This document shows positions 1-64,000 of a DNA stretch of 64,000 nt, one piece after another (position 1 is the stretch's first letter; every line of letters begins with the position of its first letter). The stretch is from an uncultured bacterium (lineage in GTDB: Bacteria; Patescibacteriota; Minisyncoccia; Phycocordibacterales; UBA9973). The position numbers were made by a program, and so were the translations under genes. The stretch lies in the NCBI GenBank assembly GCA_903838985.1, contig CAIMAO010000002.1:1844-65843 (forward strand), in the 5' to 3' direction. The notes under the pieces are model-generated. The model had not been told where the DNA came from. It saw only the letters and a list, made by a program, of their open reading frames with translations, and did no database searches.

Positions 1-1
1 A

Positions 2-217
2 ACTGTATCTAAAAAGGCAGTTGCGAGAAACTTATTACGCAGACGAGGAGATGCTGTTTTGAAGAAATATTTTAAGGACTTCCCTGTTAATTTGTTGGGA
101 GTGTTTGTTTTTGGTAAAAAAAGTATGGAAGTTTTTGGTGGTAGAAAAAATAAAAGCTATTCTCCAATAAATAATTTAGAAAATGAAATTAAAAATATTC
201 TCAACAAAATTAATTAA
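2..217 (+). CDS. rnpA: Ribonuclease P protein component (C-terminal part; gene starts upstream of window)
   Basis: Frame-2 translation ...[39 protein letters not shown]... resembles the RnpA basic helix region. Position immediately upstream of yidD-yidC-jag matches the conserved rpmH-rnpA-yidD-yidC-jag synteny. Confidence 0.65.
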
Positions 218-428
218 TTTTTATCAGAAATTTTTATCGCCTATTAAAAAAACCTTTATTTATATAGGTTTTTTAGGAAATAATTCTTGTGTATTTTATC
301 CTACCTGTTCAGAATATACAAAAGAAGCTGTGGAAAAACATGGTTTTTTAAAAGGTTTTTATTTAGGATTTTTACGAATTCTTCGTTGCCACCCATGGCA
401 AAAAAACCACATAGATCCAGTGAAATAA
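183..428 (+). CDS. yidD: Membrane protein insertion efficiency factor YidD
   Basis: 81 aa with the YidD hallmark ...FYPTCSEY... Sits between rnpA and yidC. The 5' end overlaps the rnpA end, so the true start may be internal. Confidence 0.8.
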
Positions 429-438
429 AAAAGAGAAT

Positions 439-523
439 AACTTTTTTGCCGGTACGGATTTTTTGAAGCTTAAAAAATCCTGAAATTCTCGCGCCGTCGC
501 GCTCGAAACCCCTTAAAAAGTTA
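439..523. repeat. ~85 bp intergenic repeat element, copy 1 (second copy at 1861..1944), nested in a locus-specific inverted repeat
   Basis: Near-identical to 1861..1944 apart from a one-T indel. Contains the hairpin ggattttttgaagcttaaaaaatcc and the GC-rich gcgccgtcgcgc segment. Flanked by the inverted pair agagaataacttttt / aaaaagttactctct. Confidence 0.85.
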
Positions 524-579
524 CTCTCTTTTTTATTTAGAAATTTTGATTTTTAAGCTTTTTCGTATAGAATGAAGAG

Positions 580-1317
580 ATGTTAATGTTATCAAGTATT
601 TGGAACACTATTTTATATGCGCCACTTTTAAATGCATTAGCATTTTTAGTTTCTATCATTCCAGGAGGTGATGTAGGTGTCGCTGTTATAATACTTACAC
701 TGTTTGTCAAAGCAGTGTTATTCCCTCTCTCTCAGCGCTCAATAGATAGTCAAATCAAAATGACCTTAATGGCCCCTGAGCTTAAAAAGATAAAAGATAG
801 CGGGGCAAGTAAAGAAGAACAAGCAAAACAAACATTTGAACTTTATAAACACCACAAAACCAACCCTTTTTCTGGTTGTCTTTTGGTTTTAATACAAATA
901 CCTATTATTTTTGCCCTTTATTACGTGTTTTATAAAGGCATAAACCTTGACGGTAGTCTTTTATACTCGTTTATACATGCTCCAGTACATATAAATATGA
1001 CATTTTTGGGTATTTTGGATATGAGTCAAAAAAGCCTTATTTTAGCAGTTTTGGCTGGTATTTCTCAGTATTTTCAAGCAAGTCTTATGCCTAAACCAGC
1101 AGTTTCAGGGGGCACAGGTGAGTCTTTTCAAGAGAATCTTACTAAAAGTATGCAAACCCAGATGAAGTATGTCTTTCCATTTATTATAGCCTTTATTGCA
1201 TATAGAGTTTCTGGTGCAGTTGCATTATATTGGATTACGAGTAATATATTTGCCATAGGGCAACAAATATACGCAAACAAGAAAAAACAGCTTGCCTTAG
1301 AAGCTATAAAGAAATAA
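580..1317 (+). CDS. yidC: Membrane protein insertase YidC/Oxa1 (short form)
   Basis: 245 aa, multiple TM helices. Position after yidD. Short YidC with a C-terminal basic tail, typical of Gram-positive and CPR organisms. Confidence 0.85.
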   Translation: MLMLSSIWNTILYAPLLNALAFLVSIIPGGDVGVAVIILTLFVKAVLFPLSQRSIDSQIKMTLMAPELKKIKDSGASKEEQAKQTFELYKHHKTNPFSGCLLVLIQIPIIFALYYVFYKGINLDGSLLYSFIHAPVHINMTFLGILDMSQKSLILAVLAGISQYFQASLMPKPAVSGGTGESFQENLTKSMQTQMKYVFPFIIAFIAYRVSGAVALYWITSNIFAIGQQIYANKKKQLALEAIKK

Positions 1318-1329
1318 ACCTTATATTTT

Positions 1330-1848
1330 ATGGATAAAACAGAAATACAGAATTTAATAAAGGAATTAATTGAAAAAACCACAATTTCTGTGGGTAAGGT
1401 TTCTGTCGATGAAGATAAGCCAGCCACACTTAAATCAAATGGAGATAAAACCACTTGGTTTTCAGTAGAAGTAAGTCAACCTCATTATTTTTGGGAACGT
1501 GGAGGTGAAGCTCTTTTTGCCTTAAATCACCTTGTTCGTAGGATTATAGAAAACAAACTTCACCCGATTTCTTCTGCCTTAGAAACAGAAGGAAAAAAGG
1601 AAGGTTTAGGAATCTTAATTGATATTAATGGTTTTCAAAAGAAACGTATAGAAAATATACACGCAATAGCTCACATGATGGCTGAAAGATCTAGATATTT
1701 TAAATCAAATATAGAAGTTGATCCAATGCCAGCTTTTGAACGCAGAATTGTTCATGAATTTTTATCTGATGCCACTGACCTTAAAACTGAATCACAAGGC
1801 GAAGGTCTTTCTCGTAGGGTTGTTATTAAGTATATAGGAAGTATTTAA
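1330..1848 (+). CDS. jag: Jag/KhpB-like RNA-binding protein (Jag_N, KH, R3H)
   Basis: 172 aa. C-terminal R3H-like ...RRIVHEFL...SESQGEG... motif. Conserved position after yidC. Confidence 0.75.
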   Translation: MDKTEIQNLIKELIEKTTISVGKVSVDEDKPATLKSNGDKTTWFSVEVSQPHYFWERGGEALFALNHLVRRIIENKLHPISSALETEGKKEGLGILIDINGFQKKRIENIHAIAHMMAERSRYFKSNIEVDPMPAFERRIVHEFLSDATDLKTESQGEGLSRRVVIKYIGSI

Positions 1849-1860
1849 AGCTAAAGAAAC

Positions 1861-1944
1861 AACTTTTTGCCGGTACGGATTTTTTGAAGCTTAAAAAATC
1901 CTGAAATTCTCGCGCCGTCGCGCTCGAAACCCCTTAAAAAGTTA
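1861..1944. repeat. ~85 bp intergenic repeat element, copy 2, nested in a locus-specific inverted repeat
   Basis: Same core as 439..523. Flanked by agctaaagaaacaactttt / aaaagttatttctttagct. Confidence 0.85.
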
Positions 1945-1957
1945 TTTCTTTAGCTTT

Positions 1958-3346
1958 CTATTTTAGTGAAAGTTCCCAAAGATAAGAATCTTTTTTGTTT
2001 AAGAAAAATAAGTAGTTTTGATTATCATCTAGACCAAGTTTTATAGCATCCACGTCTTCCCCTCCGTCTGTCGACGGGTCTGAAACAATTGTTGCGTTTC
2101 CGCTTTTTGCATCTATTTTCCAAATTACATCTGAAAAAGAAACTTCTCCTTGATACCAAGAATCAGGATAATTTCCGTTGTCTATATATTTTGGTACAGC
2201 ACAATATAACACATCGCTTGTGGTAGCCCAGACACATTTTTCTGGCAATGTTTTTACACCAGCAGAATAAGTATTTCTGGTATCTAGGCTTAAAATATTT
2301 AAAGATAAATTTTTGTCTCCATAAAGAACCATTTTCCCATCAGGGCTTGTGAGTGTAGTTAATCCCGCTATTCCTCCTAATATTTTACTAAAATCTTTTT
2401 TATTTGGATTGGTAGAATATGCGAAACCGAGAGCATAAGCAGAAGGTTTGGTGGTGAGTGTCACAACCTTATCATTAGGCCAAAGAGAAAGCCATTCTGT
2501 AAATGGTGAACTGAATATTTGAACTTTTGTGCTTGTTTGTAATGATGCTGTGACGCCTGCGACAGTGTCTCCTGTGTTAAACAAATAAAATACTTTTGAA
2601 GTGTCTGGAGAAATGCTTATATCTGTTATGTTTTCTGGCAAAAACGAACCCTTCACTTCACTTGTGCCTATTGAGTCTGCTCCCAAATATTCTTTTGGAA
2701 GAGCACCTAAAAATGTTTCTATTGTTTTATTATCTGCTTTTAAATATCGCATTATTACAGACCCTCCTTTATTACCAAAAAACGCTTCATATACTTTTGG
2801 TATTACAGTCGAAGAGAATTTTCTTTCATCTAATTTGTCTGCAAACGTTTGATAAATATTTCCTGTTGCTCTATTTACATATCTTATAGCGGGAACAAAT
2901 TCTGTTGGTGGTAAAACTGGTGCTGGTAATTTTTGTTTTTTATCTTTTGTTGTTGGTGTTTTTGTAATTGGAGTGGTTGTTGCGTCTGTTGTTGTAGGGG
3001 TGACTGGCGTAGTGTTTGGTGTGATGACTGGAACATCTTTAAATCTCTCTTTCATAAATATTCCAAAACCAGCGACTGGGAAACTAGAAACTTTTTTTAA
3101 TTTAGCAACAGATACCTCACTTTCTGTTGGTGGAATATAACCAGAAACATCTGTTGGTGTATTTGTGTCTGTTGGTGCTACTGTTTTATTTTTTCCAAAT
3201 GGTAAAAAGTTTGCAACGAAATTTATACTATCTCCTACCACACCTGTATTTGTGCTCGTTGGTTGATAAAGAGCAAAAACAGTAAAAATACCGATTATTA
3301 TTACTCCAAGGATTACTATTAATAAAATTACATTTCTTTTTGACAT
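1958..3346 (-). CDS. Hypothetical exported protein with N-terminal TM anchor and Thr/Pro-rich linker
   Basis: 462 aa ORF with an N-terminal hydrophobic helix and PTxT-rich low-complexity segments. It is the last gene of the long minus-strand cluster. Confidence 0.5.
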   Translation of the reverse strand: MSKRNVILLIVILGVIIIGIFTVFALYQPTSTNTGVVGDSINFVANFLPFGKNKTVAPTDTNTPTDVSGYIPPTESEVSVAKLKKVSSFPVAGFGIFMKERFKDVPVITPNTTPVTPTTTDATTTPITKTPTTKDKKQKLPAPVLPPTEFVPAIRYVNRATGNIYQTFADKLDERKFSSTVIPKVYEAFFGNKGGSVIMRYLKADNKTIETFLGALPKEYLGADSIGTSEVKGSFLPENITDISISPDTSKVFYLFNTGDTVAGVTASLQTSTKVQIFSSPFTEWLSLWPNDKVVTLTTKPSAYALGFAYSTNPNKKDFSKILGGIAGLTTLTSPDGKMVLYGDKNLSLNILSLDTRNTYSAGVKTLPEKCVWATTSDVLYCAVPKYIDNGNYPDSWYQGEVSFSDVIWKIDAKSGNATIVSDPSTDGGEDVDAIKLGLDDNQNYLFFLNKKDSYLWELSLK

Positions 3347-3350
3347 AAAA

Positions 3351-4700
3351 TTAAGAAGGCCATGTGACGAACGTTATTCTCTTTTTAAGATTTGGAGATA
3401 ATTCTCTAATTTTTGTAGAATAAGCAGAGTCTGTTCTCCCTTTCCCACCCTGGGTATCTATCATTAAATTGTTACCTAAATAAATCATTACATGTCCATT
3501 TTTGTCTCCATTGTCGCCAGGCTTCCATCCTATTAAGTCACCAGGATTTAGTTTTGTAAAATCAGCGGTTGATCCTGGAAAAGATTTAGCGTTTGCATTT
3601 GAAAAGATGTCAGTACTGCGATTGCCTGGTTTGGGTAATCCAGCACACACATATACTTGAGCGGCGAAAGAAGAACAATCGACATATATTTTCGAAGAGG
3701 TTGTGGTATTTCTCTTGTCTTGGCTATAGAGAGTTTTACCTACAAATGCTTTAGCTATTCCTGGAACAGCAGCTTTGCCACTGTTTCCGTTTCCATCATT
3801 TCCACTACAAGGAATATTGAAAGGACTCTTTTCGAGAGAGTTTTTACTTATTGGTACAAATGGCTCACTTGATTCACTACCCAAATCATCTATCACTATT
3901 GTTGCATCTGGTAGTTTCAGACAAACATTAAGTAAGTCTGGATTTACTGTGTTTAGTATTAAAAAGGCACCTAGCGCAATGACAAGCCCTAGTATCGCGT
4001 TTGTTATTGTCCCCTTTCCAGCTTCCTTAGAAGCCACTAGCTCGCTTGTGAGGTATTCTATTCCACCCACAGTGATCATTATCATGGCTAATACGGCTGC
4101 TATACCGAGCACTAGTTTTATTATTATTCTTAAATATACACCAAAAGCACAATTCTGAGCAGTATCAAAAGAACTTCCATCAGGATTACCATCCTTACCT
4201 AATCCTAAATCAGGCAATGGGGCAAGAGATTTGTACATTGTGTCGGTGTTTACTTTTTCTGGAGTTGGAGCTGGAGTTGGAGCTGTTTTTGTTTTTGGTA
4301 TGTTTAAATTTAAAGAATCAGCTACACCAACAGTCCCTTCTAAGTCCCAAGCAGATGCATCTATCTTTATAGAAGATGCAGAGGTTGTAAGAGTAACCGA
4401 ACATTCTTTTAAAACAAAATCACTATTTCCAGTTATTTTTGGTATTTGGCATTGGTTACCAGGAGTAAATTTTGTTAATGTTGTTTGTGACGCAGTAAAC
4501 ATGACAAATTCTCCTCCTGTTTTTGTGAAAAGAGTGGCTGTTATTTTTATTGGATCTCCAACTATTTTATTTGCTAAATCTGCCTTTATTACTAAGGGTT
4601 TTTCTTTGGTTTGAGCAACACTAAAAGAAACAAAAAAACTAAACACGAATATTGTTATAAAGGATAGAGTTATTATTTTTTTAAATATATTTGATTTCAT
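3351..4700 (-). CDS. Secreted cell-wall hydrolase with C-terminal NlpC/P60 domain and a central two-helix hydrophobic hairpin resembling TrbC/VirB2-type pilins
   Basis: Signal peptide. The hairpin is CAFGVYLRIIIKLVLGIAAVLAMIMITVGG...AILGLVIALGAFLILNTV. Papain-like Cys..His pair in DCSSFAAQVY ... GHVMIYLG, typical of NlpC/P60. Tightly coupled to the VirB4 operon. Confidence 0.6.
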   Translation of the reverse strand: MKSNIFKKIITLSFITIFVFSFFVSFSVAQTKEKPLVIKADLANKIVGDPIKITATLFTKTGGEFVMFTASQTTLTKFTPGNQCQIPKITGNSDFVLKECSVTLTTSASSIKIDASAWDLEGTVGVADSLNLNIPKTKTAPTPAPTPEKVNTDTMYKSLAPLPDLGLGKDGNPDGSSFDTAQNCAFGVYLRIIIKLVLGIAAVLAMIMITVGGIEYLTSELVASKEAGKGTITNAILGLVIALGAFLILNTVNPDLLNVCLKLPDATIVIDDLGSESSEPFVPISKNSLEKSPFNIPCSGNDGNGNSGKAAVPGIAKAFVGKTLYSQDKRNTTTSSKIYVDCSSFAAQVYVCAGLPKPGNRSTDIFSNANAKSFPGSTADFTKLNPGDLIGWKPGDNGDKNGHVMIYLGNNLMIDTQGGKGRTDSAYSTKIRELSPNLKKRITFVTWPS

Positions 4701-4705
4701 TTAAG

Positions 4706-5707
4706 TTAAAAACTAACGGTAATTTGTTTTGCCATTTCTTGGAAAAGGGTATTTATGTTATTAATATCTAAGCTTATTGTTGCATCTCCAGACTGTCCAG
4801 CTTCTGGTTTGACAGATAAAATGTTTTTAGGATTTGGGGCATCTATTTTGTTTCCATTTAAAGACCAACCAAAATCAAGATCCCCAGAATTTATGTTTTT
4901 AGGTGAGAAAAAATATGGTTCTGCGACAATAGTTTTTCCATTTGAATCTATTGAAAAGCCATCAGATAATGATGTTTCCCATTTTGTGCCTAGTGTTGGG
5001 TCGTTTTCATAAAATAATATTTTTGGGTCTATTGGTTGTAAGTTTATTTTACCAGAAGCATTAGTTCCACCAGAAATATCAGAGACCGCTACTTCAACAA
5101 CATTGTTTTTATCTAAATAACTGTTTTGAAATATAAAATAATTTTTACCCCAACCAGAAGAATCTATCTGATTATCATCATCTTTTTTCCAATCGTAAGA
5201 TAAATTAGTCACATCCACCTTACCATTCTGATTTATTATGTTTGGCATTGCTACCACTTTGTATTGTCCTTGGCTTGGAGCTAAAATCCTTCCTTTATAA
5301 AAAGGTGGGGCGTAGGTGTCATAGGCTTCCCAGAGCATATCCACATCAGCGGGTGTTATTGTGATATTTTTTGAGACTGTTTGTCCTTCTAATGTTTCTA
5401 TTGATACAGATAAAACAGTAGGAGTTCCCAAGCTACCCATTCTAAAAGAAAAAGATTTTTTACCTATTCCTTTACTTGTTTCTTGATTGTTTATCAACCA
5501 AGAGATGTTTGCCTTGTCTAAATCTGTAGAATGGCTACTTATTGTGGCACTTACATCTTGATTTGGATTGGGGTTTAGGGGTGAGATAGAAAGCACTATG
5601 TCTGTGCTACGTATTTGTGCAAAAGCAAAAGAACCCAAAAGGGCGACGGCAAGCATTAAAACTAAAATTAAATATTTCTTTCGCATACTATGTATATATT
5701 CTATCAC
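4706..5707 (-). CDS. Hypothetical secreted protein
   Basis: 333 aa with N-terminal signal peptide/TM. Overlaps the upstream VirB4 gene by 4 nt, suggesting translational coupling. Confidence 0.5.
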   Translation of the reverse strand: MIEYIHSMRKKYLILVLMLAVALLGSFAFAQIRSTDIVLSISPLNPNPNQDVSATISSHSTDLDKANISWLINNQETSKGIGKKSFSFRMGSLGTPTVLSVSIETLEGQTVSKNITITPADVDMLWEAYDTYAPPFYKGRILAPSQGQYKVVAMPNIINQNGKVDVTNLSYDWKKDDDNQIDSSGWGKNYFIFQNSYLDKNNVVEVAVSDISGGTNASGKINLQPIDPKILFYENDPTLGTKWETSLSDGFSIDSNGKTIVAEPYFFSPKNINSGDLDFGWSLNGNKIDAPNPKNILSVKPEAGQSGDATISLDINNINTLFQEMAKQITVSF

Positions 5708-7542
5708 TTTTCTTCTGCTTTTTCTAAGTCTTGTTTTGCTTTTTTGATAGACAATATTTGAGATGGGTCAGAAGTAATTATCTGGTCTTCTGTGTAAGAA
5801 GAAATGATTTTTATAGCCACGTGTTTTAATCCTGCGAAGAATATACCCTCCCCCACACCAGATTCCAAAAGTAAATACTTTTCTTCATCTGTAAGGTTGA
5901 ATGTTTTTTGTAATACATCAATGGTTGTCGGAGATTGTTTTAACAGAAGTTGTATAGAAGAGTTGGTGACGATAGGCACACCGTAGGGGGATTTCATAAA
6001 GTCTGCAGCGTCTTGGGTGATGGTTGAAAGTCCTAAATAGTATTTTCTACCTCTTTTGGCTATAGAGTACAAAAATGAGGCTGTGTCTTCGGATTTCATC
6101 ATCCACCAAGCTTCATCCACCACCAAGAGGCGTTTCTTTAGATTTTTTCTTACAGCTGTCCAGATGTAATGCATTACGATATACATAGCGACTGGTTTAA
6201 GTTCATCTTCCATGTCACGAACAGAAAAGACAACGAATTTTTTATTTATGTCTACATTTGATGGTCTATTTAAGAATGTAGACCAAGATCCTTTGGTGTA
6301 TTTAACCAATCTTTGTATGACTGAGTCACTCCCCTCCATACCACTCAAAACCATTTCAAAATCTGAAAGTAATGGTGGTTCAATGTTTGAAAAATCAGAG
6401 TCTGGTGTTATGTCTTTCATTGCATAAGTTTCTGAAATAGCACGATCAACCATTGAATCTTCTTCTGGTGTAAGTCCACCCAACATCAATCTAAATAAAC
6501 CAACTAAGTTTATTATATTTGACCTCAACACATCTTCTGTAGATTCATCTTCTCGTGGTATTGGTAAATCAAAAGGATTTATGTGGTGATCTGAAGAAAG
6601 AGAAATGTTGAAATATCTTCCACCCACAGCTTCTGCTAAATATTCATATTCCCTTTCAGGGTCTATGACAATGACGTCTACATCAAACATTAGGGATCTC
6701 AAAATTTCTAACTTTGTTGCATAACTTTTACCAGAACCAGATTTAGCGAATGTCACGGAATTGTAGTTTTCTAAAGAAAATCTGTCAAAAATAACTAGAG
6801 AAGAGTTATGTCTATTTACACCATAAAGTATTCCCATGTCTGAAGTTAAGTCAAAAGAGACGAATGGAAAGACGCTAGAAAGTGGTTCTGAATTTAATTT
6901 TTGGTGTATGTTTAATAAGTCAGTGCCAAGAGGCATAACACTTTTAAAACCTTCTTCTTGTTGGAAAAGTGCTGGTTTTATATAGATCAATCTGGATTCT
7001 AGTATTGATTTTATTTCATTCTCTATTTTGTAAAGTTCGAGTTCGTTGTCTGCATAAACAGTGATGTATATACTCACATCAAACATTTTTTCTTGTGCTT
7101 GTATTAAACTATCACGAAGACCTTCCAAATCTTGATATGCTGTGTCTAGCATTGGATCTCGCACCATCCCCCTTTTTTCACGCACACTTATTTGACTTTG
7201 AACTTCAGCAACTTTTTTCTGGAATTGTCTCAAAGCTAAAGATGTATCTATTGGATGAATAAATATCGAGACATCAAAAACTTTATCCAAATTTATTATT
7301 GGAGAAAACCAATTATCACTCAAAAATCTAGGATAAGAAATTATGAAAAAAGTACGGGCTATTTTATCACCTAGATTTATTGATTTTGATTCTATTTTTA
7401 AAGCAGAGGGAGCTATTATGTCTTGAAGTTCAAGTTTAGCAGACTCATATATTTCTTCTGGCAACACCGCTAAAACAGAAGCATTGGTTGCTTTGTTTTT
7501 TTCTAGTTTATTTTTTCCAAATAATTTATCTAATATTCCCAT
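5704..7542 (-). CDS. virB4: Type IV secretion / conjugative transfer ATPase, VirB4/TrbE/TraC family
   Basis: 612 aa. Walker A FAKSGSGKSY, Walker B LLVVDEAWWMM, and further VirB4 family motifs. Confidence 0.85.
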   Translation of the reverse strand: MGILDKLFGKNKLEKNKATNASVLAVLPEEIYESAKLELQDIIAPSALKIESKSINLGDKIARTFFIISYPRFLSDNWFSPIINLDKVFDVSIFIHPIDTSLALRQFQKKVAEVQSQISVREKRGMVRDPMLDTAYQDLEGLRDSLIQAQEKMFDVSIYITVYADNELELYKIENEIKSILESRLIYIKPALFQQEEGFKSVMPLGTDLLNIHQKLNSEPLSSVFPFVSFDLTSDMGILYGVNRHNSSLVIFDRFSLENYNSVTFAKSGSGKSYATKLEILRSLMFDVDVIVIDPEREYEYLAEAVGGRYFNISLSSDHHINPFDLPIPREDESTEDVLRSNIINLVGLFRLMLGGLTPEEDSMVDRAISETYAMKDITPDSDFSNIEPPLLSDFEMVLSGMEGSDSVIQRLVKYTKGSWSTFLNRPSNVDINKKFVVFSVRDMEDELKPVAMYIVMHYIWTAVRKNLKKRLLVVDEAWWMMKSEDTASFLYSIAKRGRKYYLGLSTITQDAADFMKSPYGVPIVTNSSIQLLLKQSPTTIDVLQKTFNLTDEEKYLLLESGVGEGIFFAGLKHVAIKIISSYTEDQIITSDPSQILSIKKAKQDLEKAEEK

Positions 7543-7570
7543 AATTTTGCTTTATAAACTTTATAACTTT

Positions 7571-8212
7571 TTACTTTTCCAACTCTATCTTACCCTCCAA
7601 TTCTCCTGGATTGAAAACTTTATAAAATACTTCCACAACTTCTTCTGTTCCAAGCTGAACTGATTTTATTCCACAACGTGAAAGTCCTTGTTGTATGACT
7701 CCTACCCTCTGGTCTAATTGTGATCTTTTTTCCTCGAAATCTAACTGATTTTTTAATTCTTCTTCCTTTTTGTTTCTTTTTGAAAATAAACCGTCAAATA
7801 TACCTGCTTTTGGTTTTAAGTTCACGTGTGTGTAAGGCACAACAACAAAAAAGTTTTTTGTCATTATACTGACAGATTCGGTGAAATTTTTTATAAATTC
7901 TATATATTCTTTTGTTTGTAATTTAAGTAATGGTTCACTTTGCACCTTCATTCTGTTTTCTAATAATAAAAGATAATGTCTTATGTCGAGTCTTCTAGAT
8001 TGAACGGAAATTTGTACAGAAAAATCAAGGGTATTTAAGAAATTTTGGAATTGTAGTATTGTGGCTCTTTGTTCATCTTCTGATTTTAGAGATAGGTTGA
8101 CTGAATTGGCAAGAACAATAGCTCGAAGGTCTCCACCTTTCAAGACGACAATACCATCACGGACTTCCTTGATTGGTACAAACTCTTGAGTTGCTTTTGC
8201 GTTTAATGCCAT
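7571..8212 (-). CDS. T4SS-associated soluble protein, possibly a split N-terminal domain of VirB4
   Basis: 213 aa with no TM helix. Begins ...VPIKEVRDGIVVLKGGDLRAIVLANSVNLSLKSEDEQ..., which resembles the N-terminal region of Gram-positive VirB4/TraE proteins. Lies directly upstream of the ATPase gene. Confidence 0.45.
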   Translation of the reverse strand: MALNAKATQEFVPIKEVRDGIVVLKGGDLRAIVLANSVNLSLKSEDEQRATILQFQNFLNTLDFSVQISVQSRRLDIRHYLLLLENRMKVQSEPLLKLQTKEYIEFIKNFTESVSIMTKNFFVVVPYTHVNLKPKAGIFDGLFSKRNKKEEELKNQLDFEEKRSQLDQRVGVIQQGLSRCGIKSVQLGTEEVVEVFYKVFNPGELEGKIELEK

Positions 8213-8216
8213 AATT

Positions 8217-8651
8217 TTAATTATTTTCTTCTTTTTTCATATCAAGCACATCCAGACTCCAAGCCAAATCTCGAAGTTTGCTTCCACTAAGCCTTGAACC
8301 ATTTTGCAAGGTTTCCTGTTTTAACACTGCTGCTGCTTTCATTTCTTCTTGTTCTTGTTTGTTTACTTTATTTAGATGTCTTTTCCAAATATAGAGTCTG
8401 TCGTGTGATGCGAATTTTATTCCAGCCTCAATCATATTTATAAAAGGTTTTCCGTTTGGGTGATAAAAAGTAAGTGCTCCAGAAAGACCAGCAATTAATA
8501 AAATAGGAATAGCCCCTATCCATATTCCTAATAATTTAAACAATGTATAGCATAGTCCTGCCCCGCCAGCCAAATAAGCAAACTCCTTAAAAGTAAAAGG
8601 GCCGAAAATTTTATCCTCTATTTCCAAAAATTGTGGTACTTTGAATTGCAT
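8217..8651 (-). CDS. PrgI/VirB3-like small membrane protein
   Basis: 144 aa. The N-terminal ...FLEIEDKIFGPFTFKEFAYLAGGAGL... is followed by two TM helices, matching PrgI-family (VirB3 analog) architecture. Lies immediately upstream of the VirB4-like genes. Confidence 0.55.
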   Translation of the reverse strand: MQFKVPQFLEIEDKIFGPFTFKEFAYLAGGAGLCYTLFKLLGIWIGAIPILLIAGLSGALTFYHPNGKPFINMIEAGIKFASHDRLYIWKRHLNKVNKQEQEEMKAAAVLKQETLQNGSRLSGSKLRDLAWSLDVLDMKKEENN

Positions 8652-8742
8652 AAATTAGTTTCTAGGCGCTCGTGACTAGATTCTAGTTAATTATAATATA
8701 TATTTACTCTAGAAACTAGAAACTAAAACTATTTTGAACTTC

Positions 8743-9384
8743 TTATTCTATAGGCATTCTGTATGGATCTACTTTTGGTAGTTTTGTTTTAGCGTCTTCT
8801 GTACTTTTTGTCATATTTCCAAGTGAATGATCTGTTTCTTTTGTTGTCGCCTGGAAAGAACCACCAAGTTTTTGGGACAAAATAGAAGGTGTTTCTTTAT
8901 TCATTGTTTGTATTGGTGTTGGGTTTTCTATTTTATTTAACAAGTTTTCCCTATTTTCAATAATTTCTCTATCTTTTACAGGAGCTTCTATTTTACTTTC
9001 ATCTTTTGGTTTTCTATTTTCAATAATTTTTACAAGCTCTTCACGAATTCTTTTGAAAACTTTTTCATTCATATCATTTACCAATTCATCAATTTTATTT
9101 TTAGGCATACCCAATCTTTTTTCTAACTCTTTTGGATATTCTTCTGGATTAATAAGCCCACAAAGCAGTAGTTCTGTTTCTGTTTCTAAGTCTTCTAGTT
9201 GCTCGTAGCTATATCCTTTTTCTGTTCGCATTCCCAAGATAGTTGATTTCCAATCAACAGCATCAATAGCCCTCCTACTATCTTCTGGAAGTTCCGCTTT
9301 AGCCTTTTCTATTTTTATTTGTAATAAATCTACGGTTGTATTCATAATATTTTTATATAACAAACTTATTTTTAATGTCTTCAA
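8743..9384 (-). CDS. Hypothetical acidic protein (paralog of 9353..9853)
   Basis: 213 aa ORF. The probable start is the internal Met MNTTVD... near 9345. Shares a motif pattern with the neighbouring ORF: AI..W..I ... ETxLLLxGL ... EYxK. Confidence 0.45.
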   Translation of the reverse strand: MKTLKISLLYKNIMNTTVDLLQIKIEKAKAELPEDSRRAIDAVDWKSTILGMRTEKGYSYEQLEDLETETELLLCGLINPEEYPKELEKRLGMPKNKIDELVNDMNEKVFKRIREELVKIIENRKPKDESKIEAPVKDREIIENRENLLNKIENPTPIQTMNKETPSILSQKLGGSFQATTKETDHSLGNMTKSTEDAKTKLPKVDPYRMPIE

Positions 9385-9853
9385 TTTTAGAATTATTATT
9401 TATAGTATTATCTTCTGTGTTCACAACATCGTCGTTAGAATCGTAACTTCTTTCAAGAAAAGCAGAATAATCGCCACCAGAGAGTATAAAATCAACTGTT
9501 TGTTCATAACCTATTTTTTTGTTTATTAGCTTATCTTCTGCTTGTTTTGATAATTGGTAATATATGGGATTAAAAATTTTCTGAGCAACAATTTTAGCAA
9601 TTTCTTCTGCTTCATTTTTGCCTACACCTACATTGTTTTCAATGTTTAAAACATAGGAATCTCCTTCTGTTAATCCTAATAACATTAGGGCTGTTTCTAG
9701 TTGGAAATCATTTAATTCATTATCAGTAAGTAAGTATTTTTTGCTAATTTCTTCTGTAATTTGTTCCCAACGAGAAGAATTAATTGCATCTTGTGATTCT
9801 TTTGGTAGATTTTTTATTTCCTCATTAAATTTTTGTTTTAATTTTTCAGTCAT
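9353..9853 (-). CDS. Hypothetical acidic protein (paralog of 8743..9384)
   Basis: 166 aa. Shows the same pattern: AINSSRWEQI...LETALMLLGLTEGDSY...KIFNPI. Confidence 0.45.
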   Translation of the reverse strand: MTEKLKQKFNEEIKNLPKESQDAINSSRWEQITEEISKKYLLTDNELNDFQLETALMLLGLTEGDSYVLNIENNVGVGKNEAEEIAKIVAQKIFNPIYYQLSKQAEDKLINKKIGYEQTVDFILSGGDYSAFLERSYDSNDDVVNTEDNTINNNSKIEDIKNKFVI

Positions 9854-9858
9854 ATTTT

Positions 9859-12525
9859 TTAATGTGATTTTTCACCACTATCTAATTTTACATCCATTAT
9901 AATTTTATGTGCAGCTTCTTTATCAGCAGCTGGACTGTGTTTAAATGGATGTAACAATGATTGTATTACATAAGTTTTATCACTTGAAATTTTATTTGCA
10001 TAAGCTGTTTTTATTTCTCTGTTTGCCTTTTCTATTTCATGGTGAGCGTCAGGAATATCGACTGTTTCTAAATTGTTTATTGATCTTCCTTTAGTTGTCT
10101 TATTATTTTGTTTTCCTGTACCATCTTTTGTATCGGTGAAATATATTGTTTTTGTCTGGCCTTTTTGCAACGAGGAATCTGTTAGATAGGTTGTTTCAAA
10201 AGAGAGATCTCCATCCTTAATTGCTTTTTTACGTGCCTTTAATTCTGCTACTTTATCATTTGCTTCTTTCTTTGCCATAACCTTGGCAGGATCATCAACA
10301 TCCATTGCCGTAGCAGCAGCCAAAGCAGCGGTCTTTTCAGCTCCATCTGGTAATTTACTTGCATCACTTATTGCTTCTTTCTTTGCTTTAACCAAATCTG
10401 GGTTTGTAGTTTCTTTTGAATTTAAATCAGCAGCGTTTTCTCTTGCTGCCTTGATTTGTTTATCAAGTGAATCAAGATCATGTGAGTAGTTATTAAGAAC
10501 ACCTTGCAGATCCCTTTCTGTATTATTTAGATTTTGTTTCAATGTTGAATTTTCTTTTAGTTCAAGATCTTTTGCTCTCTTTTGTTTCTTTGCAACCTGA
10601 TCAGATTTCATCTTTTCATATCCACCTTCTTTTGCCTTACCGACGTTCTTTAATCCTATGTCAGATAAACCTTTGCCAGCTATTTTTACACCTCTTGCGT
10701 CAAAGCTAGCTTTACTCAAAGTATTGCCAACATTAAGGGCACCAAATTTACCTTGCTTTGCTCTGTTGATTGCCCAGTCTGAACTAGCAATTTTTTCTCC
10801 AACTCTACCAAGTGTTGCTCTTCCCAACATAGCTGTGCCACCCGTAGCTGCACCTAGTGCCAATCCACCAACCATCTTTGCTGCACCCATTACAGCTTTA
10901 CCCATTTCACCAGAATATTCCACTGCAATTTTTTTAGCCTGTTGTAACAACATCATAATTAATACGAAAGGTATTATTATTGTTAGCAGTTGCTCTTTTG
11001 TACTTGTGGTATCGTTGTACGTCACAACGTGACCCAGGAATTCTGTGAAACGTATTATTATGTATAAAAAGAATATAAATATTGGAGCTAAGAATGCATT
11101 TTTTAATAAATTATCCCACCAAGTTTTGTGTCCAAACCCAGGTATTTCAAAAGGTAGAGTGTATGAAACAAAGGCAATAGGTGCAAAAATCATAGAAAGC
11201 CAGAGTGAAATTACTCTTGCAACGAAAAGCACTGCTACTGCAAAGAAAATATAACCAGTATAAAGTGTGACGGCTATAAGTAAAAGTGTAATAAACAAGA
11301 AAAATCCCAACCCTTTTTGTTTGTAAGTTTCCATAGCAATTCTTTGGGGGTTGAATTTTTCAATTATTCCTATTGAGATGGATTTTTGTCCTGCATTACC
11401 AGATGCAGAATCTTTTAAAGTTCCGTCTGCATTTTTAGCAGTTGCGTCTTTTGAAGTTATACTATTGTAAAATACTTTTGCTAGGATGTTTGATCCATCA
11501 ATGATTACTTGTGTGGTAAATAAACTAAAGTTTATAAAAAGAGCAACAATGACAACCACACCCACTAGTTTTTTGTTGTCTGTGACATTTAAGCCAAGTA
11601 TTGTTTTAATTGCTACATAAATAAGTGCAATTATGAAAAATATATTTGCGATATCTCGTATTGATGCCCAACCCTCTTTCACGAAATCATTACTATATGA
11701 AGAGCTGTTAGTTGCATAATATATGAAGAAATCAAGAAAGCCCCCTCCTATTTCAGCAACCCAAGAAGAAGCACTCCAAAGCGAATAAAATACTTGTGCG
11801 ACACAACCTGAAATTTTGGTAATTCCGCAATCAAAACTTTCAACAGCATCATCTCCCGAGGAAGAGGAAGAACTTACTGGGGCAATTGTAGGATCTGTGT
11901 CACTTTTTTTAGGAGTATGAAAGTCCTTTGTTTTAACAACATCTGGATTATTATATCCTCCAAATATTGTCATAGATACTGTATAATCTGTTTCGGGTTC
12001 TAATTGTATTGGCCAATCTAGAGTATTGATGTTAAATTTATTTTCTGGTTTCATCCCATTAAAAGTCCAACCCTTTAATGGAAGAGGCATTTTAGGGTCG
12101 TCTTTTGAAGTCCATTGCAAAGATGCTAAAGGCGTGCTTCCCGCGTCTACATTTTTTTTTCTTATTTCAAATAGAAATGATTTTCTTGTATCTGTTGGGT
12201 AGTCTCGTATATTGTTGTACATTTTATATGTTTGGGGTGCACTTGGAATGATATTTTCTGTTGCTGTTAAGCAGGTATCACACTTTGTGTTGTCTGAATC
12301 TAATATTATCCAAAAATTAAAATTTGCTGATGTCCCATATATTTGATCTACATCGATACGAGAAAGTCTGTCAAACATGTCTTTTGTGTTTACTGCTAGG
12401 GCTTTATTTGATTCTATCTTTACAGCTAGTTGTTTGTTGTTAATTTTAATATTAAATGAAAAAGGAACTACAAAAATAGATATTATAGCTAACAATATTG
12501 AAATTTTTAATAAGTTTTTTTTCAT
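9859..12525 (-). CDS. VirB6/TrbL-like polytopic membrane protein with large N-terminal extracellular domain and long charged C-terminal tail
   Basis: 888 aa. Signal/TM at the N-terminus, about 6–7 TM helices in the middle (residues ~300–520), and a Gly-rich segment followed by a K/E-rich coiled tail. This architecture is typical of T4SS VirB6 homologs. Confidence 0.55.
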   Translation of the reverse strand: MKKNLLKISILLAIISIFVVPFSFNIKINNKQLAVKIESNKALAVNTKDMFDRLSRIDVDQIYGTSANFNFWIILDSDNTKCDTCLTATENIIPSAPQTYKMYNNIRDYPTDTRKSFLFEIRKKNVDAGSTPLASLQWTSKDDPKMPLPLKGWTFNGMKPENKFNINTLDWPIQLEPETDYTVSMTIFGGYNNPDVVKTKDFHTPKKSDTDPTIAPVSSSSSSGDDAVESFDCGITKISGCVAQVFYSLWSASSWVAEIGGGFLDFFIYYATNSSSYSNDFVKEGWASIRDIANIFFIIALIYVAIKTILGLNVTDNKKLVGVVVIVALFINFSLFTTQVIIDGSNILAKVFYNSITSKDATAKNADGTLKDSASGNAGQKSISIGIIEKFNPQRIAMETYKQKGLGFFLFITLLLIAVTLYTGYIFFAVAVLFVARVISLWLSMIFAPIAFVSYTLPFEIPGFGHKTWWDNLLKNAFLAPIFIFFLYIIIRFTEFLGHVVTYNDTTSTKEQLLTIIIPFVLIMMLLQQAKKIAVEYSGEMGKAVMGAAKMVGGLALGAATGGTAMLGRATLGRVGEKIASSDWAINRAKQGKFGALNVGNTLSKASFDARGVKIAGKGLSDIGLKNVGKAKEGGYEKMKSDQVAKKQKRAKDLELKENSTLKQNLNNTERDLQGVLNNYSHDLDSLDKQIKAARENAADLNSKETTNPDLVKAKKEAISDASKLPDGAEKTAALAAATAMDVDDPAKVMAKKEANDKVAELKARKKAIKDGDLSFETTYLTDSSLQKGQTKTIYFTDTKDGTGKQNNKTTKGRSINNLETVDIPDAHHEIEKANREIKTAYANKISSDKTYVIQSLLHPFKHSPAADKEAAHKIIMDVKLDSGEKSH

Positions 12526-12550
12526 TTTCTACTTTACAACTCGCCTCGGA

Positions 12551-14140
12551 CTATTTTTTGAAATAATATTCATACGCAGAAGCATTTTTTAAATCTGCAC
12601 TCGTATCTCTGACATCTATTATTTTACCATTAAAATATTCATACACGGTTAATTTATTTCCTGAAAGTTGAAGTTGATAGGCTGCGACATCTGGCTTGCT
12701 GACACGTATTTCTTTTCCTTTGCTATTAACATAACCGAAATCTCTTGCGAAAGTATCTGCTAAACCCCAAGCAAAATTTTGTAAATTATCTCCTTCTCCA
12801 TATCCATACAATTTTGCAAAGGCTGTGTCTGCTGTTATTTGTCTTACGAAAACTGTTTCAATACCTTCGTGATAATGCACTACTGCATCTCCCGGTGGTG
12901 TGATGGTTTGTCCTAGTTTTAATGGCGTAGTGTCTATTATGCCTGTGCTTGTGTTTGTGTTTCCATTGTTGTTATTTCCATAATTATTTCCATTGAAATT
13001 GTTCTGATTATTTATATTATTTTGATTGTCACTATTACCATTGTTATTATTCTGATTATTATTCTCATTGTTTCCATTGTTGTTGTCTCCGGTGGTATCA
13101 CTACTTCCATCATTTCCACCTCCTAAAGTTTCGTTATAGTTTGTTGTGAAATCTAAAGCAGAACCAGTGAAAATAGTTTCATTACTTTTTCCTAAATTAT
13201 TTTTTGCTACAGCCCTGAATTGATATATTGTCTTTGGATTTAAACCAGATAAATTAAAACTAATATTGCCATAAAGATTAGAAAATTTTCCTATGTCATA
13301 AGTTGTTTTACCCACTTCTTTCCAAACGGTTGGTGCGGTAGTTGTGTTTTCAGCTTCTTTGTATTCAAAAGAGGTTGTGACAGTTTTAGTGGAGCAATAA
13401 TTACCAGTTATTTTAGCAGAATCGGAAGTTATCATGGTTGATCCACTTGTGTTGACTGTGGTGGTGTAGCAATCAGTATGAAATTTCTTGATTATACTGG
13501 TTCCCCCATATGCTATGCCTTCCTTGTTTGATATTATTGCACAATAATAGTAAGTAGTGTTTGGAGAAAGTCCAGTTATTTTTTGAGAAAAAGTTTGTGA
13601 TAATGTGCTAGAGTTTATTTTTGTTAATTTTAGATCTCCTGTTGAACCCATATTTGTGCCATAAATATCATTACAATATATTGGAGAAATATCTGCTTTT
13701 GAGTATCTGAAATATGCAGTGAGTGGAGATAATGTTGAACTCGAAGTTTTGTAGCCCCCTACACCATTTAATGTTGCACTAGTTTCACCCAAGTTTGTAG
13801 CCTCATTTGTTTGAACAAAAAAATTTTCTTTTGCTGAGGTGGCAGTGTCTTTTATATAGCAAGATTTGAGCACATAAGGTGCTGGATCTCCGCCAAACAT
13901 GTTGTTGTTGCAGTCTATGCCACCGGCTATATTGTATTGATACTTGAAGACATTGTTAGCACCATAAGCGACATCTTTTGATCCAGCAAAACTGCAATGA
14001 ACACCTTCAGTTGAGCAAAGAGTGTAGCCATTTGGTAAATTTGGACTAGTTGAATAATATGACCAAGAAATAAGTGGTATCAAGAATAAAGCTGTTATTA
14101 ATATTTTTATTGTATTCTTTTGCATTTTAATAAACTCCAA
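12551..14140 (-). CDS. Hypothetical secreted protein with Asn-rich low-complexity linker
   Basis: 529 aa, signal peptide, long N/G/Q-rich tract. Overlaps the upstream gene by 14 nt. Confidence 0.5.
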   Translation of the reverse strand: MEFIKMQKNTIKILITALFLIPLISWSYYSTSPNLPNGYTLCSTEGVHCSFAGSKDVAYGANNVFKYQYNIAGGIDCNNNMFGGDPAPYVLKSCYIKDTATSAKENFFVQTNEATNLGETSATLNGVGGYKTSSSTLSPLTAYFRYSKADISPIYCNDIYGTNMGSTGDLKLTKINSSTLSQTFSQKITGLSPNTTYYYCAIISNKEGIAYGGTSIIKKFHTDCYTTTVNTSGSTMITSDSAKITGNYCSTKTVTTSFEYKEAENTTTAPTVWKEVGKTTYDIGKFSNLYGNISFNLSGLNPKTIYQFRAVAKNNLGKSNETIFTGSALDFTTNYNETLGGGNDGSSDTTGDNNNGNNENNNQNNNNGNSDNQNNINNQNNFNGNNYGNNNNGNTNTSTGIIDTTPLKLGQTITPPGDAVVHYHEGIETVFVRQITADTAFAKLYGYGEGDNLQNFAWGLADTFARDFGYVNSKGKEIRVSKPDVAAYQLQLSGNKLTVYEYFNGKIIDVRDTSADLKNASAYEYYFKK

Positions 14141-17024
14141 TCATTGATTCAAACGGTCCACCACGTGCGTCACCATCTGTTTTTCTACTTCCTACTGATA
14201 TATATCTATACTTTGAATCAGATTTTACACCAAATATATCTTCTGCAAATTTTAATCTCTCTTGTCCACGAACTTCTATGTAGTCAAGACCACTTACATG
14301 TCCAGCAGAGAAAAATACAAAACTTAAGAAACCAGGGCCAAATACATCATATTCATTTTTAGGTGTTGTGTTTTTATCCCCACTGTTCCATGGATCTGGC
14401 AGCATGGAACCCTCTTTTGTATATTTTTCATTGTTGTAATCATAAAGTATAGAAAAAGGATAAGTCATTCTTTTGACAGAGTTTATGTTGTAGTTTTTCC
14501 AATCTCTTCCTGACACAGCCGTACCAGCTGAGGGGAAATTTTTTATGTTGTCTGGATTTTGTAAAAATGCTTCACAGCCAGATGGACCTTTTAATAGTGT
14601 TTTATATACATAATCTTTTTTATCTATGATTTGTTTCGTCAAACTATCAACACTGGCTATGTCATCTCCATTCACCATTTCAGCAGAAATATTTCCAAAT
14701 TTATTTATTTGTGTTTTTAGTGCAGTTTCATAATCATCTCCACCATTTGAATATGTTTCATTTAAATCATCAACAGATTTTTTTATGTCGCTTAACGTAT
14801 TTATTACATTTTTTAATGAAGAAATTTTATTTTGATTGTCTACTATCATTTGAGCATAACCAGGTAACTGGTTGTAATCTGTGATAGCTTCAGTAGTGAC
14901 TGACGGAAGAATACCTGGGCCTGAAAAATATGTCTTATTGATTATTTCTGCATATCTACTTAGAATTGTGTTCATGCCATTAACAAATCCACCATAACTT
15001 TCTGTATTTATAGCTGTTGAGTCATTTCCATTTTCATAGTCTGGCATCACTCCAGTAAACACATAAACTGCTGTTGCATAATATCCTCTAAGTTTTTCAG
15101 AATCATCAGGGCTATTAATAAGACTTGCAATATAACCTACTGCAACTCCGACAACTGCTCCGATTATTGTACCAACAACAGGAACAGCTGAACCTACAGC
15201 TGCACCTGTTGCCGCCGCTGTCCCTACTCCAAGCAAAGCAGCAACAGGCGCAGCAAGAGTCAATCCTGCAATCGCACCAGCAGCCATTGGCGCGATAGAT
15301 GTTATGGTGCCTAAGATAGCATCCATGTTTTTGTCTTTTAAGTCTTCTTTTGTTTCTGGGACAACTTTATTTAATGCTGCACTTAATACTTTTTGAGAAT
15401 CACCTTCCCATCCTGGATGTGGTCCTGGGATACAGTAATCTAGTTGATATATTGCGGGGATAAGTCCGTAGGCGTTAGATATTCCTGTTTTATCATCAAG
15501 TTTATAATTATTGCCGTCCGTTGTAGACATTAATTCTTTATTTTGTTGTGTAAGTTTGTCAGAATATGTTCTTTGTTCATCTATTAAAGCTTGGGTAAGG
15601 TCTGTACGAATATTAAAATCTGGATTTACAGAAAGCCAAGATGTTGTGAGTTGGGCTGGGGAGAAGTCTTGCTCTGTTTGGGTTCTGATTGTGTTGTTGT
15701 TTAAGGTGTCTGAGCTAGAGCCAGTTAAATCATCAGTGTTAATTTCAGAGAACCCCTTTTCCATAAGGCTGGAAGAGAATTGAGCCAGAAGAGCATTTGT
15801 GACTGCTTCTATTGCGTCATTTAGATCTTGGGCGCTTAACAGAGAATCTTTTGTGGTTGTCATTGTGCTTGTAGCTGCATCAGCTATCATTGATCCAGGT
15901 GTGACGTATTTCCATTGTTTGCAAAGTCTATATATATACATATATGGAAGATATGCTTCTCCAGTTTTTTCATTATAAGTAGCTTCACTACCTCCAGTAT
16001 TAGGATGGTTGCTTCTTTCTGTTAATGCTTTTTGGTTTTCTTCTTTTGTGACACCTTGTGGATCAACACAACGTTGATCTCCAAGAAAACCATTTGCTTG
16101 TGATAATGCATCATGATATTTGTCTGCGGTTGATTGGACTGTTCCTTGTAGTCTCTTTTGTAGTTCATTATCTGCCATTAATTTAAAACCGAGAGGATTG
16201 TTTGCTGGGCTCTGTGTCATAGCTGTCCAAGCGTCCCACCCACCTTGGCTGAAATCTTGTTGGAAGGTTGATGCAGAATATTCAGGATTAGTATCCTGTA
16301 TTAGTTTATCTAGAGAATAGGTAGCATTATCTTGGAATTTACTATTGAAAGCATTAGCTGTATTTTTTAGCCATTCTTTACCGAAAGGAGAACCAGAAGC
16401 TGTTATTTCTGTGCCAAACTGTAGCACTTCATTTTTAGCTATATCACCAAAGAATTTTGTAGGGTCTTGGATAAAAGCAGGGCTACCATTAAAGCCACTC
16501 TTTATCCAATTTACAGTGCTTACAGTAATTTTTTGTAAAAGCATTTTTGTCACGATACGTCCTATGGCTGCGGTGCAGGTAGAGTTGTCTTTGAGAGCAG
16601 AAATATCTTTTTTTGTATCTTGTGCTAACTTTTTTGTATCTCTTATGTTATCTGCCGCCGCTGTTCCTTCTATGTTAACATTGACAGAATCACTTAGACT
16701 AGTGTTGTTTTTTATAATGTCTTCGACTTTAGGGGTAATTGAATCTATTAAGTATTCAGTTCCTGCTGCTAACCCCCCTGATAGAATCATAGTTTTTGCA
16801 TTTCCCCCTTGTATTGCGTTACCAAGTGCTGCTACTGTTCCAGTGAATAATAATTTTGTGGTTAAGCTCGTGTCTCTACATTGAGGTAAAGAAGAAATAG
16901 AAAATGAATGACCCGAGATACTTTGAGCTTCTGCCTTTTTGGGTATAAAACCAAGAGGCATAGAAATAGTACTGACAATCAATATGAATGAAATTATAGA
17001 ATTTTTTAAATATTTCTTTTGCAT
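14127..17024 (-). CDS. Large secreted/membrane protein (965 aa) with a Gly/Ala-rich TM cluster
   Basis: Signal peptide. A hydrophobic Gly-zipper segment ...IAGLTLAAPVAALLGVGTAAATGAAVGSAVPVVGTIIGAVVGVAVGYIASL... Member of the T4SS-like operon. Confidence 0.5.
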   Translation of the reverse strand: MQKKYLKNSIISFILIVSTISMPLGFIPKKAEAQSISGHSFSISSLPQCRDTSLTTKLLFTGTVAALGNAIQGGNAKTMILSGGLAAGTEYLIDSITPKVEDIIKNNTSLSDSVNVNIEGTAAADNIRDTKKLAQDTKKDISALKDNSTCTAAIGRIVTKMLLQKITVSTVNWIKSGFNGSPAFIQDPTKFFGDIAKNEVLQFGTEITASGSPFGKEWLKNTANAFNSKFQDNATYSLDKLIQDTNPEYSASTFQQDFSQGGWDAWTAMTQSPANNPLGFKLMADNELQKRLQGTVQSTADKYHDALSQANGFLGDQRCVDPQGVTKEENQKALTERSNHPNTGGSEATYNEKTGEAYLPYMYIYRLCKQWKYVTPGSMIADAATSTMTTTKDSLLSAQDLNDAIEAVTNALLAQFSSSLMEKGFSEINTDDLTGSSSDTLNNNTIRTQTEQDFSPAQLTTSWLSVNPDFNIRTDLTQALIDEQRTYSDKLTQQNKELMSTTDGNNYKLDDKTGISNAYGLIPAIYQLDYCIPGPHPGWEGDSQKVLSAALNKVVPETKEDLKDKNMDAILGTITSIAPMAAGAIAGLTLAAPVAALLGVGTAAATGAAVGSAVPVVGTIIGAVVGVAVGYIASLINSPDDSEKLRGYYATAVYVFTGVMPDYENGNDSTAINTESYGGFVNGMNTILSRYAEIINKTYFSGPGILPSVTTEAITDYNQLPGYAQMIVDNQNKISSLKNVINTLSDIKKSVDDLNETYSNGGDDYETALKTQINKFGNISAEMVNGDDIASVDSLTKQIIDKKDYVYKTLLKGPSGCEAFLQNPDNIKNFPSAGTAVSGRDWKNYNINSVKRMTYPFSILYDYNNEKYTKEGSMLPDPWNSGDKNTTPKNEYDVFGPGFLSFVFFSAGHVSGLDYIEVRGQERLKFAEDIFGVKSDSKYRYISVGSRKTDGDARGGPFESMIGVY

Positions 17025-17069
17025 TTTACTTTAAGAACTTTAAAACTTTTTTACTCTTGTATTATATCA

Positions 17070-17999
17070 CTATTTTGTTAAAGCTGTCTCTAAATCTCCC
17101 ACTGCTGCTACTAAGTCATTACTATATTTTTGATATTGAGAAATACCAGAGAGTCCTACGACAGGATCATCCATAACTTTTTCCATATTTGAAACGCTTA
17201 TGCCTGTGTTGTTGGAACTATTTGCTATCCGTAAATGATAATCTGCCAATCCTTCTGGGACTTTAACATCTGTAATTATTTTTTTAGCAAAATCTTGATA
17301 TGCATTCGCTATAGCTATTAATTTAGCTGAAGAATTAGGATTATTTGCAGAATCTAAAGTAATTTTGTTACTGATGATATCCAACTCGTCTCCTATCCCA
17401 GCTGTTTGATAAGTTTTGAATATTTTTTTTATAGTATTGTAATATGCTTGTCTAGAAACAGCAGTGTCATTGTTGTCTAACTTTATATCTGAAGCTGTGT
17501 AACGATCAAGTAAGTTTGGGTTTGCTACTTTTTCACCCAAGGCACTTGAAAAACTATTTATGGCATTTTTGTCAACTTGTCCAGAAGATTTCATTGCACT
17601 GTAACTGACGAAGAACTCTCTAGCAAACTTGTCAGTTTCTGTCAGATTTTTATCATTTGCTGTTACACTTTCGTCTATATTTAATTCTTTCTTTCTGTTT
17701 TCTATATAGGTGGCATCAGGTGTATTGTTGAAAGTTATTTTTTTGTTTTTGTCTGTTCCCCAGAGGTCTTCTTCCCAATCAGGTATGCCGTCTCCATCAG
17801 AATCTTTTTGAATTAAGTCTGTGACAGATTGATTTGCTACTTTTAATGGAACAAGATTTTTTTTATTTGTTGTACTAAATATTTCTCCCCCTGAAGACAT
17901 AAAAAATATGACAAATATAATTACTCCCAAAACAACAAGAACGCTTAAGATTATTAAGAATTTTTTTGTTGGTAAATATTTTGAATATTTTTCTTTCAT
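17070..17999 (-). CDS. Membrane-anchored protein with thrombospondin-type-3-like Ca-binding motif
   Basis: 309 aa, N-terminal TM helix. Contains the motif DSDGDGIPDWEEDLWGTD. Confidence 0.45.
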   Translation of the reverse strand: MKEKYSKYLPTKKFLIILSVLVVLGVIIFVIFFMSSGGEIFSTTNKKNLVPLKVANQSVTDLIQKDSDGDGIPDWEEDLWGTDKNKKITFNNTPDATYIENRKKELNIDESVTANDKNLTETDKFAREFFVSYSAMKSSGQVDKNAINSFSSALGEKVANPNLLDRYTASDIKLDNNDTAVSRQAYYNTIKKIFKTYQTAGIGDELDIISNKITLDSANNPNSSAKLIAIANAYQDFAKKIITDVKVPEGLADYHLRIANSSNNTGISVSNMEKVMDDPVVGLSGISQYQKYSNDLVAAVGDLETALTK

Positions 18000-18011
18000 G
18001 ATTTTATATTT

Positions 18012-18410
18012 TTATTTTGAAGTTCCAAAAAGGGTTATTGTATTTAGGGAAACAGTAGCATAAGTAGGTGGGTTCCCTGGACGAACACAGTTTATAATTG
18101 TTCTTCCGGTGTATTTACCTAAAATTGATTTACCTGTTGTTGGAGTAGTTCTTGTTTTTGATACTACCGCCCAAGGTATAAAATAACTAGTTGGTGTTCC
18201 GGTAGGAGAACCCAAAGGGATTATTGTGATAGATTTACCTAAAACAGTACATTTGTATCCAGCCCATTCTTTTATTTCTATTTCCATTGCTTTGTCACTA
18301 ATTATTTTTCCACCAAAAAAGCCTCCGATAGAAGAAGCAGCAAAAACTATTCTAGTACCAACAAATACCAAAAAAATAATTAGCAGAATAAAAATTGTGC
18401 CTTTTTTCAC
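18012..18410 (-). CDS. Small exported protein, first gene of the cluster (possible pilin-like subunit)
   Basis: 132 aa with an N-terminal hydrophobic segment. Confidence 0.4.
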   Translation of the reverse strand: MKKGTIFILLIIFLVFVGTRIVFAASSIGGFFGGKIISDKAMEIEIKEWAGYKCTVLGKSITIIPLGSPTGTPTSYFIPWAVVSKTRTTPTTGKSILGKYTGRTIINCVRPGNPPTYATVSLNTITLFGTSK

Positions 18411-18445
18411 ACATATATTATATCAATATTAAAAAATAGATGCCA

Positions 18446-19318
18446 CTATTTTTTGTGAATATTTATGTTTTTAGAAATATTTATCCAATCTATAAGCGAA
18501 AGTTCCTCTGCTCTTTTGTTTCCTAATGTTTTTATAAGATTTTCATCTATGTAATTTGAGTTTTTAATTAGATTTTTTAGGTTTGAAGAGAGTTTTTTAC
18601 GTTTATGAGCAAAACCAGCACGGACCACTTCCCAAAAAAAGTCTTCATTTGCGTTGTTTTCTATGAAAGTTCTCCTAGAAATATTTTTTATTGCAATTAC
18701 TGCTGAATCTACAGCCGGTTCTGGTGAAAAATATCGTGATGGCACTTTTGTTATTAGTTTTGGTTCCCCATAGGCTTTTATTGAGATTGAAAGAATACTC
18801 TCCTTCCCATTACGTGCCACTATTCTTTTGGCTACTTCGTGTTGCACCATTAGAATCATCATTTCTGGCTGATTTTTTTCTGTTAAAAACTTTTTAAAAA
18901 TTGCACCAGTAATGTTGTATGGAATGTTTGCAATTATTTTATAATCAAAATCTGGATAGCCCTTTCTATTTTGAGCTTCCCGAGGGTCCCACCCGGTAAT
19001 CCGAGAAGGGCGCAGGGACGAAAAATTGGAAGAGATATCCAGATTTAAAATATCTTCTTCAAGCAAAATTAATTTTTTTTCAGTAATTTCTTTTGCAAAT
19101 TTTTCTTGAAGGAACTGAAATAAATTTTTATCTTTTTCAATCGCTATTATACAATTACTTTTTTCTAAAAGTTTTTCTGTTAATGCTCCCTTTCCTGGAC
19201 CAATTTCTAAAATAATATCGTCGGGTGATATTTCTCCGGCTTCAACAATTTTTTTAATCACTAAGTTTGATTTTAAAAAATTTTGGCCCAATGATTTTTT
19301 TGCTTTATGTATTTGCAT
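18446..19318 (-). CDS. rsmA: 16S rRNA (adenine1518-N6/adenine1519-N6)-dimethyltransferase RsmA/KsgA
   Basis: 290 aa. SAM-binding motif ILEIGPGKGALT, and IANIPYNIT matching the KsgA NxPY catalytic motif. The ORF stays intact across an inserted GC-rich element. Confidence 0.85.
   Translation of the reverse strand: MQIHKAKKSLGQNFLKSNLVIKKIVEAGEISPDDIILEIGPGKGALTEKLLEKSNCIIAIEKDKNLFQFLQEKFAKEITEKKLILLEEDILNLDISSNFSSLRPSRITGWDPREAQNRKGYPDFDYKIIANIPYNITGAIFKKFLTEKNQPEMMILMVQHEVAKRIVARNGKESILSISIKAYGEPKLITKVPSRYFSPEPAVDSAVIAIKNISRRTFIENNANEDFFWEVVRAGFAHKRKKLSSNLKNLIKNSNYIDENLIKTLGNKRAEELSLIDWINISKNINIHKK
18975..19025. repeat. GC-rich palindromic element (family 1) inserted in-frame within rsmA
   Basis: Core cccgagggtcccacccggtaatccgagaagggcgcagggacg is the reverse complement of the cores at 29448..29489 and 56287..56330. 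In the minus-strand reading frame it encodes ...SLRPSRITGWDPRE... Confidence 0.8.
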
Positions 19319-19322
19319 TTTT

Positions 19323-21455
19323 TTAAATATAAATTGTTTTTATTCCACCCTTCTCTCCTTCCTTTTCTATTATATCAACTGGTATGTCTCCAATGAAATC
19401 AGATAGTGCATTTATCTGTCGTGAGCCAAAGATGGTGCGGAAATTTGCAAAAGATAAAAATAATTTTTCTTTTGCGCGAGTGAGCGCAACGTAAAAAAGT
19501 CTTCGTTCTTCTTCTTTGTCTTCACCACTTTTTGCTTCATTTGATTTTTGATGAGGAAAGAGTCCATCTTCGAGTCCTGTGATAAAAACGTATTTAAATT
19601 CCAGACCTTTTGAAGCGTGAACTGTCATAAGCTTTACAGCATTTGTTTCATTTTTTTTATTTTCTGTAATCATTATTGAATCTTGGTCTGAAGCGAGTGA
19701 TGCATCTTCTAAAAGTTTTTCTATGCCCATTCCATTTTCCAAATTGTCATATTTTAAGGCCAAAGTTGCCAATTCCTTAATGTTTTCAAGCCTTTCTAGG
19801 TCTTCTTCCCCACCAGACAAAAGCTCTGTTTCTATGCCAGATTTTTTAACTGTAAATTTTATTACTTCAGACGCTTTTCCATTTTCTATTTTTTCTTTTA
19901 TTTCTTCTAACGTTTTATAAAAATTATCAACTTTGATTCTTACTTTTATTGGTAGACTTTCTTTTTCACCAGCAAAAATTTTTACAAGGGTCACTTTTCC
20001 TATTCCCCTTGTGGGGAAATTTATTATTCTTTTTATATCAGAAAGACTTTCAGGATTAAGTGCAGCACGAAGATACGCGAGTGTATCTTTTATTTCTTTT
20101 CTTTCAAAAAATTTTACACCAAGCACTTGATATGGGATGTTATATCTTAACATTGCTTCTTCTAACGCACGAGATTGAAAATTTGCTCGATACAAAATTG
20201 CTATGTCAGACAAAATATTTTTGGGTTCTTTTGCAAAACTAGTGATGCTTTTTCGAGCTGGTCTGGTTGAGCCCTTCGGACTTAATGAGGGCGACCCGAG
20301 GACCCGAGAAAAAGCATCGCTAGCTTTGCTATCTTGAAGCTCTAAAATTTTTATTGCGACGAAATCTGCTTCATCTCCCTCATCTAGCGCCTCATAGAAA
20401 CCGATTTTCTCCCCTACTCCATTTTTAGTAAACAAATTTTTATCTGGCCTATATTTGTTTTTCTTTATTATTTCATTTGCTGCCTCTAATATGTTTTGTG
20501 TTGATCTATAATTTTCTTCAAGTAAAACTATTTTTGCATTTGGGTAATCTTTTTCAAAACTTAAAATATTTTTTAAGTTTGCCCCACGCCAAGAATATAT
20601 ATTTTGATCCGCATCACCCACGACACAGATATTTTTATTTTTTTCAGAAAGCAAACGTGACATTAAATATTGTACTTCGTTCGTATCCTGATACTCATCA
20701 ATATGAATATATTGCCATTTATCTTGATACATTTCTCTTATTTCCTTGTTTTCCTTTAATAGTTTTGTTGCTTTTAAAAGTAAGTCGTCAAAATCTAATG
20801 AATTTTCTTTCATTTTTTTCTTTTCATAAATACTCCAAACTTGAGCCACTATTTTATTTAGATAGTTTCCACTACCACTTGGGCCATTGGCAATCTCTTC
20901 ATAATCTGCAAGATGTGTAAATTTACCTTTTTCTCGGCTGATTATATTTTTTATTTTTTTAGGATCATACTGTTTTGGGTCAACTCCTATTTCTTTTAAA
21001 GCTTCTTTTATAAGGGTTGTAGAGTCTGACTCATCTAAAATAGTGAAATGTCTAGTCAAACCCAATATTCTCGCATTTTCCTTTATAATATATACTCCCA
21101 ACGAGTGAAAAGTGCTAACAAACGGATGGCTGTTTACTTCGTTGGTAATGCTTTTTTGAATGGTCTGGCCGGGATAGGGACCCGGAGAACCGAGGACCTG
21201 AGAAAAAGCATTACCAACGAAGTTTACTTTTATTGCTTCCCTAATCCTCTCTTGCATTTCCTTTGCTGCTTTGTTTGTGAAAGTCACAGCTAAAATTTTC
21301 TCTGGAGCGACGCCATTTTTTATTAAATTTAGTATTCTATGTGTGATTGTTTTGGTCTTTCCTGCTCCAGCTCCTGCAACGATAAGAAGCGGCCCTTCCA
21401 TATGAATAGCCGCTTCTCTCTGTTTTTCATTTAGTCCTGACAGATGGTCTTCCAT
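19323..21455 (-). CDS. pcrA: ATP-dependent DNA helicase PcrA/UvrD (superfamily 1)
   Basis: 710 aa. Walker A AGAGAGKTKT. UvrD-family helicase motifs throughout. Carries two in-frame GC-rich element insertions. Confidence 0.9.
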   Translation of the reverse strand: MEDHLSGLNEKQREAAIHMEGPLLIVAGAGAGKTKTITHRILNLIKNGVAPEKILAVTFTNKAAKEMQERIREAIKVNFVGNAFSQVLGSPGPYPGQTIQKSITNEVNSHPFVSTFHSLGVYIIKENARILGLTRHFTILDESDSTTLIKEALKEIGVDPKQYDPKKIKNIISREKGKFTHLADYEEIANGPSGSGNYLNKIVAQVWSIYEKKKMKENSLDFDDLLLKATKLLKENKEIREMYQDKWQYIHIDEYQDTNEVQYLMSRLLSEKNKNICVVGDADQNIYSWRGANLKNILSFEKDYPNAKIVLLEENYRSTQNILEAANEIIKKNKYRPDKNLFTKNGVGEKIGFYEALDEGDEADFVAIKILELQDSKASDAFSRVLGSPSLSPKGSTRPARKSITSFAKEPKNILSDIAILYRANFQSRALEEAMLRYNIPYQVLGVKFFERKEIKDTLAYLRAALNPESLSDIKRIINFPTRGIGKVTLVKIFAGEKESLPIKVRIKVDNFYKTLEEIKEKIENGKASEVIKFTVKKSGIETELLSGGEEDLERLENIKELATLALKYDNLENGMGIEKLLEDASLASDQDSIMITENKKNETNAVKLMTVHASKGLEFKYVFITGLEDGLFPHQKSNEAKSGEDKEEERRLFYVALTRAKEKLFLSFANFRTIFGSRQINALSDFIGDIPVDIIEKEGEKGGIKTIYI
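20233..20329. repeat. GC-rich palindromic element (family 3), copy in pcrA, flanked by a 22-bp locus-specific inverted repeat
   Basis: Flanks gcaaaactagtgatgctttttc / gaaaaagcatcgctagctttgc. Core ggtctggttgagccc...gggcgacccgaggaccc. Encodes ...FSRVLGSPSLSPKGSTRPARKSITSF... in frame. Confidence 0.8.
21137..21222. repeat. GC-rich palindromic element (family 3), second copy in pcrA
   Basis: Flanks cttcgttggtaatgctttttt / gaaaaagcattaccaacgaag. Core gaatggtctggccgggatagggacccggagaaccgaggacctga. Encodes FVGNAF-SQVLGSPGPYPGQTIQ-KSITNE in frame. Confidence 0.8.
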
Positions 21456-21480
21456 CCATCAAATATAACACAGAATTCTT

Positions 21481-24375
21481 TTATAGTATTAAGTTACCTA
21501 ATAGGTTATTTTTTGCTGCGTCTAATAACGCTCTATCTATAAATTCTATATTTGTTTCTCCAAGACTAACAGGTGTTGGAGGTATCGGAGATAATTTTGT
21601 CACTTCTTGTATCTTGGTCATATAATCATATAAAGGTTGATCCATTGGAATTACTGGGTCAACTTTGACATTCTGAGTTAGAAAATCATGAGCATTGCCT
21701 TGATTAAGAACAGAATTAAATTCGTGTGCTGTTTCTATTCTTTCAGCAAAATCTGGGTTTAGTTTATTAAGTTGATCTTGCATAAAAGCTAAGTTGTGAC
21801 TTTGTAGATCATGCACGGCTTGGAGTTTTTCTATTGGTAAGTTATATGAAGCATTAACTTTTGCAATTATTGGATTGTTACTGAGCCATTCTTTATCTGC
21901 TGCATCATATGGTTTTGTTATATTATTATCTATTATTCCAGATTTTATTGATGCTTTTTCTGAAGCAGCATTTACTAACTCACTTTGATTAGCACCACTT
22001 ACATTACCTGTTCCTTTAATGTTTGCATTATCTATCAAGTTTGCATGGTCACTAGTTTCGGGTGTGTTTTCTAAGGCTGATGTGTAATGATGGATAGCTG
22101 GTTTATTATGTGCATATTCATAAACACTATTAAATCCACCAGATCCAGATTGTTTTCCTTCAAACATCTCTTGCACTTTTATATTTCCTGATCCTGGTGA
22201 ATCTGTTTCAAGTACATAAGCAGCGTTACCTTCTGTACCAGGAGCTCCCGTATCTTTCACCCATGTTTCTGTACCATCTGCTTTTATGTAACCATTTTCC
22301 CTTGCAATAATATCAGCTTTATGGCCTGACCATTCGTGAACTGCTGTTTTGTTTGTGAGATCTCCTTTGAATCCAAATTTATCTGGGTGCATTTCAAGTT
22401 GTCTTCTGAAAGCTCCTTCTATTCCTCTCTGGTCAACTGTAGCCGCTTTTAGATCATCTGGGTTCACTGATGGACCAGTTGGTTTTACGGGTTCTATAAT
22501 TCCAGGCCCCTTAGGTCCATTTCCTTCCCCAGGAATAGCTCCTCCACCACCTTTGTGTGGTGTTTCTGGATTCAAAATTCCTCCTCCATGTGGAAAGATT
22601 CCAAGCATGGTTGGGCCAGCAACCCAATCAGTCATCATTTGAGCACCTTTTCCGGCAAGAAGACCTGCTACAACAGTGCCAAGAACGTTGTTCGCTATAA
22701 AGTATTTTTTATTTCTACGAATTTTATCTGCATATTTGTCGCATAATTCAATATTTTTATCAGCAATTTTTTGAAGAATTTTTTCTTTTTCAGTTGGGTC
22801 GGTTTCCCCCCTAGCAAGTTGTAAAAGATGTGTCATTTCTTCAGAATTTAAAGCTTCATTTTGTTGTTCTTGTGTTGTACGTGCGCTATCTTTTTCATAG
22901 GCTCTTCTCGCCAATGGTTGGATAATTTTCTTTGAAATTTGGTATCCCAAGACACCTCCACCAAGACTGCGTATCATCTTATATCCAATAAATGCTGCAC
23001 CACTAGCCGCCGCCGCCACGGCAGCTGGAAGCAAGAAAGCAGTAGTACCTCCTACCATTGCAGCACCCAGAGCCCATTTGGTTCCTCTTCCCATTTTTGC
23101 ATACCCTTGAAAGATCTTACTTTCTATCCCTCTTTTAAAGATATTTTTAACATGATCCCATCCTGTTGGATTTACAGCATGAGAAGTAGAGACCTTTGCA
23201 TCTTGATAACGAATTGATTCTGTTTGTATCATTGAGAGTGCAAAAAGTTCGGCATCTTGAACTTTTTCTTTGAAGTCATCGTGATCACGAAACTGTTCTA
23301 TGTTTTTTAGTTGATTTTCTAGATTTGCAACTTTGAGTTCACGAAGTAGTGGATGATAAGCATTATCTATCAGTCTTATCTCTTTTTCTATGTCTTTAAC
23401 TTGTTGATCATATTTTGCTTTAACTGTAGAAATATCTGCATTTGGGTTGTCTCGTGCATCTTTGTATTCTTGTTTGATTCTAGCTACTCTATCTTTCAAA
23501 GAAAACATCTCATTTCTTTTTCCAGATACGTTTACAGCTGCGGCGATTTCTCTGTCAGAATGTTTTTGTTTTAGTTCAAGAAGCGCTCTTTCTTGAGCCA
23601 CTTTTTGTTCTTCTGGAGTTTTATTAAAATAAGCAGCTGGATTATATTTACAGAAAATTTCTGCAGCATTTAAAAGTTGTTCACGTGAATATTGCTCTTT
23701 ACTTTCTTTAGTTTCATTTTTAACAATTGCGTTTGTTGTAGGAATAGCATTTTTTTGAATACTCTGAACAGGATTTTTTTCTTTTTCTTCTTCTTTAACG
23801 ATAGGCTTTACTTCTTCTTGTTTTTCTTGAGATGGTACTCTTTTTGCCATTTCTTCTTTTATTTCAGCATCACTCAATCCCATCTTTTTAAGTTCTTCTA
23901 TAAGTTTTTCATTTTCCTTACTAAGATTGTTAAGTTTCTCATCAAGAATTCCTAATTCAGCTTTAGTTTCTTTTATCTCTTTCATCACATCTTCTATTTT
24001 TTTTGCTTTAACATCTTCTCCAACATCCTTCTTTTCTGGTGCATCTTTTTTTTTCCAAGCAATATTACCCTCACTTGCTAATTCTTGAGATGTTTTTAGT
24101 TTACCCTGTGATTCGTTTGTTAATTCTAAGCTCTTTTCAAGTTCCATAATTTCTTTTTCAATTAGGCTTTTATCTCCTACATAATCAGTACTTTTAAAAG
24201 ATTTTTCTAATTCAGCAATTCTCTGACGTATATCACTCGTTTTTATGTTTTCCTGTTTTTCTTTATTATCTAATGGTTTGGATCCATAAACAATTCCCTG
24301 TTTGTCTTTGTCTGTTATTTTATAATATTCTGAAAAAGTTTCTATCTTGCCTCCTGTATTTTTTGAGTCTTCCAT
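21481..24375 (-). CDS. Large coiled-coil membrane protein (964 aa)
   Basis: The N-terminal ~400 aa are K/E-rich coiled coil. A TM segment follows (...GAAMVGGTTAFLLPAAVAAAASGAAFIGY...), then a Gly/Pro-rich linker and a C-terminal extracytoplasmic domain. No confident family assignment. Confidence 0.5.
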   Translation of the reverse strand: MEDSKNTGGKIETFSEYYKITDKDKQGIVYGSKPLDNKEKQENIKTSDIRQRIAELEKSFKSTDYVGDKSLIEKEIMELEKSLELTNESQGKLKTSQELASEGNIAWKKKDAPEKKDVGEDVKAKKIEDVMKEIKETKAELGILDEKLNNLSKENEKLIEELKKMGLSDAEIKEEMAKRVPSQEKQEEVKPIVKEEEKEKNPVQSIQKNAIPTTNAIVKNETKESKEQYSREQLLNAAEIFCKYNPAAYFNKTPEEQKVAQERALLELKQKHSDREIAAAVNVSGKRNEMFSLKDRVARIKQEYKDARDNPNADISTVKAKYDQQVKDIEKEIRLIDNAYHPLLRELKVANLENQLKNIEQFRDHDDFKEKVQDAELFALSMIQTESIRYQDAKVSTSHAVNPTGWDHVKNIFKRGIESKIFQGYAKMGRGTKWALGAAMVGGTTAFLLPAAVAAAASGAAFIGYKMIRSLGGGVLGYQISKKIIQPLARRAYEKDSARTTQEQQNEALNSEEMTHLLQLARGETDPTEKEKILQKIADKNIELCDKYADKIRRNKKYFIANNVLGTVVAGLLAGKGAQMMTDWVAGPTMLGIFPHGGGILNPETPHKGGGGAIPGEGNGPKGPGIIEPVKPTGPSVNPDDLKAATVDQRGIEGAFRRQLEMHPDKFGFKGDLTNKTAVHEWSGHKADIIARENGYIKADGTETWVKDTGAPGTEGNAAYVLETDSPGSGNIKVQEMFEGKQSGSGGFNSVYEYAHNKPAIHHYTSALENTPETSDHANLIDNANIKGTGNVSGANQSELVNAASEKASIKSGIIDNNITKPYDAADKEWLSNNPIIAKVNASYNLPIEKLQAVHDLQSHNLAFMQDQLNKLNPDFAERIETAHEFNSVLNQGNAHDFLTQNVKVDPVIPMDQPLYDYMTKIQEVTKLSPIPPTPVSLGETNIEFIDRALLDAAKNNLLGNLIL

Positions 24376-24391
24376 AAAATTTTATAATTAT

Positions 24392-24700
24392 TTACTTTGC
24401 TAAAAGTAATGATTTATAGGTTGCAACCTCTTCTTTTACGAGGTCTTCATAGTTTGGGATTTCCTTTTTTATAAAGCTTGATATTGCTTCTGTATTTTCT
24501 GGATCATTTTTTAGCATTTCTGAAAGTTCTGTTTGTTTATCGTCACTCAAACTTTCCATTATTCTAATCCAGACACCCCTCGTCGTCACATATGCTGCAT
24601 CGTCTAAGATACTTTGTTTTATTTCTGGTTCAATGTCTTCAAGGCCGAGCTCTTTAAATAAATTCATTCCTAAAAATTTTTCTATTGTTTCTTTGTCCAT
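24392..24700 (-). CDS. Small acidic hypothetical protein
   Basis: 102 aa ORF, co-directional and tightly spaced with its neighbours. Confidence 0.4.
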   Translation of the reverse strand: MDKETIEKFLGMNLFKELGLEDIEPEIKQSILDDAAYVTTRGVWIRIMESLSDDKQTELSEMLKNDPENTEAISSFIKKEIPNYEDLVKEEVATYKSLLLAK

Positions 24701-24767
24701 GATTTTTATGTTTAAAAGTTAATTTTTAATAATTTTATTATGCTACTTTTATAAAAAATACGCAATT

Positions 24768-25832
24768 TTAGATATTTTTTAAGTCTTTTTCTAATAGATC
24801 TATTTTGTTTGTTAATTTCCCTTTTTCTATATTAATTTTGTTTGTTTCTTCTATGTTTGATCTTAATTTAGCAAGCGTCTCAGCTATCATTTTTTGTCTT
24901 TCTGCCTCGCTTATAACTTCTTTTTTTTCAATTCCACCCATCTTTTCCTCTATTTTTTCTGTTAGGTTTTTTATAGCTTCATCTGTACTTGTTTGTGGGC
25001 TGGTAGTAATTATCTTTTCTTCTTGTTGTGTAGTTGGTGTTTCTTTTTGGGGGATTGTTTCTATGACTTCTTCTGTCTTTTCATTAGAAGAACCACTTAA
25101 TGCTCTTCCTATCATCTCTTTTGCTTCTTCATCGCTTATTGTGTTTTCTGGTTGGACTGGCTGTGAAGTGTTTTCATTTACTTTTTCTTCAACCTTATCT
25201 AGTTGTTTTTCAGCAGCTTCTTCAGTTTTTCTTCCAAAATCCCAATCAGTAGAATCTTGTTCTTTGGGTGTATTTCCGAAATCCCATGAAGTATTTACCC
25301 CTTCTTCATTTTTTGGATTATATGTTTTAGCTTCCTCTTGTTCGTTTTTTTGTTCTGTTTGTGTTTCTTCTCTAGGTGTTTCTGTTTTACTTTCATTAAA
25401 CTTTTTTAATACTTCTTCTAGGTATGGTTTTGCTTTTTCCTCTAACAAAGCGACCCCTTCTTTGTAAGTTAACTTTGATCCCTCTATTGTGTTGAAATCA
25501 AGAGAAGTCACTGTGTATCTATCGTTAGCTTGCAACACCATTTGAAAACCATTTATAGAAAACATCGGAATATATCCAATTGTCTGATTTTTTTCTTCGT
25601 GAACAGGGAAGATAATACCTTTTCTTTTTTCTATTGTTCCAAAAGCATTGTCTATTTCTTCTAATGTGGAATTGTCTATTTCTTTATCAAGAGCATTTTT
25701 TAAAACTCTTTTGTCTACATTTCCAATCAAAAACCATTTGAAAGGGTTTTTCTTCTTATCTAATTCTAGCTGAAGTTTAGCTAGTTGCTCTTTTTTTTGG
25801 TTTATTAATAATGTTGTATTTTCGTTTTCCAT
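24768..25832 (-). CDS. Hypothetical E/K-rich protein
   Basis: 354 aa ORF with charged low complexity. The large antisense ORF 24805..25467 is likely a shadow of it. Confidence 0.45.
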   Translation of the reverse strand: MENENTTLLINQKKEQLAKLQLELDKKKNPFKWFLIGNVDKRVLKNALDKEIDNSTLEEIDNAFGTIEKRKGIIFPVHEEKNQTIGYIPMFSINGFQMVLQANDRYTVTSLDFNTIEGSKLTYKEGVALLEEKAKPYLEEVLKKFNESKTETPREETQTEQKNEQEEAKTYNPKNEEGVNTSWDFGNTPKEQDSTDWDFGRKTEEAAEKQLDKVEEKVNENTSQPVQPENTISDEEAKEMIGRALSGSSNEKTEEVIETIPQKETPTTQQEEKIITTSPQTSTDEAIKNLTEKIEEKMGGIEKKEVISEAERQKMIAETLAKLRSNIEETNKINIEKGKLTNKIDLLEKDLKNI

Positions 25833-25887
25833 ATTAATCTTTTGTTATTATAAATTATACAATATTTGATAATCTTAAACAAAGCTT

Positions 25888-27978
25888 TTATATTTTTACA
25901 GAATACAAGGCTTGCTCTTTTTGTTCCTTTGATACGTCAAAGTTGTTGAGAATTTGTTCTGCTGCAAGTATTGAAGCTTGTTGATCTCTAGTTAACCTAT
26001 ATGTATCTTGATATGCAAGGGATCCAAGTAACTTACTTGCACTGTCTGTGATCTTAGTTTCTCCAATATCTTTAGCATAGAATTTTTTTTGAATTAGTTT
26101 CTTTATCTGTTCCCAGACTTTATCATCAAGGTCTGTTTTTATTGGAACATTTTTTTCTGTTGGGTGTTTTTTAATATAATTATCACGAATTATTTTATGG
26201 GTTGTAATGTTTTCTAAAGAAATTTTATATTTTTCTATTCTTGGATGAATAAATTCAAGCATGCTTTCAAGTTGTGCAGTGGTAAATTGATGATTATTTC
26301 TTGAATCCCCTTCCATTTCTATGCCAATAGAAAAGTAATTTACTTTATTCTTGTCATTAAAATCACTTTTACCTGCATGCCCTAAAACATAATTATCGTT
26401 ATTAAACAAATGTCTTGTTCCATCTTTTAATATTAAAACATGAGAAGATCTTCCTGTGGTTGTATCTTCAAATTCCTTAATAATTTGATTTGGATCTCCA
26501 TAGTTTCCAGTATGGTGTAAGACTATTACTGATTTTTCATTTACAGCCGGTTTTTTTGTTATAGAGTCCAAGGTATAATTTGGTGTGTAATGTTCAAACT
26601 CCTTGTATTTATTTTTGTATTCATAAGGTGAAATACGTCCATTATTAATGAGGACTAGTGCTATACCACCATCAGGATTACGTCTTAAATGTTCTGCTAT
26701 CTGTTTTTCTGTTAAAATATTATCCTTGTTTTTGTTCCACATTGGAAGATTGTATGATCCATTGTCGAGAAGATATACTGTTATTTCTGTACCCTTATTT
26801 TCTTTTTGTAATCTTTCATATATTTTAAATATATCAGCGAAACTTCCATTTACTTGTAGCTGTTTATTGCCACAAACCATAATTACTTTTCCACCCTCTA
26901 GTGTACCAAAATGAGTGCATTCATTGGGTTTAATTTTTGTTATGTTCTTGTTGTAGGTTACTCCTATTGGGAAAGGTATTTGTTGACCTTTCTCATTTGT
27001 TGTAAGTGGCACCATCCTCATTGCCTGATCATGATAAGCTAGATTGATTGTTCCATCAGGATTTAATTTAAAATTGAGTGGAATTTCATAAGTTTCTGAC
27101 ACAAGCCAATTATCATCAAAATCTTTATAGTGTCCGGCTTTTATTGTTCTTGTTAGCTTGTTGTATCCTATTACTGGTATGTCTCCTATTTTTTCTTGTG
27201 TTCTTTCTGTGTGTCCTTTTAATTCTGTTTTAAAATCAGAGAATTTTTGGAATTTTTTAAATAAATTTGTTGTAATCCCAGCTGCGGAATCAATTTTGGT
27301 GTAGTTTTCTCTGTCATTTATTATTTTAAATTGAGGTGGAGTTTTGTCAGATAAATCAAAAACGGAAGTGCAATAATATCCAGATTTATAATCAATTTTT
27401 TGTTCACCCAAGAAGTCGTAAGTAGTTCTTTCTCCATTTATTATTTCTTTGTATATTGAATCGATTCCTACTATATTAGGATCATCAGTATCTATCTTTT
27501 CAATATGTCTTTCTTTCCAGTTGTTAAACATATCTATATATTTTTGAGGTGTAGCCACATAAGATAAAACTAAAAAAGATGCTACACCAACAGGCAAGTA
27601 AATATATTTAGCCATTTTCTTTTCCAGTTTAGTTTTTGCTTTTTTTATATATTTTTTTAAAAAAAGAACTGAAGGATTATTTTTATTTTCTTTTTCTGGT
27701 ATTTCTTCTATTTTTTCTTCAAATATTTTAGTATTCTCTTCTTCTATATTTTCAATGTTTTCTGATACTAATTCTTCTATATTTTCAATATCTTTTTCTA
27801 TTGTTCCACTGATAATTTCTTTTTGTTCAGCAGCTTTCTGTTTTTCTATCTCTTCAAGTTGAGCTATCTCTTTTATAAGTTCATCCATTTCTTTCTCTAA
27901 TCTTGCAATTTCAATCTCTTCTTCAGTTTTAGCTGAGGACTCTATTGTTCCTAAATTAGGTATATTTTCTTGCTTCAT
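25888..27978 (-). CDS. Membrane-anchored protein with C-terminal N-acetylmuramoyl-L-alanine amidase (Amidase_2/PGRP) domain
   Basis: 696 aa. N-terminal coiled coil, TM helix (YIYLPVGVASFLVLSYVA). C-terminal ...VIVLHHTGNYGD...VLGHAGKSDF...FSIGIEMEG...TTAQLESM... matches the Amidase_2 zinc-amidase pattern. Confidence 0.6.
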   Translation of the reverse strand: MKQENIPNLGTIESSAKTEEEIEIARLEKEMDELIKEIAQLEEIEKQKAAEQKEIISGTIEKDIENIEELVSENIENIEEENTKIFEEKIEEIPEKENKNNPSVLFLKKYIKKAKTKLEKKMAKYIYLPVGVASFLVLSYVATPQKYIDMFNNWKERHIEKIDTDDPNIVGIDSIYKEIINGERTTYDFLGEQKIDYKSGYYCTSVFDLSDKTPPQFKIINDRENYTKIDSAAGITTNLFKKFQKFSDFKTELKGHTERTQEKIGDIPVIGYNKLTRTIKAGHYKDFDDNWLVSETYEIPLNFKLNPDGTINLAYHDQAMRMVPLTTNEKGQQIPFPIGVTYNKNITKIKPNECTHFGTLEGGKVIMVCGNKQLQVNGSFADIFKIYERLQKENKGTEITVYLLDNGSYNLPMWNKNKDNILTEKQIAEHLRRNPDGGIALVLINNGRISPYEYKNKYKEFEHYTPNYTLDSITKKPAVNEKSVIVLHHTGNYGDPNQIIKEFEDTTTGRSSHVLILKDGTRHLFNNDNYVLGHAGKSDFNDKNKVNYFSIGIEMEGDSRNNHQFTTAQLESMLEFIHPRIEKYKISLENITTHKIIRDNYIKKHPTEKNVPIKTDLDDKVWEQIKKLIQKKFYAKDIGETKITDSASKLLGSLAYQDTYRLTRDQQASILAAEQILNNFDVSKEQKEQALYSVKI

Positions 27979-28351
27979 GTTGTTTTTTATTATAAAACCT
28001 CTAGCTTTTAATTCCTAATTTTTAGGTGGAAATTAAGGAAAATACCTACATATTATATAATCTTTAAAGCATTTGTCAACTTAGTTTTCCACACTTAAGG
28101 TGGACTTGAGCCATGAAGTGAGCTACCCTTAATATAGTGCTGAACAGAAGTATGGAATAAACTGGCTGATTTACAGAAAAGATAGTAACCATCGTGAGAA
28201 CCTTATCCGCTATATTGCGGTACAGTACAATTTAGGTCGTCCTGTGTTTCACCCTTATTTTAAAAGGGTAAAAAAGGAAATCTCTCGATAATTAATTTGT
28301 TTTATAAAACCTCAATTTAAAATATTCAGTTCTATTCTGACGTTTTCCCTA

Positions 28352-29422
28352 TTGTCTGGGGCGTTTTTTGCGCCTCTGACCACCAACGCTAGTTTCTTGT
28401 CTTCTATCCTAGGGACGGATGCATCGGCAAGTAATGTCGACTCTCTAAACTCTACTCAATCTCTTAAAAACTCTCAAAACATGGCACTCCTGCAAGCAGA
28501 CGTTTCCCCTATTTCTGCCTCAGATGATAAAAGTAAAGATGGTGATGTTAGTGATGATTCCGACATTAATATTTTATCTGAAAACGCTCTTCTCCCTTCT
28601 ACTAGTCATAAGAGTGTTGGAGATGATACTGATGCTGGAGACTCCTATTCTGATCAAATAAGTGTTTATGTGATAAGAAAAGGCGACTCCATTACACAAA
28701 TAGCTGATATGTTTGGTGTTTCTACAAAAACAATTCTAGCAGCTAACAATATGAAAAAGGGTGACAAGCTTGTAGAGGGCAATGTGCTCTTTATTTTGCC
28801 TGTTTCTGGTCTAGAACATACCATAACCAAAGGACAAACCTTGAAAAGTATAGCTAAAATATACAAAATAGATGCCATAGATATAGCTCAATTTAACGGC
28901 ATTACTGAAGATACAAAGCTTGTTGTTGGAGATAAAATATTGATTCCAGGTGCTGATATGATAGATGAAGGTGGTGATAAACCAGCTTCAAACTTAAGTA
29001 GTGCTGCGGCTAAAGATAAAAACTATTACGATACACACAAAGTTAGAAGTCTCTCTGGTTACTTTATAAATCCAGTTCCTACTGGTCGCAAGACTCAAGG
29101 TTTGCATGGTCCAGGACATCGTGGTATAGATATCGGAGCACCGACAGGCACACCTATTTATGCTTCTGCTGGTGGAACGGTTATTCTTGCAAACACAGGC
29201 TGGAGTGGAGGTTATGGAAATATGGCTATAATCCAGCACGCAAATGGTACAAAGACACTCTATGGTCATATGTCTAAACTTGCTACATACACAGGAGATA
29301 CTGTTAAACAAGGTGAAGTAATAGGTTATGTGGGTTCTACAGGCCATTCCACCGGGCCACACTTACACTTTGAAGTATTCAATGCTAAAAACCCAGGCTC
29401 TGATTGGTCTTGGGCAAACTAA
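28352..29422 (+). CDS. LysM-domain M23 family metallopeptidase (peptidoglycan endopeptidase)
   Basis: Two LysM repeats (YVIRKGDSITQIADMFGVS..., HTITKGQTLKSIAKIYKID...). M23 motifs HRGIDIGAPTGTPIYA and GHSTGPHLHFEV. Confidence 0.85.
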   Translation: MSGAFFAPLTTNASFLSSILGTDASASNVDSLNSTQSLKNSQNMALLQADVSPISASDDKSKDGDVSDDSDINILSENALLPSTSHKSVGDDTDAGDSYSDQISVYVIRKGDSITQIADMFGVSTKTILAANNMKKGDKLVEGNVLFILPVSGLEHTITKGQTLKSIAKIYKIDAIDIAQFNGITEDTKLVVGDKILIPGADMIDEGGDKPASNLSSAAAKDKNYYDTHKVRSLSGYFINPVPTGRKTQGLHGPGHRGIDIGAPTGTPIYASAGGTVILANTGWSGGYGNMAIIQHANGTKTLYGHMSKLATYTGDTVKQGEVIGYVGSTGHSTGPHLHFEVFNAKNPGSDWSWAN

Positions 29423-29429
29423 AAAAACA

Positions 29430-29508
29430 AAAAGCACAAAATTTTTCGTCCTGCGCCCTTCCCGGATTACCGGGTGGGACCCTCGGACAGAAAAAATTTT
29501 GTGCTTTT
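29430..29508. repeat. GC-rich palindromic element (family 1) nested in an 18-bp inverted repeat; probable terminator hairpin after the M23 peptidase gene
   Basis: Flanks aaaagcacaaaatttttc / gaaaaaattttgtgctttt. Core gtcctgcgcccttcccggattaccgggtgggaccctcggaca. Confidence 0.8.
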
Positions 29509-29708
29509 TGTTTATAATTTTCTCCTAAAAACTAGAGCTTAGTTAAATAAAAGAGAGCACGACCTTGACTTATGTCTATCAAGGAAAGGAGAGAGATTTG
29601 TACTCTCTCCTATTTATACCAAGAATAACTCTTGATAATTTTTAAGCTCTAGTTTTTAAAAGAAAATAATTTCTCGCAATAGCCCAACAAAATTAATTTT
29701 GTTGGGCT

Positions 29709-29773
29709 AACAACGAGGTCAAACAGATTTTATTTGTTTGACCAGTATTTATGTTAACCCTAACCCGTTGTGC
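29709..29773. repeat. 65-bp structured direct repeat, copy 1 (3' of cassette 1)
   Basis: Identical to 31057..31121. Predicted fold: outer stem caacgagg/cccgttg enclosing hairpin tcaaacag-attttatt-tgtttga. Confidence 0.85.
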
Positions 29774-29990
29774 TTTCTCAGCGTGGAGGCTCTGCTTCCT
29801 CTTGGCTCACCATTTTAAAGAAAATGGTGACAAACTTTTTACCCGTCCTTTTATTCCTATGGATTTTTAGGAAACATTTTTCACCAGATGTGAAAAATGA
29901 ATGTACTGTTGCGGTGTTCCGCTTTTGTCTGGAGAGGTAAACAGTTTTACCTCGAGGTTTTACACCCAGACTGCACCCATCTCTCCTTAA

Positions 29991-30323
29991 TTACCCTAAG
30001 GTAACTAAGAGCCACTTGATAGTGGCACCTTCTGGTAAGGTCGAACAACCTTCCGGAAGGCGAGGCCCGACATACTGGCCTACAAGAGCTTTGTCATCTT
30101 TTTTAAGGACGACATTTACTCTGTTTGCCGGCACGTCTACTCCCAAGACATTACTGAACACATTAGCTGTGTCAGCATGTCCGACTGCTGACATAGCGTC
30201 AGTAGCGAGAGTCTTAGCCTGCTCTAAAGAGATTTCCTCAACATGAATATCTATCGGAAAGACAGAAATCATATTGAGGGAGATCGCGTTCAAAATAAAC
30301 ATGAACGTTTTCTCCTCTAGCAA
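29991..30323 (-). CDS. Hypothetical protein in GC-rich cassette 1 (110 aa)
   Basis: ORF with ~45% GC against a ~33% background. ...ISLEQAKTLATDAMSAVGHADTANVFSNVLGVDVPANRVNVVLKKDDKALVGQYVGPRLPEG... It may resemble the DUF1874/STIV-B116-like family, but this is unverified. Confidence 0.5.
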   Translation of the reverse strand: MLEEKTFMFILNAISLNMISVFPIDIHVEEISLEQAKTLATDAMSAVGHADTANVFSNVLGVDVPANRVNVVLKKDDKALVGQYVGPRLPEGCSTLPEGATIKWLLVTLG

Positions 30324-30484
30324 CTACTATCTCCTCAACTTCCTCGCAGTCACACTACGATTTATATGAGTATTTAAGTTACTAGCTCTGTTGATTTTAA
30401 AGGTTGATCAACTAACCGCTTCCAACTCACTTGAGTCAGAAGTATATCCCGCAGAAACCACTGCGTTGCTAGGGTTTTTAATTT

Positions 30485-30856
30485 TTAGTCTGTGTAACGA
30501 TTAATTCTGATCATTACATCATCTGGCATATCAGCCAGTTTAATTTCCGCGCGGAATCCCCTTGGGTCGCTATAAAAGGAAGATAAAATAATTTTTTCCC
30601 CTAAAGAATATAAAATTAAATATTCTTTATTTTCCAACACCTGAGATTCTACTTTTCCTCCTTCTCCCGTATAAAAAAAAGAGAAATCTTTGCAATACTT
30701 TATTTGTATTGTAAACATAGTATCTAATTCCCACATTTTTTTTTCATGGAATTCTTTCCATGAAATATCCAAAGGGAGGTTTTTAAAACCAAGACCAAAT
30801 CTTTTCAGATTTGTCTCGAAATCGAAAGCATCCATTAATTTTTGGAATATACTCAT
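30485..30856 (-). CDS. Hypothetical protein in cassette 1 (123 aa)
   Basis: ORF preceded (on the minus strand) by a strong SD ggtgaggagg and by the shared leader repeat. Confidence 0.45.
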   Translation of the reverse strand: MSIFQKLMDAFDFETNLKRFGLGFKNLPLDISWKEFHEKKMWELDTMFTIQIKYCKDFSFFYTGEGGKVESQVLENKEYLILYSLGEKIILSSFYSDPRGFRAEIKLADMPDDVMIRINRYTD

Positions 30857-30900
30857 TTTTTCCTCCTCACCATTTTACGTCCGTGAGGTAGACATTTGTT

Positions 30901-31010
30901 TTTTATGATTAGTCAGTTGTTTAAAAGTAGTTAAATAACCACACTTAAACAACTAACCAACCACAAGTAAAAAATGAAATTTACTCTCTTCTATTTAATT
31001 TTCAAAAAAC
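30901..31010 (-). promoter_or_regulatory. Shared ~110-bp 5' leader/promoter repeat, copy 1 (upstream of 30485..30856)
   Basis: About 85% identical to 34631..34746 (ttttatgat...gtttaaaagtagttaRaataaccacRcttaaacaactaaccaac...aatgaaRttt..ctct.ttc.atttaattttcaaaaaac). Both copies sit 27–44 bp upstream of a minus-strand start codon with a GGAGG-type SD. Confidence 0.6.
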
Positions 31011-31056
31011 TCGCAATGAATTTTCCATTTAATTAACCCAATCAAATGAAAAACTC

Positions 31057-31121
31057 AACAACGAGGTCAAACAGATTTTATTTGTTTGACCAGTATTTAT
31101 GTTAACCCTAACCCGTTGTGC
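31057..31121. repeat. 65-bp structured direct repeat, copy 2 (3' of cassette 2)
   Basis: Identical to 29709..29773. Confidence 0.85.
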
Positions 31122-31467
31122 CTTACGGCAGATGAGGACACAAAATTTTTATTGTAATTTTATGTTTATCCTCACGCCAAATAAATTTGACTTCCTCTTT
31201 GTTTTATCGGTAGGCATCCGACTAGTTATAAGGTCACAATCCACTTATGTAAACTCTCGGTCTACTTCTGCTAAAAGCCTAACACTCACACCTTGTCACC
31301 AACCGTATGGTATTGTGAGATGGTACATTTGTGTATTTTATGTCTATAATGTTTTCCTTACGGACGAAAAAGAATTATAGACCACGTGCACAACCAGAGA
31401 CCTCCTTATTTTTTTGATAATAATTCAATTATGGGTCTGGTAGCCCAAAAATTGTCGTTAATTAATT

Positions 31468-32841
31468 TTAGAGTTTGTTTACACCAACTCCGCCCGTACT
31501 GATCGCAAGATCAGTCAGAACTTTATTTGTACACTCAACTACAAAGGCATGCATTTTTGTACCTGTAAAATCCTTCATAGTTAAGTTTATTTTATCGTCC
31601 CCATCAGTAATAATAACGAGCTCGGGACGATAGGTGGAACCTGCTTTTATTATTTCTTCGATCCTTTGTTGCGCCAGCTTCGCGCATCCCGAGATATCTG
31701 TACTTCCACCTGAATAGTTTTTCTCGGTAAAGTGCTTGATTAACTCCTTAGCTTCAGTTGGGGTAGAGGAGTGATGTTCCTCCTTCAATGTAGTATCGAA
31801 GAGCCTTACATAAAGCTCAGCCTCTCCCTCAATCACCGCTTTTAAACGATTTATGAGGATTCCACCAGCCTTAAATATTCTCTGGCCAGATCCCATTGAT
31901 CCGGAGCAGTCTATAATAATATAAAGGAGCTGCTTCTTTTCAATGGTCGTCACTCTCTCTCTTACCATACTAGAATGAGTGACAATTCTGTATGTCCGAT
32001 AAGTGCTCGGTAGCGCCCATTCGGATTTTATCAACTTATTCATTTCGCCCGTGTGCGCTATTGGGCGGTTCCGGACACTATCACCGGCCGGATCCGGTTC
32101 TTGTTTTTTACTCTTACGCACTTGCATGCGCGTAAGTTTATCTAGATTTCTTGAAATCTGGAGCATAATCTCCTTACCTTTCAAAAAATCTTCCGCAAGT
32201 TTCATTTTTTGGAGACCGTCATCTCCTTTTCCTTCACTCGCTCCCGAACCAGTGTCCTGGTCAGGATCAAGCAGTTGTTTTTCATCTTTGGATAAAGAAT
32301 CAACTTCATCCATAAGATTATTCAGCTGCTCGCCGACTTTTTCTGACTGATCATTGTCGGTAAATATTGGTAACGGCTCTCCGGCCTCTCCACCACCTTG
32401 TCCACCTTGCTTTTTTGACAAAAGTTTCAGTAGACTCATGGCTTGTTCAAGTGGAGAACTACCAGGGAAACAATTAAGATCAATTGTCTGCAAAAAATCG
32501 CAAACGTTTTGATGATACCTCATCTGTTCCCGAGTTCTACCTTCGATTGCTTCAAACCGACTCTTGGTTGATACTTCAGTCTTTGATTTTTTATCGCGAC
32601 GGAGGTATTTCCAATTACCGGAAGTGTCGGCAGCAGGTAAAGTTTCCTCAACATTTTTCCTTACAACTTGTTGATAGGATGATGGAGGATTTACCTGACC
32701 GCCAGCAGCCAAATTACATAAGTCCGCGACTAAGTCCCTTGAAAAGGATTTAACGCCAACCTTATCTCCAACTTCCCGCATTTCTTCCGCACTAGGCGAA
32801 AGATAAGTTACGGGAGGAGAAGTTCGAAATGTAAATTGCAT
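31468..32841 (-). CDS. VWA-domain protein, CoxE-like (von Willebrand factor A with MIDAS motif)
   Basis: 457 aa. C-terminal VWA with ...LLYIIIDCSGSMGSGQ... (DxSxS MIDAS) and ...VIITDGDD.... The N-terminal ~250 aa is charged/low complexity, as in CoxE-family partners of MoxR ATPases. GC-rich. Confidence 0.75.
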   Translation of the reverse strand: MQFTFRTSPPVTYLSPSAEEMREVGDKVGVKSFSRDLVADLCNLAAGGQVNPPSSYQQVVRKNVEETLPAADTSGNWKYLRRDKKSKTEVSTKSRFEAIEGRTREQMRYHQNVCDFLQTIDLNCFPGSSPLEQAMSLLKLLSKKQGGQGGGEAGEPLPIFTDNDQSEKVGEQLNNLMDEVDSLSKDEKQLLDPDQDTGSGASEGKGDDGLQKMKLAEDFLKGKEIMLQISRNLDKLTRMQVRKSKKQEPDPAGDSVRNRPIAHTGEMNKLIKSEWALPSTYRTYRIVTHSSMVRERVTTIEKKQLLYIIIDCSGSMGSGQRIFKAGGILINRLKAVIEGEAELYVRLFDTTLKEEHHSSTPTEAKELIKHFTEKNYSGGSTDISGCAKLAQQRIEEIIKAGSTYRPELVIITDGDDKINLTMKDFTGTKMHAFVVECTNKVLTDLAISTGGVGVNKL

Positions 32842-32864
32842 GTGTTTTCTCCTTCTCGCGATTT

Positions 32865-33938
32865 TTATATGCGGGTATTTTCAAGTGCCAGTTTTTGAGT
32901 CTCGGAGGTTTTCTCCGAAACTGTGTCTCTTAATTTTTTACGACGGTCAGACAAACCGTCGGTTACTTTTAGTGATGAAATTTCATCATTAAGAGCTACT
33001 AATTTTTTTGCCACTTGTAATAATTTGATTGGAGATGTTGCGTTTACTCTTGACTCATTTAATAACTCGCCGAATTTTGTCTCGGCAAGAGAAAGATTTT
33101 TTTCAGCAGCAGCTCTCTCCATCGCAGTCTCAAGGTCTTTGCTGATTGTTTCTGCAAGACCTTCAAGTCCAGGCAGAAACCGTAAATCAGTAAGGTCCTG
33201 TTTCTCTACTTTTTCACCACCACGCAGTGTAGCGGCAGTTTGACAGATCTGAAAGGAATGGACTGCTGTACGAGGGCTCACAAAATTGCCCTCAGCAGTT
33301 GCTTTTGCTAAAATCTCTGCGAGAACGGCCTTAAAGCCGTTAAGAATCGGACCGTTTAACCGACCGGCGACTTTTTCAAACATCTTCAAATAAGAGGACG
33401 CTGAATAATCTTTCCATTTCAAGTTTAATTGAAGCGGAAAGCGCTCAATAAGAGCATGTGCCGCTGGGCCTAAACCAGAAATTTCCTGAGGTTCTTTATT
33501 TGTTAAGCAAATTATTAGCTCGGTTCTCATTTTAAATCTCTGCGAACCGTTTCTTAATTCCTTAGCAGTCAAAACGTCTTTTAGAGCTAGAAGCACCGAC
33601 GCCGGAGCATCAAATAATTCTTCGAATACTGCTATCCGAGAATTTAAAAAAGATTTCTCTGGATAGTATTCAAGAATTTTATCTTCCTCTAATTTTTTGA
33701 AGTTCAATCCTCCGAAGAGACGGCTTTCATCCATCCCTTCACCAAAAAATTGGTAGAAGGTATCAGAATCGAGATTCAAACCATCAATAACTGCCTTTGT
33801 CATCTCAGATTTGGCGTGTCCGCCCGGTCCGAAGATGATAATGTTTTTTTTACTTGTGAAAGCAAGTGCAAAAATACGCACTACCTCGTCGACAAACACA
33901 AACGAGGTTTCAAGAATATTTTTAATTTTCTCTAACAT
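32865..33938 (-). CDS. MoxR-like AAA+ ATPase (CoxD-like)
   Basis: 357 aa. Walker A IIIFGPGGHAKSE. Divergent Walker B and sensor region ...IAVFEELFDAPASVLLALKDVLTAKE.... ...ELIICLTNKEPQE...ALIERF..., aligning with the MoxR ...LATQNP...LDRF... region. Adjacent to the VWA gene. Confidence 0.75.
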   Translation of the reverse strand: MLEKIKNILETSFVFVDEVVRIFALAFTSKKNIIIFGPGGHAKSEMTKAVIDGLNLDSDTFYQFFGEGMDESRLFGGLNFKKLEEDKILEYYPEKSFLNSRIAVFEELFDAPASVLLALKDVLTAKELRNGSQRFKMRTELIICLTNKEPQEISGLGPAAHALIERFPLQLNLKWKDYSASSYLKMFEKVAGRLNGPILNGFKAVLAEILAKATAEGNFVSPRTAVHSFQICQTAATLRGGEKVEKQDLTDLRFLPGLEGLAETISKDLETAMERAAAEKNLSLAETKFGELLNESRVNATSPIKLLQVAKKLVALNDEISSLKVTDGLSDRRKKLRDTVSEKTSETQKLALENTRI

Positions 33939-34135
33939 TTTTACTCCTGCCCATTTAACGCCGGGACCAGCAATTGATTTGAGTTTGAGCGCTTTATTTC
34001 CGCTTCATTAAGGGCGGCAATAAACCTGGCACTCCTCGCTGTCTTGTTGGTAGCGAATAACCCAGGAGTCATGTGTGCTTACTCACACATGTCCTGAAAA
34101 TGATTTTCATTTTTGTGTTGAGTAAGCAACATTTT

Positions 34136-34603
34136 TTACCAGGGACAAGTCTCAGTTTCGGTGCCTGGTATCACCGGTTCGCTACCCCAAATGAGTGCGT
34201 GTTCACTCCAAAACTTTCTGGAGTTTTGGGTAGCTTTCCGATCCCAGGGCTCTGGTTCAGCCAATTCGCCAATGAAGGCGGTAACCAAAATAAAAGTCCC
34301 GGGCTGTTCATCAGCAGTCTTCAGAATGACTACCACCGACGAGCTTGGTTCGGGTTGGCGATTTTTAACAAATCGCGTTAATCCAAACCGTTTGGGCCGT
34401 TGTGCAAATACAATTACATCGTCAGGCCCAGTGACGACACAAGTTGATTCACCTATGATTCGGTCAAACCTGACTTCCTCAACGATGAAAGTTCTTCCTT
34501 TTGAATTAATTTTTTCTAGCGCCTCGGGAAGAACGTCGAGGACACTAGCATGAAGATGTGATTGATAACGATCAACCACATCTTCACCACTTTTTAGCTT
34601 CAT
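34136..34603 (-). CDS. Hypothetical protein, first gene of the MoxR-VWA cassette (155 aa)
   Basis: GC-rich ORF with SD aaggaga. Preceded by leader repeat copy 2. No family recognised. Confidence 0.5.
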   Translation of the reverse strand: MKLKSGEDVVDRYQSHLHASVLDVLPEALEKINSKGRTFIVEEVRFDRIIGESTCVVTGPDDVIVFAQRPKRFGLTRFVKNRQPEPSSSVVVILKTADEQPGTFILVTAFIGELAEPEPWDRKATQNSRKFWSEHALIWGSEPVIPGTETETCPW

Positions 34604-34630
34604 TTTTCTCCTTTCTCCACTTCTGTGGAG

Positions 34631-34746
34631 TTTTATGATGAAAGTTGGTTAGTTATTTAAAAGTAGTTAGAATAACCACGCTTAAACAACTAACCAACTA
34701 TATTATTTGGAAATAATGAATTTTTTCTATTCAATTTTCAAAAAAC
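34631..34746 (-). promoter_or_regulatory. Shared 5' leader/promoter repeat, copy 2 (upstream of 34136..34603)
   Basis: See 30901..31010. Confidence 0.6.
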
Positions 34747-35349
34747 ATATCCTTACTACAAAACAGGCCTCTCTCCTTTTTGTACTTTCATTGTTTTCTC
34801 CTTTTAAAACAATGAACTCCTTCGTAAAGACATTTCAGATCACAAAAGTGGGTTAAGCTCTTATGGTCTGCCTATGTCTTTGCCATTCTTTATTACCCTG
34901 TACTAAGTTTTTAATTTAGTAGTGGTGAATGACTCTTACACGGTTGTGAATTTATCTGTGTTTTTGGTTTCGGTTTGCGGCTTTCACCAAAATCCACAAT
35001 TCACGGTGCAAACAGATTTCAAAAGATTGTCTCTCATCCCACTCCCTCCTTTTTCCTAGCTTACCGGCCTAGGTGCCGCCTCATCGATTATTCAGGATTT
35101 ACCCTGAGCGTAGTCGAAGGGTCAGAGGTGGGTATCAATCTTCTGCTATCTCCTTTAATGAACCTTGCCCGTTCTCTCTTGAGGCGGGTCTTAACTTATC
35201 TGCAAATAGTATAGCATAATAGAAATGTTTTGTCAATGAAACAGAAAAGAAAGTTTGTAAAGGCTAAAAAAGCCTTATTTATCAATATAAAATAGTTATC
35301 CACTTTGTCATATTTGTGTGGCAAAAGCATTCATGTTAAGATTGTTAAT

Positions 35350-36117
35350 ATGAATGAAGAAAACATTTTAATCCAAGCGGGTCTTTCAGAGGAGCAATCC
35401 TTGGCTTATCAATCTTTATTGGATAAAGGGCCTCAAAGGGCTAGTGATCTTGCAAAATGGACTGGGATAAAACGTGGGCTTATCTATAAAGTATTAGAAC
35501 AATTAGAATCTATGGGTTTGGTGTCTAAAAATGGTGGTGTGGGAACTGTGGCCATCTTCTCCCCCGCCCATCCTAGTCTTTTACTTTCAAATATAGAACG
35601 TAAGGAAAAAGAGATTGCTTTGACTAAAGAAATGCTTGTAAGCTCCATTGGTTCTTTGTCTTCAAAATTTAATTTGATTACTGGCAAACCCAATGTGCAG
35701 TTTTTTGAAGGAGAAGAAGGAGTTAAGAAAGTATTAGATGATACATTAAATGTTCCTAAGTATACAGAGATATACACTTATGCTGATCTTGAAGCTATTT
35801 TGAAATATATTCCAAATATAAACCAGGTGTATTCAGATCGTAGAGAAAAATTAGGCATAAAGAAAAAAGGGCTACTTTTAGATAGTCCTAAGGTGCGTGA
35901 ATTGATAAAAAGCTATCACACCGAGACTACGGATACAAAATTGATACAATATAATGTTTCAGAATTTGAAACGATAATGCAGATTTATGAGAATAAGATT
36001 TCTTATATAACTCTGAAAGAAAACTCGATGATTGGAGTAATTATTGAAGACCCATTTATTTATAAGATGCACAAAAATATTTTTGAGCATCTTTGGAATA
36101 TTACTCCTTCTCTTTAA
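35350..36117 (+). CDS. TrmB-family transcriptional regulator
   Basis: ORF 35305..36117. The likely start is MNEENIL at 35350. N-terminal winged HTH ...LSEEQSLAYQSLLDKGPQRASDLAKWTGIKRGLIYKVLEQLESMGLV... is typical of TrmB. Confidence 0.6.
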   Translation: MNEENILIQAGLSEEQSLAYQSLLDKGPQRASDLAKWTGIKRGLIYKVLEQLESMGLVSKNGGVGTVAIFSPAHPSLLLSNIERKEKEIALTKEMLVSSIGSLSSKFNLITGKPNVQFFEGEEGVKKVLDDTLNVPKYTEIYTYADLEAILKYIPNINQVYSDRREKLGIKKKGLLLDSPKVRELIKSYHTETTDTKLIQYNVSEFETIMQIYENKISYITLKENSMIGVIIEDPFIYKMHKNIFEHLWNITPSL

Positions 36118-39104
36118 ATATTTTTTTCAAAAACAGAAAACCACATCTTTTCTTTTTTATCAAAGAAATATCTAGTTAAAACATAATTTTCTGGGATACC
36201 TTTTGTTATTAATTCTTCTTGTGAATTTCCATTATGTATTAAGATATTTTCCGTATTTTCTTTTTGTAAAAATTTATTTATTATTTCTTCTTTAGATAAA
36301 TCTTTTGATGCCCAATGTTTTTTAGGATCACTCTCTAATGACAAGCTTGGTTCTCCTGCAAATTCGTATGATTTATCTGCCACAAAACCAGATTCTATAT
36401 AATAAGATGCTATTGGTTGACGGCTTGAACAATCAGCGTGCACAATCTGTCTTTTCATTAATGGTTCTATTGTCACTTGGAAGAAGGCTGTTCCAATTTT
36501 TGAGTTACAATAGATCGGATCAACATTAAATGATCCAAAATATGCGGAACCATCTTGTTTATAATCTACTCTATCAAAGGCTATAATTTTTTGGCCTTTT
36601 TTAAGAAACATAAAATCTGTCTCGGTGTATCCAGTATCAATTTTTTCTTGCCAAGATTTAAGGACAGCTTGTCTCAATTTTTCTTCAGGATAATTTTGTT
36701 CTATTATTTTGCGCATCTCTGAGATTTCCTCTTTTGTAACTTGATCTGATGAATAAGAATGGTTCATCTTGAGATCTATAAAGTTTTCAAAACCTAAGTC
36801 TGGGTTTTCTTTTTTGGCTATTTTAAATAAATTTTTAAATAAATCTACATCAGCTTTTGTGTTTTCCAAAGATTCTAAGAATTTTTCTTGCGAGAATTCT
36901 CCTTTTTCTACTTCTTCATTTTGTTTAATTAAAAGATCCCTTCCTCTTATTAAAAGATTTTCCTTTATTTTATTTATAAGTTCTGGGGATGGTGGTAATT
37001 TATAAGTTTTGTTTATTAATTCTTCAACATCATTAACAGCATCAATATATTCCCCGTATTTTGCAAATATAATTTTTGCTGTGTCTTCAGGTAATTTTTC
37101 TCCCAATTCTAAAATTTTATCTCCCATTTCGTTATTACCAGACATGGACAAGAAAGATCTGAGAAAAGTATTATTTTCTTCACTATTATTTTTTTTGAGG
37201 ATGATCTCTAATTTTTCGAAAGTTTCTTTACTGGAGGTAGATAAAAATTTTAGGAAGTATATCTGTTCTTTTAAAAAAAGATCTTCTGTTTTTATGTTTA
37301 ATCTATCATTTATGTAATTTTTTATTTCTGGCGTGTGTAAAATTTTTATTAGATGAGAAAAATCATCATTTCCAAATGGATTGAACTCTTTTTCTGTAGT
37401 GAAGCCGTCATAATTTTTTATGGGTAGGGTGTTTTTTCTAGAGCTATCTATCTCTATTATTTCTTTTATTACAGATTTAAGATTTTTAATAGATATTTTT
37501 TTAACAATTTCTATTACTTCTAATATCTTATCATTGTATTCTTTGTAATATGGTTCATTCAATTCATAAGTTTTCTGTTTTTCTGATTCCCAATTTTTAA
37601 TGTGAAAATTTTTGAGCTTACCTGCCATAATTTTAATTCTTTGTATTGGGGTAAGACTTTCTTCTTTTTCCCCTTCTGCACTTTCTTTTTTTAGAGAGAA
37701 AGAAGTATAGTCTTTTATGTCCATTGCCAACTGGCTCATTATTTTAAAAAGGCCATCATTATATTTTTCTTTTTTATAAGTTAGCCACTCTTCACCAAGA
37801 TATTTTTGTTTTTCTATAAAAATATTATCAAAATTTTTATCTATATAATCAAAAATTTCCTTAGTTTTGTTGTAATTTTCTTGTTCTATTTTTGTTGTGA
37901 CATAATTTTCGTTTGTTTTAATTTTTTCTTCTATTTTATATAACCCCTGTATGTTTTCTTTGAGTTTAGTTAAATTTTCTTTTTCTAAAACAGAATTCAA
38001 ACTAACTTCTTCTGGTTTTATGTTATCTAAATAATCAACAATATTACCGACATTGTTGTAAAAATGAGGGCTGTTTTTATTTTCGGAGTTATTTAGATAT
38101 TCAAGAGAAGAATTTAGCTTTTTTATTTCTTCGAAAGGTAAATTATTTTCTTTTGTAACCCTTTTTTCTTTTTGTTTTGGCTTTTTTATTAATGCAATAG
38201 GTATGAGATTTTCTTTCAAAACAATATTTTCATAATCTTTTGAAACGTTTGTATAGTAAATATTTTCTAATTGTGGAATAATTATGTTTTCCTTAGAAAA
38301 GGAATCATTTTCTAAAGAAATTTTTAACCTTACATCTTCTTCATCGTTATAAATATTTTCTTCTTCATAATCTTCAATTGAATCAATTTCTTCAAAGTTA
38401 TTAAGATTATTAGAAAAATTTATTATTTTTTTTAATTCAAAATCAGCTACGAAAGAAACAATTGGTATTTTTTCCTCATCTCTTACTTTTTGTATAAAAT
38501 TTATTGTGTCTTTAAACGCAACGTGTGCCCAAGATCCATCACCATAAGACCTTATCGCCACATTGGATAATGTTTTTATAACACTAATTTTTTTTGATTC
38601 TGATAATGTTTTTATTTTTTCAGCGATTTTCCCCAAACCATCTTTAGAATTAAAAGACAAATCATAAGCAATTTCTCCGGACATATCTGCTACATTTCTT
38701 AATTTATATGTTTCGTTTATTTCAGAAGAAAGTATTAATTTTTGTATATAATCAATATTTATATTTTCAAATATGTTTGGAGATTTATTAAAAAAAGTTT
38801 CATATAAATTTTCATAAAACTTTTGAACCTTTTCTTTATTATAGTTTTTATCAAAAATAATATTTTTACAAAAAGAAGTAAGTTTTTCTCCAAAAATGAT
38901 TGTTAAGTCTTTCATTTCTGGTGTTATATATCTTCCACTTCCGGTTAAAGAGCCTATTTTTACTTCTACTGAATCAAGAAAAGTACTCTCGTAATCATTT
39001 TTGTAAAAGCTTTGGATAAAATTTTCAACCCAAATAGTAAATTTCTTTTTAGTTTTTTCAAAATCTTCTTTTTTATTTTCTTTCGGTCCTTGGTCAAATT
39101 TCAT
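36114..39104 (-). CDS. Very large K/E/N-rich hypothetical protein (996 aa)
   Basis: Long low-complexity ORF. The C-terminal ~200 aa are more globular (...GSAYFGSFNVDPIYCNSKIGTAFFQVTIEPL...). No family assigned. Confidence 0.5.
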   Translation of the reverse strand: MKFDQGPKENKKEDFEKTKKKFTIWVENFIQSFYKNDYESTFLDSVEVKIGSLTGSGRYITPEMKDLTIIFGEKLTSFCKNIIFDKNYNKEKVQKFYENLYETFFNKSPNIFENINIDYIQKLILSSEINETYKLRNVADMSGEIAYDLSFNSKDGLGKIAEKIKTLSESKKISVIKTLSNVAIRSYGDGSWAHVAFKDTINFIQKVRDEEKIPIVSFVADFELKKIINFSNNLNNFEEIDSIEDYEEENIYNDEEDVRLKISLENDSFSKENIIIPQLENIYYTNVSKDYENIVLKENLIPIALIKKPKQKEKRVTKENNLPFEEIKKLNSSLEYLNNSENKNSPHFYNNVGNIVDYLDNIKPEEVSLNSVLEKENLTKLKENIQGLYKIEEKIKTNENYVTTKIEQENYNKTKEIFDYIDKNFDNIFIEKQKYLGEEWLTYKKEKYNDGLFKIMSQLAMDIKDYTSFSLKKESAEGEKEESLTPIQRIKIMAGKLKNFHIKNWESEKQKTYELNEPYYKEYNDKILEVIEIVKKISIKNLKSVIKEIIEIDSSRKNTLPIKNYDGFTTEKEFNPFGNDDFSHLIKILHTPEIKNYINDRLNIKTEDLFLKEQIYFLKFLSTSSKETFEKLEIILKKNNSEENNTFLRSFLSMSGNNEMGDKILELGEKLPEDTAKIIFAKYGEYIDAVNDVEELINKTYKLPPSPELINKIKENLLIRGRDLLIKQNEEVEKGEFSQEKFLESLENTKADVDLFKNLFKIAKKENPDLGFENFIDLKMNHSYSSDQVTKEEISEMRKIIEQNYPEEKLRQAVLKSWQEKIDTGYTETDFMFLKKGQKIIAFDRVDYKQDGSAYFGSFNVDPIYCNSKIGTAFFQVTIEPLMKRQIVHADCSSRQPIASYYIESGFVADKSYEFAGEPSLSLESDPKKHWASKDLSKEEIINKFLQKENTENILIHNGNSQEELITKGIPENYVLTRYFFDKKEKMWFSVFEKNI

Positions 39105-39147
39105 ATAAAAATATTATGTCAAGAAATTTTAATTTTGTCTAGTCCGT

Positions 39148-39873
39148 TTAAATTCCTGCTAGTGTTATTGCACTATATAGAACGAGTACTCCTAAAACCG
39201 TGGCGAAGGTGGTCCAGATTGTTGGATGACTGTGATGACTTTCTGGTAAAAGATCTGAAGCTCCAATATACAAAAAGAAGCCTGTAAATATAGCTAAAAT
39301 TATTCCTAGAGTTGATTCTGAAACAGTAAAGAACATTGTAGAAACGACTCCGAGCACAGGAGCTATCGCATCAACTAGAAGCCATTTGAAAGCTTGTGTG
39401 CGTGTGCCAGAGTTTTTCAATATCATATTGACTGTATTTATTCCATCTGAAAAATCATGCACAAGCACAGCGATGGCAACGATAGATCCTACAACACTTG
39501 ATACTTGAAAAGCGAGTCCTATTGCCATTCCGTCCAAGAAACTGTGTATAGATAAACTTCCCGCCCCCAATATTCCCCTTTCAGCTAACATATGTTCTTC
39601 GTGTTCATGTGTGCCGTGTGAGTGGAAAAATACAAATCTATCTAAAATCATATAGACAATAAAGCCTAGTGCAGCGATTGAAGTAATTAGATTTATATTG
39701 TAATTTTGTTTTCCTAATTCTAATGCTTCAGGTAATAAATCAAAAAAAGCGACGCCTATCACAGCACCAGCTGAAAATCCCAATATCAAATGTAGCTTGT
39801 CTTTAAAGCGTAAAGCGAACATTCCACCTAAAAATGTGGAAACTAGCGTTGCTATACTTATCACTATTATCAT
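39148..39873 (-). CDS. zupT: ZIP family zinc transporter (ZupT-like)
   Basis: 241 aa, 8 TM helices. His-rich loop HSHGTHEHEEH and the HDFSDGI metal-binding motif. Confidence 0.8.
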   Translation of the reverse strand: MIIVISIATLVSTFLGGMFALRFKDKLHLILGFSAGAVIGVAFFDLLPEALELGKQNYNINLITSIAALGFIVYMILDRFVFFHSHGTHEHEEHMLAERGILGAGSLSIHSFLDGMAIGLAFQVSSVVGSIVAIAVLVHDFSDGINTVNMILKNSGTRTQAFKWLLVDAIAPVLGVVSTMFFTVSESTLGIILAIFTGFFLYIGASDLLPESHHSHPTIWTTFATVLGVLVLYSAITLAGI

Positions 39874-39874
39874 G

Positions 39875-39945
39875 TGCGGGATGGGAGAATCGAACTCCCA
39901 ACCACAGTTTGGAAAACTGTTATTTTACCATTAAACTAATCCCGC
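39875..39945 (-). tRNA. tRNA-Gly (anticodon UCC)
   Basis: Cloverleaf on minus strand: acceptor gcgggat/atcccgc, anticodon stem acagt/actgt with loop tttccaa, T-arm gggag-ttcgatt-ctccc. Confidence 0.8.
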
Positions 39946-39965
39946 TTAATTTAAATATCGAAGGG

Positions 39966-40036
39966 TCGGGCTGCTGGGAATCGAACCCAGTCTAAACGCT
40001 CCCAAAGCGCTTGTACTACCGGTATACTACAGCCCG
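39966..40036 (-). tRNA. tRNA-Pro (anticodon UGG)
   Basis: Acceptor cgggctg/cagcccg, anticodon loop tttggga, T-arm ctggg-ttcgatt-cccag. Confidence 0.8.
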
Positions 40037-40073
40037 TTAAATTTATTAAATTATAAAATATCTTTACCGACTA

Positions 40074-40128
40074 AAGTCTAAACGCTCTCACCATGAAGGC
40101 GCTTGTACTACCGGTATACTACAGCCCG
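40074..40128 (-). pseudogene. Truncated duplicate of tRNA-Pro (5' half through anticodon stem; no T-arm)
   Basis: Matches the tRNA-Pro 5' half exactly (cgggctgtagtataccggtagtacaagcgc). The anticodon loop is replaced by cttcatggtga and there is no T-arm or acceptor 3' strand. Confidence 0.55.
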
Positions 40129-40154
40129 AAACATATTTGAACTTCATAAGTATA

Positions 40155-40565
40155 TTACAAAATAAGATCTTCCACAACTTTTATTTTTGCTTTCTTGTTT
40201 TTTATATCTAAAAACACAACCAATAAATCGACTTGCCATTCTTTATCCTCAGGGACGTTTTTATTTAAAAGATAGGTTTGTATTGTCCGTGACATTCTTT
40301 TCATTTTCCAAGGATGCATATTATCTTCAGGTTTGTAATTATCTAGGGTTTCATGTGTAACGTTAGCTAAAGTTTCACGAGAAACACTCTTAACTTCAAT
40401 AAAATATAGCTTATTTCCCTTTTCAGCTACAATATCTAGTTCTCCCCATTTTCTAGTGTAATTTCGTTCTATAATAACGAAATTGTGTTTCACGAGAAAC
40501 TTTATGGCTATATTTTCCCCAATTTCCCCTATTTTTTGTGTTTCTGAGGTAAAAACCTTAGGCAT
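40155..40565 (-). CDS. yraN: YraN-family (UPF0102) predicted endonuclease
   Basis: 136 aa. ...GEIGENIAIKFL...IIERNYTRKWGELDIVA...YFIEVKS... matches the YraN pattern. Confidence 0.7.
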   Translation of the reverse strand: MPKVFTSETQKIGEIGENIAIKFLVKHNFVIIERNYTRKWGELDIVAEKGNKLYFIEVKSVSRETLANVTHETLDNYKPEDNMHPWKMKRMSRTIQTYLLNKNVPEDKEWQVDLLVVFLDIKNKKAKIKVVEDLIL

Positions 40566-40593
40566 AATCTATGTTTTTGTTTATTTTGTAAAT

Positions 40594-40623
40594 GTTTCAT
40601 AAGAAACGTGTTTCACGTGAAAC
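40594..40623. promoter_or_regulatory. Tandem palindromes gtttcataagaaac / gtttcacgtgaaac upstream of yraN (candidate operator)
   Basis: Three further copies of gtttcacgagaaac lie at 40372, 40487 and 41352. The function is unknown. Confidence 0.3.
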
Positions 40624-40836
40624 AAATAGCTTAATTTTATGTCTTTTATTAAAATATCCTTATTTTACAACGTATTTTATATAAAAATGGCCTTAAAGAC
40701 AAAATTTTATTGTGTCCTTTATAAACATTACCAACATAGTTATCCACATTTATCCACAAAATCCTTATAAATAAAGATGAAATTAAAAACAAATAAAGGA
40801 CAATTATAGTTTTGTCTTAGATCTTTCTTTTTTGTG

Positions 40837-40908
40837 TGCACCCGGAGGGATTCGAACCCCCAACAACTGCTTCGAAGGCAGGTATGATATCCATTTCACT
40901 ACGGGTGC
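40837..40908 (-). tRNA. tRNA-Arg (anticodon UCG)
   Basis: Acceptor gcacccg/cgggtgc, anticodon loop cttcgaa (the stem has one C·U mismatch), T-arm ggggg-ttcgaat-ccctc. Confidence 0.7.
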
Positions 40909-41022
40909 AAGGATATTAATTATACTCCTATAAATACTAATTATCAAAATTGCAATATTTTTTATAAAATACTATAATTGAAATGTTATCGGCAATTAGG
41001 TCATTTTTATAAAAATAATACT

Positions 41023-41093
41023 GCGGTTATGGTTTAGTGGTAGAACACGTCCTTGCCAAGGATGAGACGGGAGTTCGATTCTCCCTAGCCGCA
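41023..41093 (+). tRNA. tRNA-Gly (anticodon GCC)
   Basis: gcggttatggtttagtggtagaacacgtccttgccaaggatgagacgggagttcgattctccctagccgca. Anticodon loop ttgccaa. Confidence 0.85.
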
Positions 41094-41100
41094 CAGAATA

Positions 41101-42698
41101 TAGTGAATCTAATAGAAGAGAAAAACTTAATAAACAAGATTCCAAAAGAAGTTTCATTTGTAACGGACACGCTTGAAAAGGGTGGTTTTGAGGCATACCT
41201 TGTAGGTGGTTGCGTGCGTGATTTACTAATGGACAGGGAACCAAAAGATTGGGACATAACAACTAATGCGAAACCAGATCAGATTATCGGACTTTTTGAA
41301 AAAACTGTTTATGAGAATGATTTTGGCACTGTAATGGTTATTCAAGAAGATGTTTCACGAGAAACATTACGTCAAATAGAGGTTACGCCATATAGAGTTG
41401 AAGCAAAATATACTGATTTTAGACATCCTGATGAAATAAAGTTCAGTGATAATATAGAAGATGATCTTAAGAGACGTGATTTTACCATAAACGCCTTGGC
41501 TCTAAATTCTAAAGGACATATGATAGACATGTTTGATGGCTTAAAGGACATTAAAGACAAGATGTTAAAAGCAGTAGGGGAACCAGATGATCGTTTTCAA
41601 GAGGATGCACTTAGAATGTTGCGCGCTGTGCGTATTGCTTTACAACTTGGTTTTTCTGTGTCTTATGAAAGTAGTGAAAGTATTTTAAAAAATTCTGATT
41701 TGATAAAAAAAATATCACCAGAAAGAATTCGTGACGAATTTTCAAAAATAATAATGTCTGCGAATCCATCTGTCGGAATTGTAATGTTGCAAAAATTTGG
41801 TTTATTAAAAAATATAATTCCTGAGCTTGAAGAGGGAATTGATTGTGAACAATCGGGTGAACATATTTATGATGTTTGGAATCATTTACTACATGCACTG
41901 CAACATGCTGCTGACAAAGATTGGTCATTTGAAGTAAGAATAGCAGCGTTATTTCATGATATTGGAAAACCTAGATCTAGGAGGGCTGCAGAAAAAACTT
42001 CGCCTGATACTTTTTCTCAGGTCCTCGGGTCGCCCGCACAAAATTCTAAAAAAGAGCGGGCTCAACCAGACCATTCGCAAAAGTATACAGGCGAAGTTTT
42101 TTTGAAAAAGAAATACACATTCTATGGGCATGAAGTGATAGGAGAGAGAATGACAAAAAAAATATTGGAGCGTTTAAAATTTTCCAAAAAAGAAACAGAA
42201 TTAATTTTAAAACTTATTCGCAATCATATGTTTTTCTCTGACACAGAACTTATAACTCTTTCTGCCGTGCGAAGAATCATTGCGAAAGTTGGAGCAGAAA
42301 ATATTTGGTTGTTAATGAATGTTCGTGAGTGTGACAGAGTAGGTATGAAGAAGAAAGAAGCACCATATCGTTTGCGTAAATATTTTGCAATGATAGAAGA
42401 AGCCTTGCACGACCCCATATCTGTCGGACAGCTTAAGATTGATGGAGAATTTATGATAAAAAATCTTGGTATAAAGCCAGGCCCTAGAATGGGATGGATT
42501 TTGCACGCATTGCTTGAAGAAGTTCTCGATGATTCAAGTAAAAATACAGAAGAGCATCTTTCAGAATTAGTGAAATCACTCAATATGCTCGGAGATGAAG
42601 AGTTGAGAACATTGGGTGAAAGAGGGAAAGAAAAAAAGGAAGAATTAGAAGAGCAAGAAGTAGAAAAATTACATTCTAAACATGGAGTTAGGAAATAA
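41101..42698 (+). CDS. cca: CCA-adding tRNA nucleotidyltransferase (polyA polymerase family with HD domain)
   Basis: NTase motif LVGGCVRDLLM...DWDI, HD domain ...LFHDIGK.... The ORF as listed (41037) would overlap the tRNA-Gly, so the real start is probably the GTG near 41101 or further downstream. Contains an in-frame GC-rich element. Confidence 0.8.
41994..42112. repeat. GC-rich palindromic element (family 3) inserted in-frame in cca, flanked by a ~20-bp locus-specific inverted repeat
   Basis: Flanks acttcgcctgatactttttctc / gcaaaagtatacaggcgaagttttt. Core aggtcctcgggtcgcccgc...gggctcaaccagacc is the reverse complement of the pcrA copies. Encodes ...FSQVLGSPAQNSKKERAQPDHSQ... Confidence 0.8.
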
Positions 42699-42724
42699 TT
42701 ATTTTTGATTTATAATAAATATAT

Positions 42725-44254
42725 ATGAATATGAGAATAGGACTTGAAAACTCAAAGAATAACAATAAAGAAGAAGAACCAAGGATGTCTCTTTTGGATC
42801 AAAAATCAGGTGTTGTTCAAAGAATAACAGAAGAATATCCTAAAGGAATTATAAATAATAATTTTGATAATATTGTTGACCCAAACAGGAAAAAGACGGC
42901 GATTGATATTCCAGCACTTGGCCCTAATTCTACTAAAGAAGATTTTTTTCACTGGGTAGCAAAAGAAACCGGAGTTGATTTTTTTCTTTTAAGTAGAAAA
43001 TCAGAAGAGATTGAAAATTCTGAGGAGGAGAAAAAAATAGAGGATATATATAAAAAACTAAATGCAGCTTATCAACAAGCAAAAGTATTTTTGAAAGATG
43101 TTTTAAAATATAAAGAAGAGCAAATCAAAACAGAGCCCAGTGTTTTAAAAAATGAAAAAGATTTAATTAAACTTTTTGAAAATACAAGGATGTTTAAAGG
43201 GAAAACAGATACATTGAGTCAATCAATAAAATATTGTCGTATGCTTAAAACAGCATTGGCAACCTATGAAGCGACAAAACACGATGCTAGATTATTAGAA
43301 AAAATTACAAGATTAGTAGAAGAATTATTAATTTCTAATGACACAGAAAACCCCGACAAAAAACCGCTTGTTTTTTTAGGTAGTCATGATTATCCAAACA
43401 CAAAAGCAATGTTTTCAGACAAAGATGGCTCTTCTTTTGAGTGTATGGTTTCTTTACGATCTAAAGAATTTAATGGAGTTGTGTTGCGTCTACTTACTAG
43501 ACCAGAATCAAATGCAGAAAATGCACTTAAGGACGGAATAGGTATTCGAATAACTGTTAATAAAAAAGAAGCGTTAATATTAATACCAATTTTATATAAG
43601 TGGCTTATAGAAAAAATGAATATAGGTATTGCTGACATTGAAAATAAATTTTATTTTGAAGAAAATGAGGAAAAGGAATTAGAAAAAGTGTTGAAAGATG
43701 TAACAGATGAAATAAACAAAAAAAGAAAAGATTTATCTGAGGATTCTTCTGAACAGGAAGGAGGATTTGTTTTGTCAGAAGAAAAACATAATAGTGCTTC
43801 TGCTGGTGATTTTAAAACATTGGTTATAAAAGGTAATTTACAATTTTCTGAAGATGAAACCTTAAATTCTAAATCTATTTCTAGCCACGCTAGACAATTT
43901 GAGATTCAACTTGTTCCTCAAGATGATAAAAATGAAGAAGGTGAAAATAATCATTATATTTATGATGTCAAAAAATATATAATTGCTATTACTAGGCTAG
44001 ATGGTTGGTGCTCTAAAGAAGCTTTTGATGAATTTATAAGAGATGCAGCTATAAAATCTGGATTAGAATCAGAAAAAATAAGATATTTTTTGGTTGATAA
44101 ACATAAAGCGCCTATTGTTGAAATTATAAAAGAGGGGAAAGACAATAAAAAACAGAAAGCAGTTTATGTTGCATTTTCAGTTTATGAAAGATGGAAAAAA
44201 GCAAGTTTAATAAGCGAAGACTCATTTAAAATAGTTGAAGCTGCAAGAAAGTAA
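42725..44254 (+). CDS. Hypothetical protein, possible RelA/SpoT-like (Pol-beta superfamily) nucleotidyltransferase domain
   Basis: 509 aa. The central segment LGSHDYPNTKAMFSDKDGSSFECMVSLRSKEFNGVVLRLLTR...LKDGIGIRITV resembles the GRVKSFxSVxxKh ... DLxGxRhh pattern of (p)ppGpp-synthetase-like NTases. This assignment is weak. Confidence 0.4.
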   Translation: MNMRIGLENSKNNNKEEEPRMSLLDQKSGVVQRITEEYPKGIINNNFDNIVDPNRKKTAIDIPALGPNSTKEDFFHWVAKETGVDFFLLSRKSEEIENSEEEKKIEDIYKKLNAAYQQAKVFLKDVLKYKEEQIKTEPSVLKNEKDLIKLFENTRMFKGKTDTLSQSIKYCRMLKTALATYEATKHDARLLEKITRLVEELLISNDTENPDKKPLVFLGSHDYPNTKAMFSDKDGSSFECMVSLRSKEFNGVVLRLLTRPESNAENALKDGIGIRITVNKKEALILIPILYKWLIEKMNIGIADIENKFYFEENEEKELEKVLKDVTDEINKKRKDLSEDSSEQEGGFVLSEEKHNSASAGDFKTLVIKGNLQFSEDETLNSKSISSHARQFEIQLVPQDDKNEEGENNHYIYDVKKYIIAITRLDGWCSKEAFDEFIRDAAIKSGLESEKIRYFLVDKHKAPIVEIIKEGKDNKKQKAVYVAFSVYERWKKASLISEDSFKIVEAARK

Positions 44255-44255
44255 T

Positions 44256-44552
44256 TTATTCCGTAGTTTCACTTATTGAAAAATCGGCGAAGTCATTTTT
44301 TGGTTCTTGCCAGGTGATAGAAAAATTTTCTACTGGAGAAAAAAGAGGGAAGAGATAGGGTCCACGTTTTAATTTACTCATAAATATATCTAGATACTTT
44401 TCTTCTCCTTCAGCAATAACTTTGATACTACCGTCACTTTTGAAAAAGGTTATGCCTTTGAGGCCTAATCTGTTTGCATTGTCATTTATCCACAACATAT
44501 ATTCGTGGTCTAAATTCTTACCTGACATTGTACATTCGATGCATTTAATCAT
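44256..44552 (-). CDS. Acylphosphatase-like protein
   Basis: 98 aa. ...GKNLDHEYMLWINDNANRLGLKGITFFKSDGSIKVIAEGEE... fits the acylphosphatase fold pattern. Tentative. Confidence 0.45.
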   Translation of the reverse strand: MIKCIECTMSGKNLDHEYMLWINDNANRLGLKGITFFKSDGSIKVIAEGEEKYLDIFMSKLKRGPYLFPLFSPVENFSITWQEPKNDFADFSISETTE

Positions 44553-44637
44553 GGTTTAATAATAACACTAATAATAGATTATGCTAGAAAAATAAAACCC
44601 TGAAAATTTTTCAGGGTTTGTGGGTTTAGAAATTGTT

Positions 44638-45012
44638 CTAACTAGGCATGGTCCGTGTTGAGGCAATAAATTCTCCGTATTCTCCAAGATAAGGAAACCC
44701 GGCGTCCTTAGGACATTTTATGAAAATATCTAAAATCATATTATTTTCACGAATGTCTAAACAAATGTTGCAATTTTCTTTTTTAGAGAAATCACAACTC
44801 ATAACTATGTCCTTTTTTAAAATAATTTTACCAATAAATTTATCTTTATAACTAAAAGTAATTATTGGTGGATTTTTTTTAAAAAAGTCATCATCCATTT
44901 CTTCTTCTGGAGGAAAGTCATCAGGACAATGAGAAACAAGGTGACATTCGCCCTTTATGAAACCCAAAGGGGATTTTTTGATTGATTTAATGAATTTTTT
45001 GAATGTTTTCAT
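44638..45012 (-). CDS. Hypothetical Cys-containing protein (124 aa)
   Basis: ORF only. Confidence 0.35.
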   Translation of the reverse strand: MKTFKKFIKSIKKSPLGFIKGECHLVSHCPDDFPPEEEMDDDFFKKNPPIITFSYKDKFIGKIILKKDIVMSCDFSKKENCNICLDIRENNMILDIFIKCPKDAGFPYLGEYGEFIASTRTMPS

Positions 45013-45129
45013 TGCATTTCCTTTTTTGTTGTTGAAAGAATATTTCTCGTACTTTACAAAATTGATAAAAAGTAGTCAAATAAATTGATAATTTGTGTTA
45101 ATTGTAAAAATTTGTTATGTTTATAACAT

Positions 45130-45768
45130 ATGATAAAAGTAGGTGAAAAAATTGAAGAAATAATAAAAGGAGACCATGAAGCCCTTTTTTGTTTATCGCG
45201 AGGAATACTTAATCTTTCAAGTTATTCTAGAGGAATTCATGATGCTGTAGAAAAAGCGACAAAAAAAGAGGTAAAATTGGCGACTATTATAATGGCACTG
45301 TCTAGATTAAAAAGAAAAATTGTTGGAACGACGCCATTATTGCAAGAAGTTGTGGTCGATGGCATGACAGTAAAAACACCACTTGCAGAAGTTGTGTTTG
45401 AGAAGACATCTACCACTATTTCTAGGCTTCCCATAGTTCAAAAAAATATAAAACCAAAAAGCGATGAATGGTTTAGTTTCTCTCAAAATTCTAAAGCCAT
45501 AATAATTATTTGTAGTGAATCTAGGATAGATGCTGTGACAAATTGTATGGGGGTCGTTCCACTTTTAGTATTGAAAGATCTGACAGCTATCGGGCTATCT
45601 ATCAATGCACGATATCATTCTAGGCCAAACATAACTTTTTCTTTGTTGCATAAAATAGCAGAGAGAGAAATTCCACTAGCGGAAATATTTACGACAAGAG
45701 ACGAGATGATGTTTATTTTTGAAACAAAATATTTATCTCAAGTTGTTGAGATCTTTCAAAAAGATTAG
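45130..45768 (+). CDS. Hypothetical protein (212 aa)
   Basis: ORF upstream of murI. No family recognised. Confidence 0.45.
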   Translation: MIKVGEKIEEIIKGDHEALFCLSRGILNLSSYSRGIHDAVEKATKKEVKLATIIMALSRLKRKIVGTTPLLQEVVVDGMTVKTPLAEVVFEKTSTTISRLPIVQKNIKPKSDEWFSFSQNSKAIIIICSESRIDAVTNCMGVVPLLVLKDLTAIGLSINARYHSRPNITFSLLHKIAEREIPLAEIFTTRDEMMFIFETKYLSQVVEIFQKD

Positions 45769-45791
45769 AAATGTAATATAAAAATAAATTT

Positions 45792-46586
45792 ATGAAAATT
45801 GGGATTTTTGATTCGGGATTAGGCGGACTGATTATTGCGAAAGCAATAAGAAAGGAAATGCCGAAATATGATTTTGTATATTTGGGAGACACAAAGAGAG
45901 TTCCTTATGGTAATCGTTCTCATGAAACTGTTTTTGGATTTACAAGGGAAGCGGTGGAATATTTATTTAAAAAAGAAAATTGTGCAATCGTCATCATTGC
46001 TTGCAATACAGCTTCGGCTCGAGCACTTCGAAAAATACAACAAGAATATTTGCCAAAAAATTTTCCTGATAGAAAAGTTTTGGGTGTATTAATCCCGACA
46101 GTTGAAGAAGTTGCGAGTTATAAAAGAGTGGGAGTGATAGGCACTACGGGAACAATTGCTTCTAATACTTTTCCTATTGAAATAAAAAAAATAAATAAAA
46201 GTACAAAAGTTTTTCAAAATCCTGCACCCATGCTCGTGCCACTTGCAGAAGAAGGGGAGAAGAAATTAGCGATTGGTTTTATTAAAAAATATTTAAAACC
46301 TTTTTCTTCTAAAAAAATAGAAGCATTAATTTTGGGATGTACACACTACCCATTTTATAAAAAAGAAATAAGGAAAATTTTACCAAAAAATGTGAGAGTG
46401 TTTTCTCAAGATGAAATAATTCCTAAAAAATTAAAAACCTATTTATCAAAACATACAGAAATTGCTAAAAAACTTTCTCAAAAAGGTGAAGCCAAATTGC
46501 TTGTTACAGATATGACTAAAAATGTAGAAAAATTATCTAAAAAATGGTTTGGGGAAAATACTAAGGTGAAATTAGTGAATATTTGA
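45792..46586 (+). CDS. murI: Glutamate racemase
   Basis: MKIGIFDSGLGGL..., IIACNTASA, LGCTHYP motifs. Confidence 0.85.
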   Translation: MKIGIFDSGLGGLIIAKAIRKEMPKYDFVYLGDTKRVPYGNRSHETVFGFTREAVEYLFKKENCAIVIIACNTASARALRKIQQEYLPKNFPDRKVLGVLIPTVEEVASYKRVGVIGTTGTIASNTFPIEIKKINKSTKVFQNPAPMLVPLAEEGEKKLAIGFIKKYLKPFSSKKIEALILGCTHYPFYKKEIRKILPKNVRVFSQDEIIPKKLKTYLSKHTEIAKKLSQKGEAKLLVTDMTKNVEKLSKKWFGENTKVKLVNI

Positions 46587-46591
46587 TATAT

Positions 46592-47032
46592 TTATACTTT
46601 TATTTCTTTCCAAACGATATTGATTGTATTAAAGAATTTTTTTGTGAAAGAAACAGCTTTTTTTGAATTGAATGGTTTACAAGTATAACAATCAAGAGTA
46701 ATTAAGTGAGGATCTCCATTTCGAGCAGGGTAGGTGTAAAAGCTTGCGCCAGAGGTTTTCCAGTGTTGCCACGCACCATAGCCATCTTCGTGGGCTGTAT
46801 AAACAAACGGTTCTCTCATTGCAGTCATTCCAACTATTTTTGTAAGTTGTTTTAAATATTCTGAAATGATTGATTTATCTTCAATAAAATCTTTTGTTGT
46901 TGCTTCAACAATAATTCTTTGACGAATAAGATTGGGGGACAAATTTTTCCAACGGTTATTCATATTTTTTACTATACACAAAGAAGTTTGACTTATCAAA
47001 AAAGTCAATGTATTATATACATAAGTAAACAA
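46592..47032 (-). CDS. speH: Pyruvoyl-dependent S-adenosylmethionine decarboxylase-like proenzyme (SpeH type)
   Basis: 146 aa. ...SGASFYTYPARNGDPHLITLDCYTC... resembles the ESHxSIHTWPE...DVFTCG processing region of prokaryotic AdoMetDC. Confidence 0.55.
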   Translation of the reverse strand: MFTYVYNTLTFLISQTSLCIVKNMNNRWKNLSPNLIRQRIIVEATTKDFIEDKSIISEYLKQLTKIVGMTAMREPFVYTAHEDGYGAWQHWKTSGASFYTYPARNGDPHLITLDCYTCKPFNSKKAVSFTKKFFNTINIVWKEIKV

Positions 47033-47043
47033 AAAGTTTACTT

Positions 47044-47883
47044 ATGTATATGAATTTTAATATCAAAAAAGGAATAGAAGAATTTATTATTTTGGTTTTA
47101 TCAAAAGAATCTTTATCTACAATTTTACTTTTACAAAAAATACAAAATGAACTTTCTTGTACAAAACAGGGATTTTATAAAGCTCTTCGTAATTTAAAAA
47201 AACAAGAGATTGTAGTGATTCATTCAAAAAAAGTATCTTTATCTTATACGTGGGTTAAAAAACAGTCAGATTTCTTTAATTCTTTGTTTTATAAATATAC
47301 AAATAAAAATAATATTCTTAGTGCAGATTTTTTATTCCTTGGGAACAAAGATTCGATTACATATAAATTTACTAATGTAAGTATGGCAGATGCATTTTGG
47401 ATACATGCATTAAATATATTAAATCAAAAAATTAAAGAAGATGAACCTATGTGTATTTATAATCCACATGAATGGTTTTTGTTGGTACGTAGTGAAAGTG
47501 AGAAAGCATTGTTTGAAAATATGGAACAAGTAAAAAGAAAATTTGTAGTTCTTGTCGACAATAAAATGCTGCTCGATCTTTCGGTAAAAAAATATTTTAA
47601 TTTTAAAACGAATTATTATTATATTTCAGAAAAGAAAATTTTTAAAAAAAATAATTATTATTTAAACTTAATCGGAGATTATTGTATTGAAGTTTGGATT
47701 GATAAAAAAATATCAAATTTAATTGATGATTTTTATAAAAAAACTTTAATATTTGATGATCAAGCAAAAAATGCTTTTAAAAAAATAATAGAAATTAAAG
47801 GAAAGAATAAATTTGTTATTTCAAAAAATACAGAACGAAGTAAAAAATTCAGAAAGATATTTAAAAAGTTTTTTATTATTTAA
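47044..47883 (+). CDS. Hypothetical K/N-rich protein (279 aa)
   Basis: ORF only. Confidence 0.4.
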   Translation: MYMNFNIKKGIEEFIILVLSKESLSTILLLQKIQNELSCTKQGFYKALRNLKKQEIVVIHSKKVSLSYTWVKKQSDFFNSLFYKYTNKNNILSADFLFLGNKDSITYKFTNVSMADAFWIHALNILNQKIKEDEPMCIYNPHEWFLLVRSESEKALFENMEQVKRKFVVLVDNKMLLDLSVKKYFNFKTNYYYISEKKIFKKNNYYLNLIGDYCIEVWIDKKISNLIDDFYKKTLIFDDQAKNAFKKIIEIKGKNKFVISKNTERSKKFRKIFKKFFII

Positions 47884-47891
47884 ATTTTAGG

Positions 47892-48662
47892 CTAGTTAAT
47901 CTCTAAAAAAATAGGGCAGTGGTCGGAGCCATAATAGTCGGTGAGCATGCCTGTGTCTTTTACTTTTGAAACAACCTTTGAATCTACAAAAAAGTAATCG
48001 AGACGCCATCCGACATTTCTATCTCTCGAGCGAGTTTTTTGATCCCAATATGTATACATTTCTTTTTTGTTTGGATAAAGTTTTCTGAAAATATCAATGA
48101 AATTATTTTTTATTACTTTATCAATCCAAGCACGTTCTATAGGCAAGAAACCCGTATTCTCTTCATTTGCTTTTGGGTGTGTTAGATCTATCGGTGTGTG
48201 AGCTGTATTCACATCTCCACAAAAAATAACATTTTCGCCACTCTTCCTAAGTTTCAAAATAAATTTTAAAAATGCATCGTAAAATTCTAATTTATATTTT
48301 AGGCGATGTGGACCTTGCCCACCGTTTGGGAAATATCCAGTTATGATTGTAAATTTTTTTAATTTTATACCCAACAATCTTCCTTCGGTATCAAGACTCT
48401 TTATTCCCATTCCATAAAAAACTTCTCGTGGTTTTTCTTTGGTGTAAATTGCCACACCACTGTATCCTTTTCTTTCTTGTGAATGTGAGAAGAAAGAATA
48501 ATAACCAGAAACTTCTTTTGTTTCTTTTGTGAGTTGGTCGGGGTGAGCCTTCGTTTCTTGTAGGCAGACTACGTCTGGACTATATTTTTTAAAGAGTGGC
48601 TCAAAATAACCCTGTTTCACAGTAGCTCGTAACCCATTTGTGTTCCATGAAATTATTTTCAT
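47892..48662 (-). CDS. xth: Exodeoxyribonuclease III
   Basis: 256 aa. MKIISWNTNGLRA... start, C-terminal ...WRLDYFFVD...GSDHCPI..., matching the EEP nuclease family. Confidence 0.85.
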   Translation of the reverse strand: MKIISWNTNGLRATVKQGYFEPLFKKYSPDVVCLQETKAHPDQLTKETKEVSGYYSFFSHSQERKGYSGVAIYTKEKPREVFYGMGIKSLDTEGRLLGIKLKKFTIITGYFPNGGQGPHRLKYKLEFYDAFLKFILKLRKSGENVIFCGDVNTAHTPIDLTHPKANEENTGFLPIERAWIDKVIKNNFIDIFRKLYPNKKEMYTYWDQKTRSRDRNVGWRLDYFFVDSKVVSKVKDTGMLTDYYGSDHCPIFLEIN

Positions 48663-48679
48663 AATGTTTATATTAACAT

Positions 48680-48790
48680 AAACTTGTGAAACTAATGTTT
48701 TTTCACCACGAAAATCTTTTGCTAAAGATTTTCTCTGTCCGTCGCCGTCGCTCCTACCAAGGGTTCAAAAACATTAGTTTCACAAGTTTA
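48680..48790. repeat. Perfect 23-bp inverted repeats (aaacttgtgaaactaatgttttt / aaaaacattagtttcacaagttt) enclosing a 65-bp segment, between xerC stop and xth start
   Basis: The enclosed segment carries an AT hairpin (gaaaatcttttgctaaagattttc) plus gtccgtcgccgtcgctcc, the same architecture as the yidD/jag repeat. It overlaps the xerC stop codon and is likely a terminator or MITE-like element. Confidence 0.75.
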
Positions 48791-49705
48791 TTTGCGGCTA
48801 TGAAATTTCTTATGCACTTCCAGTAATTGTTTGTCAGTAATGTGTGTATAAATTTGAGTTGTAGAGATATTTGAATGTCCGAGCATCATTTGCACACTCC
48901 TTATGTCTGCACCGTTTTGCAGTAAATCAGTTGCGAAGGAATGACGGATGATATGTGGTGTCACTTTTTTTGATATGCCTGCTTTTATCGCGTAATATTT
49001 TACAATACGTTCAAGTGAACGGGGTGTTAATCGTGTGGCTTTGCTTTTTGATATTTTTGAAAGTTGAATGAACATCGCTTCTTCCATATCTTTCCTTTTT
49101 GCTAAATATTCCTTAATTGCTTTTTTTGCGGTATCAGATAAAAAAACTACACGCACTTTTTCTCCTTTTCCTCTGATAGAAAATTCGCCTTTTGATAAAT
49201 CTAAATCTTTATTTAATGAAGAAAGTTCTGATACACGAAGTCCTGTAGAAAAAAATAATTCAAGGATTGCTTTGTCTCGAAGATTTTTTAAATCAGTTCC
49301 ATTTGGGCCGGAGAGAAGCCTACCCAATTCTTCTCCTGTAATTAAATCTAAACTCCTTTCTTTTATTTTTGCTAATTCTATTCTATCAGGGGAGAGGGCA
49401 GAGATTTCACGTTTGATTAAATATTTTAAAAAAACACGAAGTGCAATCAAATAATAATTTTGAGTATTTTTTTTCATCGTTGCACTTATTTGTCCTCGTA
49501 CTTTTGTGCCGGATTGTCTGTTTAAAAAAAGTCTGAATTCTCGCACTTTTTCATCTGTGATATCTTTTATTTTTTCTGTTTTACTAAATTTAAAAAAGCG
49601 AGTTAAATACCTTTCATAATTTTCTACAGTTTTTAAACTTGAACCTTTTTCAATTTCTAGATATTCCAGAAATTCTCTTTTGTATTTTTCTATCTCAGAC
49701 GCCAT
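48788..49705 (-). CDS. xerC: Tyrosine site-specific recombinase XerC/XerD
   Basis: 305 aa. C-terminal ...RHSFATDLLQNGADIRSVQMMLGHSNISTTQIYTHI... with the catalytic R..H..R..Y signature. Confidence 0.85.
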   Translation of the reverse strand: MASEIEKYKREFLEYLEIEKGSSLKTVENYERYLTRFFKFSKTEKIKDITDEKVREFRLFLNRQSGTKVRGQISATMKKNTQNYYLIALRVFLKYLIKREISALSPDRIELAKIKERSLDLITGEELGRLLSGPNGTDLKNLRDKAILELFFSTGLRVSELSSLNKDLDLSKGEFSIRGKGEKVRVVFLSDTAKKAIKEYLAKRKDMEEAMFIQLSKISKSKATRLTPRSLERIVKYYAIKAGISKKVTPHIIRHSFATDLLQNGADIRSVQMMLGHSNISTTQIYTHITDKQLLEVHKKFHSRK

Positions 49706-49792
49706 TTATATATTTTAGCATAAATACAAAATATTGTGCGACATATACACATAGATCTTGCAATTTTGTTGGCTTTATGCTAAGATATAAAC

Positions 49793-50056
49793 ATGTTAAC
49801 AACAAAGAAAAAGCAAACAGTTATAAAGAAAAATCAGATTCATGATAAGGATACGGGCTCTTCTGCTGTACAAGTGGCTATTTTGTCTACACAAATAGAT
49901 GAATTAGCAAAACATTTAAAGAAACATAAAAAAGATAATAATTCTCGCCGTGGACTTATCAAAATGGTTGCAGACAGACGCACACATTTGAAATATTTAG
50001 AAAGAAAAGATAAGACTCAATACAATGCAGTAATGAAGAAAATGAGTTTAGCATAA
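49793..50056 (+). CDS. rpsO: 30S ribosomal protein S15
   Basis: 87 aa. ...HLKKHKKDNNSRRGLIKMVADRRTHLKYL... Confidence 0.9.
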   Translation: MLTTKKKQTVIKKNQIHDKDTGSSAVQVAILSTQIDELAKHLKKHKKDNNSRRGLIKMVADRRTHLKYLERKDKTQYNAVMKKMSLA

Positions 50057-50121
50057 TCTACATTCCCCCATCTGGGGGAATTGTTGTTTATGCCTTTTTC
50101 TTTTCATGATATAATTTATAT

Positions 50122-50628
50122 ATGACAGTAATAAAAAATAAAGAACAAAGAGTTGGGGTTTTTATTGATACACAAAATCTGTATCATTCGGCTCGTAACT
50201 TATACAACGCACGAGTAAACTTTGGTGCAGTTTTAAAAGAGGCAGTAGCAGGAAGAAAACTTGTTCGTGCTGTGGCGTATGTCATTACATCTGAAGCAGG
50301 TGATGAGAAAAACTTTTTTGAAGCGTTAGAAAAATTAGGCATTGAAACAAAAACAAAAGATTTACAGGTGTATGGTGGTTTCAAAAAAGGAGATTGGGAT
50401 GTCGGTCTTGCTGTAGATGCTATTAAATTTGCTCCAAAACTTGATGCTGTGGTGCTCGTGGCCGGTGATGGTGATTATGTGCCTATGGTTGAGTATATTC
50501 AGAGTATGGGCACACAGGTGGAAGCTATTTCTTTTGGTAAATCAACTTCTGGTAAACTTCGTGAATCAGTTGATGATTTTATAGATCTTTCATTGAACCC
50601 TAGAAAATATTTAATGGGGGGAAAGTGA
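50122..50628 (+). CDS. NYN/LabA-like (DUF88) PIN-domain protein
   Basis: 168 aa. ...GVFIDTQNLYHSAR... and ...LVAGDGDYVPMVEYIQSMG... are typical of LabA/NYN domains. Inserted between rpsO and pnp. Confidence 0.7.
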   Translation: MTVIKNKEQRVGVFIDTQNLYHSARNLYNARVNFGAVLKEAVAGRKLVRAVAYVITSEAGDEKNFFEALEKLGIETKTKDLQVYGGFKKGDWDVGLAVDAIKFAPKLDAVVLVAGDGDYVPMVEYIQSMGTQVEAISFGKSTSGKLRESVDDFIDLSLNPRKYLMGGK

Positions 50629-50717
50629 AATTTTATTAGTTAATCGGTTCGCGTTCGGACAAAAAGTAGTGTTCTATAAATATAGGAACAATACTGTAGT
50701 CTGGACACGAACTCAAA

Positions 50718-50795
50718 GTTTTCTTGTAAAAAATTTTTGAAACTGCGCCCTCGGAGTCATAAAGACAGGGGACCCACACGTTTCTTAAATTTTTT
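50718..50795. repeat. GC-rich palindromic element (family 2) within a locus-specific hairpin, between NYN gene and pnp
   Basis: Core ctgcgccctcggagtcataaagacaggggacccaca, similar to 54318..54358. Flanks aaaaatttttgaaa / tttcttaaatttttt. Confidence 0.75.
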
Positions 50796-50810
50796 ACAGG
50801 AAAACTAAGT

Positions 50811-52940
50811 ATGATTATGCAAAAAAAAGAGTATACAGTAGAAATTGGTGGTAAAACGATGACCGCTATTTTCTCAGATTTAGCAGAGCAAGCACATGGT
50901 TCTGTAATTTTAAAATATGGAGACACAATAGTGCTGGCAACAGCTTGTATGTCTAAGGACAAACAAGCTGGTTTAGGTTTCTTCAATTTAACAGTGGATT
51001 ATATAGAAAAATTCTATGCTGCTGGAAAAATTTTAGGATCAAGATTTATGCACAGGGAGGGCAGACCTTCAGAAGATGCAATCTTGGCTTGTAGGGTAAT
51101 AGATAGGACACTTCGTCCATTATTTGATCAATCAATGCGTCATGCGGTGCAAGTCATTACTACTGTCATATCACTAGGAGAAGAAGATCCTACAATATTA
51201 GCTGTAAATGCTGCTTCACTCGCTATCTTGGTGTCAGATATACCTTGGGCAGGACCAGTGGGTGCTGTGCGTATTGGTAAATACGATGATGATAGTTTAA
51301 AAATAAATCCTGCACAAAATCTACGCTTGGATGATACGAAATATAAGTTTGATTTAACTATTTGTGGTAAAAATGGAAATATAAATATGATAGAAGCTTC
51401 TGCACACCAGACGAAAGAAGAAGAACTTGAAGAAGCATTCAAAAGAGCAAGTGAAGAAATAACCAAGCTAGAAAATTTCCAAAAAGGTATTGCTGTAGAG
51501 ATAGGCAAAGCAAAAAGAGTCATAGAAAAAGAAAAAATAAGTGAAGAATCATTAAAATTATTTAATGAAAATATTTTACCAAAAATGGAAGAAGCTATTT
51601 TTGCTGGAACAGGAAAAGCAAAGATAGATGAGCTTCATAGTATTTGGAATAAAATGGTTAAAGATTATTATACTGAAAAAAATACTGAAAGAGCTGATTT
51701 TACCCCAGAAGATAATATTTTTGATGATACAGAAAATGATATTTTACACAAAAAAGCCATAGACGATAATAAACGTGCTGATGGCAGAGCTATGGACGGT
51801 CTTCGAGATCTTTATGCACAAGCTGGAGGGCTTTCTCCTATATTGCATGGTTCTGGAATATTCTACCGTGGAGGAACACACGTGCTTTCTGTGCTTACAT
51901 TGGGTGGCCCAGAGGAAAGACTCTTAGTAGATGGAATGCAAACGAAAGCTGAAAAAAGATTTATGCATTATTATAATTTTCCACCATATTCGAGTGGAGA
52001 AGTTGGCCGAATAGGCACTACAAATCGTAGAGAAGTAGGACATGGAGCACTTGCAGAAAAAGCTCTCGCTATGGTTTTACCAAGTGTTGAGGATTTTCCA
52101 TATACTATGAGAATAGTTTCTGAATCGATGGCTTCTAATGGTTCTACTTCACAAGCTTCTATCTGTGCTTCTGTTTTGGCTCTGATGGATGGAGGTGTTC
52201 CTATAAAAGCACCTGTGGCTGGTATTGCCATGGGACTCATGTATGAAAATGATGACAAATATAAAATTTTGACTGATATACAAGGTCCTGAAGATCACCA
52301 TGGAGATATGGATTTCAAAGTTGCAGGAACGAGAGATGGTGTCACGGCCATTCAGCTTGATGTGAAAGTGGAAGGTGTGCCAATAAAGATATTAGGTGAA
52401 GCAATGAGGCAATCAAAACAAGCTAGACTTTCTATTTTAGACAGAATTGAAAAAGAAATTCCAAAACCTAGAGCAGAAATTTCTCCTAATGCACCAAAGA
52501 TTTTAATTATAAAAATTAATCCAGAAAAAATTGGTTTGGTAATAGGTAGCGGAGGAAAGACTATTAAAGAGATTAAAGAAAAAACTGGCGCAGAAATAAC
52601 TATTGAAGATGATGGAACAGTATTTTTGACTGGTAAAGAAGATGCGCCAGAAAAAGCTAAAACAATAATAGAAGAAATGACTCACGAATTTAAAGCTGGT
52701 GAAACAATGAAAGGTGAAGTTGTAAAGCTTGCAGATTTTGGAGTATTTGTCAGACTCAATCCATTTACTGATGGTATGGTTCATATTTCTGAGATGGCCC
52801 CATTCCGTGTTGAGCGAGTTAGCGATATAATAAGAGAGGGAACTATTGTCCCAGTAAAAATTATAAATGTTGATAAAGAAAGAGGTAAAATTAGTTTATC
52901 AATAAAAGAAGCAGATCCAAATTTTTTCAAAAAACCTTAA
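50811..52940 (+). CDS. pnp: Polyribonucleotide nucleotidyltransferase (PNPase)
   Basis: 709 aa. Two RNase PH domains, KH (IGSGGKTIKEIKEKTGAEITIEDDG) and S1 (GETMKGEVVKLADFGVFVRL) at the C-terminus. Confidence 0.9.
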   Translation: MIMQKKEYTVEIGGKTMTAIFSDLAEQAHGSVILKYGDTIVLATACMSKDKQAGLGFFNLTVDYIEKFYAAGKILGSRFMHREGRPSEDAILACRVIDRTLRPLFDQSMRHAVQVITTVISLGEEDPTILAVNAASLAILVSDIPWAGPVGAVRIGKYDDDSLKINPAQNLRLDDTKYKFDLTICGKNGNINMIEASAHQTKEEELEEAFKRASEEITKLENFQKGIAVEIGKAKRVIEKEKISEESLKLFNENILPKMEEAIFAGTGKAKIDELHSIWNKMVKDYYTEKNTERADFTPEDNIFDDTENDILHKKAIDDNKRADGRAMDGLRDLYAQAGGLSPILHGSGIFYRGGTHVLSVLTLGGPEERLLVDGMQTKAEKRFMHYYNFPPYSSGEVGRIGTTNRREVGHGALAEKALAMVLPSVEDFPYTMRIVSESMASNGSTSQASICASVLALMDGGVPIKAPVAGIAMGLMYENDDKYKILTDIQGPEDHHGDMDFKVAGTRDGVTAIQLDVKVEGVPIKILGEAMRQSKQARLSILDRIEKEIPKPRAEISPNAPKILIIKINPEKIGLVIGSGGKTIKEIKEKTGAEITIEDDGTVFLTGKEDAPEKAKTIIEEMTHEFKAGETMKGEVVKLADFGVFVRLNPFTDGMVHISEMAPFRVERVSDIIREGTIVPVKIINVDKERGKISLSIKEADPNFFKKP

Positions 52941-52949
52941 AAGTTTAAA

Positions 52950-53864
52950 ATGGAAAAAGATAATAAATTAAAAAACAAAAATGTAAAAACTTACACCAGT
53001 GATATGGTGCAGGCTATTGAAAGTGACAAAGGCGGTTTGATAAAAAAAATAATTCACGAAGAAGAAGCGCACGAAGCTGAAAAAGTGAATTTGTCTCCTA
53101 GCTCTAAAAGAAATAGGTTATTTATGTTAATTAGCTTCTTGTTAATATTTTTAGCTTTTATAATTTTGTTATTTTTAGCTTTTTCAAGTAAAAATTTAAA
53201 CACTGTTCCTGTCGCTCAACAATTCACTTCAATTATCTTTGCAGATCAGACGGATTTCAAAGCCATTGATGGACTTAATAAAGATCAAATATTCTCTACT
53301 ATCTTAAATCAAGTTGCTAATACTGACATAAAAGCAGGTGGGGTAGAAGGTATTTATCTTACAGAAAATAAAAAGGTAATAGGCTTCAAAGAATTTATTA
53401 CATTACTCAAAACAAATTTCTCAATGGATCAAATAAATTTGGTCAGTGATAATTTTTTGCTCGGCGCATTGAATAGTGTTGCGAAACCAGTCGCTTCTAC
53501 TGACGGCTCTACACTCCCAACAGATAAAAATACAAAAACCCTAGATAAGGGTTTATTTATCTTATTGAAAGTTCGTTCATTTACAGATATTTTTCCTGTG
53601 ATGCAAGTTTGGGAAGATAAAATGCTGTATGATCTTTCTTCACTTTTCAAAGTAAATATTTCTCCTGATACAAATTATCTTTTCACCAAAGATTGGGAAG
53701 ATGGTGTCGTGTCAAATAAGAATGCGAGAATTTTAAGAGACAAAAATGGAAATATCGTTTTGATGTATGTTTTCTTAAATGATTCATCATTGCTTATCAC
53801 AAATTCCGAAGCAGCTACAAATGAAGTAATTTTGCGCCTCAATTCTAGCCAGATAAAGAAATAA
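52950..53864 (+). CDS. Hypothetical membrane-anchored protein (304 aa)
   Basis: One TM helix (LFMLISFLLIFLAFIILLFLAF). No family recognised. Confidence 0.45.
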   Translation: MEKDNKLKNKNVKTYTSDMVQAIESDKGGLIKKIIHEEEAHEAEKVNLSPSSKRNRLFMLISFLLIFLAFIILLFLAFSSKNLNTVPVAQQFTSIIFADQTDFKAIDGLNKDQIFSTILNQVANTDIKAGGVEGIYLTENKKVIGFKEFITLLKTNFSMDQINLVSDNFLLGALNSVAKPVASTDGSTLPTDKNTKTLDKGLFILLKVRSFTDIFPVMQVWEDKMLYDLSSLFKVNISPDTNYLFTKDWEDGVVSNKNARILRDKNGNIVLMYVFLNDSSLLITNSEAATNEVILRLNSSQIKK

Positions 53865-53914
53865 AAATTGTTTAAAATATTTGCCTTTTTTAGTGGAAGT
53901 GATAGTATTTTATT

Positions 53915-54271
53915 ATGTTAGATAAAAAGAAAATTAAAGAAAAATTAGAAAAGGAGCGAGATATCTTGCTCGGGCAACTTCGTGATATTGGAAAATTAAA
54001 CCCAGAGACAAATGAGTGGGAAGCAATTCCAGAAGAAAGACTTTCAAAAGAAACCGATCAAAATGATATGGCAGATAGATTTGAAGATTTCGAATCTAGG
54101 AGCATAATGATAAAAGCTTTGGAATCAAGGATCAATAATGTTTTGTCTGCAATGAAAGGATTGAATAGGGAATCTTTCGGTAAATGTGAAGTTTGTAAAA
54201 AGAATATTGAGATGGATAGAATGGAAGTTAATCCTGCTGCGCGCACTTGTAAAAAACATTTGAATGGGTAG
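53915..54271 (+). CDS. dksA: DksA/TraR-family C4-type zinc finger protein
   Basis: 118 aa. N-terminal coiled coil. C-terminal CEVCKKNIEMDRMEVNPAARTCKKH zinc finger. Confidence 0.7.
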   Translation: MLDKKKIKEKLEKERDILLGQLRDIGKLNPETNEWEAIPEERLSKETDQNDMADRFEDFESRSIMIKALESRINNVLSAMKGLNRESFGKCEVCKKNIEMDRMEVNPAARTCKKHLNG

Positions 54272-54298
54272 TTTTGTTTAATTTTTATTATGTAAAAT

Positions 54299-54378
54299 CA
54301 CAAAACTTAAAATTTTTGCGCCTTCGCCCTCGGAGTCAGAAGGACAGGGGACCCACGACGCTAAAAATCTTAAGTTTT
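54299..54378. repeat. GC-rich palindromic element (family 2) within a 17-bp inverted repeat, downstream of dksA
   Basis: Flanks caaaacttaaaattttt / aaaaatcttaagttttg. Core gcgccttcgccctcggagtcagaaggacaggggacccacgacgc. Confidence 0.75.
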
Positions 54379-54400
54379 GTGATTTAAAATTACCATAATT

Positions 54401-55966
54401 ATGAGTTTCGCGAGAGTTTATTCGGCACAAGTAAACTTGCTTTCTGGACAAATCGTAACCATCGAGGTTGATTTGTCACGTGGTTTGCATGCTTTTAATA
54501 TAGTCGGCTTGCCAGATAAAGCTGTGGGTGAATCGAAAGACAGAGTGAGCGGTGCTATTAAAAATTCTGGTTTTAAATCTCCAAAAGCTAAAAATCAAAA
54601 AATAGTTGTTTCTCTTTCACCGGCTGATCTTAAAAAAGAAGGGCCATTTTTTGATCTTGCAATTGCGCTTTCTTATCTTCTCGCTTCAGATGAATTAAAA
54701 TTTGATCCAAGTAAAAAGATTTTTTTAGGAGAGCTTGGTCTTGATGGAACATTGCGAAGCATAAGGGGTGCATTGCCACTCGTGATGGAAGCAAAGAAAG
54801 CAGGATTTGAAGAAGTTTATTTACCAAAAGAAAATGCAATTGAAGCAGCGCTCGTCGAAGGTATAAAAATATTTGGAGCAAGTAGTTTGAAAGAAGTCGT
54901 AGAGCATTTAGATGAAGTCAAAGTAAAAGCTGAGAATAAAGAAGAATATGAAAAAAGAAAAAAAATAGTAGTTCAACCCAAAACAAAAATAATTTATAAA
55001 AAAGAAAAAAGTGGCGCAGATTTTTCTGATATTAAGGGACAAGAAGGTGCAAAAAGAGGACTTGAAATAGCAGCAGCCGGTGGACACAACATCGCTATGT
55101 ATGGGCCACCAGGCACAGGCAAGACGATGCTTGCCAGAGCATTCTCACAACTTTTGCCAGATTTAGATATTGAAGAAGTTTTAGAAATTACAGGGATACA
55201 TTCTGTGGCAGGAGCGACACAAGGCGAACTCGTTTCTTCTCCACCATTCCGCAGCCCACATCACACATCTTCTTATGTATCTATTATAGGTGGAGGAACA
55301 TATCCAAAACCAGGGGAAGTGACACTCGCGCACAAAGGTGTCCTATTTTTAGATGAATTTCCAGAATTTGAAAAGAGAGTTTTGGAATCTTTACGACAAC
55401 CACTCGAAGACAATATTGTTTGTATTTCTCGTGCGAAAGGCACAGCCACTTTTCCATCTAATTTTATTTTAGTTGCAGCGATGAATCCTTGTCCTTGTGG
55501 CAATGCTGGCAATAAACAAAAAGCTTGTATCTGTAAGCCTTCAGATTTAGATAGATATAAAAGAAAATTATCTGGACCTATAATGGACAGAGTGGATCTT
55601 TGGGTATCTGTTGGTAATGTTGATTATAAAAAGTTGAGCGAAGAGGGAACAGGAGAAAAAAGTGAAAAGATAAAACAGAGAATAATCAATGCAAGAGGGA
55701 TTCAAGCAGAAAGATTTAAAAAACTTGGTAAAAATATTAAAACAAATAGTGAGATGAATGCCAAAGATTTGACTACTATAGTGAAGTTGAAAGATGAAGT
55801 GAGAAATTTATTAGATAATAGTGCAGAACATTTAGCTTTGTCTGCTCGGGCATATCATAGAGTCATAAAGATAGCCCGCACAATAGCGGACTTAGAAAAT
55901 TCTCTTGAAATAAATTCAAATCACATTTTAGAAGCTATTCAATATAGGCCGAAGGTGAATAATTAG
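54401..55966 (+). CDS. comM: Mg-chelatase-like AAA+ protein YifB/ComM
   Basis: 521 aa. N-terminal Lon-like domain, Walker A MYGPPGTGKTM, Walker B VLFLDEFPEF, C-terminal ChlI-like domain. Confidence 0.85.
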   Translation: MSFARVYSAQVNLLSGQIVTIEVDLSRGLHAFNIVGLPDKAVGESKDRVSGAIKNSGFKSPKAKNQKIVVSLSPADLKKEGPFFDLAIALSYLLASDELKFDPSKKIFLGELGLDGTLRSIRGALPLVMEAKKAGFEEVYLPKENAIEAALVEGIKIFGASSLKEVVEHLDEVKVKAENKEEYEKRKKIVVQPKTKIIYKKEKSGADFSDIKGQEGAKRGLEIAAAGGHNIAMYGPPGTGKTMLARAFSQLLPDLDIEEVLEITGIHSVAGATQGELVSSPPFRSPHHTSSYVSIIGGGTYPKPGEVTLAHKGVLFLDEFPEFEKRVLESLRQPLEDNIVCISRAKGTATFPSNFILVAAMNPCPCGNAGNKQKACICKPSDLDRYKRKLSGPIMDRVDLWVSVGNVDYKKLSEEGTGEKSEKIKQRIINARGIQAERFKKLGKNIKTNSEMNAKDLTTIVKLKDEVRNLLDNSAEHLALSARAYHRVIKIARTIADLENSLEINSNHILEAIQYRPKVNN

Positions 55967-56064
55967 TTATCCACAGTTTTGTTTGTTGACAGTGAACGCT
56001 CGTTCACTTATACTATAAACATAAGTTTTAGGTCATTTATTAACAATATTAATTAATAATTTTT

Positions 56065-56259
56065 ATGTCACAAAAACAATATTTGAAGACTATTGAAAGA
56101 GAGATACAAAGAATTAATAGAATCATTGATTTCAAGATAGTTCGTGGAGAAGAATATTCACGAGAAGCTCGAGATCATAAACTTCTTTTAAAGAAAGTAC
56201 GTTTTTATAATAGACAAGGTTTCTTTAGACGTTTATTTCCCAGCATTCTTTCATTCTAA
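56065..56259 (+). CDS. Small hypothetical protein (64 aa)
   Basis: ORF only. Followed by a palindromic element. Confidence 0.3.
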   Translation: MSQKQYLKTIEREIQRINRIIDFKIVRGEEYSREARDHKLLLKKVRFYNRQGFFRRLFPSILSF

Positions 56260-56269
56260 ATGTCGTTTC

Positions 56270-56350
56270 ATTTCTTTAAATTTTTTGTCCCTGCGTCCTT
56301 CTCGGAATACCGAGTGGGACCCTCGGGAAGCAAAAAATTCAAAGAAATTA
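56270..56350. repeat. GC-rich palindromic element (family 1) upstream of lexA
   Basis: Core gtccctgcgtccttctcggaataccgagtgggaccctcggga. Flanks ctttaaattttttg / caaaaaattcaaag. Confidence 0.8.
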
Positions 56351-56357
56351 TACTCAA

Positions 56358-56924
56358 ATGAAAAATATTTATCAAACAAAAATAGAAAATTTTTACTCAA
56401 AAAATAAAAGGATGCCGAGTTATTCTGAAATGATGGAACTCTTTGGTTTCAAATCTAAAAATGCGATTTTTAAAATTGTTAATAAACTTATTGAAGCAGG
56501 GGTAGTGGCAAAAGATCATTTAGGAAGATTAGTTCCTACAGAATCTTTTGGAGAAATACCAATGCTTGGTTTTGTGACGGCTGGGCTACCAGCTACTGTG
56601 GAAGAAGAGATGACTGACACTGTTAACTTAGATGATTTTTTAATTGGTAAAAAAGAATACACATATATGTTGGAAGTTGACGGAGATTCTATGATAGATG
56701 CACATATAGAGCGTGGGGATATGGTGCTCGTAGAGAAAGCCAATCAAGCGAAAGATATGCAGATAGTCATTGCTGAAATAGATGGAGAATTTACAATGAA
56801 ATATTTCCGCAAGGTTGGGAATAAATCTTGGCTCGAACCTGCTAATAAAAACTATAAACCAATTTATCCTACACAAAGCTTGAATGTCATAGCTGTGCTT
56901 AAAGCTGTAGTGAGGAAATACTAA
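56358..56924 (+). CDS. lexA: LexA repressor
   Basis: 188 aa. N-terminal wHTH. C-terminal S24 peptidase with ...GDSMIDAHIERGDMVLVEK... and the catalytic Ser/Lys context. Confidence 0.8.
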   Translation: MKNIYQTKIENFYSKNKRMPSYSEMMELFGFKSKNAIFKIVNKLIEAGVVAKDHLGRLVPTESFGEIPMLGFVTAGLPATVEEEMTDTVNLDDFLIGKKEYTYMLEVDGDSMIDAHIERGDMVLVEKANQAKDMQIVIAEIDGEFTMKYFRKVGNKSWLEPANKNYKPIYPTQSLNVIAVLKAVVRKY

Positions 56925-56937
56925 ATAGATAAAACAA

Positions 56938-56964
56938 AAACACCCCTTGCAGGGTGTTTTTTTA
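56938..56964. terminator. Bidirectional rho-independent terminator between lexA and hup
   Basis: aaaaacaccccttgcagggtgttttttt: a GC stem with A-run and T-run on either side. Confidence 0.7.
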
Positions 56965-56994
56965 GAGTCAATTCTTTTCGCGCGAAAGGAATTT

Positions 56995-57267
56995 TTATGA
57001 AACTGCGTCCTTTAGGGCTTTTGCAGCTCTAAATTTTGGAACTTTCTTTGCAGCTACTTTGACTTGTTCTCCAGTTTTTGGATTACGAGCCATTCTAGCA
57101 GCACGTCCTTTTACGGAAAAGATTCCGAAGCCAGCTATTGATACTTCTCCACCCTTTTTCATGGTGCTTACGATAGCATCAAAGATTCCATCTACGATTT
57201 CCTCAGCTTGTACTTTTGTACCACCGAGTTTACCGTGTACTAATTCAGCTAATGCTTGTTTGTTCAT
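56995..57267 (-). CDS. hup: DNA-binding protein HU
   Basis: MNKQALAELV...GFGIFSVKGRAARMARNPKTGEQVKVAAKKVPKFRAAKALKDAV. The ORF extends to 57327, but the HU alignment begins at MNKQ. Confidence 0.85.
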   Translation of the reverse strand: MNKQALAELVHGKLGGTKVQAEEIVDGIFDAIVSTMKKGGEVSIAGFGIFSVKGRAARMARNPKTGEQVKVAAKKVPKFRAAKALKDAVS

Positions 57268-57401
57268 ATCTTTTAAAAGGTTATTTTTATAATTCTTTCG
57301 ACCTTGTCCTGCCGTAGCAGTAGACATTACTTATATAATTACTACCTATATATTATATATCAAGGGTTTTTTAAGGGCAACCCCGTAGGTGCAACTGTTA
57401 A

Positions 57402-58931
57402 TTATCTAGCGTATTCTATTATTCTAGTCTCACGAATCATTGTGACTTTGATTTCACCAGGATATTTTAATTCTTGTTCTATTTTTACAGCAATATCATG
57501 AGCCATAAGTTTTGCCTCAGCGTCAGAAACTTTCTCAGGAGTGACGAATATACGTATTTCACGTCCAGCTTGTAATGCATATGATTTTTCAACACCATCA
57601 AATCCATTTACCAATGCTTCAAGTTCTTGCAATCTCTTTAAATAATTTTCTACAGAGTCACGTCGCGCTCCAGGACGGCCACCAGAGATAGAGTCAGCTG
57701 TCTGAACTATGATTGATTCTATTGTTTCATAAGGATAATCTTCATGGTGTGACTTCATTGCTGTGATGATGCGTTCATCTGCACCAAATTTCTGCAATAT
57801 TCTCATACCTATTTCAATATGTGTGCCTTGGACTTCATGATCAAGTGCTTTACCTATGTCATGTACTAATGCGCCAGCTTTAGCTATGGCAACATCTGCT
57901 CCTAGTTCTTCTGCAATCATTCCTGCGATGTGTGCCATCTCTATGGAGTGTTGAAGAACATTTTGTCCATAACTTGTGCGGAAATATAATCGTCCGATAA
58001 TGGCCACTATGCGTGGATCAAAATTAAATATTCCACATTCATAGACAGCTTGTTCTCCTTTTTCTTTAATTATTTTATTTATTTCCTCTTTTGCTTTTTC
58101 TATTAGTTCTTCTATTTTAGCTGGTTGGATACGTCCATCTAAAATCAAATTTTCAAGGGCAAGACGAGCGACTTGTCTTCTGATAGGGTCAAATGAAGAA
58201 ATGATTATTGAACCAGGTGTGTCATCTACTATGAGCTCAACTCCGGAGGCTCTTTCAAAAGCCCTTATATTTCGGCCTTCTTTTCCGATAACCTTACCTT
58301 TTATCTCATTATTTGGAATACTTACTATTGTTGTCATCAACTCTGAAGCTGTGCTTGAAGCAAGACGTTGAATAGAAGTAGCCAAAATGTCTTTTGCTCT
58401 TCTGTCTAATTTTTCTTCGTTAGTATTTTCAAGTTTTTGTATTCTAACCAAAATATCTTCTTCATACTTCTTTTCAATATCGTGCATTAATTCTTCTTTA
58501 GCTGCTTCTTCTGTCAACCTTGAAACTCTTTCAAGCTCAATTCTTTTTTCGTTTTCTATAGCTAATACTTTTTCTTGAATTTTCTTTACTTCTTCTACTT
58601 TTGATTTAATGTTTTCAGCTTCTTTATTTATTTCTACTTGTCTAACGTCTAAAAACTCATCTTTTTTGATAAGTCTTTTTTCTGTTTCCTTAAATTCTTG
58701 TTCGTGTTTTTTTTCTTCTTCTTTTAACTCAGCAAGTCTTTTTTCCGCTTTGTTTTTTGCTTCGTCTGTTATCTTTTGTGCTTCTTCTTTAGCACCGACC
58801 AACATTTGTTTGATATCTATTTCTATAGATTTCCTTTTACCTAATGCCACTATCACACGAAGATAGTATCCTATACCTACACCTAAAAGGAGTACAACGA
58901 CTCCGATTATTATTGTTATTAATGAGCTCAT
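57402..58931 (-). CDS. rny: Ribonuclease Y
   Basis: 509 aa. N-terminal TM, long coiled coil, KH domain (...GKVIGKEGRNIRAFE...) and HD domain (...LVHDIGKAL...). Confidence 0.85.
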   Translation of the reverse strand: MSSLITIIIGVVVLLLGVGIGYYLRVIVALGKRKSIEIDIKQMLVGAKEEAQKITDEAKNKAEKRLAELKEEEKKHEQEFKETEKRLIKKDEFLDVRQVEINKEAENIKSKVEEVKKIQEKVLAIENEKRIELERVSRLTEEAAKEELMHDIEKKYEEDILVRIQKLENTNEEKLDRRAKDILATSIQRLASSTASELMTTIVSIPNNEIKGKVIGKEGRNIRAFERASGVELIVDDTPGSIIISSFDPIRRQVARLALENLILDGRIQPAKIEELIEKAKEEINKIIKEKGEQAVYECGIFNFDPRIVAIIGRLYFRTSYGQNVLQHSIEMAHIAGMIAEELGADVAIAKAGALVHDIGKALDHEVQGTHIEIGMRILQKFGADERIITAMKSHHEDYPYETIESIIVQTADSISGGRPGARRDSVENYLKRLQELEALVNGFDGVEKSYALQAGREIRIFVTPEKVSDAEAKLMAHDIAVKIEQELKYPGEIKVTMIRETRIIEYAR

Positions 58932-59430
58932 AAGCCTTTGTCGGCTTACAAAAACAAGCCACTATACTTGCAGTTTTGCTTTAATGCAAAAGATATGATT
59001 AACCCCGCCTAGGCGTGGGAGATTTTCTCTGATGTTTTTATCTTGCAACAACATATATGGGATATTTCTATAAACCAATTTAAAATAAATTTTTAAAAGT
59101 CAACATTAATAATATAACAAATTATATCGTTATTGTCTATCTATTGCTTTTTATATCAAAAATGTGTTATAATGTTTTTGGAGACTATTATATAATTGTT
59201 GTTTCTATTTTCTAATTTTTTTTGGGAGTTTTTGTATGGGAAAGAGTAAAAAAGAATCTACTGACAATGAAGAAAAAGGATTCTACAACCCAAAAGATTT
59301 GGCTTGGTGGGCTAGATCGAGGCCAGATGGCACTAATCGTAATTATGGTTCAACTGCGAACTTTGCTTGTCTCCAAAGAACAAAAAGGAGGGGGGTTGCC
59401 AGTAGAACCTAGTTAAAAGTTTTTAAAACA

Positions 59431-59463
59431 AAAGCCCCAGACGTTTAGCGTCTGGGGCTTTAA
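59431..59463. terminator. Bidirectional rho-independent terminator downstream of clpP
   Basis: aaagccccagacgtttagcgtctggggcttta. Confidence 0.7.
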
Positions 59464-59472
59464 TCATTTTAT

Positions 59473-60072
59473 TTAAGCTTTTGAAGCAGGTGTTTTGGAT
59501 TTGGTGACTATTTCATCAACAATTCCGTATTTTTTAGCTTCGTCTGCATCCATAAAGAAGTCTCTTTCTACATCTTTTTCTATTTGAGATAAAGGTTTTC
59601 CTGTATTTTTAGCTAAAATTTTATTTAAACTATCTCTTGTTTTTAAAATATGTTTTGCTGAAATTGCTATATCTGTGGCTTGACCTTCTACTCCACCTAG
59701 AGGTTGATGAATCATTACTTCAGCGTTTGGAAGAATGAAGCGTTTGCCTTTTTTGCCTGCTGATAGGATAAGAGCGGCACCTGAAGCTGCGAGTCCTACG
59801 CAAAAAGTAGAAACATCTGGACGCACATGGCTCATGGTGTCTACTATTGCGAGAGTGGACGTGACAGATCCACCAGGGGAGTTTATATAAAGCGAAATAT
59901 CTTTTTTTGCATCTTCAGATTCGAGGAAAAGAAGCTGAGCGATGACAATATTTGCCACATTGTCATCTATTGGTCCTGCTAAAAATACTATTCTTTCTCT
60001 CAAGAGACGAGAATATATGTCATAAGCTCTTTCTCCAAATTGTGATTTTTCTATTACGGTTGGTATTAACAT
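59473..60072 (-). CDS. clpP: ATP-dependent Clp protease proteolytic subunit
   Basis: 199 aa. ...[10 protein letters not shown]...MIHQPLGG... catalytic Ser/His context. Confidence 0.9.
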
Positions 60073-60080
60073 ATTTTTAA

Positions 60081-61178
60081 TTATACTTGATTTTCTAAGA
60101 ATTGGAAAACTTTTTCATTAGTAAGAACATTTTCTGCGTGCATTTGAGCTCTTTCAGGATCTGCATCTTTGTAATGTTCCAATATTTGAGCGACTTCGAG
60201 GGCTACTTGTTCTTTATCTGCTTCAATTTTTTCTTTTTTAGCAATTTCATTTAAAACAAGAGCAAGTTTTGCTTTCTTTTCTGCATCATTTCTGAATTCT
60301 TTTTTCAAATCTTCTATTGTTTTATTTAAATGTTTCAGATAATCTTCAAATTTTAAGCCCATTTGTGTTATATCTGATTCCATCCTGTATAAAATTTTAT
60401 TTAATTCTACTTCAATTAAGATTTCAGGCATCTCAACTTTTAAATCATCAATTATTTTTTCAACAATTTTTAATCTAGTTTTTTCTTTTAATTGATTTTC
60501 TTTTTCTAGTTTTATATTTTCTTTTAATTTTTCTGTGAAGTCTTTTACATCTTTGAAGGGTCCTAATGCCTGAACAAAATCATCATTAAATTCTGGTAAT
60601 TCTGCTTCTTTTACTTCCTCTTTTTTCTCTTCGTGATTATGATCGTGTTCTTCGCCTTCTTTGTGAATGTGTTCAGCTTCTTCTGCCATGTGGATTTTTG
60701 GAGCACGAGATTTTCTTATATCCATAATAGTATCTTCAACTTCTTTTTCTGTTGGCTCTGTGTTTTTATCTTCTTCTTTTACTTCTGAAATGATTTTTTT
60801 AGAAATTTGTTTGTAATCAGGAAGTTGCATTTCTGGAATAGTTGCTGTTTTTATTTTAAAACCTAATGGGTTTTTGCGGGCAATTTTTGTAATGGAAATT
60901 TCTGGACGACTTATGGCATCTATCTTTTCTTCTTCTAAAATTTTTGGGTAGTGTTCACTTAATGCCATTTCCGCCATTTCTTCTAATATTTGTGCTTCAG
61001 GTATTTTAGAAATGAGAATATTTTCAGGAACTTTTCCTTTTCTAAAACCATCTATTTCTATATGTTCACCTATCTTTTTTAAGGCTTTATTGAAATAAGT
61101 TTCAAAAACATCAGCTTCTATTTCTCCTTCGATTTCTACTTCACTTTTTGGTAATTTTTTTATAGTTATTTTAGACAT
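60081..61178 (-). CDS. tig: Trigger factor (short form)
   Basis: 365 aa. N-terminal ribosome-binding domain pattern ...FRKGKVP.... Conserved tig-clpP synteny. Confidence 0.8.
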
Positions 61179-61310
61179 ATAGCTATATTATATTTATCAT
61201 CGCTTTTTGTCAAAAATCATAAAAAAATAATGCTTTTTCACGGCTCGCACTCTAACCTGAATTTGGTTAACTAATTTAAAGTAGTGTATGCCGAAAAAAG
61301 CATTATTTTT

Positions 61311-61493
61311 TTATTTTATTGTAGATTCTACAGCACTAGAATTTTGATTATCTTGAGCCTTTTTTATATCTTTTATTTTTCCATAGAAAAGATATATTCC
61401 ACCAATAATTAGAATTATAATAATAACTATTGAACCAAAAAGTGCGCCGTTTGACTTTTTATCTGCTTCCATAGTTTTTATTCCTACTCGCAA
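61311..61493 (-). CDS. Small membrane protein (60 aa)
   Basis: ORF with a single TM helix (SIVIIIILIIGGIYLFY). Confidence 0.35.
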   Translation of the reverse strand: MRVGIKTMEADKKSNGALFGSIVIIIILIIGGIYLFYGKIKDIKKAQDNQNSSAVESTIK

Positions 61494-61526
61494 GAGTAGA
61501 TTAATTTTTAATATAACTTAGTTTAA

Positions 61527-63539
61527 TTATATCAACAAAGCAACGATAAGCAATGCAACAATGTTTAGAATTTTTATCATTGGGTTGATAGCAGGACCAG
61601 CTGTGTCTTTGTAAGGGTCTCCGACTGTGTCACCTGTGACAGCCGCTTTATGGGCTTCACTTCCTTTGCCTCCAAAATTACCACTTTCAATATATTTTTT
61701 TGCATTATCCCAAGCACCACCACCAGATGTCATTGATATTGCAACAAACAAACCTGTGATGATTGAGCCAACGAGAAGTCCTCCTAGAACTATTAAACCA
61801 TTTTCTCTTCCGAAAATTAGAACTACTAAAATAGGAGAAAGTACTGGAATTAAAGCAGGCAAGATCATTTGTTTGATTGCTGCACCAGTAATGATTGAAA
61901 CAGCTTTGGCATAATCTGGTTTTGCTGTGCCTTCCATAATTCCTTTTATTTCTCTAAATTGTCTGCGAATTTCTTCTACTACCTTTCCAGCAGTTTTACC
62001 CACAGCTTCCATACATAGTGCACCAAAGTAATATGGTAAAAGTCCACCTAAGAACAAACCGACTATTACATATGGATTACTTAATTCGAAAGAAATAGTT
62101 TTTCCAGCTTTTACAATTTCTTCAGTGTAAGAGGCGAAGAGAACAAGAGCAGCAAGTCCAGCGGAACCAATAGCATAACCTTTTGTGACAGCTTTCGTTG
62201 TGTTTCCTACAGCATCGAGTGGATCTGTAACATCACGAACTTCTTTTGGAAGCTCTGCCATTTCAGCTATACCTCCAGCATTGTCGGTGATAGGTCCATA
62301 AGCATCTATTGCAACAATGATACCAGTCATTGAAAGCATAGACATTGCAGCGACAGCTATACCATAAAGTCCACCGAAATAATAACTAACTAATATTCCT
62401 AAAACGATTGTAATTAATGGCCAAGCTGTAGCTTTCATTGAGATAGCTAAACCTTGAATAACATTTGTTCCGTGACCAGAGACAGATGCTTCAGCAATTG
62501 ATTTTACGGGAGCATATTTTGTAGAAGTGAAATATTCTGTGATAACGACAAGTGCTCCTGTGACAAATAGACCAGCAAGTGAACAGATAAACAAATCCAT
62601 TACTTCATATTTACCATTTCCAGTCATAAGCATTTTTGTGACAGGGTAGAAACTAACAGCGGCAATTATTCCAGAAGCGATAAGTCCTTTATATAAAGCA
62701 CCCATTATATTTTGAGTTTTACCCAAACGTACGAACCAAGTACCGATGATAGATGCAAATATCGCGATACCACCTATCACTAGTGGATAAAGAATTGCAT
62801 TTTCAAATCCAGCAAAAAGAAGAGAGCCTAAAAGCATTGTCGCGACAGATGTGACAGCATAAGTTTCAAACAAATCAGCAGCCATACCAGCACAGTCTCC
62901 CACGTTATCTCCCACGTTATCGGCTATTACTCCTGGGTTTCTTGGATCATCTTCTGGGATTCCTGCTTCAAGTTTACCTACAAGATCAGCACCGACATCA
63001 GCAGCTTTTGTAAAAATTCCTCCACCTAGTCTAGCAAAAACAGAAATAAGTGATGCGCCAAAACCGAGTCCGACTAAAGCACCGACATCTTGAGTGATTG
63101 CATAAAAAGCAGTGACACCAAGTAATGCAAGTCCGACTACTAAAAGTCCGGTGACTGTGCCACCCTTGAAAGCTAAAGATAATGCATCGTTTATTCCACC
63201 TCGTGCAGCTTCTGTTGTTCGCACGTTTGCTCTGACTGAAACATTCATGCCTATGTATCCTGCGAGTGCAGAGAAAAATGCTCCAACCAAAAATCCTAAA
63301 GCCATAGTCCAGCCGAGTTTTGGTATAAAACCAATAATCAAAAATAGAACTGCGGCTATCATTCCTATCGTTTTGTATTGTTTATTTAAATAAGCACCAG
63401 CACCTTCTTGGATAGCTTTAGCAATTTCTTGCATTCTTTCATTTCCGGCACTCTTTTTTAATATTGACTTAGCTAAAAACAAACCATAAACGATAGCGAT
63501 CACAGAACTAATAATTGCAAACAATAAAAATTGATTCAT
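61527..63539 (-). CDS. hppA: Membrane-bound proton-translocating pyrophosphatase (H+-PPase)
   Basis: 670 aa. ~15 TM helices. Motifs [36 protein letters not shown]. Confidence 0.9.
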
Positions 63540-63586
63540 ATATTTTTATATGACCCCTCGATAAACTCGGGGCAAGTTAATAATAA

Positions 63587-64000
63587 TTATTTTTCTTCTT
63601 CTATTATATCAGCAGAGCTGACTTCTTTTCCATTACCTTTTATGTCTATTCTCCAACCAGTAAGTTTTGCAGCTAAGCGAACATTTTGGCCACCTTTTCC
63701 TATTGCTAATGAGAGTTGATCATCTGCGACTTCTATTGTAGCTTTATGTTCATGTTCATCTATATTGATAGAAAGTACTTTTGCTGGAGAAAGGGAATTT
63801 GGAATAAATTGTTTTGGATCTTCTGACCAAGGAATGATATCTATCTTTTCACCCAAAAGTTCTTGAGTAATTGTGTTAACACGAGTACCTTTTTGTCCGA
63901 CACAAGAACCGACAGGGTCAATGTGTTCATCGTTTGAATGCACAGCTATCTTTGAACGAGAACCAGCTTCTCTAGCAATTGATTTTATCTCTACTGTTCC
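63587..64000 (-). CDS. nusA: Transcription termination/antitermination factor NusA (C-terminal part; gene continues beyond window end)
   Basis: ...[45 protein letters not shown]... KH-domain region of NusA. The reading frame is open to position 64000. Confidence 0.8.

Follow-up and report, generated by a model that had tools for sequence, protein, structure and literature searches.

A chromosomal type IV secretion system (T4SS) of the Patescibacteria has been described in publications from 2023 to 2025. It is derived from the MPF_FATA type, lacks a relaxase, and is located near dnaA, ksgA, and rnpA in Paceibacteria (PMC12102498). The homologous system of Saccharibacteria, which lacks a coupling protein and a relaxase, has been shown, in a Saccharibacterium only, to be essential for epibiotic growth (PMC10633639; PMC12857230). 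A total of 5,713 VirD4-like coupling protein (T4CP) homologs were reported from 2,918 Patescibacteria genomes in a 2025 survey, most of them far from virB4 (PMC12102498). The locus examined here, which lies in a 64-kb stretch of DNA (hereafter, the window), is a real representative of this already described class. The source is a Ca. Nomurabacteria/Paceibacteria bacterium, and the closest counterparts of the locus are found in Ca. Nomurabacteria/Paceibacterota MAGs, in agreement with the preliminary description of the source as a CPR-type organism.

With the systems described by Quinonero-Coronel et al. (2025, PMC12102498) and for S. epibionticum (SEML1_0006-0019; Wang et al., 2023, PMC10633639) the locus shares a VirB4 of the monoderm MPF_FATA type and, near virB4, a neighboring TrsD homolog, PrgI/VirB3, VirB6, and a VirB2-like pilin (PMC12102498, PMC10633639). 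Also shared are a VirB1-type (CD419/NlpC-P60) hydrolase with virB4, as reported specifically in Paceibacteria (PMC12102498), the absence of a relaxase and of a nearby T4CP, an undetectable VirB8, and a site beside dnaA, dnaN, rnpA, and ksgA. S. epibionticum, however, carries an array of six essential pilins whereas a single pilin gene is present here. Further, the available portions of the published descriptions do not mention the pilin-hydrolase fusion found here, and the profiles given in those portions do not cover four large, Paceibacteria-specific proteins (g11, g12, g01, and g03).

The thirteen packed minus-strand genes reported initially were found exactly as described, between 1958 and 18410, with gaps of 1 to 91 nt, and the block does run on into rsmA and pcrA, which follow directly on the same strand. 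That some genes partly overlap is true only of the longest-ORF TTG/GTG starts (g04/g03, g08/g07, and g11/g10); with the later ATG starts of the public gene calls on the identical contig (g03, 326 aa; g07, 200 aa; g10, 524 aa) there are zero overlaps. Genes rnpA and the divergent dnaA-dnaN lie immediately left of the window, and the cluster is ~2.4 kb from dnaA. The features are as follows.

183-428, plus strand, yidD (flank)
580-1317, plus strand, yidC (flank)
1330-1848, plus strand, jag/R3H (flank)
1958..3346, minus strand, g01, membrane anchor, Thr/Pro-rich linker, and putative beta-propeller, 462 aa
3351..4700, minus strand, g02, pilin and NlpC/P60 fusion, 449 aa
4706..5686, minus strand, g03, secreted, Ig-like beta-sandwich domains, 326 aa (333 aa from GTG 5707)
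5704..7542, minus strand, g04, VirB4 ATPase of CD1110/MPF_FATA type, 612 aa
7571..8212, minus strand, g05, TrsD/TraC-like, directly upstream of virB4, 213 aa
8217..8651, minus strand, g06, PrgI/VirB3-like membrane protein, 144 aa
8652..8742, the sole sizeable intergenic gap, 91 nt
8743..9345, minus strand, g07, cytoplasmic protein, 200 aa from ATG 9345 (213 aa from TTG 9384)
9353..9853, minus strand, g08, acidic cytoplasmic protein, 166 aa
9859..12525, minus strand, g09, extended VirB6-like polytopic channel protein, 888 aa
12551..14140, minus strand, g10, secreted, adhesin-like, 529 aa (524 aa by the public call)
14127..17024, minus strand, g11, Paceibacteria-specific, the largest protein of the cluster, 965 aa
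17070..17999, minus strand, g12, N-terminal membrane anchor, TSP3-type repeat, and helical ectodomain, 309 aa
18012..18410, minus strand, g13, small basic protein, variable accessory, 132 aa
18446-19318, minus strand, rsmA/ksgA (flank), co-directional, 35 nt upstream of g13
19323-21455, minus strand, pcrA (flank), co-directional, beyond rsmA

The motor and membrane core were largely as proposed in the preliminary description. The VirB4 assignment of g04 passes curated cut-offs (NCBIfam conju_CD1110, 378 bits, cut-off 325; Pfam P-loop_TraG, 3.5e-24) and is accompanied by a match to PDB 4ag5 (1.7e-39) and a full-length alignment with TraE of pSK41 (1e-32). Both Walker motifs, A (AKSGSGKS) and B (LLVVDE), are intact. 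The PrgI/VirB3-like protein g06 likewise scores above the Pfam gathering threshold (PrgI, 4.8e-8, 33.9 bits, threshold 27), and it is kept in 77 of 80 related loci at a median identity of 53%. For g09, the VirB6/TrbL-like label found no match in Pfam, NCBIfam, or a PDB sequence search but is favored by structure, motif, and weak profile matches (model pLDDT of 74, a moderate confidence); a signal/TM segment and an fn3-like ectodomain precede a core of ~6 TM helices (aa ~238-560), which is followed by a long coiled-coil tail in the cytoplasm. A VirB6-fold channel protein is thus predicted, confirmed only by fold. Upstream of virB4, g05 matches the NCBIfam profiles VirB4_plasma (1.7e-10, profile positions 102-281 of 894), TrsD (2.1e-5), and CD1110 (3.7e-5, positions 2-113) and carries a precomputed Pfam assignment to PF26593 (TraC-like); the same profiles resume in g04 (VirB4_plasma, 284-892; CD1110, 182-733). 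Since g05 is a TrsD/TraC-like piece upstream of virB4, VirB4 is split over two collinear ORFs, g05 and g04, the former being its detached N-terminal domain. The identity of g05 (7571-8212) was absent from the initial component list. Cytoplasmic proteins g07 and g08 are paralogs (BLASTP 1e-10, 28% identity over 93 aa) whose counterparts are joined as one 331-aa protein in one related locus (L003); no TM segment was found in g08.

What is less ordinary in this locus is that the sole pilin-like subunit is fused to a wall-cutting enzyme whose type varies between close relatives. An NlpC/P60 hydrolase bearing a pilin-like hairpin had been noticed from the outset, and both domains of g02 exceed their Pfam cut-offs within one protein (T4SS_pilin, 27.4 bits against 26.6; NlpC/P60, 37.7 bits against 23). 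A signal peptide and an Ig-like N-domain are followed by a VirB2-like two-helix pilin hairpin (aa ~190-250) and the endopeptidase, with catalytic Cys342 and His403 present. Stand-alone pilins of 150-212 aa share 50-75% identity with the hairpin, and g02 was the single ORF matched by the pilin HMM over the window. Among orthologs from close relatives the hairpin is kept and the C-terminal head is NlpC/P60, VanY/M15, YkuD, Amidase_2/5, or SLT; the tails of 55 orthologs fall into at least 17 unrelated clusters, at least 10 of which come from species with a VirB4 86-91% identical to that of the window. This exchange suggests a wall-directed, host-adapted tool. To the best of our knowledge, known VirB1 orthologs are stable within one T4SS family. 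The VirB1-type hydrolases PrgK, TraG of pIP501, CwlT, and CD419 share with g02 an endopeptidase of the NlpC/P60/CHAP class encoded two genes downstream of virB4, a membrane tether, and a wall-facing placement. PrgK of pCF10 and TraG of pSK41/pGO1 have a plain TM anchor, however, whereas the tether of g02 is a VirB2/TrbC-like pilin hairpin and its enzyme is exchanged for M15/VanY, YkuD, amidase, or SLT. The bulk of such fusions (~190 aa before and ~200 aa after the hairpin) might prevent helical pilus packing.

Six proteins predicted to be secreted or anchored in the membrane (g01, g03, g10, g11, g12, and g13) evolve much faster than the core, and the very large ones, said at first to have no recognizable family, still largely lack one after profile and structure searches. 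The g01 domain (TM segment at aa 6-24) is probably a TolB/PD40-like beta-propeller, as its profile retrieved four TolB entries from the PDB (best E of 0.01) and its orthologs include matches to PD40 (3 of 35). A peptidoglycan-binding domain (PG_binding_1, 5.4e-11) is present in 4 of 35 orthologs. Weak Ig-like matches were obtained for g03 (PKD_3 and Hoc, with BiPBP_C/Ig_3 in orthologs), which has a signal/TM segment at aa 12-30. The g10 protein combines repeats resembling fn3 with a linker rich in Asn and a C-terminal domain, and its fn3 and Pur_ac_phosph_N matches are sub-threshold; this variable gene occurs in 11 of 80 related loci, the closest relatives only. In g11, a signal/TM segment and a large ectodomain are accompanied by a TM hairpin of the glycine-zipper type (aa ~570-632), and profile and structure searches recognized no fold in this protein. 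The position of g12 (TM segment at aa 14-32) is kept in 38 related loci; a TSP3_bac repeat of the calcium-binding type is weak in g12 and present in 8 of 34 orthologs (best 5.7e-9), and no PDB sequence match was found. Sequence comparisons gave no similarity of g01 to PrgL, of g03 to pSK41 TraF or pCF10 PrgL, or of g12 to PrgL or TrsH. Homologs of g13, which has a single hydrophobic N-terminal signal/TM segment (aa 6-24), were counted in 2 of 80 related loci, a count limited by the 10-kb flank, and in two loci (L003 and L019) rsmA abuts the g12 homolog with nothing between. A Pfam match of g13 to 53-BP1_Tudor lies over the TM segment and was judged spurious.

The Gram-positive systems chosen for comparison were pCF10 Prg/Pcf (PrgH-I-J-K-L), pSK41/pGO1 Tra/Trs (TraC-TrsD-TraE-TraF-TraG), and the Clostridioides CTn CD1110-type, whose profile cut-off the VirB4 of the window exceeds. 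The cluster shares the order VirB6 - VirB3 - VirB4 - X - hydrolase with pCF10 (PrgH-I-J-K) and the order VirB3 - TrsD - VirB4 - X - hydrolase with pSK41. These likenesses, the membership of VirB4 in a family typical of Firmicutes conjugative transposons, and a tyrosine recombinase at 48788-49705 could be taken to mean that the cluster is an ordinary ICE, or the decaying remnant of one, that by chance resides in the chromosome. Gram-positive plasmids and ICEs, however, are mobile and encode a relaxase, a VirD4-type T4CP, VirB8-like PrgL/TraM, and adhesins (PrgB), whereas the Patescibacteria locus is chromosomally fixed without any DNA-processing parts. As noted early on, no relaxase, VirD4 (T4CP), or VirB11 domain was present among the ~45 ORFs scanned, which included every ORF of at least 300 aa in the 64-kb window; nor was a VirB8-like scaffold detected in the cluster and window by profile searches or PrgL/TrsH comparison. 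The recombinase is 30 kb off, among housekeeping genes, the GC content of the cluster is that of its surroundings, and every ORF is intact with catalytic motifs present. Moreover, across related species (80 loci, homologs counted within a 10-kb flank, collinearity evaluated over 79), 74 of 79 keep a collinear arrangement of the genes, which is bordered by jag-yidC-yidD-rnpA/dnaA at one end and by rsmA-pcrA at the opposite end; because the same order recurs in these loci, the arrangement is not due to chance. Median identity over the 80 loci is 85% for VirB4, 68% for TrsD (g05), 62% for YidC, and 49% for RsmA, compared to 29-43% for the surface proteins. The motor is thus under strong purifying selection, and a VirB4 more conserved than YidC argues against a passing element. 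The ICE reading is already largely refuted, and its probability is very low.

The locus is best explained, with a probability of roughly 0.7, as an MPF_FATA-derived chromosomal T4SS near dnaA that serves macromolecule transfer between epibiont and host rather than conjugation. A role in uptake or host interaction, as suggested in the preliminary description, is the view held in the literature (PMC12102498, PMC10633639, PMC12857230). The interface tubes and host RNA uptake of a cultivated Microgenomatia strain and the makeup shared with the Ced/Ted importers, both described below, likewise favor this explanation. VirB4 hexamers would dock on PrgI and VirB6 and supply the energy to build a conduit through the wall, or a short pilus, around the g02 hairpin, with the Ig-like domain and hydrolase head of g02, both extracellular ends, facing outward. 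Where the cells make contact, the head would cleave peptidoglycan; the part that crosses the wall and binds the host would consist of the Ig-like, fn3, beta-propeller, and TSP3 proteins, and the machine would carry macromolecules between epibiont and host cell with no DNA conjugation. As to transport direction, we lean slightly toward import or feeding over effector export.

Helicobacter ComB is a chromosomal, relaxase-free, T4SS-derived importer repurposed from conjugation, with a minimal VirB4-like, VirB6-like, and VirB2-like set. A possible, if unlikely, function of the locus is nucleic acid import of the ComB or Ced/Ted type, in which the VirB4-VirB6-pilin core would draw in host or environmental DNA or RNA for a cell that is probably unable to synthesize nucleotides. 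In archaea, the Ced/Ted DNA importers have the same makeup of VirB4-like ATPase, VirB6-like channel, and VirB2-like pilin, and they are likewise chromosomal, relaxase-free, and repurposed from conjugation (PMC9905601); no sequence relationship to them is detectable beyond the shared superfamily, however, they lack a wall hydrolase and large ectodomain proteins, and import is shown for them but only hypothesized here. The missing T4CP in the window, the PNPase in the same window (50811-52940), and the absence of de novo nucleotide synthesis from 93% of Patescibacteria genomes fit import, as does a cultivated Microgenomatia strain that takes up host RNA and bears T4SS-pilus-like tubes at the parasite-host interface that appear to enter the host (bioRxiv 10.64898/2026.06.21.733656), although these tubes are not directly tied to T4SS genes. 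The cluster itself, however, has no nucleic acid-binding, nuclease, or helicase component, pcrA and rsmA being ubiquitous housekeeping neighbors. In addition, deletion of comEC in S. epibionticum ended transformation with viability kept (PMC12857230), so that natural-transformation DNA uptake is not essential there and the essentiality of the T4SS does not act via ComEC.

Export of protein effectors (enzymes or toxins, the g02 hydrolase head among them) to or into the host is a doubtful explanation even though Wang et al. (PMC10633639) suggest that the system of Saccharibacteria "may instead export proteins" and the g02 head is polymorphic in the manner of toxin/effector domains. The signal peptide of g02 means that ectodomains could exit through Sec without a T4SS, neither a T4CP nor a recognizable secretion signal was identified, and no immunity-like small genes lie beside g02. 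Still, a VirD4 homolog may be encoded elsewhere in the genome, and T4CP-dependent export is conceivable because VirD4-like T4CPs in Patescibacteria are mostly far from virB4 (PMC12102498). That the locus is chiefly an attachment organelle of pilus and adhesins with no transport is improbable: it encodes a pilin-like subunit and many surface proteins of the Ig-like, fn3, and TSP3 kinds that evolve fast, but type IV pili already serve adhesion in Patescibacteria (PMC12102498, PMC12857230), attachment alone has no need of a peptidoglycan hydrolase head, and the extreme conservation of the VirB4 motor and VirB6 channel suggests an energized conduit.

Within the 91-nt gap at 8652..8742, a perfect 11-nt inverted repeat (TTAGTTTCTAG / CTAGAAACTAA) surrounds a TATAAT-like box, and TTTCTAG occurs in three copies in 64 nt compared to 21 across the whole window on both strands. 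From its sequence, the gap is a candidate internal promoter/operator ahead of prgI-virB4.

The cluster consists of 13 minus-strand open reading frames (ORFs) at 1958-18410, numbered g01 (nearest jag) to g13 (nearest rsmA), with almost no spacing between them, and ORF calling thus bears out the tight packing described in the preliminary description. The partial overlaps also described there are seen only with the longest ORFs, since each of the three apparent overlaps arises when a gene is extended to a TTG or GTG start; with the later ATG starts in the public calls for the identical contig (g03, 326 aa; g07, 200 aa; g10, 524 aa), the genes are separated by gaps of 1-91 nt. As had been noted, the block continues on the same strand into rsmA and pcrA (18446-21455), and the co-directional run reaches ~27978 beyond pcrA. 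On its downstream side, the cluster is convergent with jag, yidC, and yidD. An identical VirB4 is found on 18 public contigs, and on the longest of these yidD, at the left edge of the window, is directly adjoined by rnpA and then by divergent dnaA-dnaN, placing the end of the cluster ~2.4 kb from dnaA. The locus therefore has dnaA, dnaN, and rnpA on one side and ksgA/rsmA on the other, as in the location pattern of Paceibacteria, and its GC content (0.31-0.36) is the same as that of its surroundings.

Principal features of the cluster and its flanks (position, strand, description)
183-428, plus, yidD
3351-4700, minus, g02, signal peptide, Ig-like domain, T4SS_pilin hairpin, and NlpC/P60 domain
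5704-7542, minus, g04, VirB4 ATPase
7571-8212, minus, g05, TrsD/TraC-like protein
8217-8651, minus, g06, PrgI/VirB3 protein, two genes upstream of virB4
8743-9853, minus, g07 and g08, acidic cytoplasmic paralogues (1e-10)
9859-12525, minus, g09, 888 aa, VirB6 fold by model and profile alignment
18446-19318, minus, rsmA (ksgA), 35 nt upstream of g13
19323-21455, minus, pcrA

Together, these genes encode a VirB4, a VirB3/PrgI, a VirB6-like channel protein, and a cell-wall hydrolase, the components by which a type IV secretion system (T4SS) was recognized here. The assignment of g04 as VirB4 holds across Pfam (P-loop_TraG, 3.5e-24, plus AAA_10 and DUF87), NCBIfam (conju_CD1110, an MPF_FATA-type model that is the top curated match, 378 bits, cut-off 325), the Thermoanaerobacter VirB4 structure (PDB 4ag5, 1.7e-39), and a full-length alignment with TraE of the Gram-positive conjugative plasmid pSK41 (1e-32); both the Walker A (AKSGSGKS) and Walker B (LLVVDE) motifs are intact. 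The expected PrgI/VirB3-like protein was likewise recovered (g06; Pfam PrgI, 33.9 bits, threshold 27). The neighboring g05, left unassigned in the preliminary description, corresponds to TrsD, the N-terminal part of VirB4: it matches positions 102-281 of VirB4_plasma, a model of the single-chain VirB4 of Mycoplasma integrative and conjugative elements (ICEs) (1.7e-10), and positions 2-113 of the CD1110 model, and g04 takes over in these two models at positions 284-892 and 182-733, respectively. Because g05 and g04 cover consecutive stretches of single-chain VirB4 profiles, they form a VirB4 split into two collinear ORFs and, by the same alignments, the 'TrsD' family is the detached N-terminal domain of VirB4, a gain for the annotation of such loci. 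The assignment of g05 rests on NCBIfam models, including TrsD/TraD (2.1e-5), with a precomputed Pfam TraC-like mark on the public copy, and not on hhalign comparison of its profile with the single pSK41 TrsD sequence, which was not significant (probability 2.3%).

The 888-aa protein g09 had no match in Pfam, NCBIfam, or PDB sequences, and a PDB profile search returned coiled-coil noise only. Precomputed PF19590 marks on three of its homologues were not reproduced by a fresh scan. An AlphaFold2 model built with 61 homologues (pLDDT 74) comprises an fn3-like ectodomain, a transmembrane helical core, and a coiled-coil tail; used as a Foldseek query, it retrieved six chains from R388 complexes containing TrwI/VirB6, with probabilities of up to 0.96. 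In hhalign comparisons, the family profile of g09 aligned with pSK41 TraL (E 2e-4), TrwI (E 1.5e-3), and PrgH of pCF10 (E 0.027), and a near-invariant segment around W469-W470 was aligned in all three. On the model and these alignments, a VirB6 fold is accepted for g09; the VirB6 half of the earlier 'VirB6/TrbL-like' designation thus stands, and no claim is made to Pfam TrbL membership. A VirB6 fold that is missed by sequence profiles is a further gain for annotation and may explain why most virB4 loci detected in a 2025 survey yielded no VirB6 homologue (PMC12102498).

That survey (Quinonero-Coronel et al., 2025; PMC12102498) described a VirB4 clade that is confined to Patescibacteria and has MPF_FATA as a relative, in which TrsD is the commonest companion of virB4, PrgI, VirB6, and VirB2-like pilins are encoded nearby, relaxases are nearly always absent, and dnaA, dnaN, rnpA, and ksgA are neighbors; in Paceibacteria, virB4 is accompanied by VirB1 (CD419) homologues. 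The present locus shares the TrsD homologue, the VirB2-like pilin near virB4, and the origin-side location, and because its arrangement equals that description it belongs to an already known class. Its gene order also matches PrgH-I-J-K of pCF10 and TraC-TrsD-TraE-TraF-TraG of pSK41. The system itself is thus of low novelty, with the exchange of hydrolase heads on its pilin being moderately novel, and the value of the locus is as a clean, fully collinear Paceibacteria example. Patescibacteria T4SSs belong to a small number of machines for which an essential role in the epibiotic lifestyle has been demonstrated in this huge uncultivated radiation: growth as an epibiont requires the Saccharibacteria homologue, which lacks coupling protein and relaxase (Wang et al., 2023; PMC10633639), and a 2025 review sees their essentiality and potential pili as setting them apart from all other monoderm systems (PMC12857230).

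A scan of one genome per species identified at least 533 VirB4 relatives, the best 80 of which (75-94% identity) were taken as loci; all 80 are from Patescibacteria metagenome-assembled genomes, mostly labeled Nomurabacteria or Paceibacterota. In 74 of 79 loci, each detectable gene has the order and orientation seen in the window, and, even though flanks were limited to 10 kb, yidC or jag is seen downstream in 63 loci and both flanks in 26. Median identity is highest for the core (VirB4, 85%; TrsD, 68%; PrgI, 53%), with the VirB4 motor more conserved across species than the housekeeping flanks YidC (62%), Jag (59%), and RsmA (49%); the exported or surface proteins of the cluster have median identities of 29-43%. 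No relaxase, VirD4/TcpA coupling protein, or VirB11 was detected in the scanned ORFs, including all of at least 300 aa within the 64 kb, in agreement with the absences first noted, and the remaining large ORFs are housekeeping or cell-wall genes. A complete conjugative element, which would have made this an ordinary ICE, was looked for specifically. With the collinearity across relatives, the conserved yidC/jag and rsmA/pcrA flanks, native-like composition, no relaxase, VirD4, or VirB11 found in the window, and its only recombinase 30 kb away, an ordinary ICE is excluded and the overall interpretation proposed in the preliminary description is upheld.

The other principal observation concerns g02, in which both the NlpC/P60 hydrolase and the pilin-like hairpin previously described were found: NlpC/P60 scores 37.7 bits (threshold 23) and retains both Cys342 and His403, and T4SS_pilin is matched at its gathering threshold. 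It is the sole pilin-like ORF within 64 kb, so that pilin and VirB1-like hydrolase form one polypeptide. The hairpin is kept in positional orthologues (T4SS_pilin in 38 of 44, TrbC in 4 of 44), in which the C-terminal domain is variously NlpC/P60 (12), VanY (8), Peptidase_M15_4 (3), YkuD (3), Amidase_5 (3), SLT-family (3), or Amidase_2 (1). Similarly, tblastn over the related loci located the hairpin in 73 and the NlpC/P60 domain in just 14. All-against-all clustering resolved the g02 tails into 17 unrelated clusters, of which at least 10 are represented among species whose VirB4 is 86-91% identical to that of the window, evidence that the enzymatic head is rapidly exchanged. More widely, 12,800 relatives of g02 were retrieved at E <= 1e-3 from a library of 1.84 billion representatives; in 100 sampled top matches, the pilin domain was present in 89 and NlpC/P60 in 66, the alternative heads being amidase, VanY, YkuD, SLT, and CHAP. 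A word-indexed search with the hairpin alone gave only 8 matches because the query was too short. No mention of a pilin-hydrolase fusion was found in the searched literature on these systems. Two cysteines, Cys184 and Cys258, flank the hairpin on its extracellular side; among 100 homologues both are present in 49, one in 8, and neither in 43. This co-occurrence suggests a disulfide staple in one sub-lineage, a pattern that shared ancestry could also give. The pair is reminiscent of TrbC/VirB2 cyclization.

Features could be assigned to several of the large proteins first described as having no recognizable family. The membrane-anchored g01, which has an added PG_binding_1 domain in some orthologues, contains a probable TolB/PD40-like propeller as judged from its sequence; Ig-like domains make up g03; g10, found in closest relatives only, has fn3 repeats; and g12 carries a bacterial TSP3 repeat. 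That description still fits g11 (965 aa), the C-terminal half of which was modeled confidently with no fold match and whose family has just 223 members, all unnamed. In Pfam and NCBIfam, nothing above threshold was obtained for g01, g03, or g07-g13, apart from a 53-BP1_Tudor match in g13, a small variable gene (18012-18410, a 132-aa secreted protein). At 24.2 bits against 22, this match covers a hydrophobic N-terminal transmembrane segment and was discounted as an almost certain false positive. Profiles of g01, g03, and g12 gave hhalign probabilities below 1% in every comparison with pSK41 TraF and TrsH and pCF10 PrgL. None of the 13 proteins matched a VirB8-like scaffold (PrgL/TraM/TcpC) in Pfam or NCBIfam; VirB8 was rarely detected across the phylum in the 2025 survey (PMC12102498). 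In one related locus (L003), the g07 and g08 homologues are fused into a single two-repeat protein of 331 aa (L003 7361-8356). A 119-aa ORF lies between this g07 homologue and prgI (L003 8403-8780), and its product looks like a putative four-helix-bundle protein. Four further loci (L009, L017, L030, and L032) have the same C-terminal coding sequence in the slot, followed by species-specific short direct repeats (e.g., GCCTAG x4, AAGCTA x5).

Given the observed parts list, predicted topology, and conservation pattern, the split VirB4 would dock on PrgI and VirB6 and power a wall-spanning conduit, with the fast-evolving ectodomain proteins forming its outer, host-facing part. The g02 hairpin is predicted to have VirB2 topology with both ends outside, such that the Ig-like domain and hydrolase would be presented to the wall. 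Conjugation is an unlikely function for such a machine, and transport in either direction is a candidate. Import would fit the minimal composition shared with the T4SS-derived importers Ced and Ted (VirB4, VirB6, and a VirB2-like protein, with no relaxase; compared by composition only), the lack of a coupling protein in the window, and the dependence of the phylum on host nucleotides; furthermore, host RNA enters the cells of a Microgenomatia strain in cultivation, whose tubes resemble T4SS pili and apparently penetrate the host (bioRxiv 10.64898/2026.06.21.733656). Export is the view of Wang et al. (PMC10633639) and would fit the polymorphic enzyme head of g02.

The key distinction is whether that head acts on the wall of the producer, in the role of VirB1, or on that of the host. 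Host adaptation is, we infer, the simpler account of such fast head swapping between closely related species. One possible reading, to which a probability of roughly one in four is given, is that the sole VirB2-like pilin carries a polymorphic wall-cutting head matched to the host wall, much like a drill bit. The conserved hairpin would then be part of the T4SS conduit or docked to it, displaying a C-terminal peptidoglycan-acting enzyme outside, and the class of head (NlpC/P60, VanY/M15, YkuD, Amidase_2/5, or SLT) would be swapped between close species according to host wall chemistry; in about half of homologues, the cysteine pair would staple the extracellular ends of the hairpin, mimicking the head-to-tail cyclization of TrbC/VirB2. 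If this holds, the T4SS would be a feeding tube that breaches the host wall, with head type predicting host range. Were head type to track host wall chemistry, it would provide a handle on host range that can be read from sequence and would speak for a machine acting on the envelope of the host.

Further cell-wall enzymes are encoded near the T4SS. A block at 21481-29422 includes, on the strand of pcrA, two acidic proteins and a 696-aa Amidase_2 protein, as well as a divergent LysM and Peptidase_M23 gene (28352-29422). The block begins upstream of pcrA with g16 (21481-24375), a same-strand gene for a 964-aa protein with a central transmembrane hairpin; a metagenome scan with g16, which tested a link of this block to the T4SS, retrieved no relatives. 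Farther along, a MoxR-type AAA+ ATPase (32865-33938) forms a pair with the product of 31468-32841, which has a sub-threshold VWA_2 match (22.8 bits against 27).

The ~26-kb minus-strand run (1958-27978) is transcribed towards dnaA and would be head-on to replication, provided that oriC lies beside dnaA. Against this picture, cumulative GC skew declines to ~40 kb and turns at a tRNA cluster (39.9-41.1 kb), the point at which genes also switch strand. Promoter and terminator counts were not above those in shuffled sequence, so the scan was uninformative on operon structure. The sole sizeable intergenic gap in the cluster (8652-8742, ahead of prgI) contains a TATAAT-like box enclosed by the arms of a perfect 11-nt inverted repeat (TTAGTTTCTAG / CTAGAAACTAA), and TTTCTAG occurs three times within 64 nt in this region; judged by these motifs, the gap is a candidate site for an operator or an internal promoter.

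What the first reader, a model, noticed from the sequence alone, without database searches (positions are those of the whole stretch)
18975..19025. Family-1 GC-rich palindrome inside rsmA, with intergenic copies downstream of the M23 peptidase and upstream of lexA
- A ~42-bp core (gtccctgcgcccttctcggattaccgggtgggaccctcggg) occurs three times: in-frame in rsmA (encoding SLRPSRITGWDPRE), at 29448..29489 and at 56287..56330.
- The two intergenic copies sit in the loops of long locus-specific hairpins that look like terminators.
- The same element is therefore used both as an intergenic hairpin and as a coding insertion.
Basis: seen in the sequence. Interest (0 to 1): 0.6.

Follow-up and report, generated by a model that had tools for sequence, protein, structure and literature searches.

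The report
Selfish GC-rich hairpin repeats invading genes
The segment inside rsmA is one copy of a small GC-rich hairpin-forming DNA repeat that is scattered through the AT-rich genomes of one group of ultra-small (CPR) bacteria, about two thirds of the copies sitting in-frame inside housekeeping genes, much like the palindromic elements of Rickettsia.

Summary
Three copies of a 35-nt GC-rich core lie in this 33% GC window: in-frame in rsmA, just after the M23 peptidase stop codon, and 33 nt before a LexA-like gene. The same core occurs at 76 loci in 47 species-level MAGs, all labelled CPR (Nomurabacteria/Paceibacterota) apart from evident mislabels. Of 77 copies, 49 lie inside long ORFs, in both orientations and five of six frames, so conservation is at DNA level, not peptide level. 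Host genes include UvrD, UvrC, RecG, LigA, PolA, Dus, MnmA, Tgt, TruB and LeuRS. The RsmA loop is empty in 21 of 120 orthologues and holds at least seven other insert families elsewhere. The core is a rod: invariant boxes (TGCGCCCTTC / GTGGGACCCTC) flank helices that covary strongly. It sits between T- and A-runs and 20-30-nt inverted arms whose distal parts are locus-specific, in the rsmA copy too. At three loci the same arms carry different or flipped cores. I read it as an RPE/REP/MITE-like selfish palindromic element, translated through in permissive loops, with cores copied into persistent hairpin arms. The enzyme and the exact insertion chemistry remain unknown. I found no description of it in CPR bacteria.

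The parts
18982..19016 (-). Family-1 core, copy 1, in frame inside rsmA. With its outer stem it encodes SSLRPSRITGWDPRE.
   Evidence: Covariance model hit at 18968-19027, 80.7 bits.
18948..19046 (-). Whole hairpin of copy 1: 30-nt 5' arm (19017-19046), core, 34-nt 3' arm (18948-18981). The 5' arm encodes the conserved N-L-D-I of RsmA. The 3' arm encodes G-Y-P-D-F and is its reverse complement.
   Evidence: The AlphaFold2 model gives pLDDT 52-57 over the insert, which lies between two beta-strands.
18446..19318 (-). rsmA (16S rRNA dimethyladenosine transferase), 290 aa, host gene of copy 1.
   Evidence: Pfam RrnaAD, E = 3e-58. 120 homologues listed.
29450..29484 (+). Family-1 core, copy 2 (subfamily CGT-CC...GG-ACAGA).
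   Evidence: Covariance model hit at 29439-29498, 83.6 bits.
29425..29513 (+). Whole hairpin of copy 2: arms AAACAAAAAGCACAAAATTTTTCGT / GGACAGAAAAAATTTTGTGCTTTTTGTTT. It starts 3 nt after the M23 peptidase stop codon (29420-29422) and is followed by T-rich sequence, a terminator-like position.
   Evidence: (-45.1 kcal/mol, z = -8.1). A positionally equivalent copy lies downstream of the M23 homologue in L035.
56290..56324 (+). Family-1 core, copy 3 (C-to-T in the 5' box; inner stem CTCGG/CCGAG).
   Evidence: Covariance model hit at 56279-56338, 81.0 bits.
56270..56348 (+). Whole hairpin of copy 3: arms ATTTCTTTAAATTTTTTGTC / GGGAAGCAAAAAATTCAAAGAAAT. It ends 9 nt before the ATG of the LexA-like gene (56358).
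   Evidence: (-35 kcal/mol, z = -6.1). An orthologous copy lies upstream of the LexA orthologue (85% identity) in L067, with a compensatory change in the arms.
54310..54370 (+). Related element ('family 3'). It shares the boxes (T)GCGCCCT and GGGACCC with family 1, has a different inner part, and has its own locus-specific arms. It is intergenic, between a DksA-like gene and a ComM/Mg-chelatase-like gene.
   Evidence: Covariance model hit at 28.2 bits, E = 9e-7.
50732..50792 (+). Second 'family 3' copy, intergenic, between a NYN-domain gene and pnp.
   Evidence: Covariance model hit at 23.4 bits, E = 6e-5.

Best explanation
The rsmA segment is a DNA-level insertion of a small non-coding palindromic repeat that is, or recently was, mobile. 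The family is specific to Nomurabacteria/Paceibacterota-type CPR bacteria. The unit is a GC-rich rod-shaped hairpin: two invariant boxes and a variable apical stem-loop, closed by a covarying 4-bp stem and by T- and A-runs. It sits at the centre of a 20-30-bp AT-rich inverted repeat. Copies survive where they do little harm: in surface loops of proteins, where the stop-free GC-rich core is simply translated, and at gene boundaries, where some probably double as terminators. Most likely mechanism (inferred, not shown): the core behaves as a cassette that is copied into the centre of existing palindromes. This would happen by break repair or gene conversion primed on the short palindromic T-run/outer-stem/A-run homology. 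That route would replace or flip an earlier core and keep cores nearly identical across copies and species. The arms are kept complementary by DNA-level templated (hairpin) correction, not by selection on RNA folding.
For: SHOWN
- Three copies in the window, none expected by chance.
- 76 further loci, all in CPR MAGs; no hit in viral contigs.
- 49 of 77 copies lie inside long ORFs, in both orientations and five reading frames, so the conserved object is DNA, not a peptide.
- Host proteins are unrelated housekeeping enzymes.
- Presence/absence and family turnover at the same protein loops: the RsmA loop is empty in 21 of 120 orthologues and carries at least 7 families. UvrD has three hot spots.
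- The structure is supported by covariation: 96.7% of cells paired against 81% in shuffles, 113 double-sided changes against 35, and 48 inner-hairpin variants with 191 of 202 Watson-Crick pairs.
- Arm complementarity is far above mismatched controls: score 11.2 against 2.5, arm length 25 against 8.6 nt.
- Two paralogues in one genome (L026 in Tgt, L029 in LeuRS) share an identical 75-nt unit but have different distal inverted repeats.
- Same arms, different or inverted cores: UvrD site 2 in L161 versus L162, genomes that are closely related (alignment); Dus in L003/L034 versus L031; NifS-like in L027 versus L030/L066.
- Positionally conserved copies keep the boxes while the arms diverge: lexA-upstream in L067, M23-downstream in L035 where the M23 protein is only 49% identical.
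- Distal arms show no G.T versus A.C asymmetry (11 against 15) and few wobble pairs, which points to a DNA-level palindrome.
- The RsmA insert lies in a low-confidence loop of an otherwise confident fold.

INFERRED
- The copy-in/gene-conversion route and the templated correction of the arms.
Against: - No enzyme has been identified. The ORFs I scanned in the window contain no transposase; only a XerC/D-like recombinase lies next to another element family.
- I have no unambiguous virgin-versus-filled pair for family 1 at nucleotide resolution.
- Net insert sizes estimated from protein alignments differ between sites, about 48-60 nt at NifS site B and 69-81 nt elsewhere. So it is unclear how much of the arms arrives with the core.
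- The best empty/filled pair (L159 versus L123, another family) may be a deletion footprint rather than a virgin site.
- About 20 copies carry a fixed AGC-TTC-GC motif on both sides, which could be a 3-9-bp target-site duplication of a classical transposition.
- Whether the inserts are present in mRNA and protein has not been observed.
Confidence: 0.55

Rival explanations
1. It is a classical non-autonomous transposon (MITE/REP type). A trans-acting transposase, for example a RAYT/IS200-IS605-like or DDE enzyme, recognises the conserved boxes or terminal inverted repeats and inserts a unit of about 78 nt with a short target-site duplication. Arm diversity reflects old, diverged subfamilies.
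For: - Proximal arms act like terminal inverted repeats shared within subfamilies, and non-orthologous copies share up to 28-31 nt of arm.
- About 20 copies have (A)GC-TTC-GC at fixed distance on both sides in direct orientation.
- The net insert at NifS site A (L062) is 78 nt, equal to arm + core + arm.
- The 5' tags CGTC/TGTC/CCTC resemble CGTC-type REPs (PMC3733652).
- Conserved unpaired boxes between variable helices look like a protein-recognition surface.
Against: - The flanking motif has the same sequence at unrelated loci, and its two copies do not co-vary by locus as a fresh duplication would.
- It can equally be read as a helix with a 3x3 internal loop.
- Distal arms are locus-specific yet complementary, and overlap ancestral coding positions.
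- The same arms carry different or flipped cores.
- No transposase was found in the ORFs scanned.
Confidence: 0.3
2. The primary reason these sequences exist is a host function of the hairpin as RNA: an intrinsic terminator, an mRNA-stabilising 3' hairpin or a regulatory 5' structure. Coding copies would be by-products.
For: - Most intergenic copies abut the 3' ends of genes, several between convergent genes.
- 11 of 28 intergenic copies have a T-rich tail, against 7 of 49 coding copies.
- Positional conservation downstream of M23 and upstream of lexA across species.
- Strong covariation.
Against: - 64% of copies are inside ORFs in either orientation.
- There is no excess of G.U-type pairs on either strand in the distal arms.
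- No Rfam family matches.
- The invariant boxes are not needed for a terminator.
- The lexA-upstream copy is not in a terminator position.
Confidence: 0.1
3. The inserts are removed after transcription, or after translation in an intron- or intein-like way. The long arm helix would bring the flanks together for cleavage and ligation, so the host proteins are not really altered.
For: The arms form a long helix that juxtaposes the two flanks. CPR bacteria are known, from my own knowledge, for excised insertions in rRNA genes.
Against: - All 49 gene-internal copies keep the reading frame open on both sides.
- None of the 28 remaining copies clearly splits a gene.
- That pattern is expected if the sequence is translated, and unnecessary if it were spliced out.
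- No ribozyme or intron family matches.
Confidence: 0.04
4. The segment is a conserved protein motif (SLRPS...WDPRE) selected for a function in RsmA.
For: The peptide is retained in about 10 RsmA orthologues.
Against: - The same DNA is read in five different frames in other genes and also lies between genes.
- 21 orthologues lack any insert and others carry unrelated inserts at the same loop.
- The insert is modelled with low confidence outside the fold.
Confidence: 0.01

Closest known systems
Rickettsia palindromic elements (RPEs; Ogata et al. 2000/2002, as summarised in PMC10969869 and PMC3733652)
   Same: - Dispersed palindromic repeats in a small AT-rich genome.
- Several coexisting families.
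- A very high share inserted in-frame in unrelated housekeeping genes at surface-compatible sites, as well as in intergenic regions.
- No known transposase.
- Host genes overlap in kind: TruB in R. conorii (PMC3733652), and TruB, Dus, MnmA and Tgt here.
   Different: - A different phylum (CPR, not Alphaproteobacteria).
- The core is only 32-44 nt and the whole hairpin about 95-103 nt, against about 100-150 bp for RPEs.
- Strong GC-versus-AT contrast with the genome.
- Locus-specific distal arms.
- Cores swapped or flipped within the same arms.
- At least 7 families competing for one protein loop.
- Sequence similarity to RPE families was not tested.
REP elements, in particular CGTC-tagged REPs (Di Nocera et al. 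2013, PMC3733652)
   Same: - Short GC-rich stem-loops.
- 5' tags CGTC, TGTC or CCTC in 47 of 77 copies, counting both registers.
- No dedicated transposase known for CGTC REPs.
- Some REP families are found inside palindromic 'target' sequences.
- REPs are recurrently found inside uvrABCD, recBCD and polA genes; here the hosts include UvrD, UvrC, RecG, LigA and PolA.
   Different: - REPs are simple 8-9-bp stems with 4-5-nt loops and a CCA tail, and are mostly extragenic.
- This element is a multi-helix rod with invariant unpaired boxes.
- Its 'tag' is part of a covarying stem.
- 64% of copies are intragenic.
Bacterial MITEs that double as terminators or fuse in-frame (Correia/NEMIS, ERIC, SPRITE; review PMC10969869)
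   Same: Size class, terminal inverted repeats, hairpin-forming transcripts, occasional in-frame fusions, and terminator-like intergenic copies.
   Different: No cognate insertion sequence, no clear direct target duplication, and a far higher coding fraction. The arms are partly locus-specific.
Mobile GC clusters of yeast mitochondrial DNA (my own knowledge, not checked here)
   Same: 30-50-nt GC-rich palindromic clusters in an extremely AT-rich genome. They are flanked by AT-rich sequence, polymorphic between strains, found in intergenic DNA and also in-frame in a protein gene (var1), and their mechanism is unknown.
   Different: An organellar eukaryotic system with no sequence relation. Locus-specific inverted arms are not, to my knowledge, a described feature.

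Membership tests
Rickettsia palindromic elements (RPE) | Dispersed, repeated palindromic DNA element with several copies per genome | tested here: met
   Three copies in 64 kb. Up to 6 strict-core copies per MAG, in 47 MAGs.
Rickettsia palindromic elements (RPE) | Frequent in-frame insertion into unrelated protein-coding genes at positions compatible with the fold | tested here: met
   49 of 77 copies lie in ORFs that stay open. The RsmA insert is in a low-pLDDT loop between strands. Empty orthologues exist.
Rickettsia palindromic elements (RPE) | Sequence homology to RPE families 1-10, and occurrence in Rickettsia | not tested
   No RPE sequences were available to compare. All hits are in CPR MAGs, so at best this is an analogue, not a member.
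REP / CGTC-tagged REP | Single imperfect stem-loop of 20-40 nt (8-9-bp stem, 4-5-nt loop) | tested here: not met
   The structure has three helices separated by invariant unpaired boxes, and is 32-44 nt plus arms.
REP / CGTC-tagged REP | Terminal tetranucleotide CGTC (variants TGTC, CCTC) at one end | tested here: inconclusive
   CGTC lies directly 5' of the box in 24 of 77 copies. Counting variants and the other register gives 47 of 77. These bases covary with a 3' partner as a stem.
REP / CGTC-tagged REP | Predominantly extragenic location | tested here: not met
   64% of copies are intragenic.
REP (GTAG type) / REPIN | Association with a RAYT (IS200/IS605-type Y1 transposase) gene flanked by the repeats | tested here: inconclusive
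   None was found among 20 window ORFs scanned with Pfam. Whole genomes were not searched.
MITE | Terminal inverted repeats | tested here: met
   Proximal arms are shared within subfamilies, for example CTTCCAATTTTT / AAAATTGAAAG.
MITE | Direct target-site duplication of fixed length | tested here: inconclusive
   A fixed-position (A)GC-TTC-GC motif lies on both sides in about 20 copies. The sequence is the same at unrelated loci and can be read as a helix with an internal loop. It is absent from the long-arm copies.
MITE | Cognate autonomous element with the same ends | not tested
   This needs complete genomes. The single scan of genome contigs was used for the census.
Intrinsic (rho-independent) terminator | GC-containing stem directly after a stop codon, followed by a U-run | tested here: inconclusive
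   Copy 2 starts 3 nt after the M23 stop codon and has a T-rich tail, but the simple scan does not call the full hairpin. 11 of 28 intergenic copies have T-rich tails. Copy 3 is not in that position.
Known structured RNA families (Rfam 15) | Match to a curated covariance model | tested here: not met
   The window gives only 4 tRNAs at gathering threshold. Around copy 2 there are only weak generic hairpin hits.

The most novel reading that the evidence does not exclude
These cores are a new kind of transposase-free mobile cassette that homes to the centre of palindromes. Hairpins or cruciforms extruded in AT-rich DNA would be cut at the tip and repaired by copying a GC-rich core from another copy, in either orientation, using only the short palindromic T-run/stem/A-run homology. 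The hairpin then palindromises its own flanks. Such structure-directed spread would explain four things: persistent arms with exchangeable cores, flip-flop orientation, near-invariant boxes across species, and recurrent hot spots where many families compete for one protein loop.
Probability: 0.25. Interest if true: 0.85.

Novelty: new variant of a known kind. Interest (0 to 1): 0.62.

Why it matters
1. It extends the 'selfish DNA inside protein-coding genes' phenomenon, so far emblematic of Rickettsia, to the Candidate Phyla Radiation. The coding fraction is even higher, and several families compete for the same protein loops.
2. It has practical consequences. The elements lengthen and scramble loops of universal marker proteins (RsmA, UvrD, UvrC, PolA, LigA, LeuRS, tRNA-modification enzymes) used for CPR phylogeny, annotation and structure prediction. 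They can be masked with a simple covariance model.
3. Persistent arms with exchangeable or flipped cores, and locus-specific inverted flanks, are not explained by standard cut-and-paste models. They offer a tractable comparative system, with many MAGs and many orthologous sites, to study how palindromes are born, maintained and replaced in genomes with reduced repair capacity.
4. The intergenic copies are candidate terminators or 5' regulatory hairpins in organisms where such signals are almost unknown.

Tried and rejected
- **Empty/filled pair L159 versus L123** (RsmA 93% identical outside the loop). At first this seemed to prove that the insertion brings the core plus an inverted copy of the 5' flank. 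I withdrew the inference. The same arm sequence (AAYATTCTC...GAGC) accompanies that family in UvrD, so L159 is probably a deletion footprint.
- **Direct repeat AGCTTCGC as a target-site duplication.** It sits at fixed position but has the same sequence at unrelated loci, and its two copies do not co-vary. Left unresolved.
- **Strand-specific wobble test for an RNA or single-strand structure.** An apparent A.C excess vanished once the subfamily-inherited proximal positions were removed.
- **Snap-back synthesis adding one arm.** Insert lengths fit at UvrD site 1 (75 nt, roughly core plus one arm). They do not fit at NifS site B (48-60 nt) or UvrC (57-69 nt).
- **Rfam** gave no family. **Viral contigs** gave no copy.
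- **Six literature searches** found nothing on such elements in CPR bacteria.
- **The metagenome scan with RsmA** returned mostly distant relatives; only about 8 close loci were useful.
- **Ogata 2002** (PMC186582) could not be read.

Full report
**1. The observation**

The window is AT-rich, 27-42% GC and mostly about 33%. It contains short islands of over 63% GC. Three of them share one core.

| Copy | Core coordinates | Strand | Context |
|---|---|---|---|
| 1 | 18982-19016 | - | inside the 290-aa rsmA ORF 18446-19318 |
| 2 | 29450-29484 | + | starts just after the M23 peptidase stop codon |
| 3 | 56290-56324 | + | ends 33 nt before the LexA-like start codon |

These are read directly.

- A 40-nt pattern with up to 3 mismatches is expected 0 times in shuffled sequence.
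- A covariance model built later scores the three copies at 81-84 bits.
- The rsmA copy is in frame and reads SSLRPSRITGWDPRE.
- Pfam confirms RrnaAD, Peptidase_M23 plus LysM, and a Peptidase_S24 (LexA-like) protein.

**2. Anatomy**

Aligning 77 copies gives this layout:

arm - T(4-6) - NN(N)CC - TGCGCCCTT - C[variable hairpin]G - TGGGACCCTC - GGNN(N) - A(4-6) - arm'

- The two boxes are invariant.
- The apical hairpin has 48 different sequences, yet 191 of 202 of its pairs are Watson-Crick. Examples are CCGGATTACCGG, CCCTGAGTACAGGG, TCCTTCGGA, and 22-nt versions.
- The outer stem covaries: GTCC/GGAC, CTCC/GGAG, GCCC/GGGC.
- On a 53-sequence alignment, 96.7% of cells are paired against 81% in shuffles. 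There are 113 cells with changes on both sides against 35 expected, and sliding the partners destroys the signal.
- Seventy-two and 73 of the 77 copies have the T-run and the A-run respectively.

Beyond these lie inverted arms.

- Their complementarity score is 11.2, with mean arm length 25 nt. Pairing the left flank of one locus with the right flank of another gives 2.5 and 8.6 nt.
- The rsmA copy also has arms of 30/34 nt.
- The proximal 8-12 nt of the arms are shared within subfamilies, for example CTTCCAATTTTTCGTC...GGGAAGCTCAAAATTGAAAG. The distal part is locus-specific.
- Two paralogues in one MAG, L026 in Tgt and L029 in LeuRS, share an identical 75-nt unit. Each has its own 6-7-nt distal inverted repeat beyond a 3-4-nt unpaired spacer.

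**3. Distribution**

One scan of 185,579 species genomes found 76 loci in 47 assemblies. All are CPR MAGs labelled Nomurabacteria, Paceibacterota or Patescibacteria, apart from a few evident mislabels. There are up to six strict copies per MAG.

- Viral contigs gave no hit.
- In 333 kb of CPR loci chosen for RsmA rather than for the element, the model found two further copies, both in UvrD.
- Scores are bimodal: about 42-85 bits for family 1, and 21-31 bits for relatives such as 'family 3' in the window. The boxes are therefore truly conserved and not an artefact of the search pattern.

**4. Coding copies**

Forty-nine of 77 copies lie in long ORFs that stay open on both sides, 36 in sense and 13 in antisense orientation. 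Five of the six frames are used. The peptides are SLRPS..WDPRE, SCALP..GGTLG, APAPF..VGPSG, PRGSH.EGEGRRG and PEGPT..RAQG. Conservation is therefore at nucleotide level.

Host genes:

- **DNA repair and replication:** UvrD, UvrC, RecG, LigA, PolA.
- **tRNA and rRNA modification:** Dus, MnmA, Tgt, TruB, an RluA-type pseudouridine synthase, RsmA.
- **Other:** Fmt, LeuRS, a NifS-like enzyme, PGK, a GlcD-like oxidase.

For RsmA, 120 homologues range from 249 to 353 aa. The loop between DIL.F and YKIIANIPYNI is short (12 aa or less) in 21 of them. Ten carry family 1. The others carry at least six further insert types, and one has two inserts in tandem. An AlphaFold2 model places the window's insert between two beta-strands, with pLDDT 52-57 against 85-95 for the fold.

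UvrD has three such hot spots. The window's own UvrD carries two copies of another family ('family 2'), each with perfect or near-perfect locus-specific arms inside the coding sequence.

**5. Intergenic copies**

Most abut gene 3' ends, several between convergent genes. Eleven of 28 have T-rich tails, against 7 of 49 coding copies.

- Copy 2 fits a terminator position.
- Copy 3 does not. It ends 9 nt before the LexA-like ATG.
- Both positions recur in other species. L067 has a copy upstream of a LexA that is 85% identical, with a compensatory G..C to A..T change in the arms. L035 has a copy downstream of an M23 protein only 49% identical, with different arms.

**6. What the arms tell us**

*(a) Persistent arms, exchangeable cores.*

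- At UvrD site 2, two closely related genomes (L161 and L162, aligned) have the same arms, GAGAGAATGTT/AACATTCTCTC, around different GC cores.
- In Dus, L003/L034 and L031 share arms in gene sense. Their cores have opposite orientation and different apical hairpins.
- In the NifS-like gene, L027 and L030/L066 share arms around flipped cores.

*(b) Arms co-evolve.* Orthologous copies in MnmA (L008, L046, L078) have diverged distal arms, each still self-complementary.

*(c) The complementarity is a DNA-level property.* In distal arms G.T and A.C mismatches are equally rare, 11 against 15 of 817 pairs. This is unlike RNA stems, where G.U is tolerated.

*(d) Part of the arms overlaps ancestral coding positions.* Net insert size varies by site.

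| Site | Net insert |
|---|---|
| NifS site B | about 48-60 nt |
| UvrC | 57-69 nt |
| UvrD site 1 | 75 nt |
| NifS site A | 78 nt |
| RsmA | 69-81 nt |

The whole hairpin is about 95-103 nt. In RsmA the 5' arm encodes the conserved N-[LF]-x-[IV], and the 3' arm is its complement. An orthologue with NFKI on the left has KIFKN on the right.

**7. Interpretation**

The 'what' is secure. This is a dispersed, structured, GC-rich palindromic DNA repeat of a CPR lineage. It is inserted at DNA level and read through in permissive protein loops.

The 'how' is inferred. I favour a cassette model. Cores are copied into the centres of existing AT-rich palindromes by break repair or gene conversion. The priming homology would be the short symmetric T-run/stem/A-run. 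This explains:

- exchangeable and flipped cores,
- near-invariant boxes even at anciently shared positions,
- hot spots, because a loop that has once acquired a palindrome becomes a target for every family.

The arms would be kept complementary by templated hairpin correction.

The main rival is classical mobilisation by an unidentified transposase. Supporting it are subfamily-specific terminal repeats, a 78-nt insert that equals arm + core + arm at one site, and a fixed flanking (A)GC-TTC-GC motif. That motif has the same sequence at unrelated loci and can also be read as a helix with a 3x3 internal loop.

Other readings are poorly supported:

- a primary RNA function,
- RNA- or protein-level excision,
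- a selected peptide motif.

**8. Comparison with known systems**

The closest analogues are Rickettsia palindromic elements and CGTC-tagged REPs (PMC10969869, PMC3733652).

*Shared features*
- In-frame insertion in housekeeping genes, notably repair and tRNA-modification genes.
- Several coexisting families.
- No dedicated transposase known.
- CGTC/TGTC/CCTC-like 5' tags.
- For some REP families, location inside palindromic targets.

*Differences*
- The phylum.
- The multi-helix rod with unpaired invariant boxes.
- A 64% coding fraction.
- Partly locus-specific arms.
- Core swapping and flipping.

No paper retrieved in six full-text searches describes such elements in CPR bacteria. I class the finding as a new variant of a known kind.

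**9. Limits**

- No enzyme was identified.
- There is no nucleotide-resolution virgin site for family 1.
- Expression of the inserts has not been observed.
- Insert sizes rest on protein alignments of variable loops, with an uncertainty of about 3 aa.
- MAG labels are taken as deposited.

Noticed in passing
window 21136-21223 (-), 20233-20329 (-), 41994-42100 (+): Three copies of another GC-rich hairpin family ('family 2': TTTTTCTCRGGTCCTCGG-variable hairpin-CCAGACCA...AAAAA). Two lie in-frame in uvrD/pcrA (19323-21455) and one in the CCA-adding enzyme gene (41037-42698). Each has 16-17-nt locus-specific inverted arms, and the copy at 21136-21223 has a perfect 22-nt inverted repeat inside coding sequence. 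The same family occurs in reverse orientation in the RsmA loop of L079.
   Followed up: partly
window 48690-48779 (-): A copy of 'family X' (GAACCCTTGGTAGGAGCGACGGCGACGGACAGAGAAAAT...TTTTCGTGGTGA), with 13-nt perfect arms AACTAATGTTTTT/AAAAACATTAGTT. It lies between an exo/endonuclease-phosphatase gene and a XerC/D-like tyrosine recombinase gene (48788-49705). The same family, as the peptide ERTLGRSDGDGQRKFSAENFRGES, fills the RsmA loop and UvrD site 2 in many relatives.
   Followed up: partly
window 440-525 and 1860-1945: Two nearly identical ~80-85-nt stretches about 1.4 kb apart bracket two small ORFs (580-1317, 1330-1848). The repeat is (A)CTTTTTTGCCGGTACGGATTTTTTGAAGCTTAAAAAATCCTGAAATTCTCGCGCCGTCGCGCTCGAAACCCCTTAAAAAGTTA. 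Each contains an AT hairpin plus a small GC hairpin. Their function is unknown.
   Followed up: no
window ~29990-36100: A block of higher GC (38-42%) holds a STIV B116-like protein, a MoxR-type AAA ATPase with a vWA protein, and a TrmB-type regulator. It may be a horizontally acquired island. No hairpin elements were seen inside it.
   Followed up: no
L161 vs L162 (UvrD site 2, UvrD site 3, RsmA loop): Two closely related genomes (aligned) differ at three element sites within 2.4 kb. One site has the same arms with a different core, one has a 30-nt GC-rich insert present or absent before VKLMTVHA, and one has the RsmA loop filled or short. This shows rapid turnover.
   Followed up: partly
L101 (RsmA loop): A more distant CPR RsmA carries a different GC-cored hairpin with 25-nt perfect arms (AAAAAACGGTGTCAGGAACCGTTTG...). 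Its left arm plus core start is duplicated in tandem. The phenomenon therefore extends beyond the Nomurabacteria-like clade.
   Followed up: no
about 20 family-1 loci, e.g. L006, L019, L036, L077: The motif (A)GC-TTC-GC(T) occurs at fixed distance on both sides of the element (-25 and +22 from the core) in direct orientation. It could be a target-site duplication with a strong target preference, or a distal helix with a conserved 3x3 internal loop. This is unresolved.
   Followed up: partly
window 39875-41093: A cluster of four tRNA genes (Rfam) sits next to a YraN/UPF0102 nuclease-like gene and the CCA-adding enzyme gene.
   Followed up: no
L159 (RsmA loop of P0012): An apparently empty RsmA loop retains AATATTCCCGAGC. 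That is the left arm plus the first bases of family X, so it looks like a footprint of element loss rather than a virgin site. Some 'empty' orthologues (QNVLRNYK, QNILHNYK) may be footprints too.
   Followed up: partly

Follow-up and report, generated by a model that had tools for sequence, protein, structure and literature searches.

The stretch of DNA analysed here (the window, 64 kb with a mean GC content of 33.6%) contains an uninterrupted open reading frame of 710 amino acids for a pcrA/uvrD-type helicase (19323..21455, minus strand), which carries two hairpin elements with GC-rich cores. Both had been proposed as in-frame segments in the first-pass annotation, and their coordinates and sequence are as described there, with the frame intact over the whole 710 residues. 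The element at site 1 (21136..21223, minus strand) lies between helicase motifs Ia and Ib and encodes ...NFVGNAFSQVLGSPGPYPGQTIQKSITNEV..., and that at site 2 (20233..20329, minus strand) precedes the ...IAILYR strand and encodes ...SKASDAFSRVLGSPSLSPKGSTRPARKSITSFA.... A HMMER alignment splits exactly at both inserts, at 1PJR residues 79-86 and 344-351, and judging from this alignment both segments substitute short connecting stretches of the helicase. Residues 80-107 and 378-412 are unstructured (pLDDT <50) in an AlphaFold model of PcrA that is weak overall (mean pLDDT 63, pTM 0.38). The peptides predicted from the inserts include SQVLGSPGPYPGQTIQK and VLGSPSLSPK; that they are translated is inferred from conservation of the frame and was not observed.

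Anatomy of the two hairpins

The site-1 hairpin is 88 nt long, with arms (21136-21156 and 21203-21223) that pair perfectly (21/21) around a core of 46 nt at 63% GC (21157-21202). Its counterpart at site 2 spans 97 nt, the 22-nt arms (20233-20254 and 20308-20329) being 91% complementary (20/22) and enclosing a core of 53 nt at 62% GC (20255-20307). Perfect inverted repeats had been claimed as the bounds of both, which is correct for site 1 only. Likewise, a GC content of about 60% had been given for the full segments of roughly 90 bp but is true of the cores alone, since the arms bring the whole segments to 49% (site 1) and 53% (site 2). In coordinate order (site 2, then site 1), the mRNA folding energies of the pair are -43.7 (z = -5.7) and -44.2 kcal/mol (z = -10.9) relative to dinucleotide shuffles, none of which (0/200) was equally stable.

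In mRNA sense both copies have the core GGTCCTCGG-(inner hairpin)-CCAGACCA, as first noted, and they agree in orientation and reading frame, so that the open reading frame runs through them as AFSRVLGSP... and AFSQVLGSP.... Together with a third copy (41992-42102) they define a family, type D, with the layout RATGCTTTTT-CTCR-GGTCCTCGG-(variable inner hairpin)-CCAGACCA-...-AAAAAGCAT. All three copies have the innermost ~10 nt of their arms in common (RATGCTTTTT / AAAAAGCAT); the earlier statement that the flanks differ between copies thus applies to the outer ~10-12 nt, which in pcrA are the only locus-specific part, while the inner portion is common and moves with the element. Conservation extends over ~65-75 nt and concerns the nucleotide sequence, the same core being read among loci in two forward frames and in reverse. 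The ends of type D loosely recall the T-arm and acceptor-CCA of a tRNA, a resemblance supported by no tool.

Other hairpins in the window

At least 13 GC-core hairpins belonging to about six core families were found in the window, four of them in genes (pcrA twice, rsmA and the CCA-adding enzyme) and eight to nine between genes, with cores of 62-69% GC compared to 33.6% for the genome. In the gene for the CCA-adding enzyme (41037..42698), the third type-D copy (41992..42102, plus strand) occupies the loop of the HD domain in-frame; its 5' arm consists of the host codons E-K-T-S-P-D, which its 3' arm (Y-T-G-E-V-F) repeats in inverted form. A similar picture emerges for a type-B hairpin (18948..19046, minus strand) in-frame in rsmA/ksgA (18446..19318): in mRNA sense its 5' arm holds the conserved host ILNLD codons and its 3' arm (YPDF) is the inverted copy.

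The intergenic copies, to which no strand is assigned, immediately adjoin gene ends. For instance, the type-A copy at 1847..1957 exactly occupies the gap between two convergent stop codons; another, at 423..538, has the core GCCGGTACGGATTTTTTGAAGC...CGCGCTCGAAACCCCTT, and the arms of these two diverge beyond AACTTTTT. Two further type-B copies lie at 56270..56348 and at 29425..29513, the latter 2 nt past the stop codon of an M23 peptidase gene with 22/22 paired arms and an outer A-tract/T-tract; the locus downstream of this gene, which we inspected in relatives for an empty site, is rearranged there. Type C is represented at 50717..50806 (core ...GCGCCCTCGGAGTCA..GACAGGGGACCCAC...) and 54295..54385. 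Type E (48678..48791) has another GC-rich core and 25-nt arms, and overlaps the stop codon of an Xer-like recombinase gene, while type F (61219..61314) has the inner stem AATGCTTTTT/AAAAAGCATT of the pcrA copies around a different, less GC-rich core. In about half of the intergenic copies the outer arms have an A-tract/stem/T-tract arrangement resembling bidirectional terminators; coding copies have no T-tract after the stem.

Empty and filled sites in orthologs

Comparison with orthologs establishes both pcrA segments as insertions that are in-frame and specific to a lineage, in loops (1PJR 79-86 and 344-351), as had been suspected, and the finding that would have refuted this, the same insert in unrelated PcrA proteins, did not appear: the segments are absent outside the clade and in many orthologs within it. 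Between the same anchor codons, the site-1 region is 81 nt in the orthologs L201, L203, L003 and L004 (our locus labels) and 156 nt in the filled allele; at site 2 the corresponding lengths are 66 nt (L201) and 177 nt. Orthologous site-1 copies occur in L001, L002, L202 and L204-L209, and from this sequence distribution the site-1 hairpin is read as old and inherited through a clade, not as recent. In L001 the site-1 arms are retained around a different core variant. At site 2, L203 has a near-identical core with unrelated arms, and the copy in L209 includes 13 nt of donor stem; this carry-over and the changed core of L001 are taken as signs that copying is imprecise.

Of 120 close PcrA orthologs (72-83% identity), 49 have nothing at site 1, and an unoccupied site 2 is rare (5 of 116). 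No fewer than eight core types were seen in the occupied loops. They lie in either orientation, use two forward frames, may be combined in tandem (with tandem and nested occupants at site 2) and are in-frame without exception. The rsmA and CCA-adding enzyme genes behave in the same way. The three genes together provide more than 20 independent insertions, all of which keep the frame and contain no stop codon, and more than 100 PcrA orthologs are likewise intact across the elements.

The in-frame state bears on whether the segments could be removed before or during protein synthesis (as an intron-like RNA, by byp-like translational bypassing, or as an intein-like peptide), leaving PcrA without them. 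A long stem would indeed bring the flanks together, and ribosomes do bypass GC-rich insertions in Magnusiomyces mitochondrial genes (PMC8811140). However, the constraint on frame and stop codons in the >20 independent insertions would be needless if they were removed, and byp elements break the frame and are skipped by the ribosome (PMC8811140), whereas those here never interrupt it. Moreover, hairpins of 88 and 97 nt are not multiples of three, no Rfam intron or ribozyme matches them, and 25-37 residues are far too short for an intein. We find removal scarcely credible; its absence is itself an inference.

Host-derived arms

In five copies we observed that one arm consists of conserved host codons and the other of their inverted copy: pcrA site 2 in L001 (LTDI) and L003 (ILS), rsmA in the window (ILNLD), and the CCA-adding enzyme in the window (AEKTSPD) and in L208 (IAE). 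The non-host arm of these copies is missing from empty alleles. An inverted duplication of flanking coding sequence had been suggested for the pcrA pair; it is borne out in these five copies, but the data cannot decide which arm is the copy in the two pcrA elements of the window. In both CCA-enzyme copies the copied arm follows the core on its 3' side, and at pcrA site 2 of L001 it precedes the core on the 5' side; a fixed polarity, expected from a strand-specific insertion intermediate, is ruled out because of this.

Arms of this kind are difficult to reconcile with a view in which they pre-exist, cores simply inserting into the apical loops of existing hairpins (terminators, chance inverted repeats or earlier elements), so that the hotspots would be resident hairpins. 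The terminator-like arms of roughly half of the intergenic copies fit it, as do the exchange of cores within constant arms at site 1 of L001 and the tandem and nested occupants of site 2. The empty site-2 allele of L201 also contains a 6-bp inverted repeat, GGACAG..CTGTCC, exactly where the arms of L206, L205 and L003 begin, though a deletion footprint would explain this repeat equally well. Against it, empty coding alleles (L201, L004, L204 and L209; rsmA of L001 and L202) have inverted repeats of at most 5-6 bp and not 15-29 bp, and the five non-host arms have no precursor in empty alleles. We regard insertion into ready-made hairpins as unlikely, though not to be dismissed.

Covariation of the stems and conservation of the core

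The nine orthologous site-1 hairpins are paired in 91% of cells, and both sides have changed in 8 of the 21 basal pairs. The covariation score was reached by none of 500 shuffles, and slid registers pair at 30-51%. Adjacent stem pairs switch in blocks (GTT/AAC, GCC/GGC, GTC/GAC and ACT/AGT). Four-fold degenerate sites are 88% identical in the core (253/287) compared to 37% in the rest of pcrA (1321/3569).

Such covariation and core conservation would also be seen if the hairpins were functional structures retained by selection, whether in mRNA processing or stability, as a translational pause between helicase domains, as terminators or as protein-binding sites, and the position of intergenic copies directly beside gene ends and the repeated acquisition of the same loops are compatible with this. 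Yet one loop holds unrelated core families in both orientations and different frames, and some orthologs are empty, which fits tolerance better than a specific function. Selection on mRNA pairing in particular is not supported, since on the mRNA strand G-U mismatches are no commoner than A-C ones (4 vs 7, small numbers). No Rfam family matches the elements, and the lack of a T-tract after the stem of coding copies also counts against a function. A selected structure is in our judgement distinctly improbable as the general explanation.

Spread across relatives and search for an enzyme

A stringent search for GC-core hairpins in Paceibacteria loci, chosen around pcrA, gave 32 in 290 kb (1.1 per 10 kb) in about 11 core clusters, compared to one in 323 kb of control loci that are equally AT-rich (0.03 per 10 kb). 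The proportion in coding sequence (25/32) is biased upward because of this choice of loci. When type D was searched for independently of its arms, 19 true copies were obtained, each with locus-specific arms of 14-29 nt; the arm scores of the 108 chance matches had a median of 3 and did not exceed 9. The earlier view that the pair belong to a palindromic element with dispersed copies is upheld. GC-rich hosts have GC-rich arms. The scan of reference genomes for PcrA contained only about a dozen close relatives, the rest being distant, and close orthologs came from exact-protein look-ups. As far as sequence comparison goes, the pcrA pair belong to a densely distributed population of many families, and both loops are hotspots that have been hit repeatedly. 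A phage origin was rejected, none of 14 viral-contig matches being a true element (all arm scores <=6); one viral match to the core pattern is the 3' half of a tRNA. We found no prior description of palindromic elements, MITEs, RPE-like elements or GC-rich hairpins in Patescibacteria/CPR, within an incomplete coverage of the literature.

Over the whole window, Rfam at gathering thresholds returned four tRNAs only and ARAGORN nothing besides tRNAs, and a permissive Rfam search of 18.8-21.4 kb left the elements unmatched; ribozyme, intron and tRNA-like readings were dropped on these grounds. The RAYT/IS200-like transposase that had been named earlier as something to search for was not found: a Pfam scan of the ~50 open reading frames in the window revealed no Y1/HUH, DDE or reverse-transcriptase gene. 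The Xer-like recombinase (48788..49705) looks to be of the usual housekeeping type, and nothing connects it specifically with the elements. These negatives concern 64 kb of the genome, and an enzyme that mobilises the elements could be encoded outside it.

REPs are palindromes of 20-40 bp with a GTAG/CGTC tag, REPINs have conserved REP arms, a variable loop and a RAYT (Y1) gene, and MITEs have conserved terminal repeats and direct target duplications. The elements here are similarly short, dispersed, hairpin-forming palindromic repeats found mostly between genes, and they could be classical non-autonomous transposons of one of these kinds, their arms serving as terminal inverted repeats for a transposase (RAYT/IS200-type in the REP/REPIN case) encoded elsewhere. 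Within a family, copies do have the innermost ~10 nt of their arms in common (RATGCTTTTT in type D, AACTTTTT in type A), and copies are scattered over many genomes. The outer 8-19 nt, however, are locus-specific and partly made of host codons, copy boundaries are imprecise, and the REPIN layout is reversed, with a conserved core, variable outer arms and no Y1_Tnp match or other cognate enzyme in the window. At the hairpin borders, 22 of 26 type-D copies have no direct repeat of even 2 nt, the other four having repeats of 2-3 nt, in contrast to the target duplications of MITEs. We therefore hold an origin of this sort to be very unlikely.

Relation to known systems

The first-pass annotation likened the pair to Rickettsia palindromic elements (RPEs), which are reported to be ~150 bp long and to encode a conserved peptide (Ogata et al. 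2000, 2002, via PMC10969869). As an analogy this stands: both comprise several small palindromic repeat families in a reduced, AT-rich genome, with many copies in-frame in unrelated housekeeping genes, read through at fold-compatible positions, and no known transposase (PMC10969869). An in-frame palindromic repeat in unrelated genes is present here in pcrA (two sites), rsmA and the CCA-adding enzyme. Membership does not follow and is unlikely on taxonomy, since the host is a Patescibacterium, in another phylum than Rickettsia; furthermore, the conserved unit of ~65-75 nt is conserved as nucleotides, and is not an element of ~100-150 bp with a conserved peptide. Three features do not appear in the description of RPEs consulted (PMC10969869): a locus-specific basal stem built from inverted host codons, stem covariation inside a host reading frame, and the occupation of one loop by many families in both orientations.

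A similar example is found in the GC clusters of yeast mitochondria, which include in-frame insertions in var1, are involved in gene conversion and have an unresolved mode of movement (PMC8811140). These too are GC-rich palindromes in a very AT-rich genome, lying mainly between genes with some in-frame in a protein gene, and form many families that merge and shuffle (PMC8811140). They differ in being organellar, whereas the elements here are on a bacterial chromosome, and in their short terminal direct repeats (AG/TAG), which are interpreted as duplications of the target site (PMC8811140) and which most type-D copies (22/26) lack; the flank here is instead duplicated in inverted orientation. 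Hairpin and double-hairpin elements of fungal and sponge mitochondria, again organellar, resemble ours in their recurrent invasions, diverse hairpin repeats and occasional insertion within rRNA and protein genes, and those of Allomyces also lack flanking direct duplications (PMC2800124).

The arms recall what intrastrand template switching does at hairpins, where perfect stems arise in one event and multi-base compensatory changes result (PMC8794818), and where inverted-repeat arms are homogenised and expanded (PMC13100816). In quasipalindromes, reverse-complement copies of adjacent sequence likewise yield perfect stems, and coding sequence can be hit (PMC8794818; PMC13100816; PMC7202029). Both signatures are present here, namely a reverse-complement arm of a pre-existing neighbour (five copies, with empty alleles lacking the other arm) and multi-base compensatory changes (8/21 pairs, with block switches). 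The difference is that template switching has been described as a mutational process of general occurrence, at ordinary inverted repeats and RNA genes, and not as the companion of a mobile family that rewrites housekeeping codons.

A model for the origin of the stems

We consider it probable, though by no means certain, that the hairpins are selfish elements of an RPE-like or GC-cluster-like kind, that they are translated, and that hairpin-primed template switching both builds their stems and maintains them. Many small GC-rich, hairpin-forming selfish families would populate Paceibacteria genomes, the pcrA pair belonging to one of them (type D), and would land both in intergenic spacers and in protein-coding genes, where the survivors would be frame-keeping, stop-free copies in tolerant loops, translated as extra loop peptides. 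During DNA synthesis, the stable hairpin of a resident core may then promote snap-back priming (intrastrand template switching), in which the growing strand would fold at the hairpin and copy the opposite side, creating and repeatedly repairing a long, perfect basal stem. In E. coli, template switching at hairpins is suppressed by ExoI, ExoVII, SbcCD and RecQ-type functions. This stem would reach into adjoining host sequence, so that one arm is host DNA and the other its inverted copy. The cores themselves would spread by an imprecise, copy-based process rather than through a cut-and-paste transposase. The anatomy of the elements, their status as insertions, their recurrence and in-frame state, the host-derived arms, the covarying stems and the conservation of the core as nucleotides are all observed; what is inferred is that template switching is responsible, when it acts (at insertion or later) and how the cores move. 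There is no direct evidence of template switching, and selection for pairing also yields covariation; the strong nucleotide conservation of the core may mean a function or a recognition requirement, which a purely selfish model does not predict.

A bolder form of this model, which we put forward only tentatively and would not ourselves rely on, is that of mobile DNA without a transposase, in which polymerase copy-choice spreads the cores and snap-back synthesis afterwards 'zips' their stems outward, into the host DNA next to them. Loops of PcrA, RsmA and the CCA-adding enzyme would then be written as mirror-image codon pairs that co-vary to keep a DNA hairpin. Hairpins already in place would serve as targets for new arrivals, and this would account for the refilling of the same loops by different families throughout Paceibacteria.

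Implications for Patescibacteria

Patescibacteria are noted for minimal genomes. Despite this, the genomes concerned carry about one element per 5-10 kb, core enzymes included, and the elements affect gene calling, protein-family alignments and structure prediction of CPR proteins; many 'CPR-specific insertions' may simply be such elements. Parts of housekeeping proteins here follow the rules of a DNA hairpin, because the stems mirror-copy neighbouring host codons, and residues of a protein loop co-vary owing to DNA pairing, while the same loops are repeatedly and independently colonised. The system joins selfish DNA, replication template switching and protein evolution in a natural setting, and provides a countable signal for testing template switching against selection as the source of compensatory stem evolution. 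If the copy-choice model is true, it would represent a mode of mobility without an element-encoded enzyme, and might unite RPEs and mitochondrial GC clusters under one mechanism.

Two hairpins within an intact pcrA frame

The pcrA gene (19323..21455, minus strand) forms an uninterrupted frame for a UvrD/PcrA-type helicase of 710 aa that reads through two hairpins, at 21136-21223 (site 1) and 20233-20329 (site 2), and the first-pass annotation was thus accurate in describing two GC-rich in-frame palindromes. It had also given them ~60% GC and perfect bounding repeats peculiar to each copy, details that survive only in part. The GC content applies to the cores (63% at site 1, 62% at site 2) and not to the whole segments (49% and 53%; window mean 33.6%). 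The arms, i.e. the outer stem strands, are perfect in the 88 nt hairpin of site 1 (21 nt, 21/21 complementary) but not in the 97 nt hairpin of site 2 (22 nt, 20/22), and only their outer ~10 nt are locus-specific, the inner ~10 nt (RATGCTTTTT/AAAAAGCAT) being common to copies. The mRNA folding energies are -44.2 kcal/mol for site 1 and -43.7 for site 2, lower than shuffled controls by 10.9 and 5.7 SD. The two copies run in one direction and in the same frame, where they encode AFSRVLGSP... and AFSQVLGSP...; their common core on the mRNA strand reads GGTCCTCGG-(inner hairpin)-CCAGACCA.

Elsewhere in the gene, Rfam RF03531 (“C. difficile sRNA included into helicase gene”) has a sub-threshold match at 19444-19541, minus strand (47 bits; gathering score 65.2), which lies over conserved C-terminal codons of the helicase and is most likely a result of their conservation as coding sequence. 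One PcrA ortholog (P0061, 1045 aa) is ~330 aa longer and has the intein-type Pfam domain PF14890, so that in some lineages the same helicase also hosts an intein.

Insertion into recurrently occupied loops

The closest PcrA relatives are Patescibacteria (Paceibacterota/Nomurabacteria), with 72-83% identity and lengths of 644-752 aa. Judged by codon-level comparison of orthologous DNA, site 1 is occupied in the window and in the related loci L001, L002, L202 and L204-L209, and unoccupied in L201, L203, L003 and L004, where the anchor codons stand 81 nt apart instead of 156; L201 also has no insert at site 2 (66 nt instead of 177). The HMMER alignment to Geobacillus PcrA (1PJR) splits exactly at both inserts; in the solved structure their places are taken by residues 79-86 and 344-351. 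The ortholog comparison proposed in the first-pass annotation thus bears out insertion in loops. In the AlphaFold model, weak overall (mean pLDDT 63), the longest unstructured low-confidence stretches are residues 80-107 and 378-412.

The same loops have been occupied repeatedly. Among 120 PcrA orthologs, site 1 is unoccupied in 49, holds type D (the core family of both pcrA copies) in 31, four other recognised types in 16 (7 + 6 + 2 + 1) and other sequences in 24. Site 2 is unoccupied in only 5 of 116, and otherwise carries at least 8 core types, including tandem combinations, with type D in two forward frames as well as in reverse orientation. A similar picture emerges for rsmA, where the loop before YKIIANIPY is unoccupied in L001 and L202 and filled by a different core in each of five loci (the window, L203, L003, L004 and L204), and for the HD-domain loop of the CCA-adding enzyme, with type D in differing frames and arms in the window, L208 and L202, and no element in L204 or L209. 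More than 20 independent insertions in these three genes are all in-frame and without stop codons. On this evidence from reading frames the segments are most probably translated, as frame-keeping and freedom from stops would be pointless if they were spliced or bypassed.

Two further variable spots in rsmA (18446-19318), after NISRRxF and near the C-terminus, carry GC-type peptides in several relatives (orthologs compared: L201, L003, L004, L204 and L001), giving this gene at least three colonised loops. The listed start of the CCA-enzyme ORF (GTG at 41037) overlaps tRNA-Gly(GCC), and the true start is therefore probably further downstream; this tRNA gene is one of four clustered at 39874-41094 (Gly-TCC, Pro-TGG, Arg-TCG, Gly-GCC).

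Maintenance and origin of the stems

In nine orthologous site-1 hairpins, 91% of stem cells are paired and 8 of 21 basal-stem pairs have changed on both sides, often in adjacent blocks (GTT/AAC, GCC/GGC, GTC/GAC, ACT/AGT). This covariation was reached by none of 500 shuffles, and slid registers gave only 30-51% pairing. The site-1 stem is actively kept, and since it is coding, its covariation shows up in the protein as mirror-image residue pairs (V/N, A/G, A/S and V/D). Four-fold degenerate sites are 88% identical in the core compared to 37% in the remainder of pcrA, showing that the nucleotide sequence is conserved rather than the peptide. No excess of G-U over A-C mismatches was found on the mRNA strand (4 versus 7), hence there is no sign that pairing is selected in the mRNA specifically.

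Where an arm meets conserved host residues it is host DNA, and the opposite arm an inverted copy. The host arm is 5′ in the window rsmA (containing ILNLD; copy arm 3′, YPDF), in the window CCA enzyme (E-K-T-S-P-D; copy 3′, Y-T-G-E-V-F) and in the L208 CCA enzyme (I-A-E; copy 3′), and 3′ at pcrA site 2 of L001 (S-N-L-T-D-I; copy 5′); at pcrA site 2 of L003 it encodes I-L-S, the other arm being the copy. Polarity is not fixed, since the copy may be the 5′ or the 3′ arm, and 22 of 26 type-D copies show no direct target duplication. These five copies support the inverted duplication of flanking coding sequence suggested at first. In the pair in the window's pcrA, host and copy arms are indistinguishable: the entire site-1 hairpin is inherited across a clade, and the site-2 stem begins inside host D-S codons.

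Movement of cores and a possible mechanism

Three comparisons indicate that copy boundaries are imprecise. In L209, the site-2 copy consists of the core found at site 1 together with 13 nt of the 3′ stem there; the site-2 cores of the window and L203 differ by 2 nt and have unrelated arms; and site 1 of L001 keeps the clade's arms around a core that differs by indels and is similar to other copies. We infer from these alignments that core transfer may be copy-based, by copy-choice or gene conversion, which fits better than cut-and-paste. Genes for a transposase, RAYT or reverse transcriptase are absent from the ~50 window ORFs.

No element copies were found in viral contigs. The sole AT-rich viral match to the type-D core pattern (viral contig L214, 8756-8788) comes from a tRNA gene, of which it covers the 3′ half with T-arm, acceptor strand and CCA, a layout that type-D ends (AGGTCCTCGGTTC...CCAGACCA) loosely resemble. 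A tRNA-like reading of the elements was rejected, the resemblance being loose and called by neither ARAGORN nor Rfam.

Intrastrand template switching, in which a nascent strand folds at an existing hairpin, self-primes and copies the opposite stem, produces a perfect stem in a single event, as well as changes that look like multi-base compensation (PMC8794818); another report describes homogenisation and expansion of inverted-repeat arms by the same process (PMC13100816). A very stable GC-rich hairpin within AT-rich DNA would be an ideal trigger, and the model would explain why arms are locus-specific and on one side consist of host DNA, why polarity and direct duplications are lacking, and why covariation continues. 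We lean somewhat towards stems built and maintained in this way.

A loop-targeting component in insertion cannot be excluded. Half of the intergenic copies resemble terminators with the core in the loop, and core swaps are possible inside conserved arms. Moreover, the unoccupied site 2 of L201 (CAG GAC AGT GGC CTG TCC GAG) contains the 6-bp inverted repeat GGACAG..CTGTCC at precisely the point where the L206, L205 and L003 arms start; this could be either a short host hairpin that attracts insertion or the deletion footprint of an earlier element. That the elements are selfish, dispersed and translated in loops we regard as highly probable; the combined reading, in which such elements have stems built and maintained by template switching, is on balance probable.

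A population of elements and its closest analogues

The window contains at least 13 hairpins of one design, in which a structured GC-rich core is closed by a long AT-rich stem, in ~6 core families. Eight or nine are intergenic, often abutting start or stop codons, and four lie in genes: the pcrA pair, a third type-D copy in the CCA-adding enzyme gene (41992-42102) and a type-B copy in rsmA (18948-19046). Stringent criteria identified 32 hairpins in 290 kb of Paceibacteria loci (1.1 per 10 kb) and one in 323 kb of equally AT-rich non-CPR loci; the census cores group into ~11 clusters. A metagenome scan for the type-D core, with flanks unconstrained, yielded 19 true copies, whose arms (14-29 nt; median 22 nt over 26 copies when later loci are included) differ from one copy to the next, and 108 chance matches in GC-rich DNA, in which arm scores had a median of 3 and did not exceed 9. 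Arms are GC-rich in hosts of ~56% GC, and thus follow local sequence.

Other repeats and clusters were seen in the window. Directly after an intergenic type-B element lies a different hairpin (29514-29670; arms 25-28 nt) whose 101-nt AT-rich loop contains further stems. A 20-nt inverted repeat (TAAAGTTTCACGAGAAACAC; 40368-40387 / 40485-40504) within a small conserved UPF0102/YraN-like gene (40155..40565) is kept in a relative (L001 714-850); being AT-rich without a GC core, it is of a different kind. Two direct copies of an AT-rich imperfect palindrome (30893-30976 and 34643-34699; ~90% identical over ~50 nt) bracket a ~3.7-kb block of 40-45% GC with MoxR-like AAA and VWA genes, in a wider GC-elevated stretch with a STIV B116-like ORF and a TrmB-like regulator (context 28200-35600); the block is possibly an integrated element. 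A type IV secretion-like cluster (3351-8651, minus strand; pilin/NlpC-P60 protein, TraG-like ATPase, PrgI-like protein) also lies beside pcrA-region genes in L203, L207 and L208.

The elements fail defining tests of several known classes: they lack the direct duplication of MITEs in most copies, their layout is opposite to that of REPINs and without a RAYT in the window, and they are always in-frame, unlike byp, intron or intein elements. The closest analogues are Rickettsia palindromic elements (RPEs), described as in-frame, translated, of several families and without transposase (PMC10969869); the GC clusters of yeast mitochondria, palindromes rich in GC within AT-rich DNA that occur in-frame in var1 and engage in gene conversion (PMC8811140); and mitochondrial hairpin repeats (PMC2800124). 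By analogy, the pcrA elements are classed as RPE-like or GC-cluster-like selfish palindromes, and the first-pass interpretation, with its parallel to RPEs colonising coding sequence, was essentially right. They differ from these analogues in host phylum, in a conserved core with variable outer arms, in a flank duplicated inverted rather than direct, and in stem covariation within housekeeping ORFs. No earlier account of this kind of element from Patescibacteria came up in our literature searches, the coverage of which was incomplete. The case is wider than first annotated: CPR bacteria harbour GC-core hairpin elements of many families at high density, most probably translated, with stems that repeat host codons in mirrored form.
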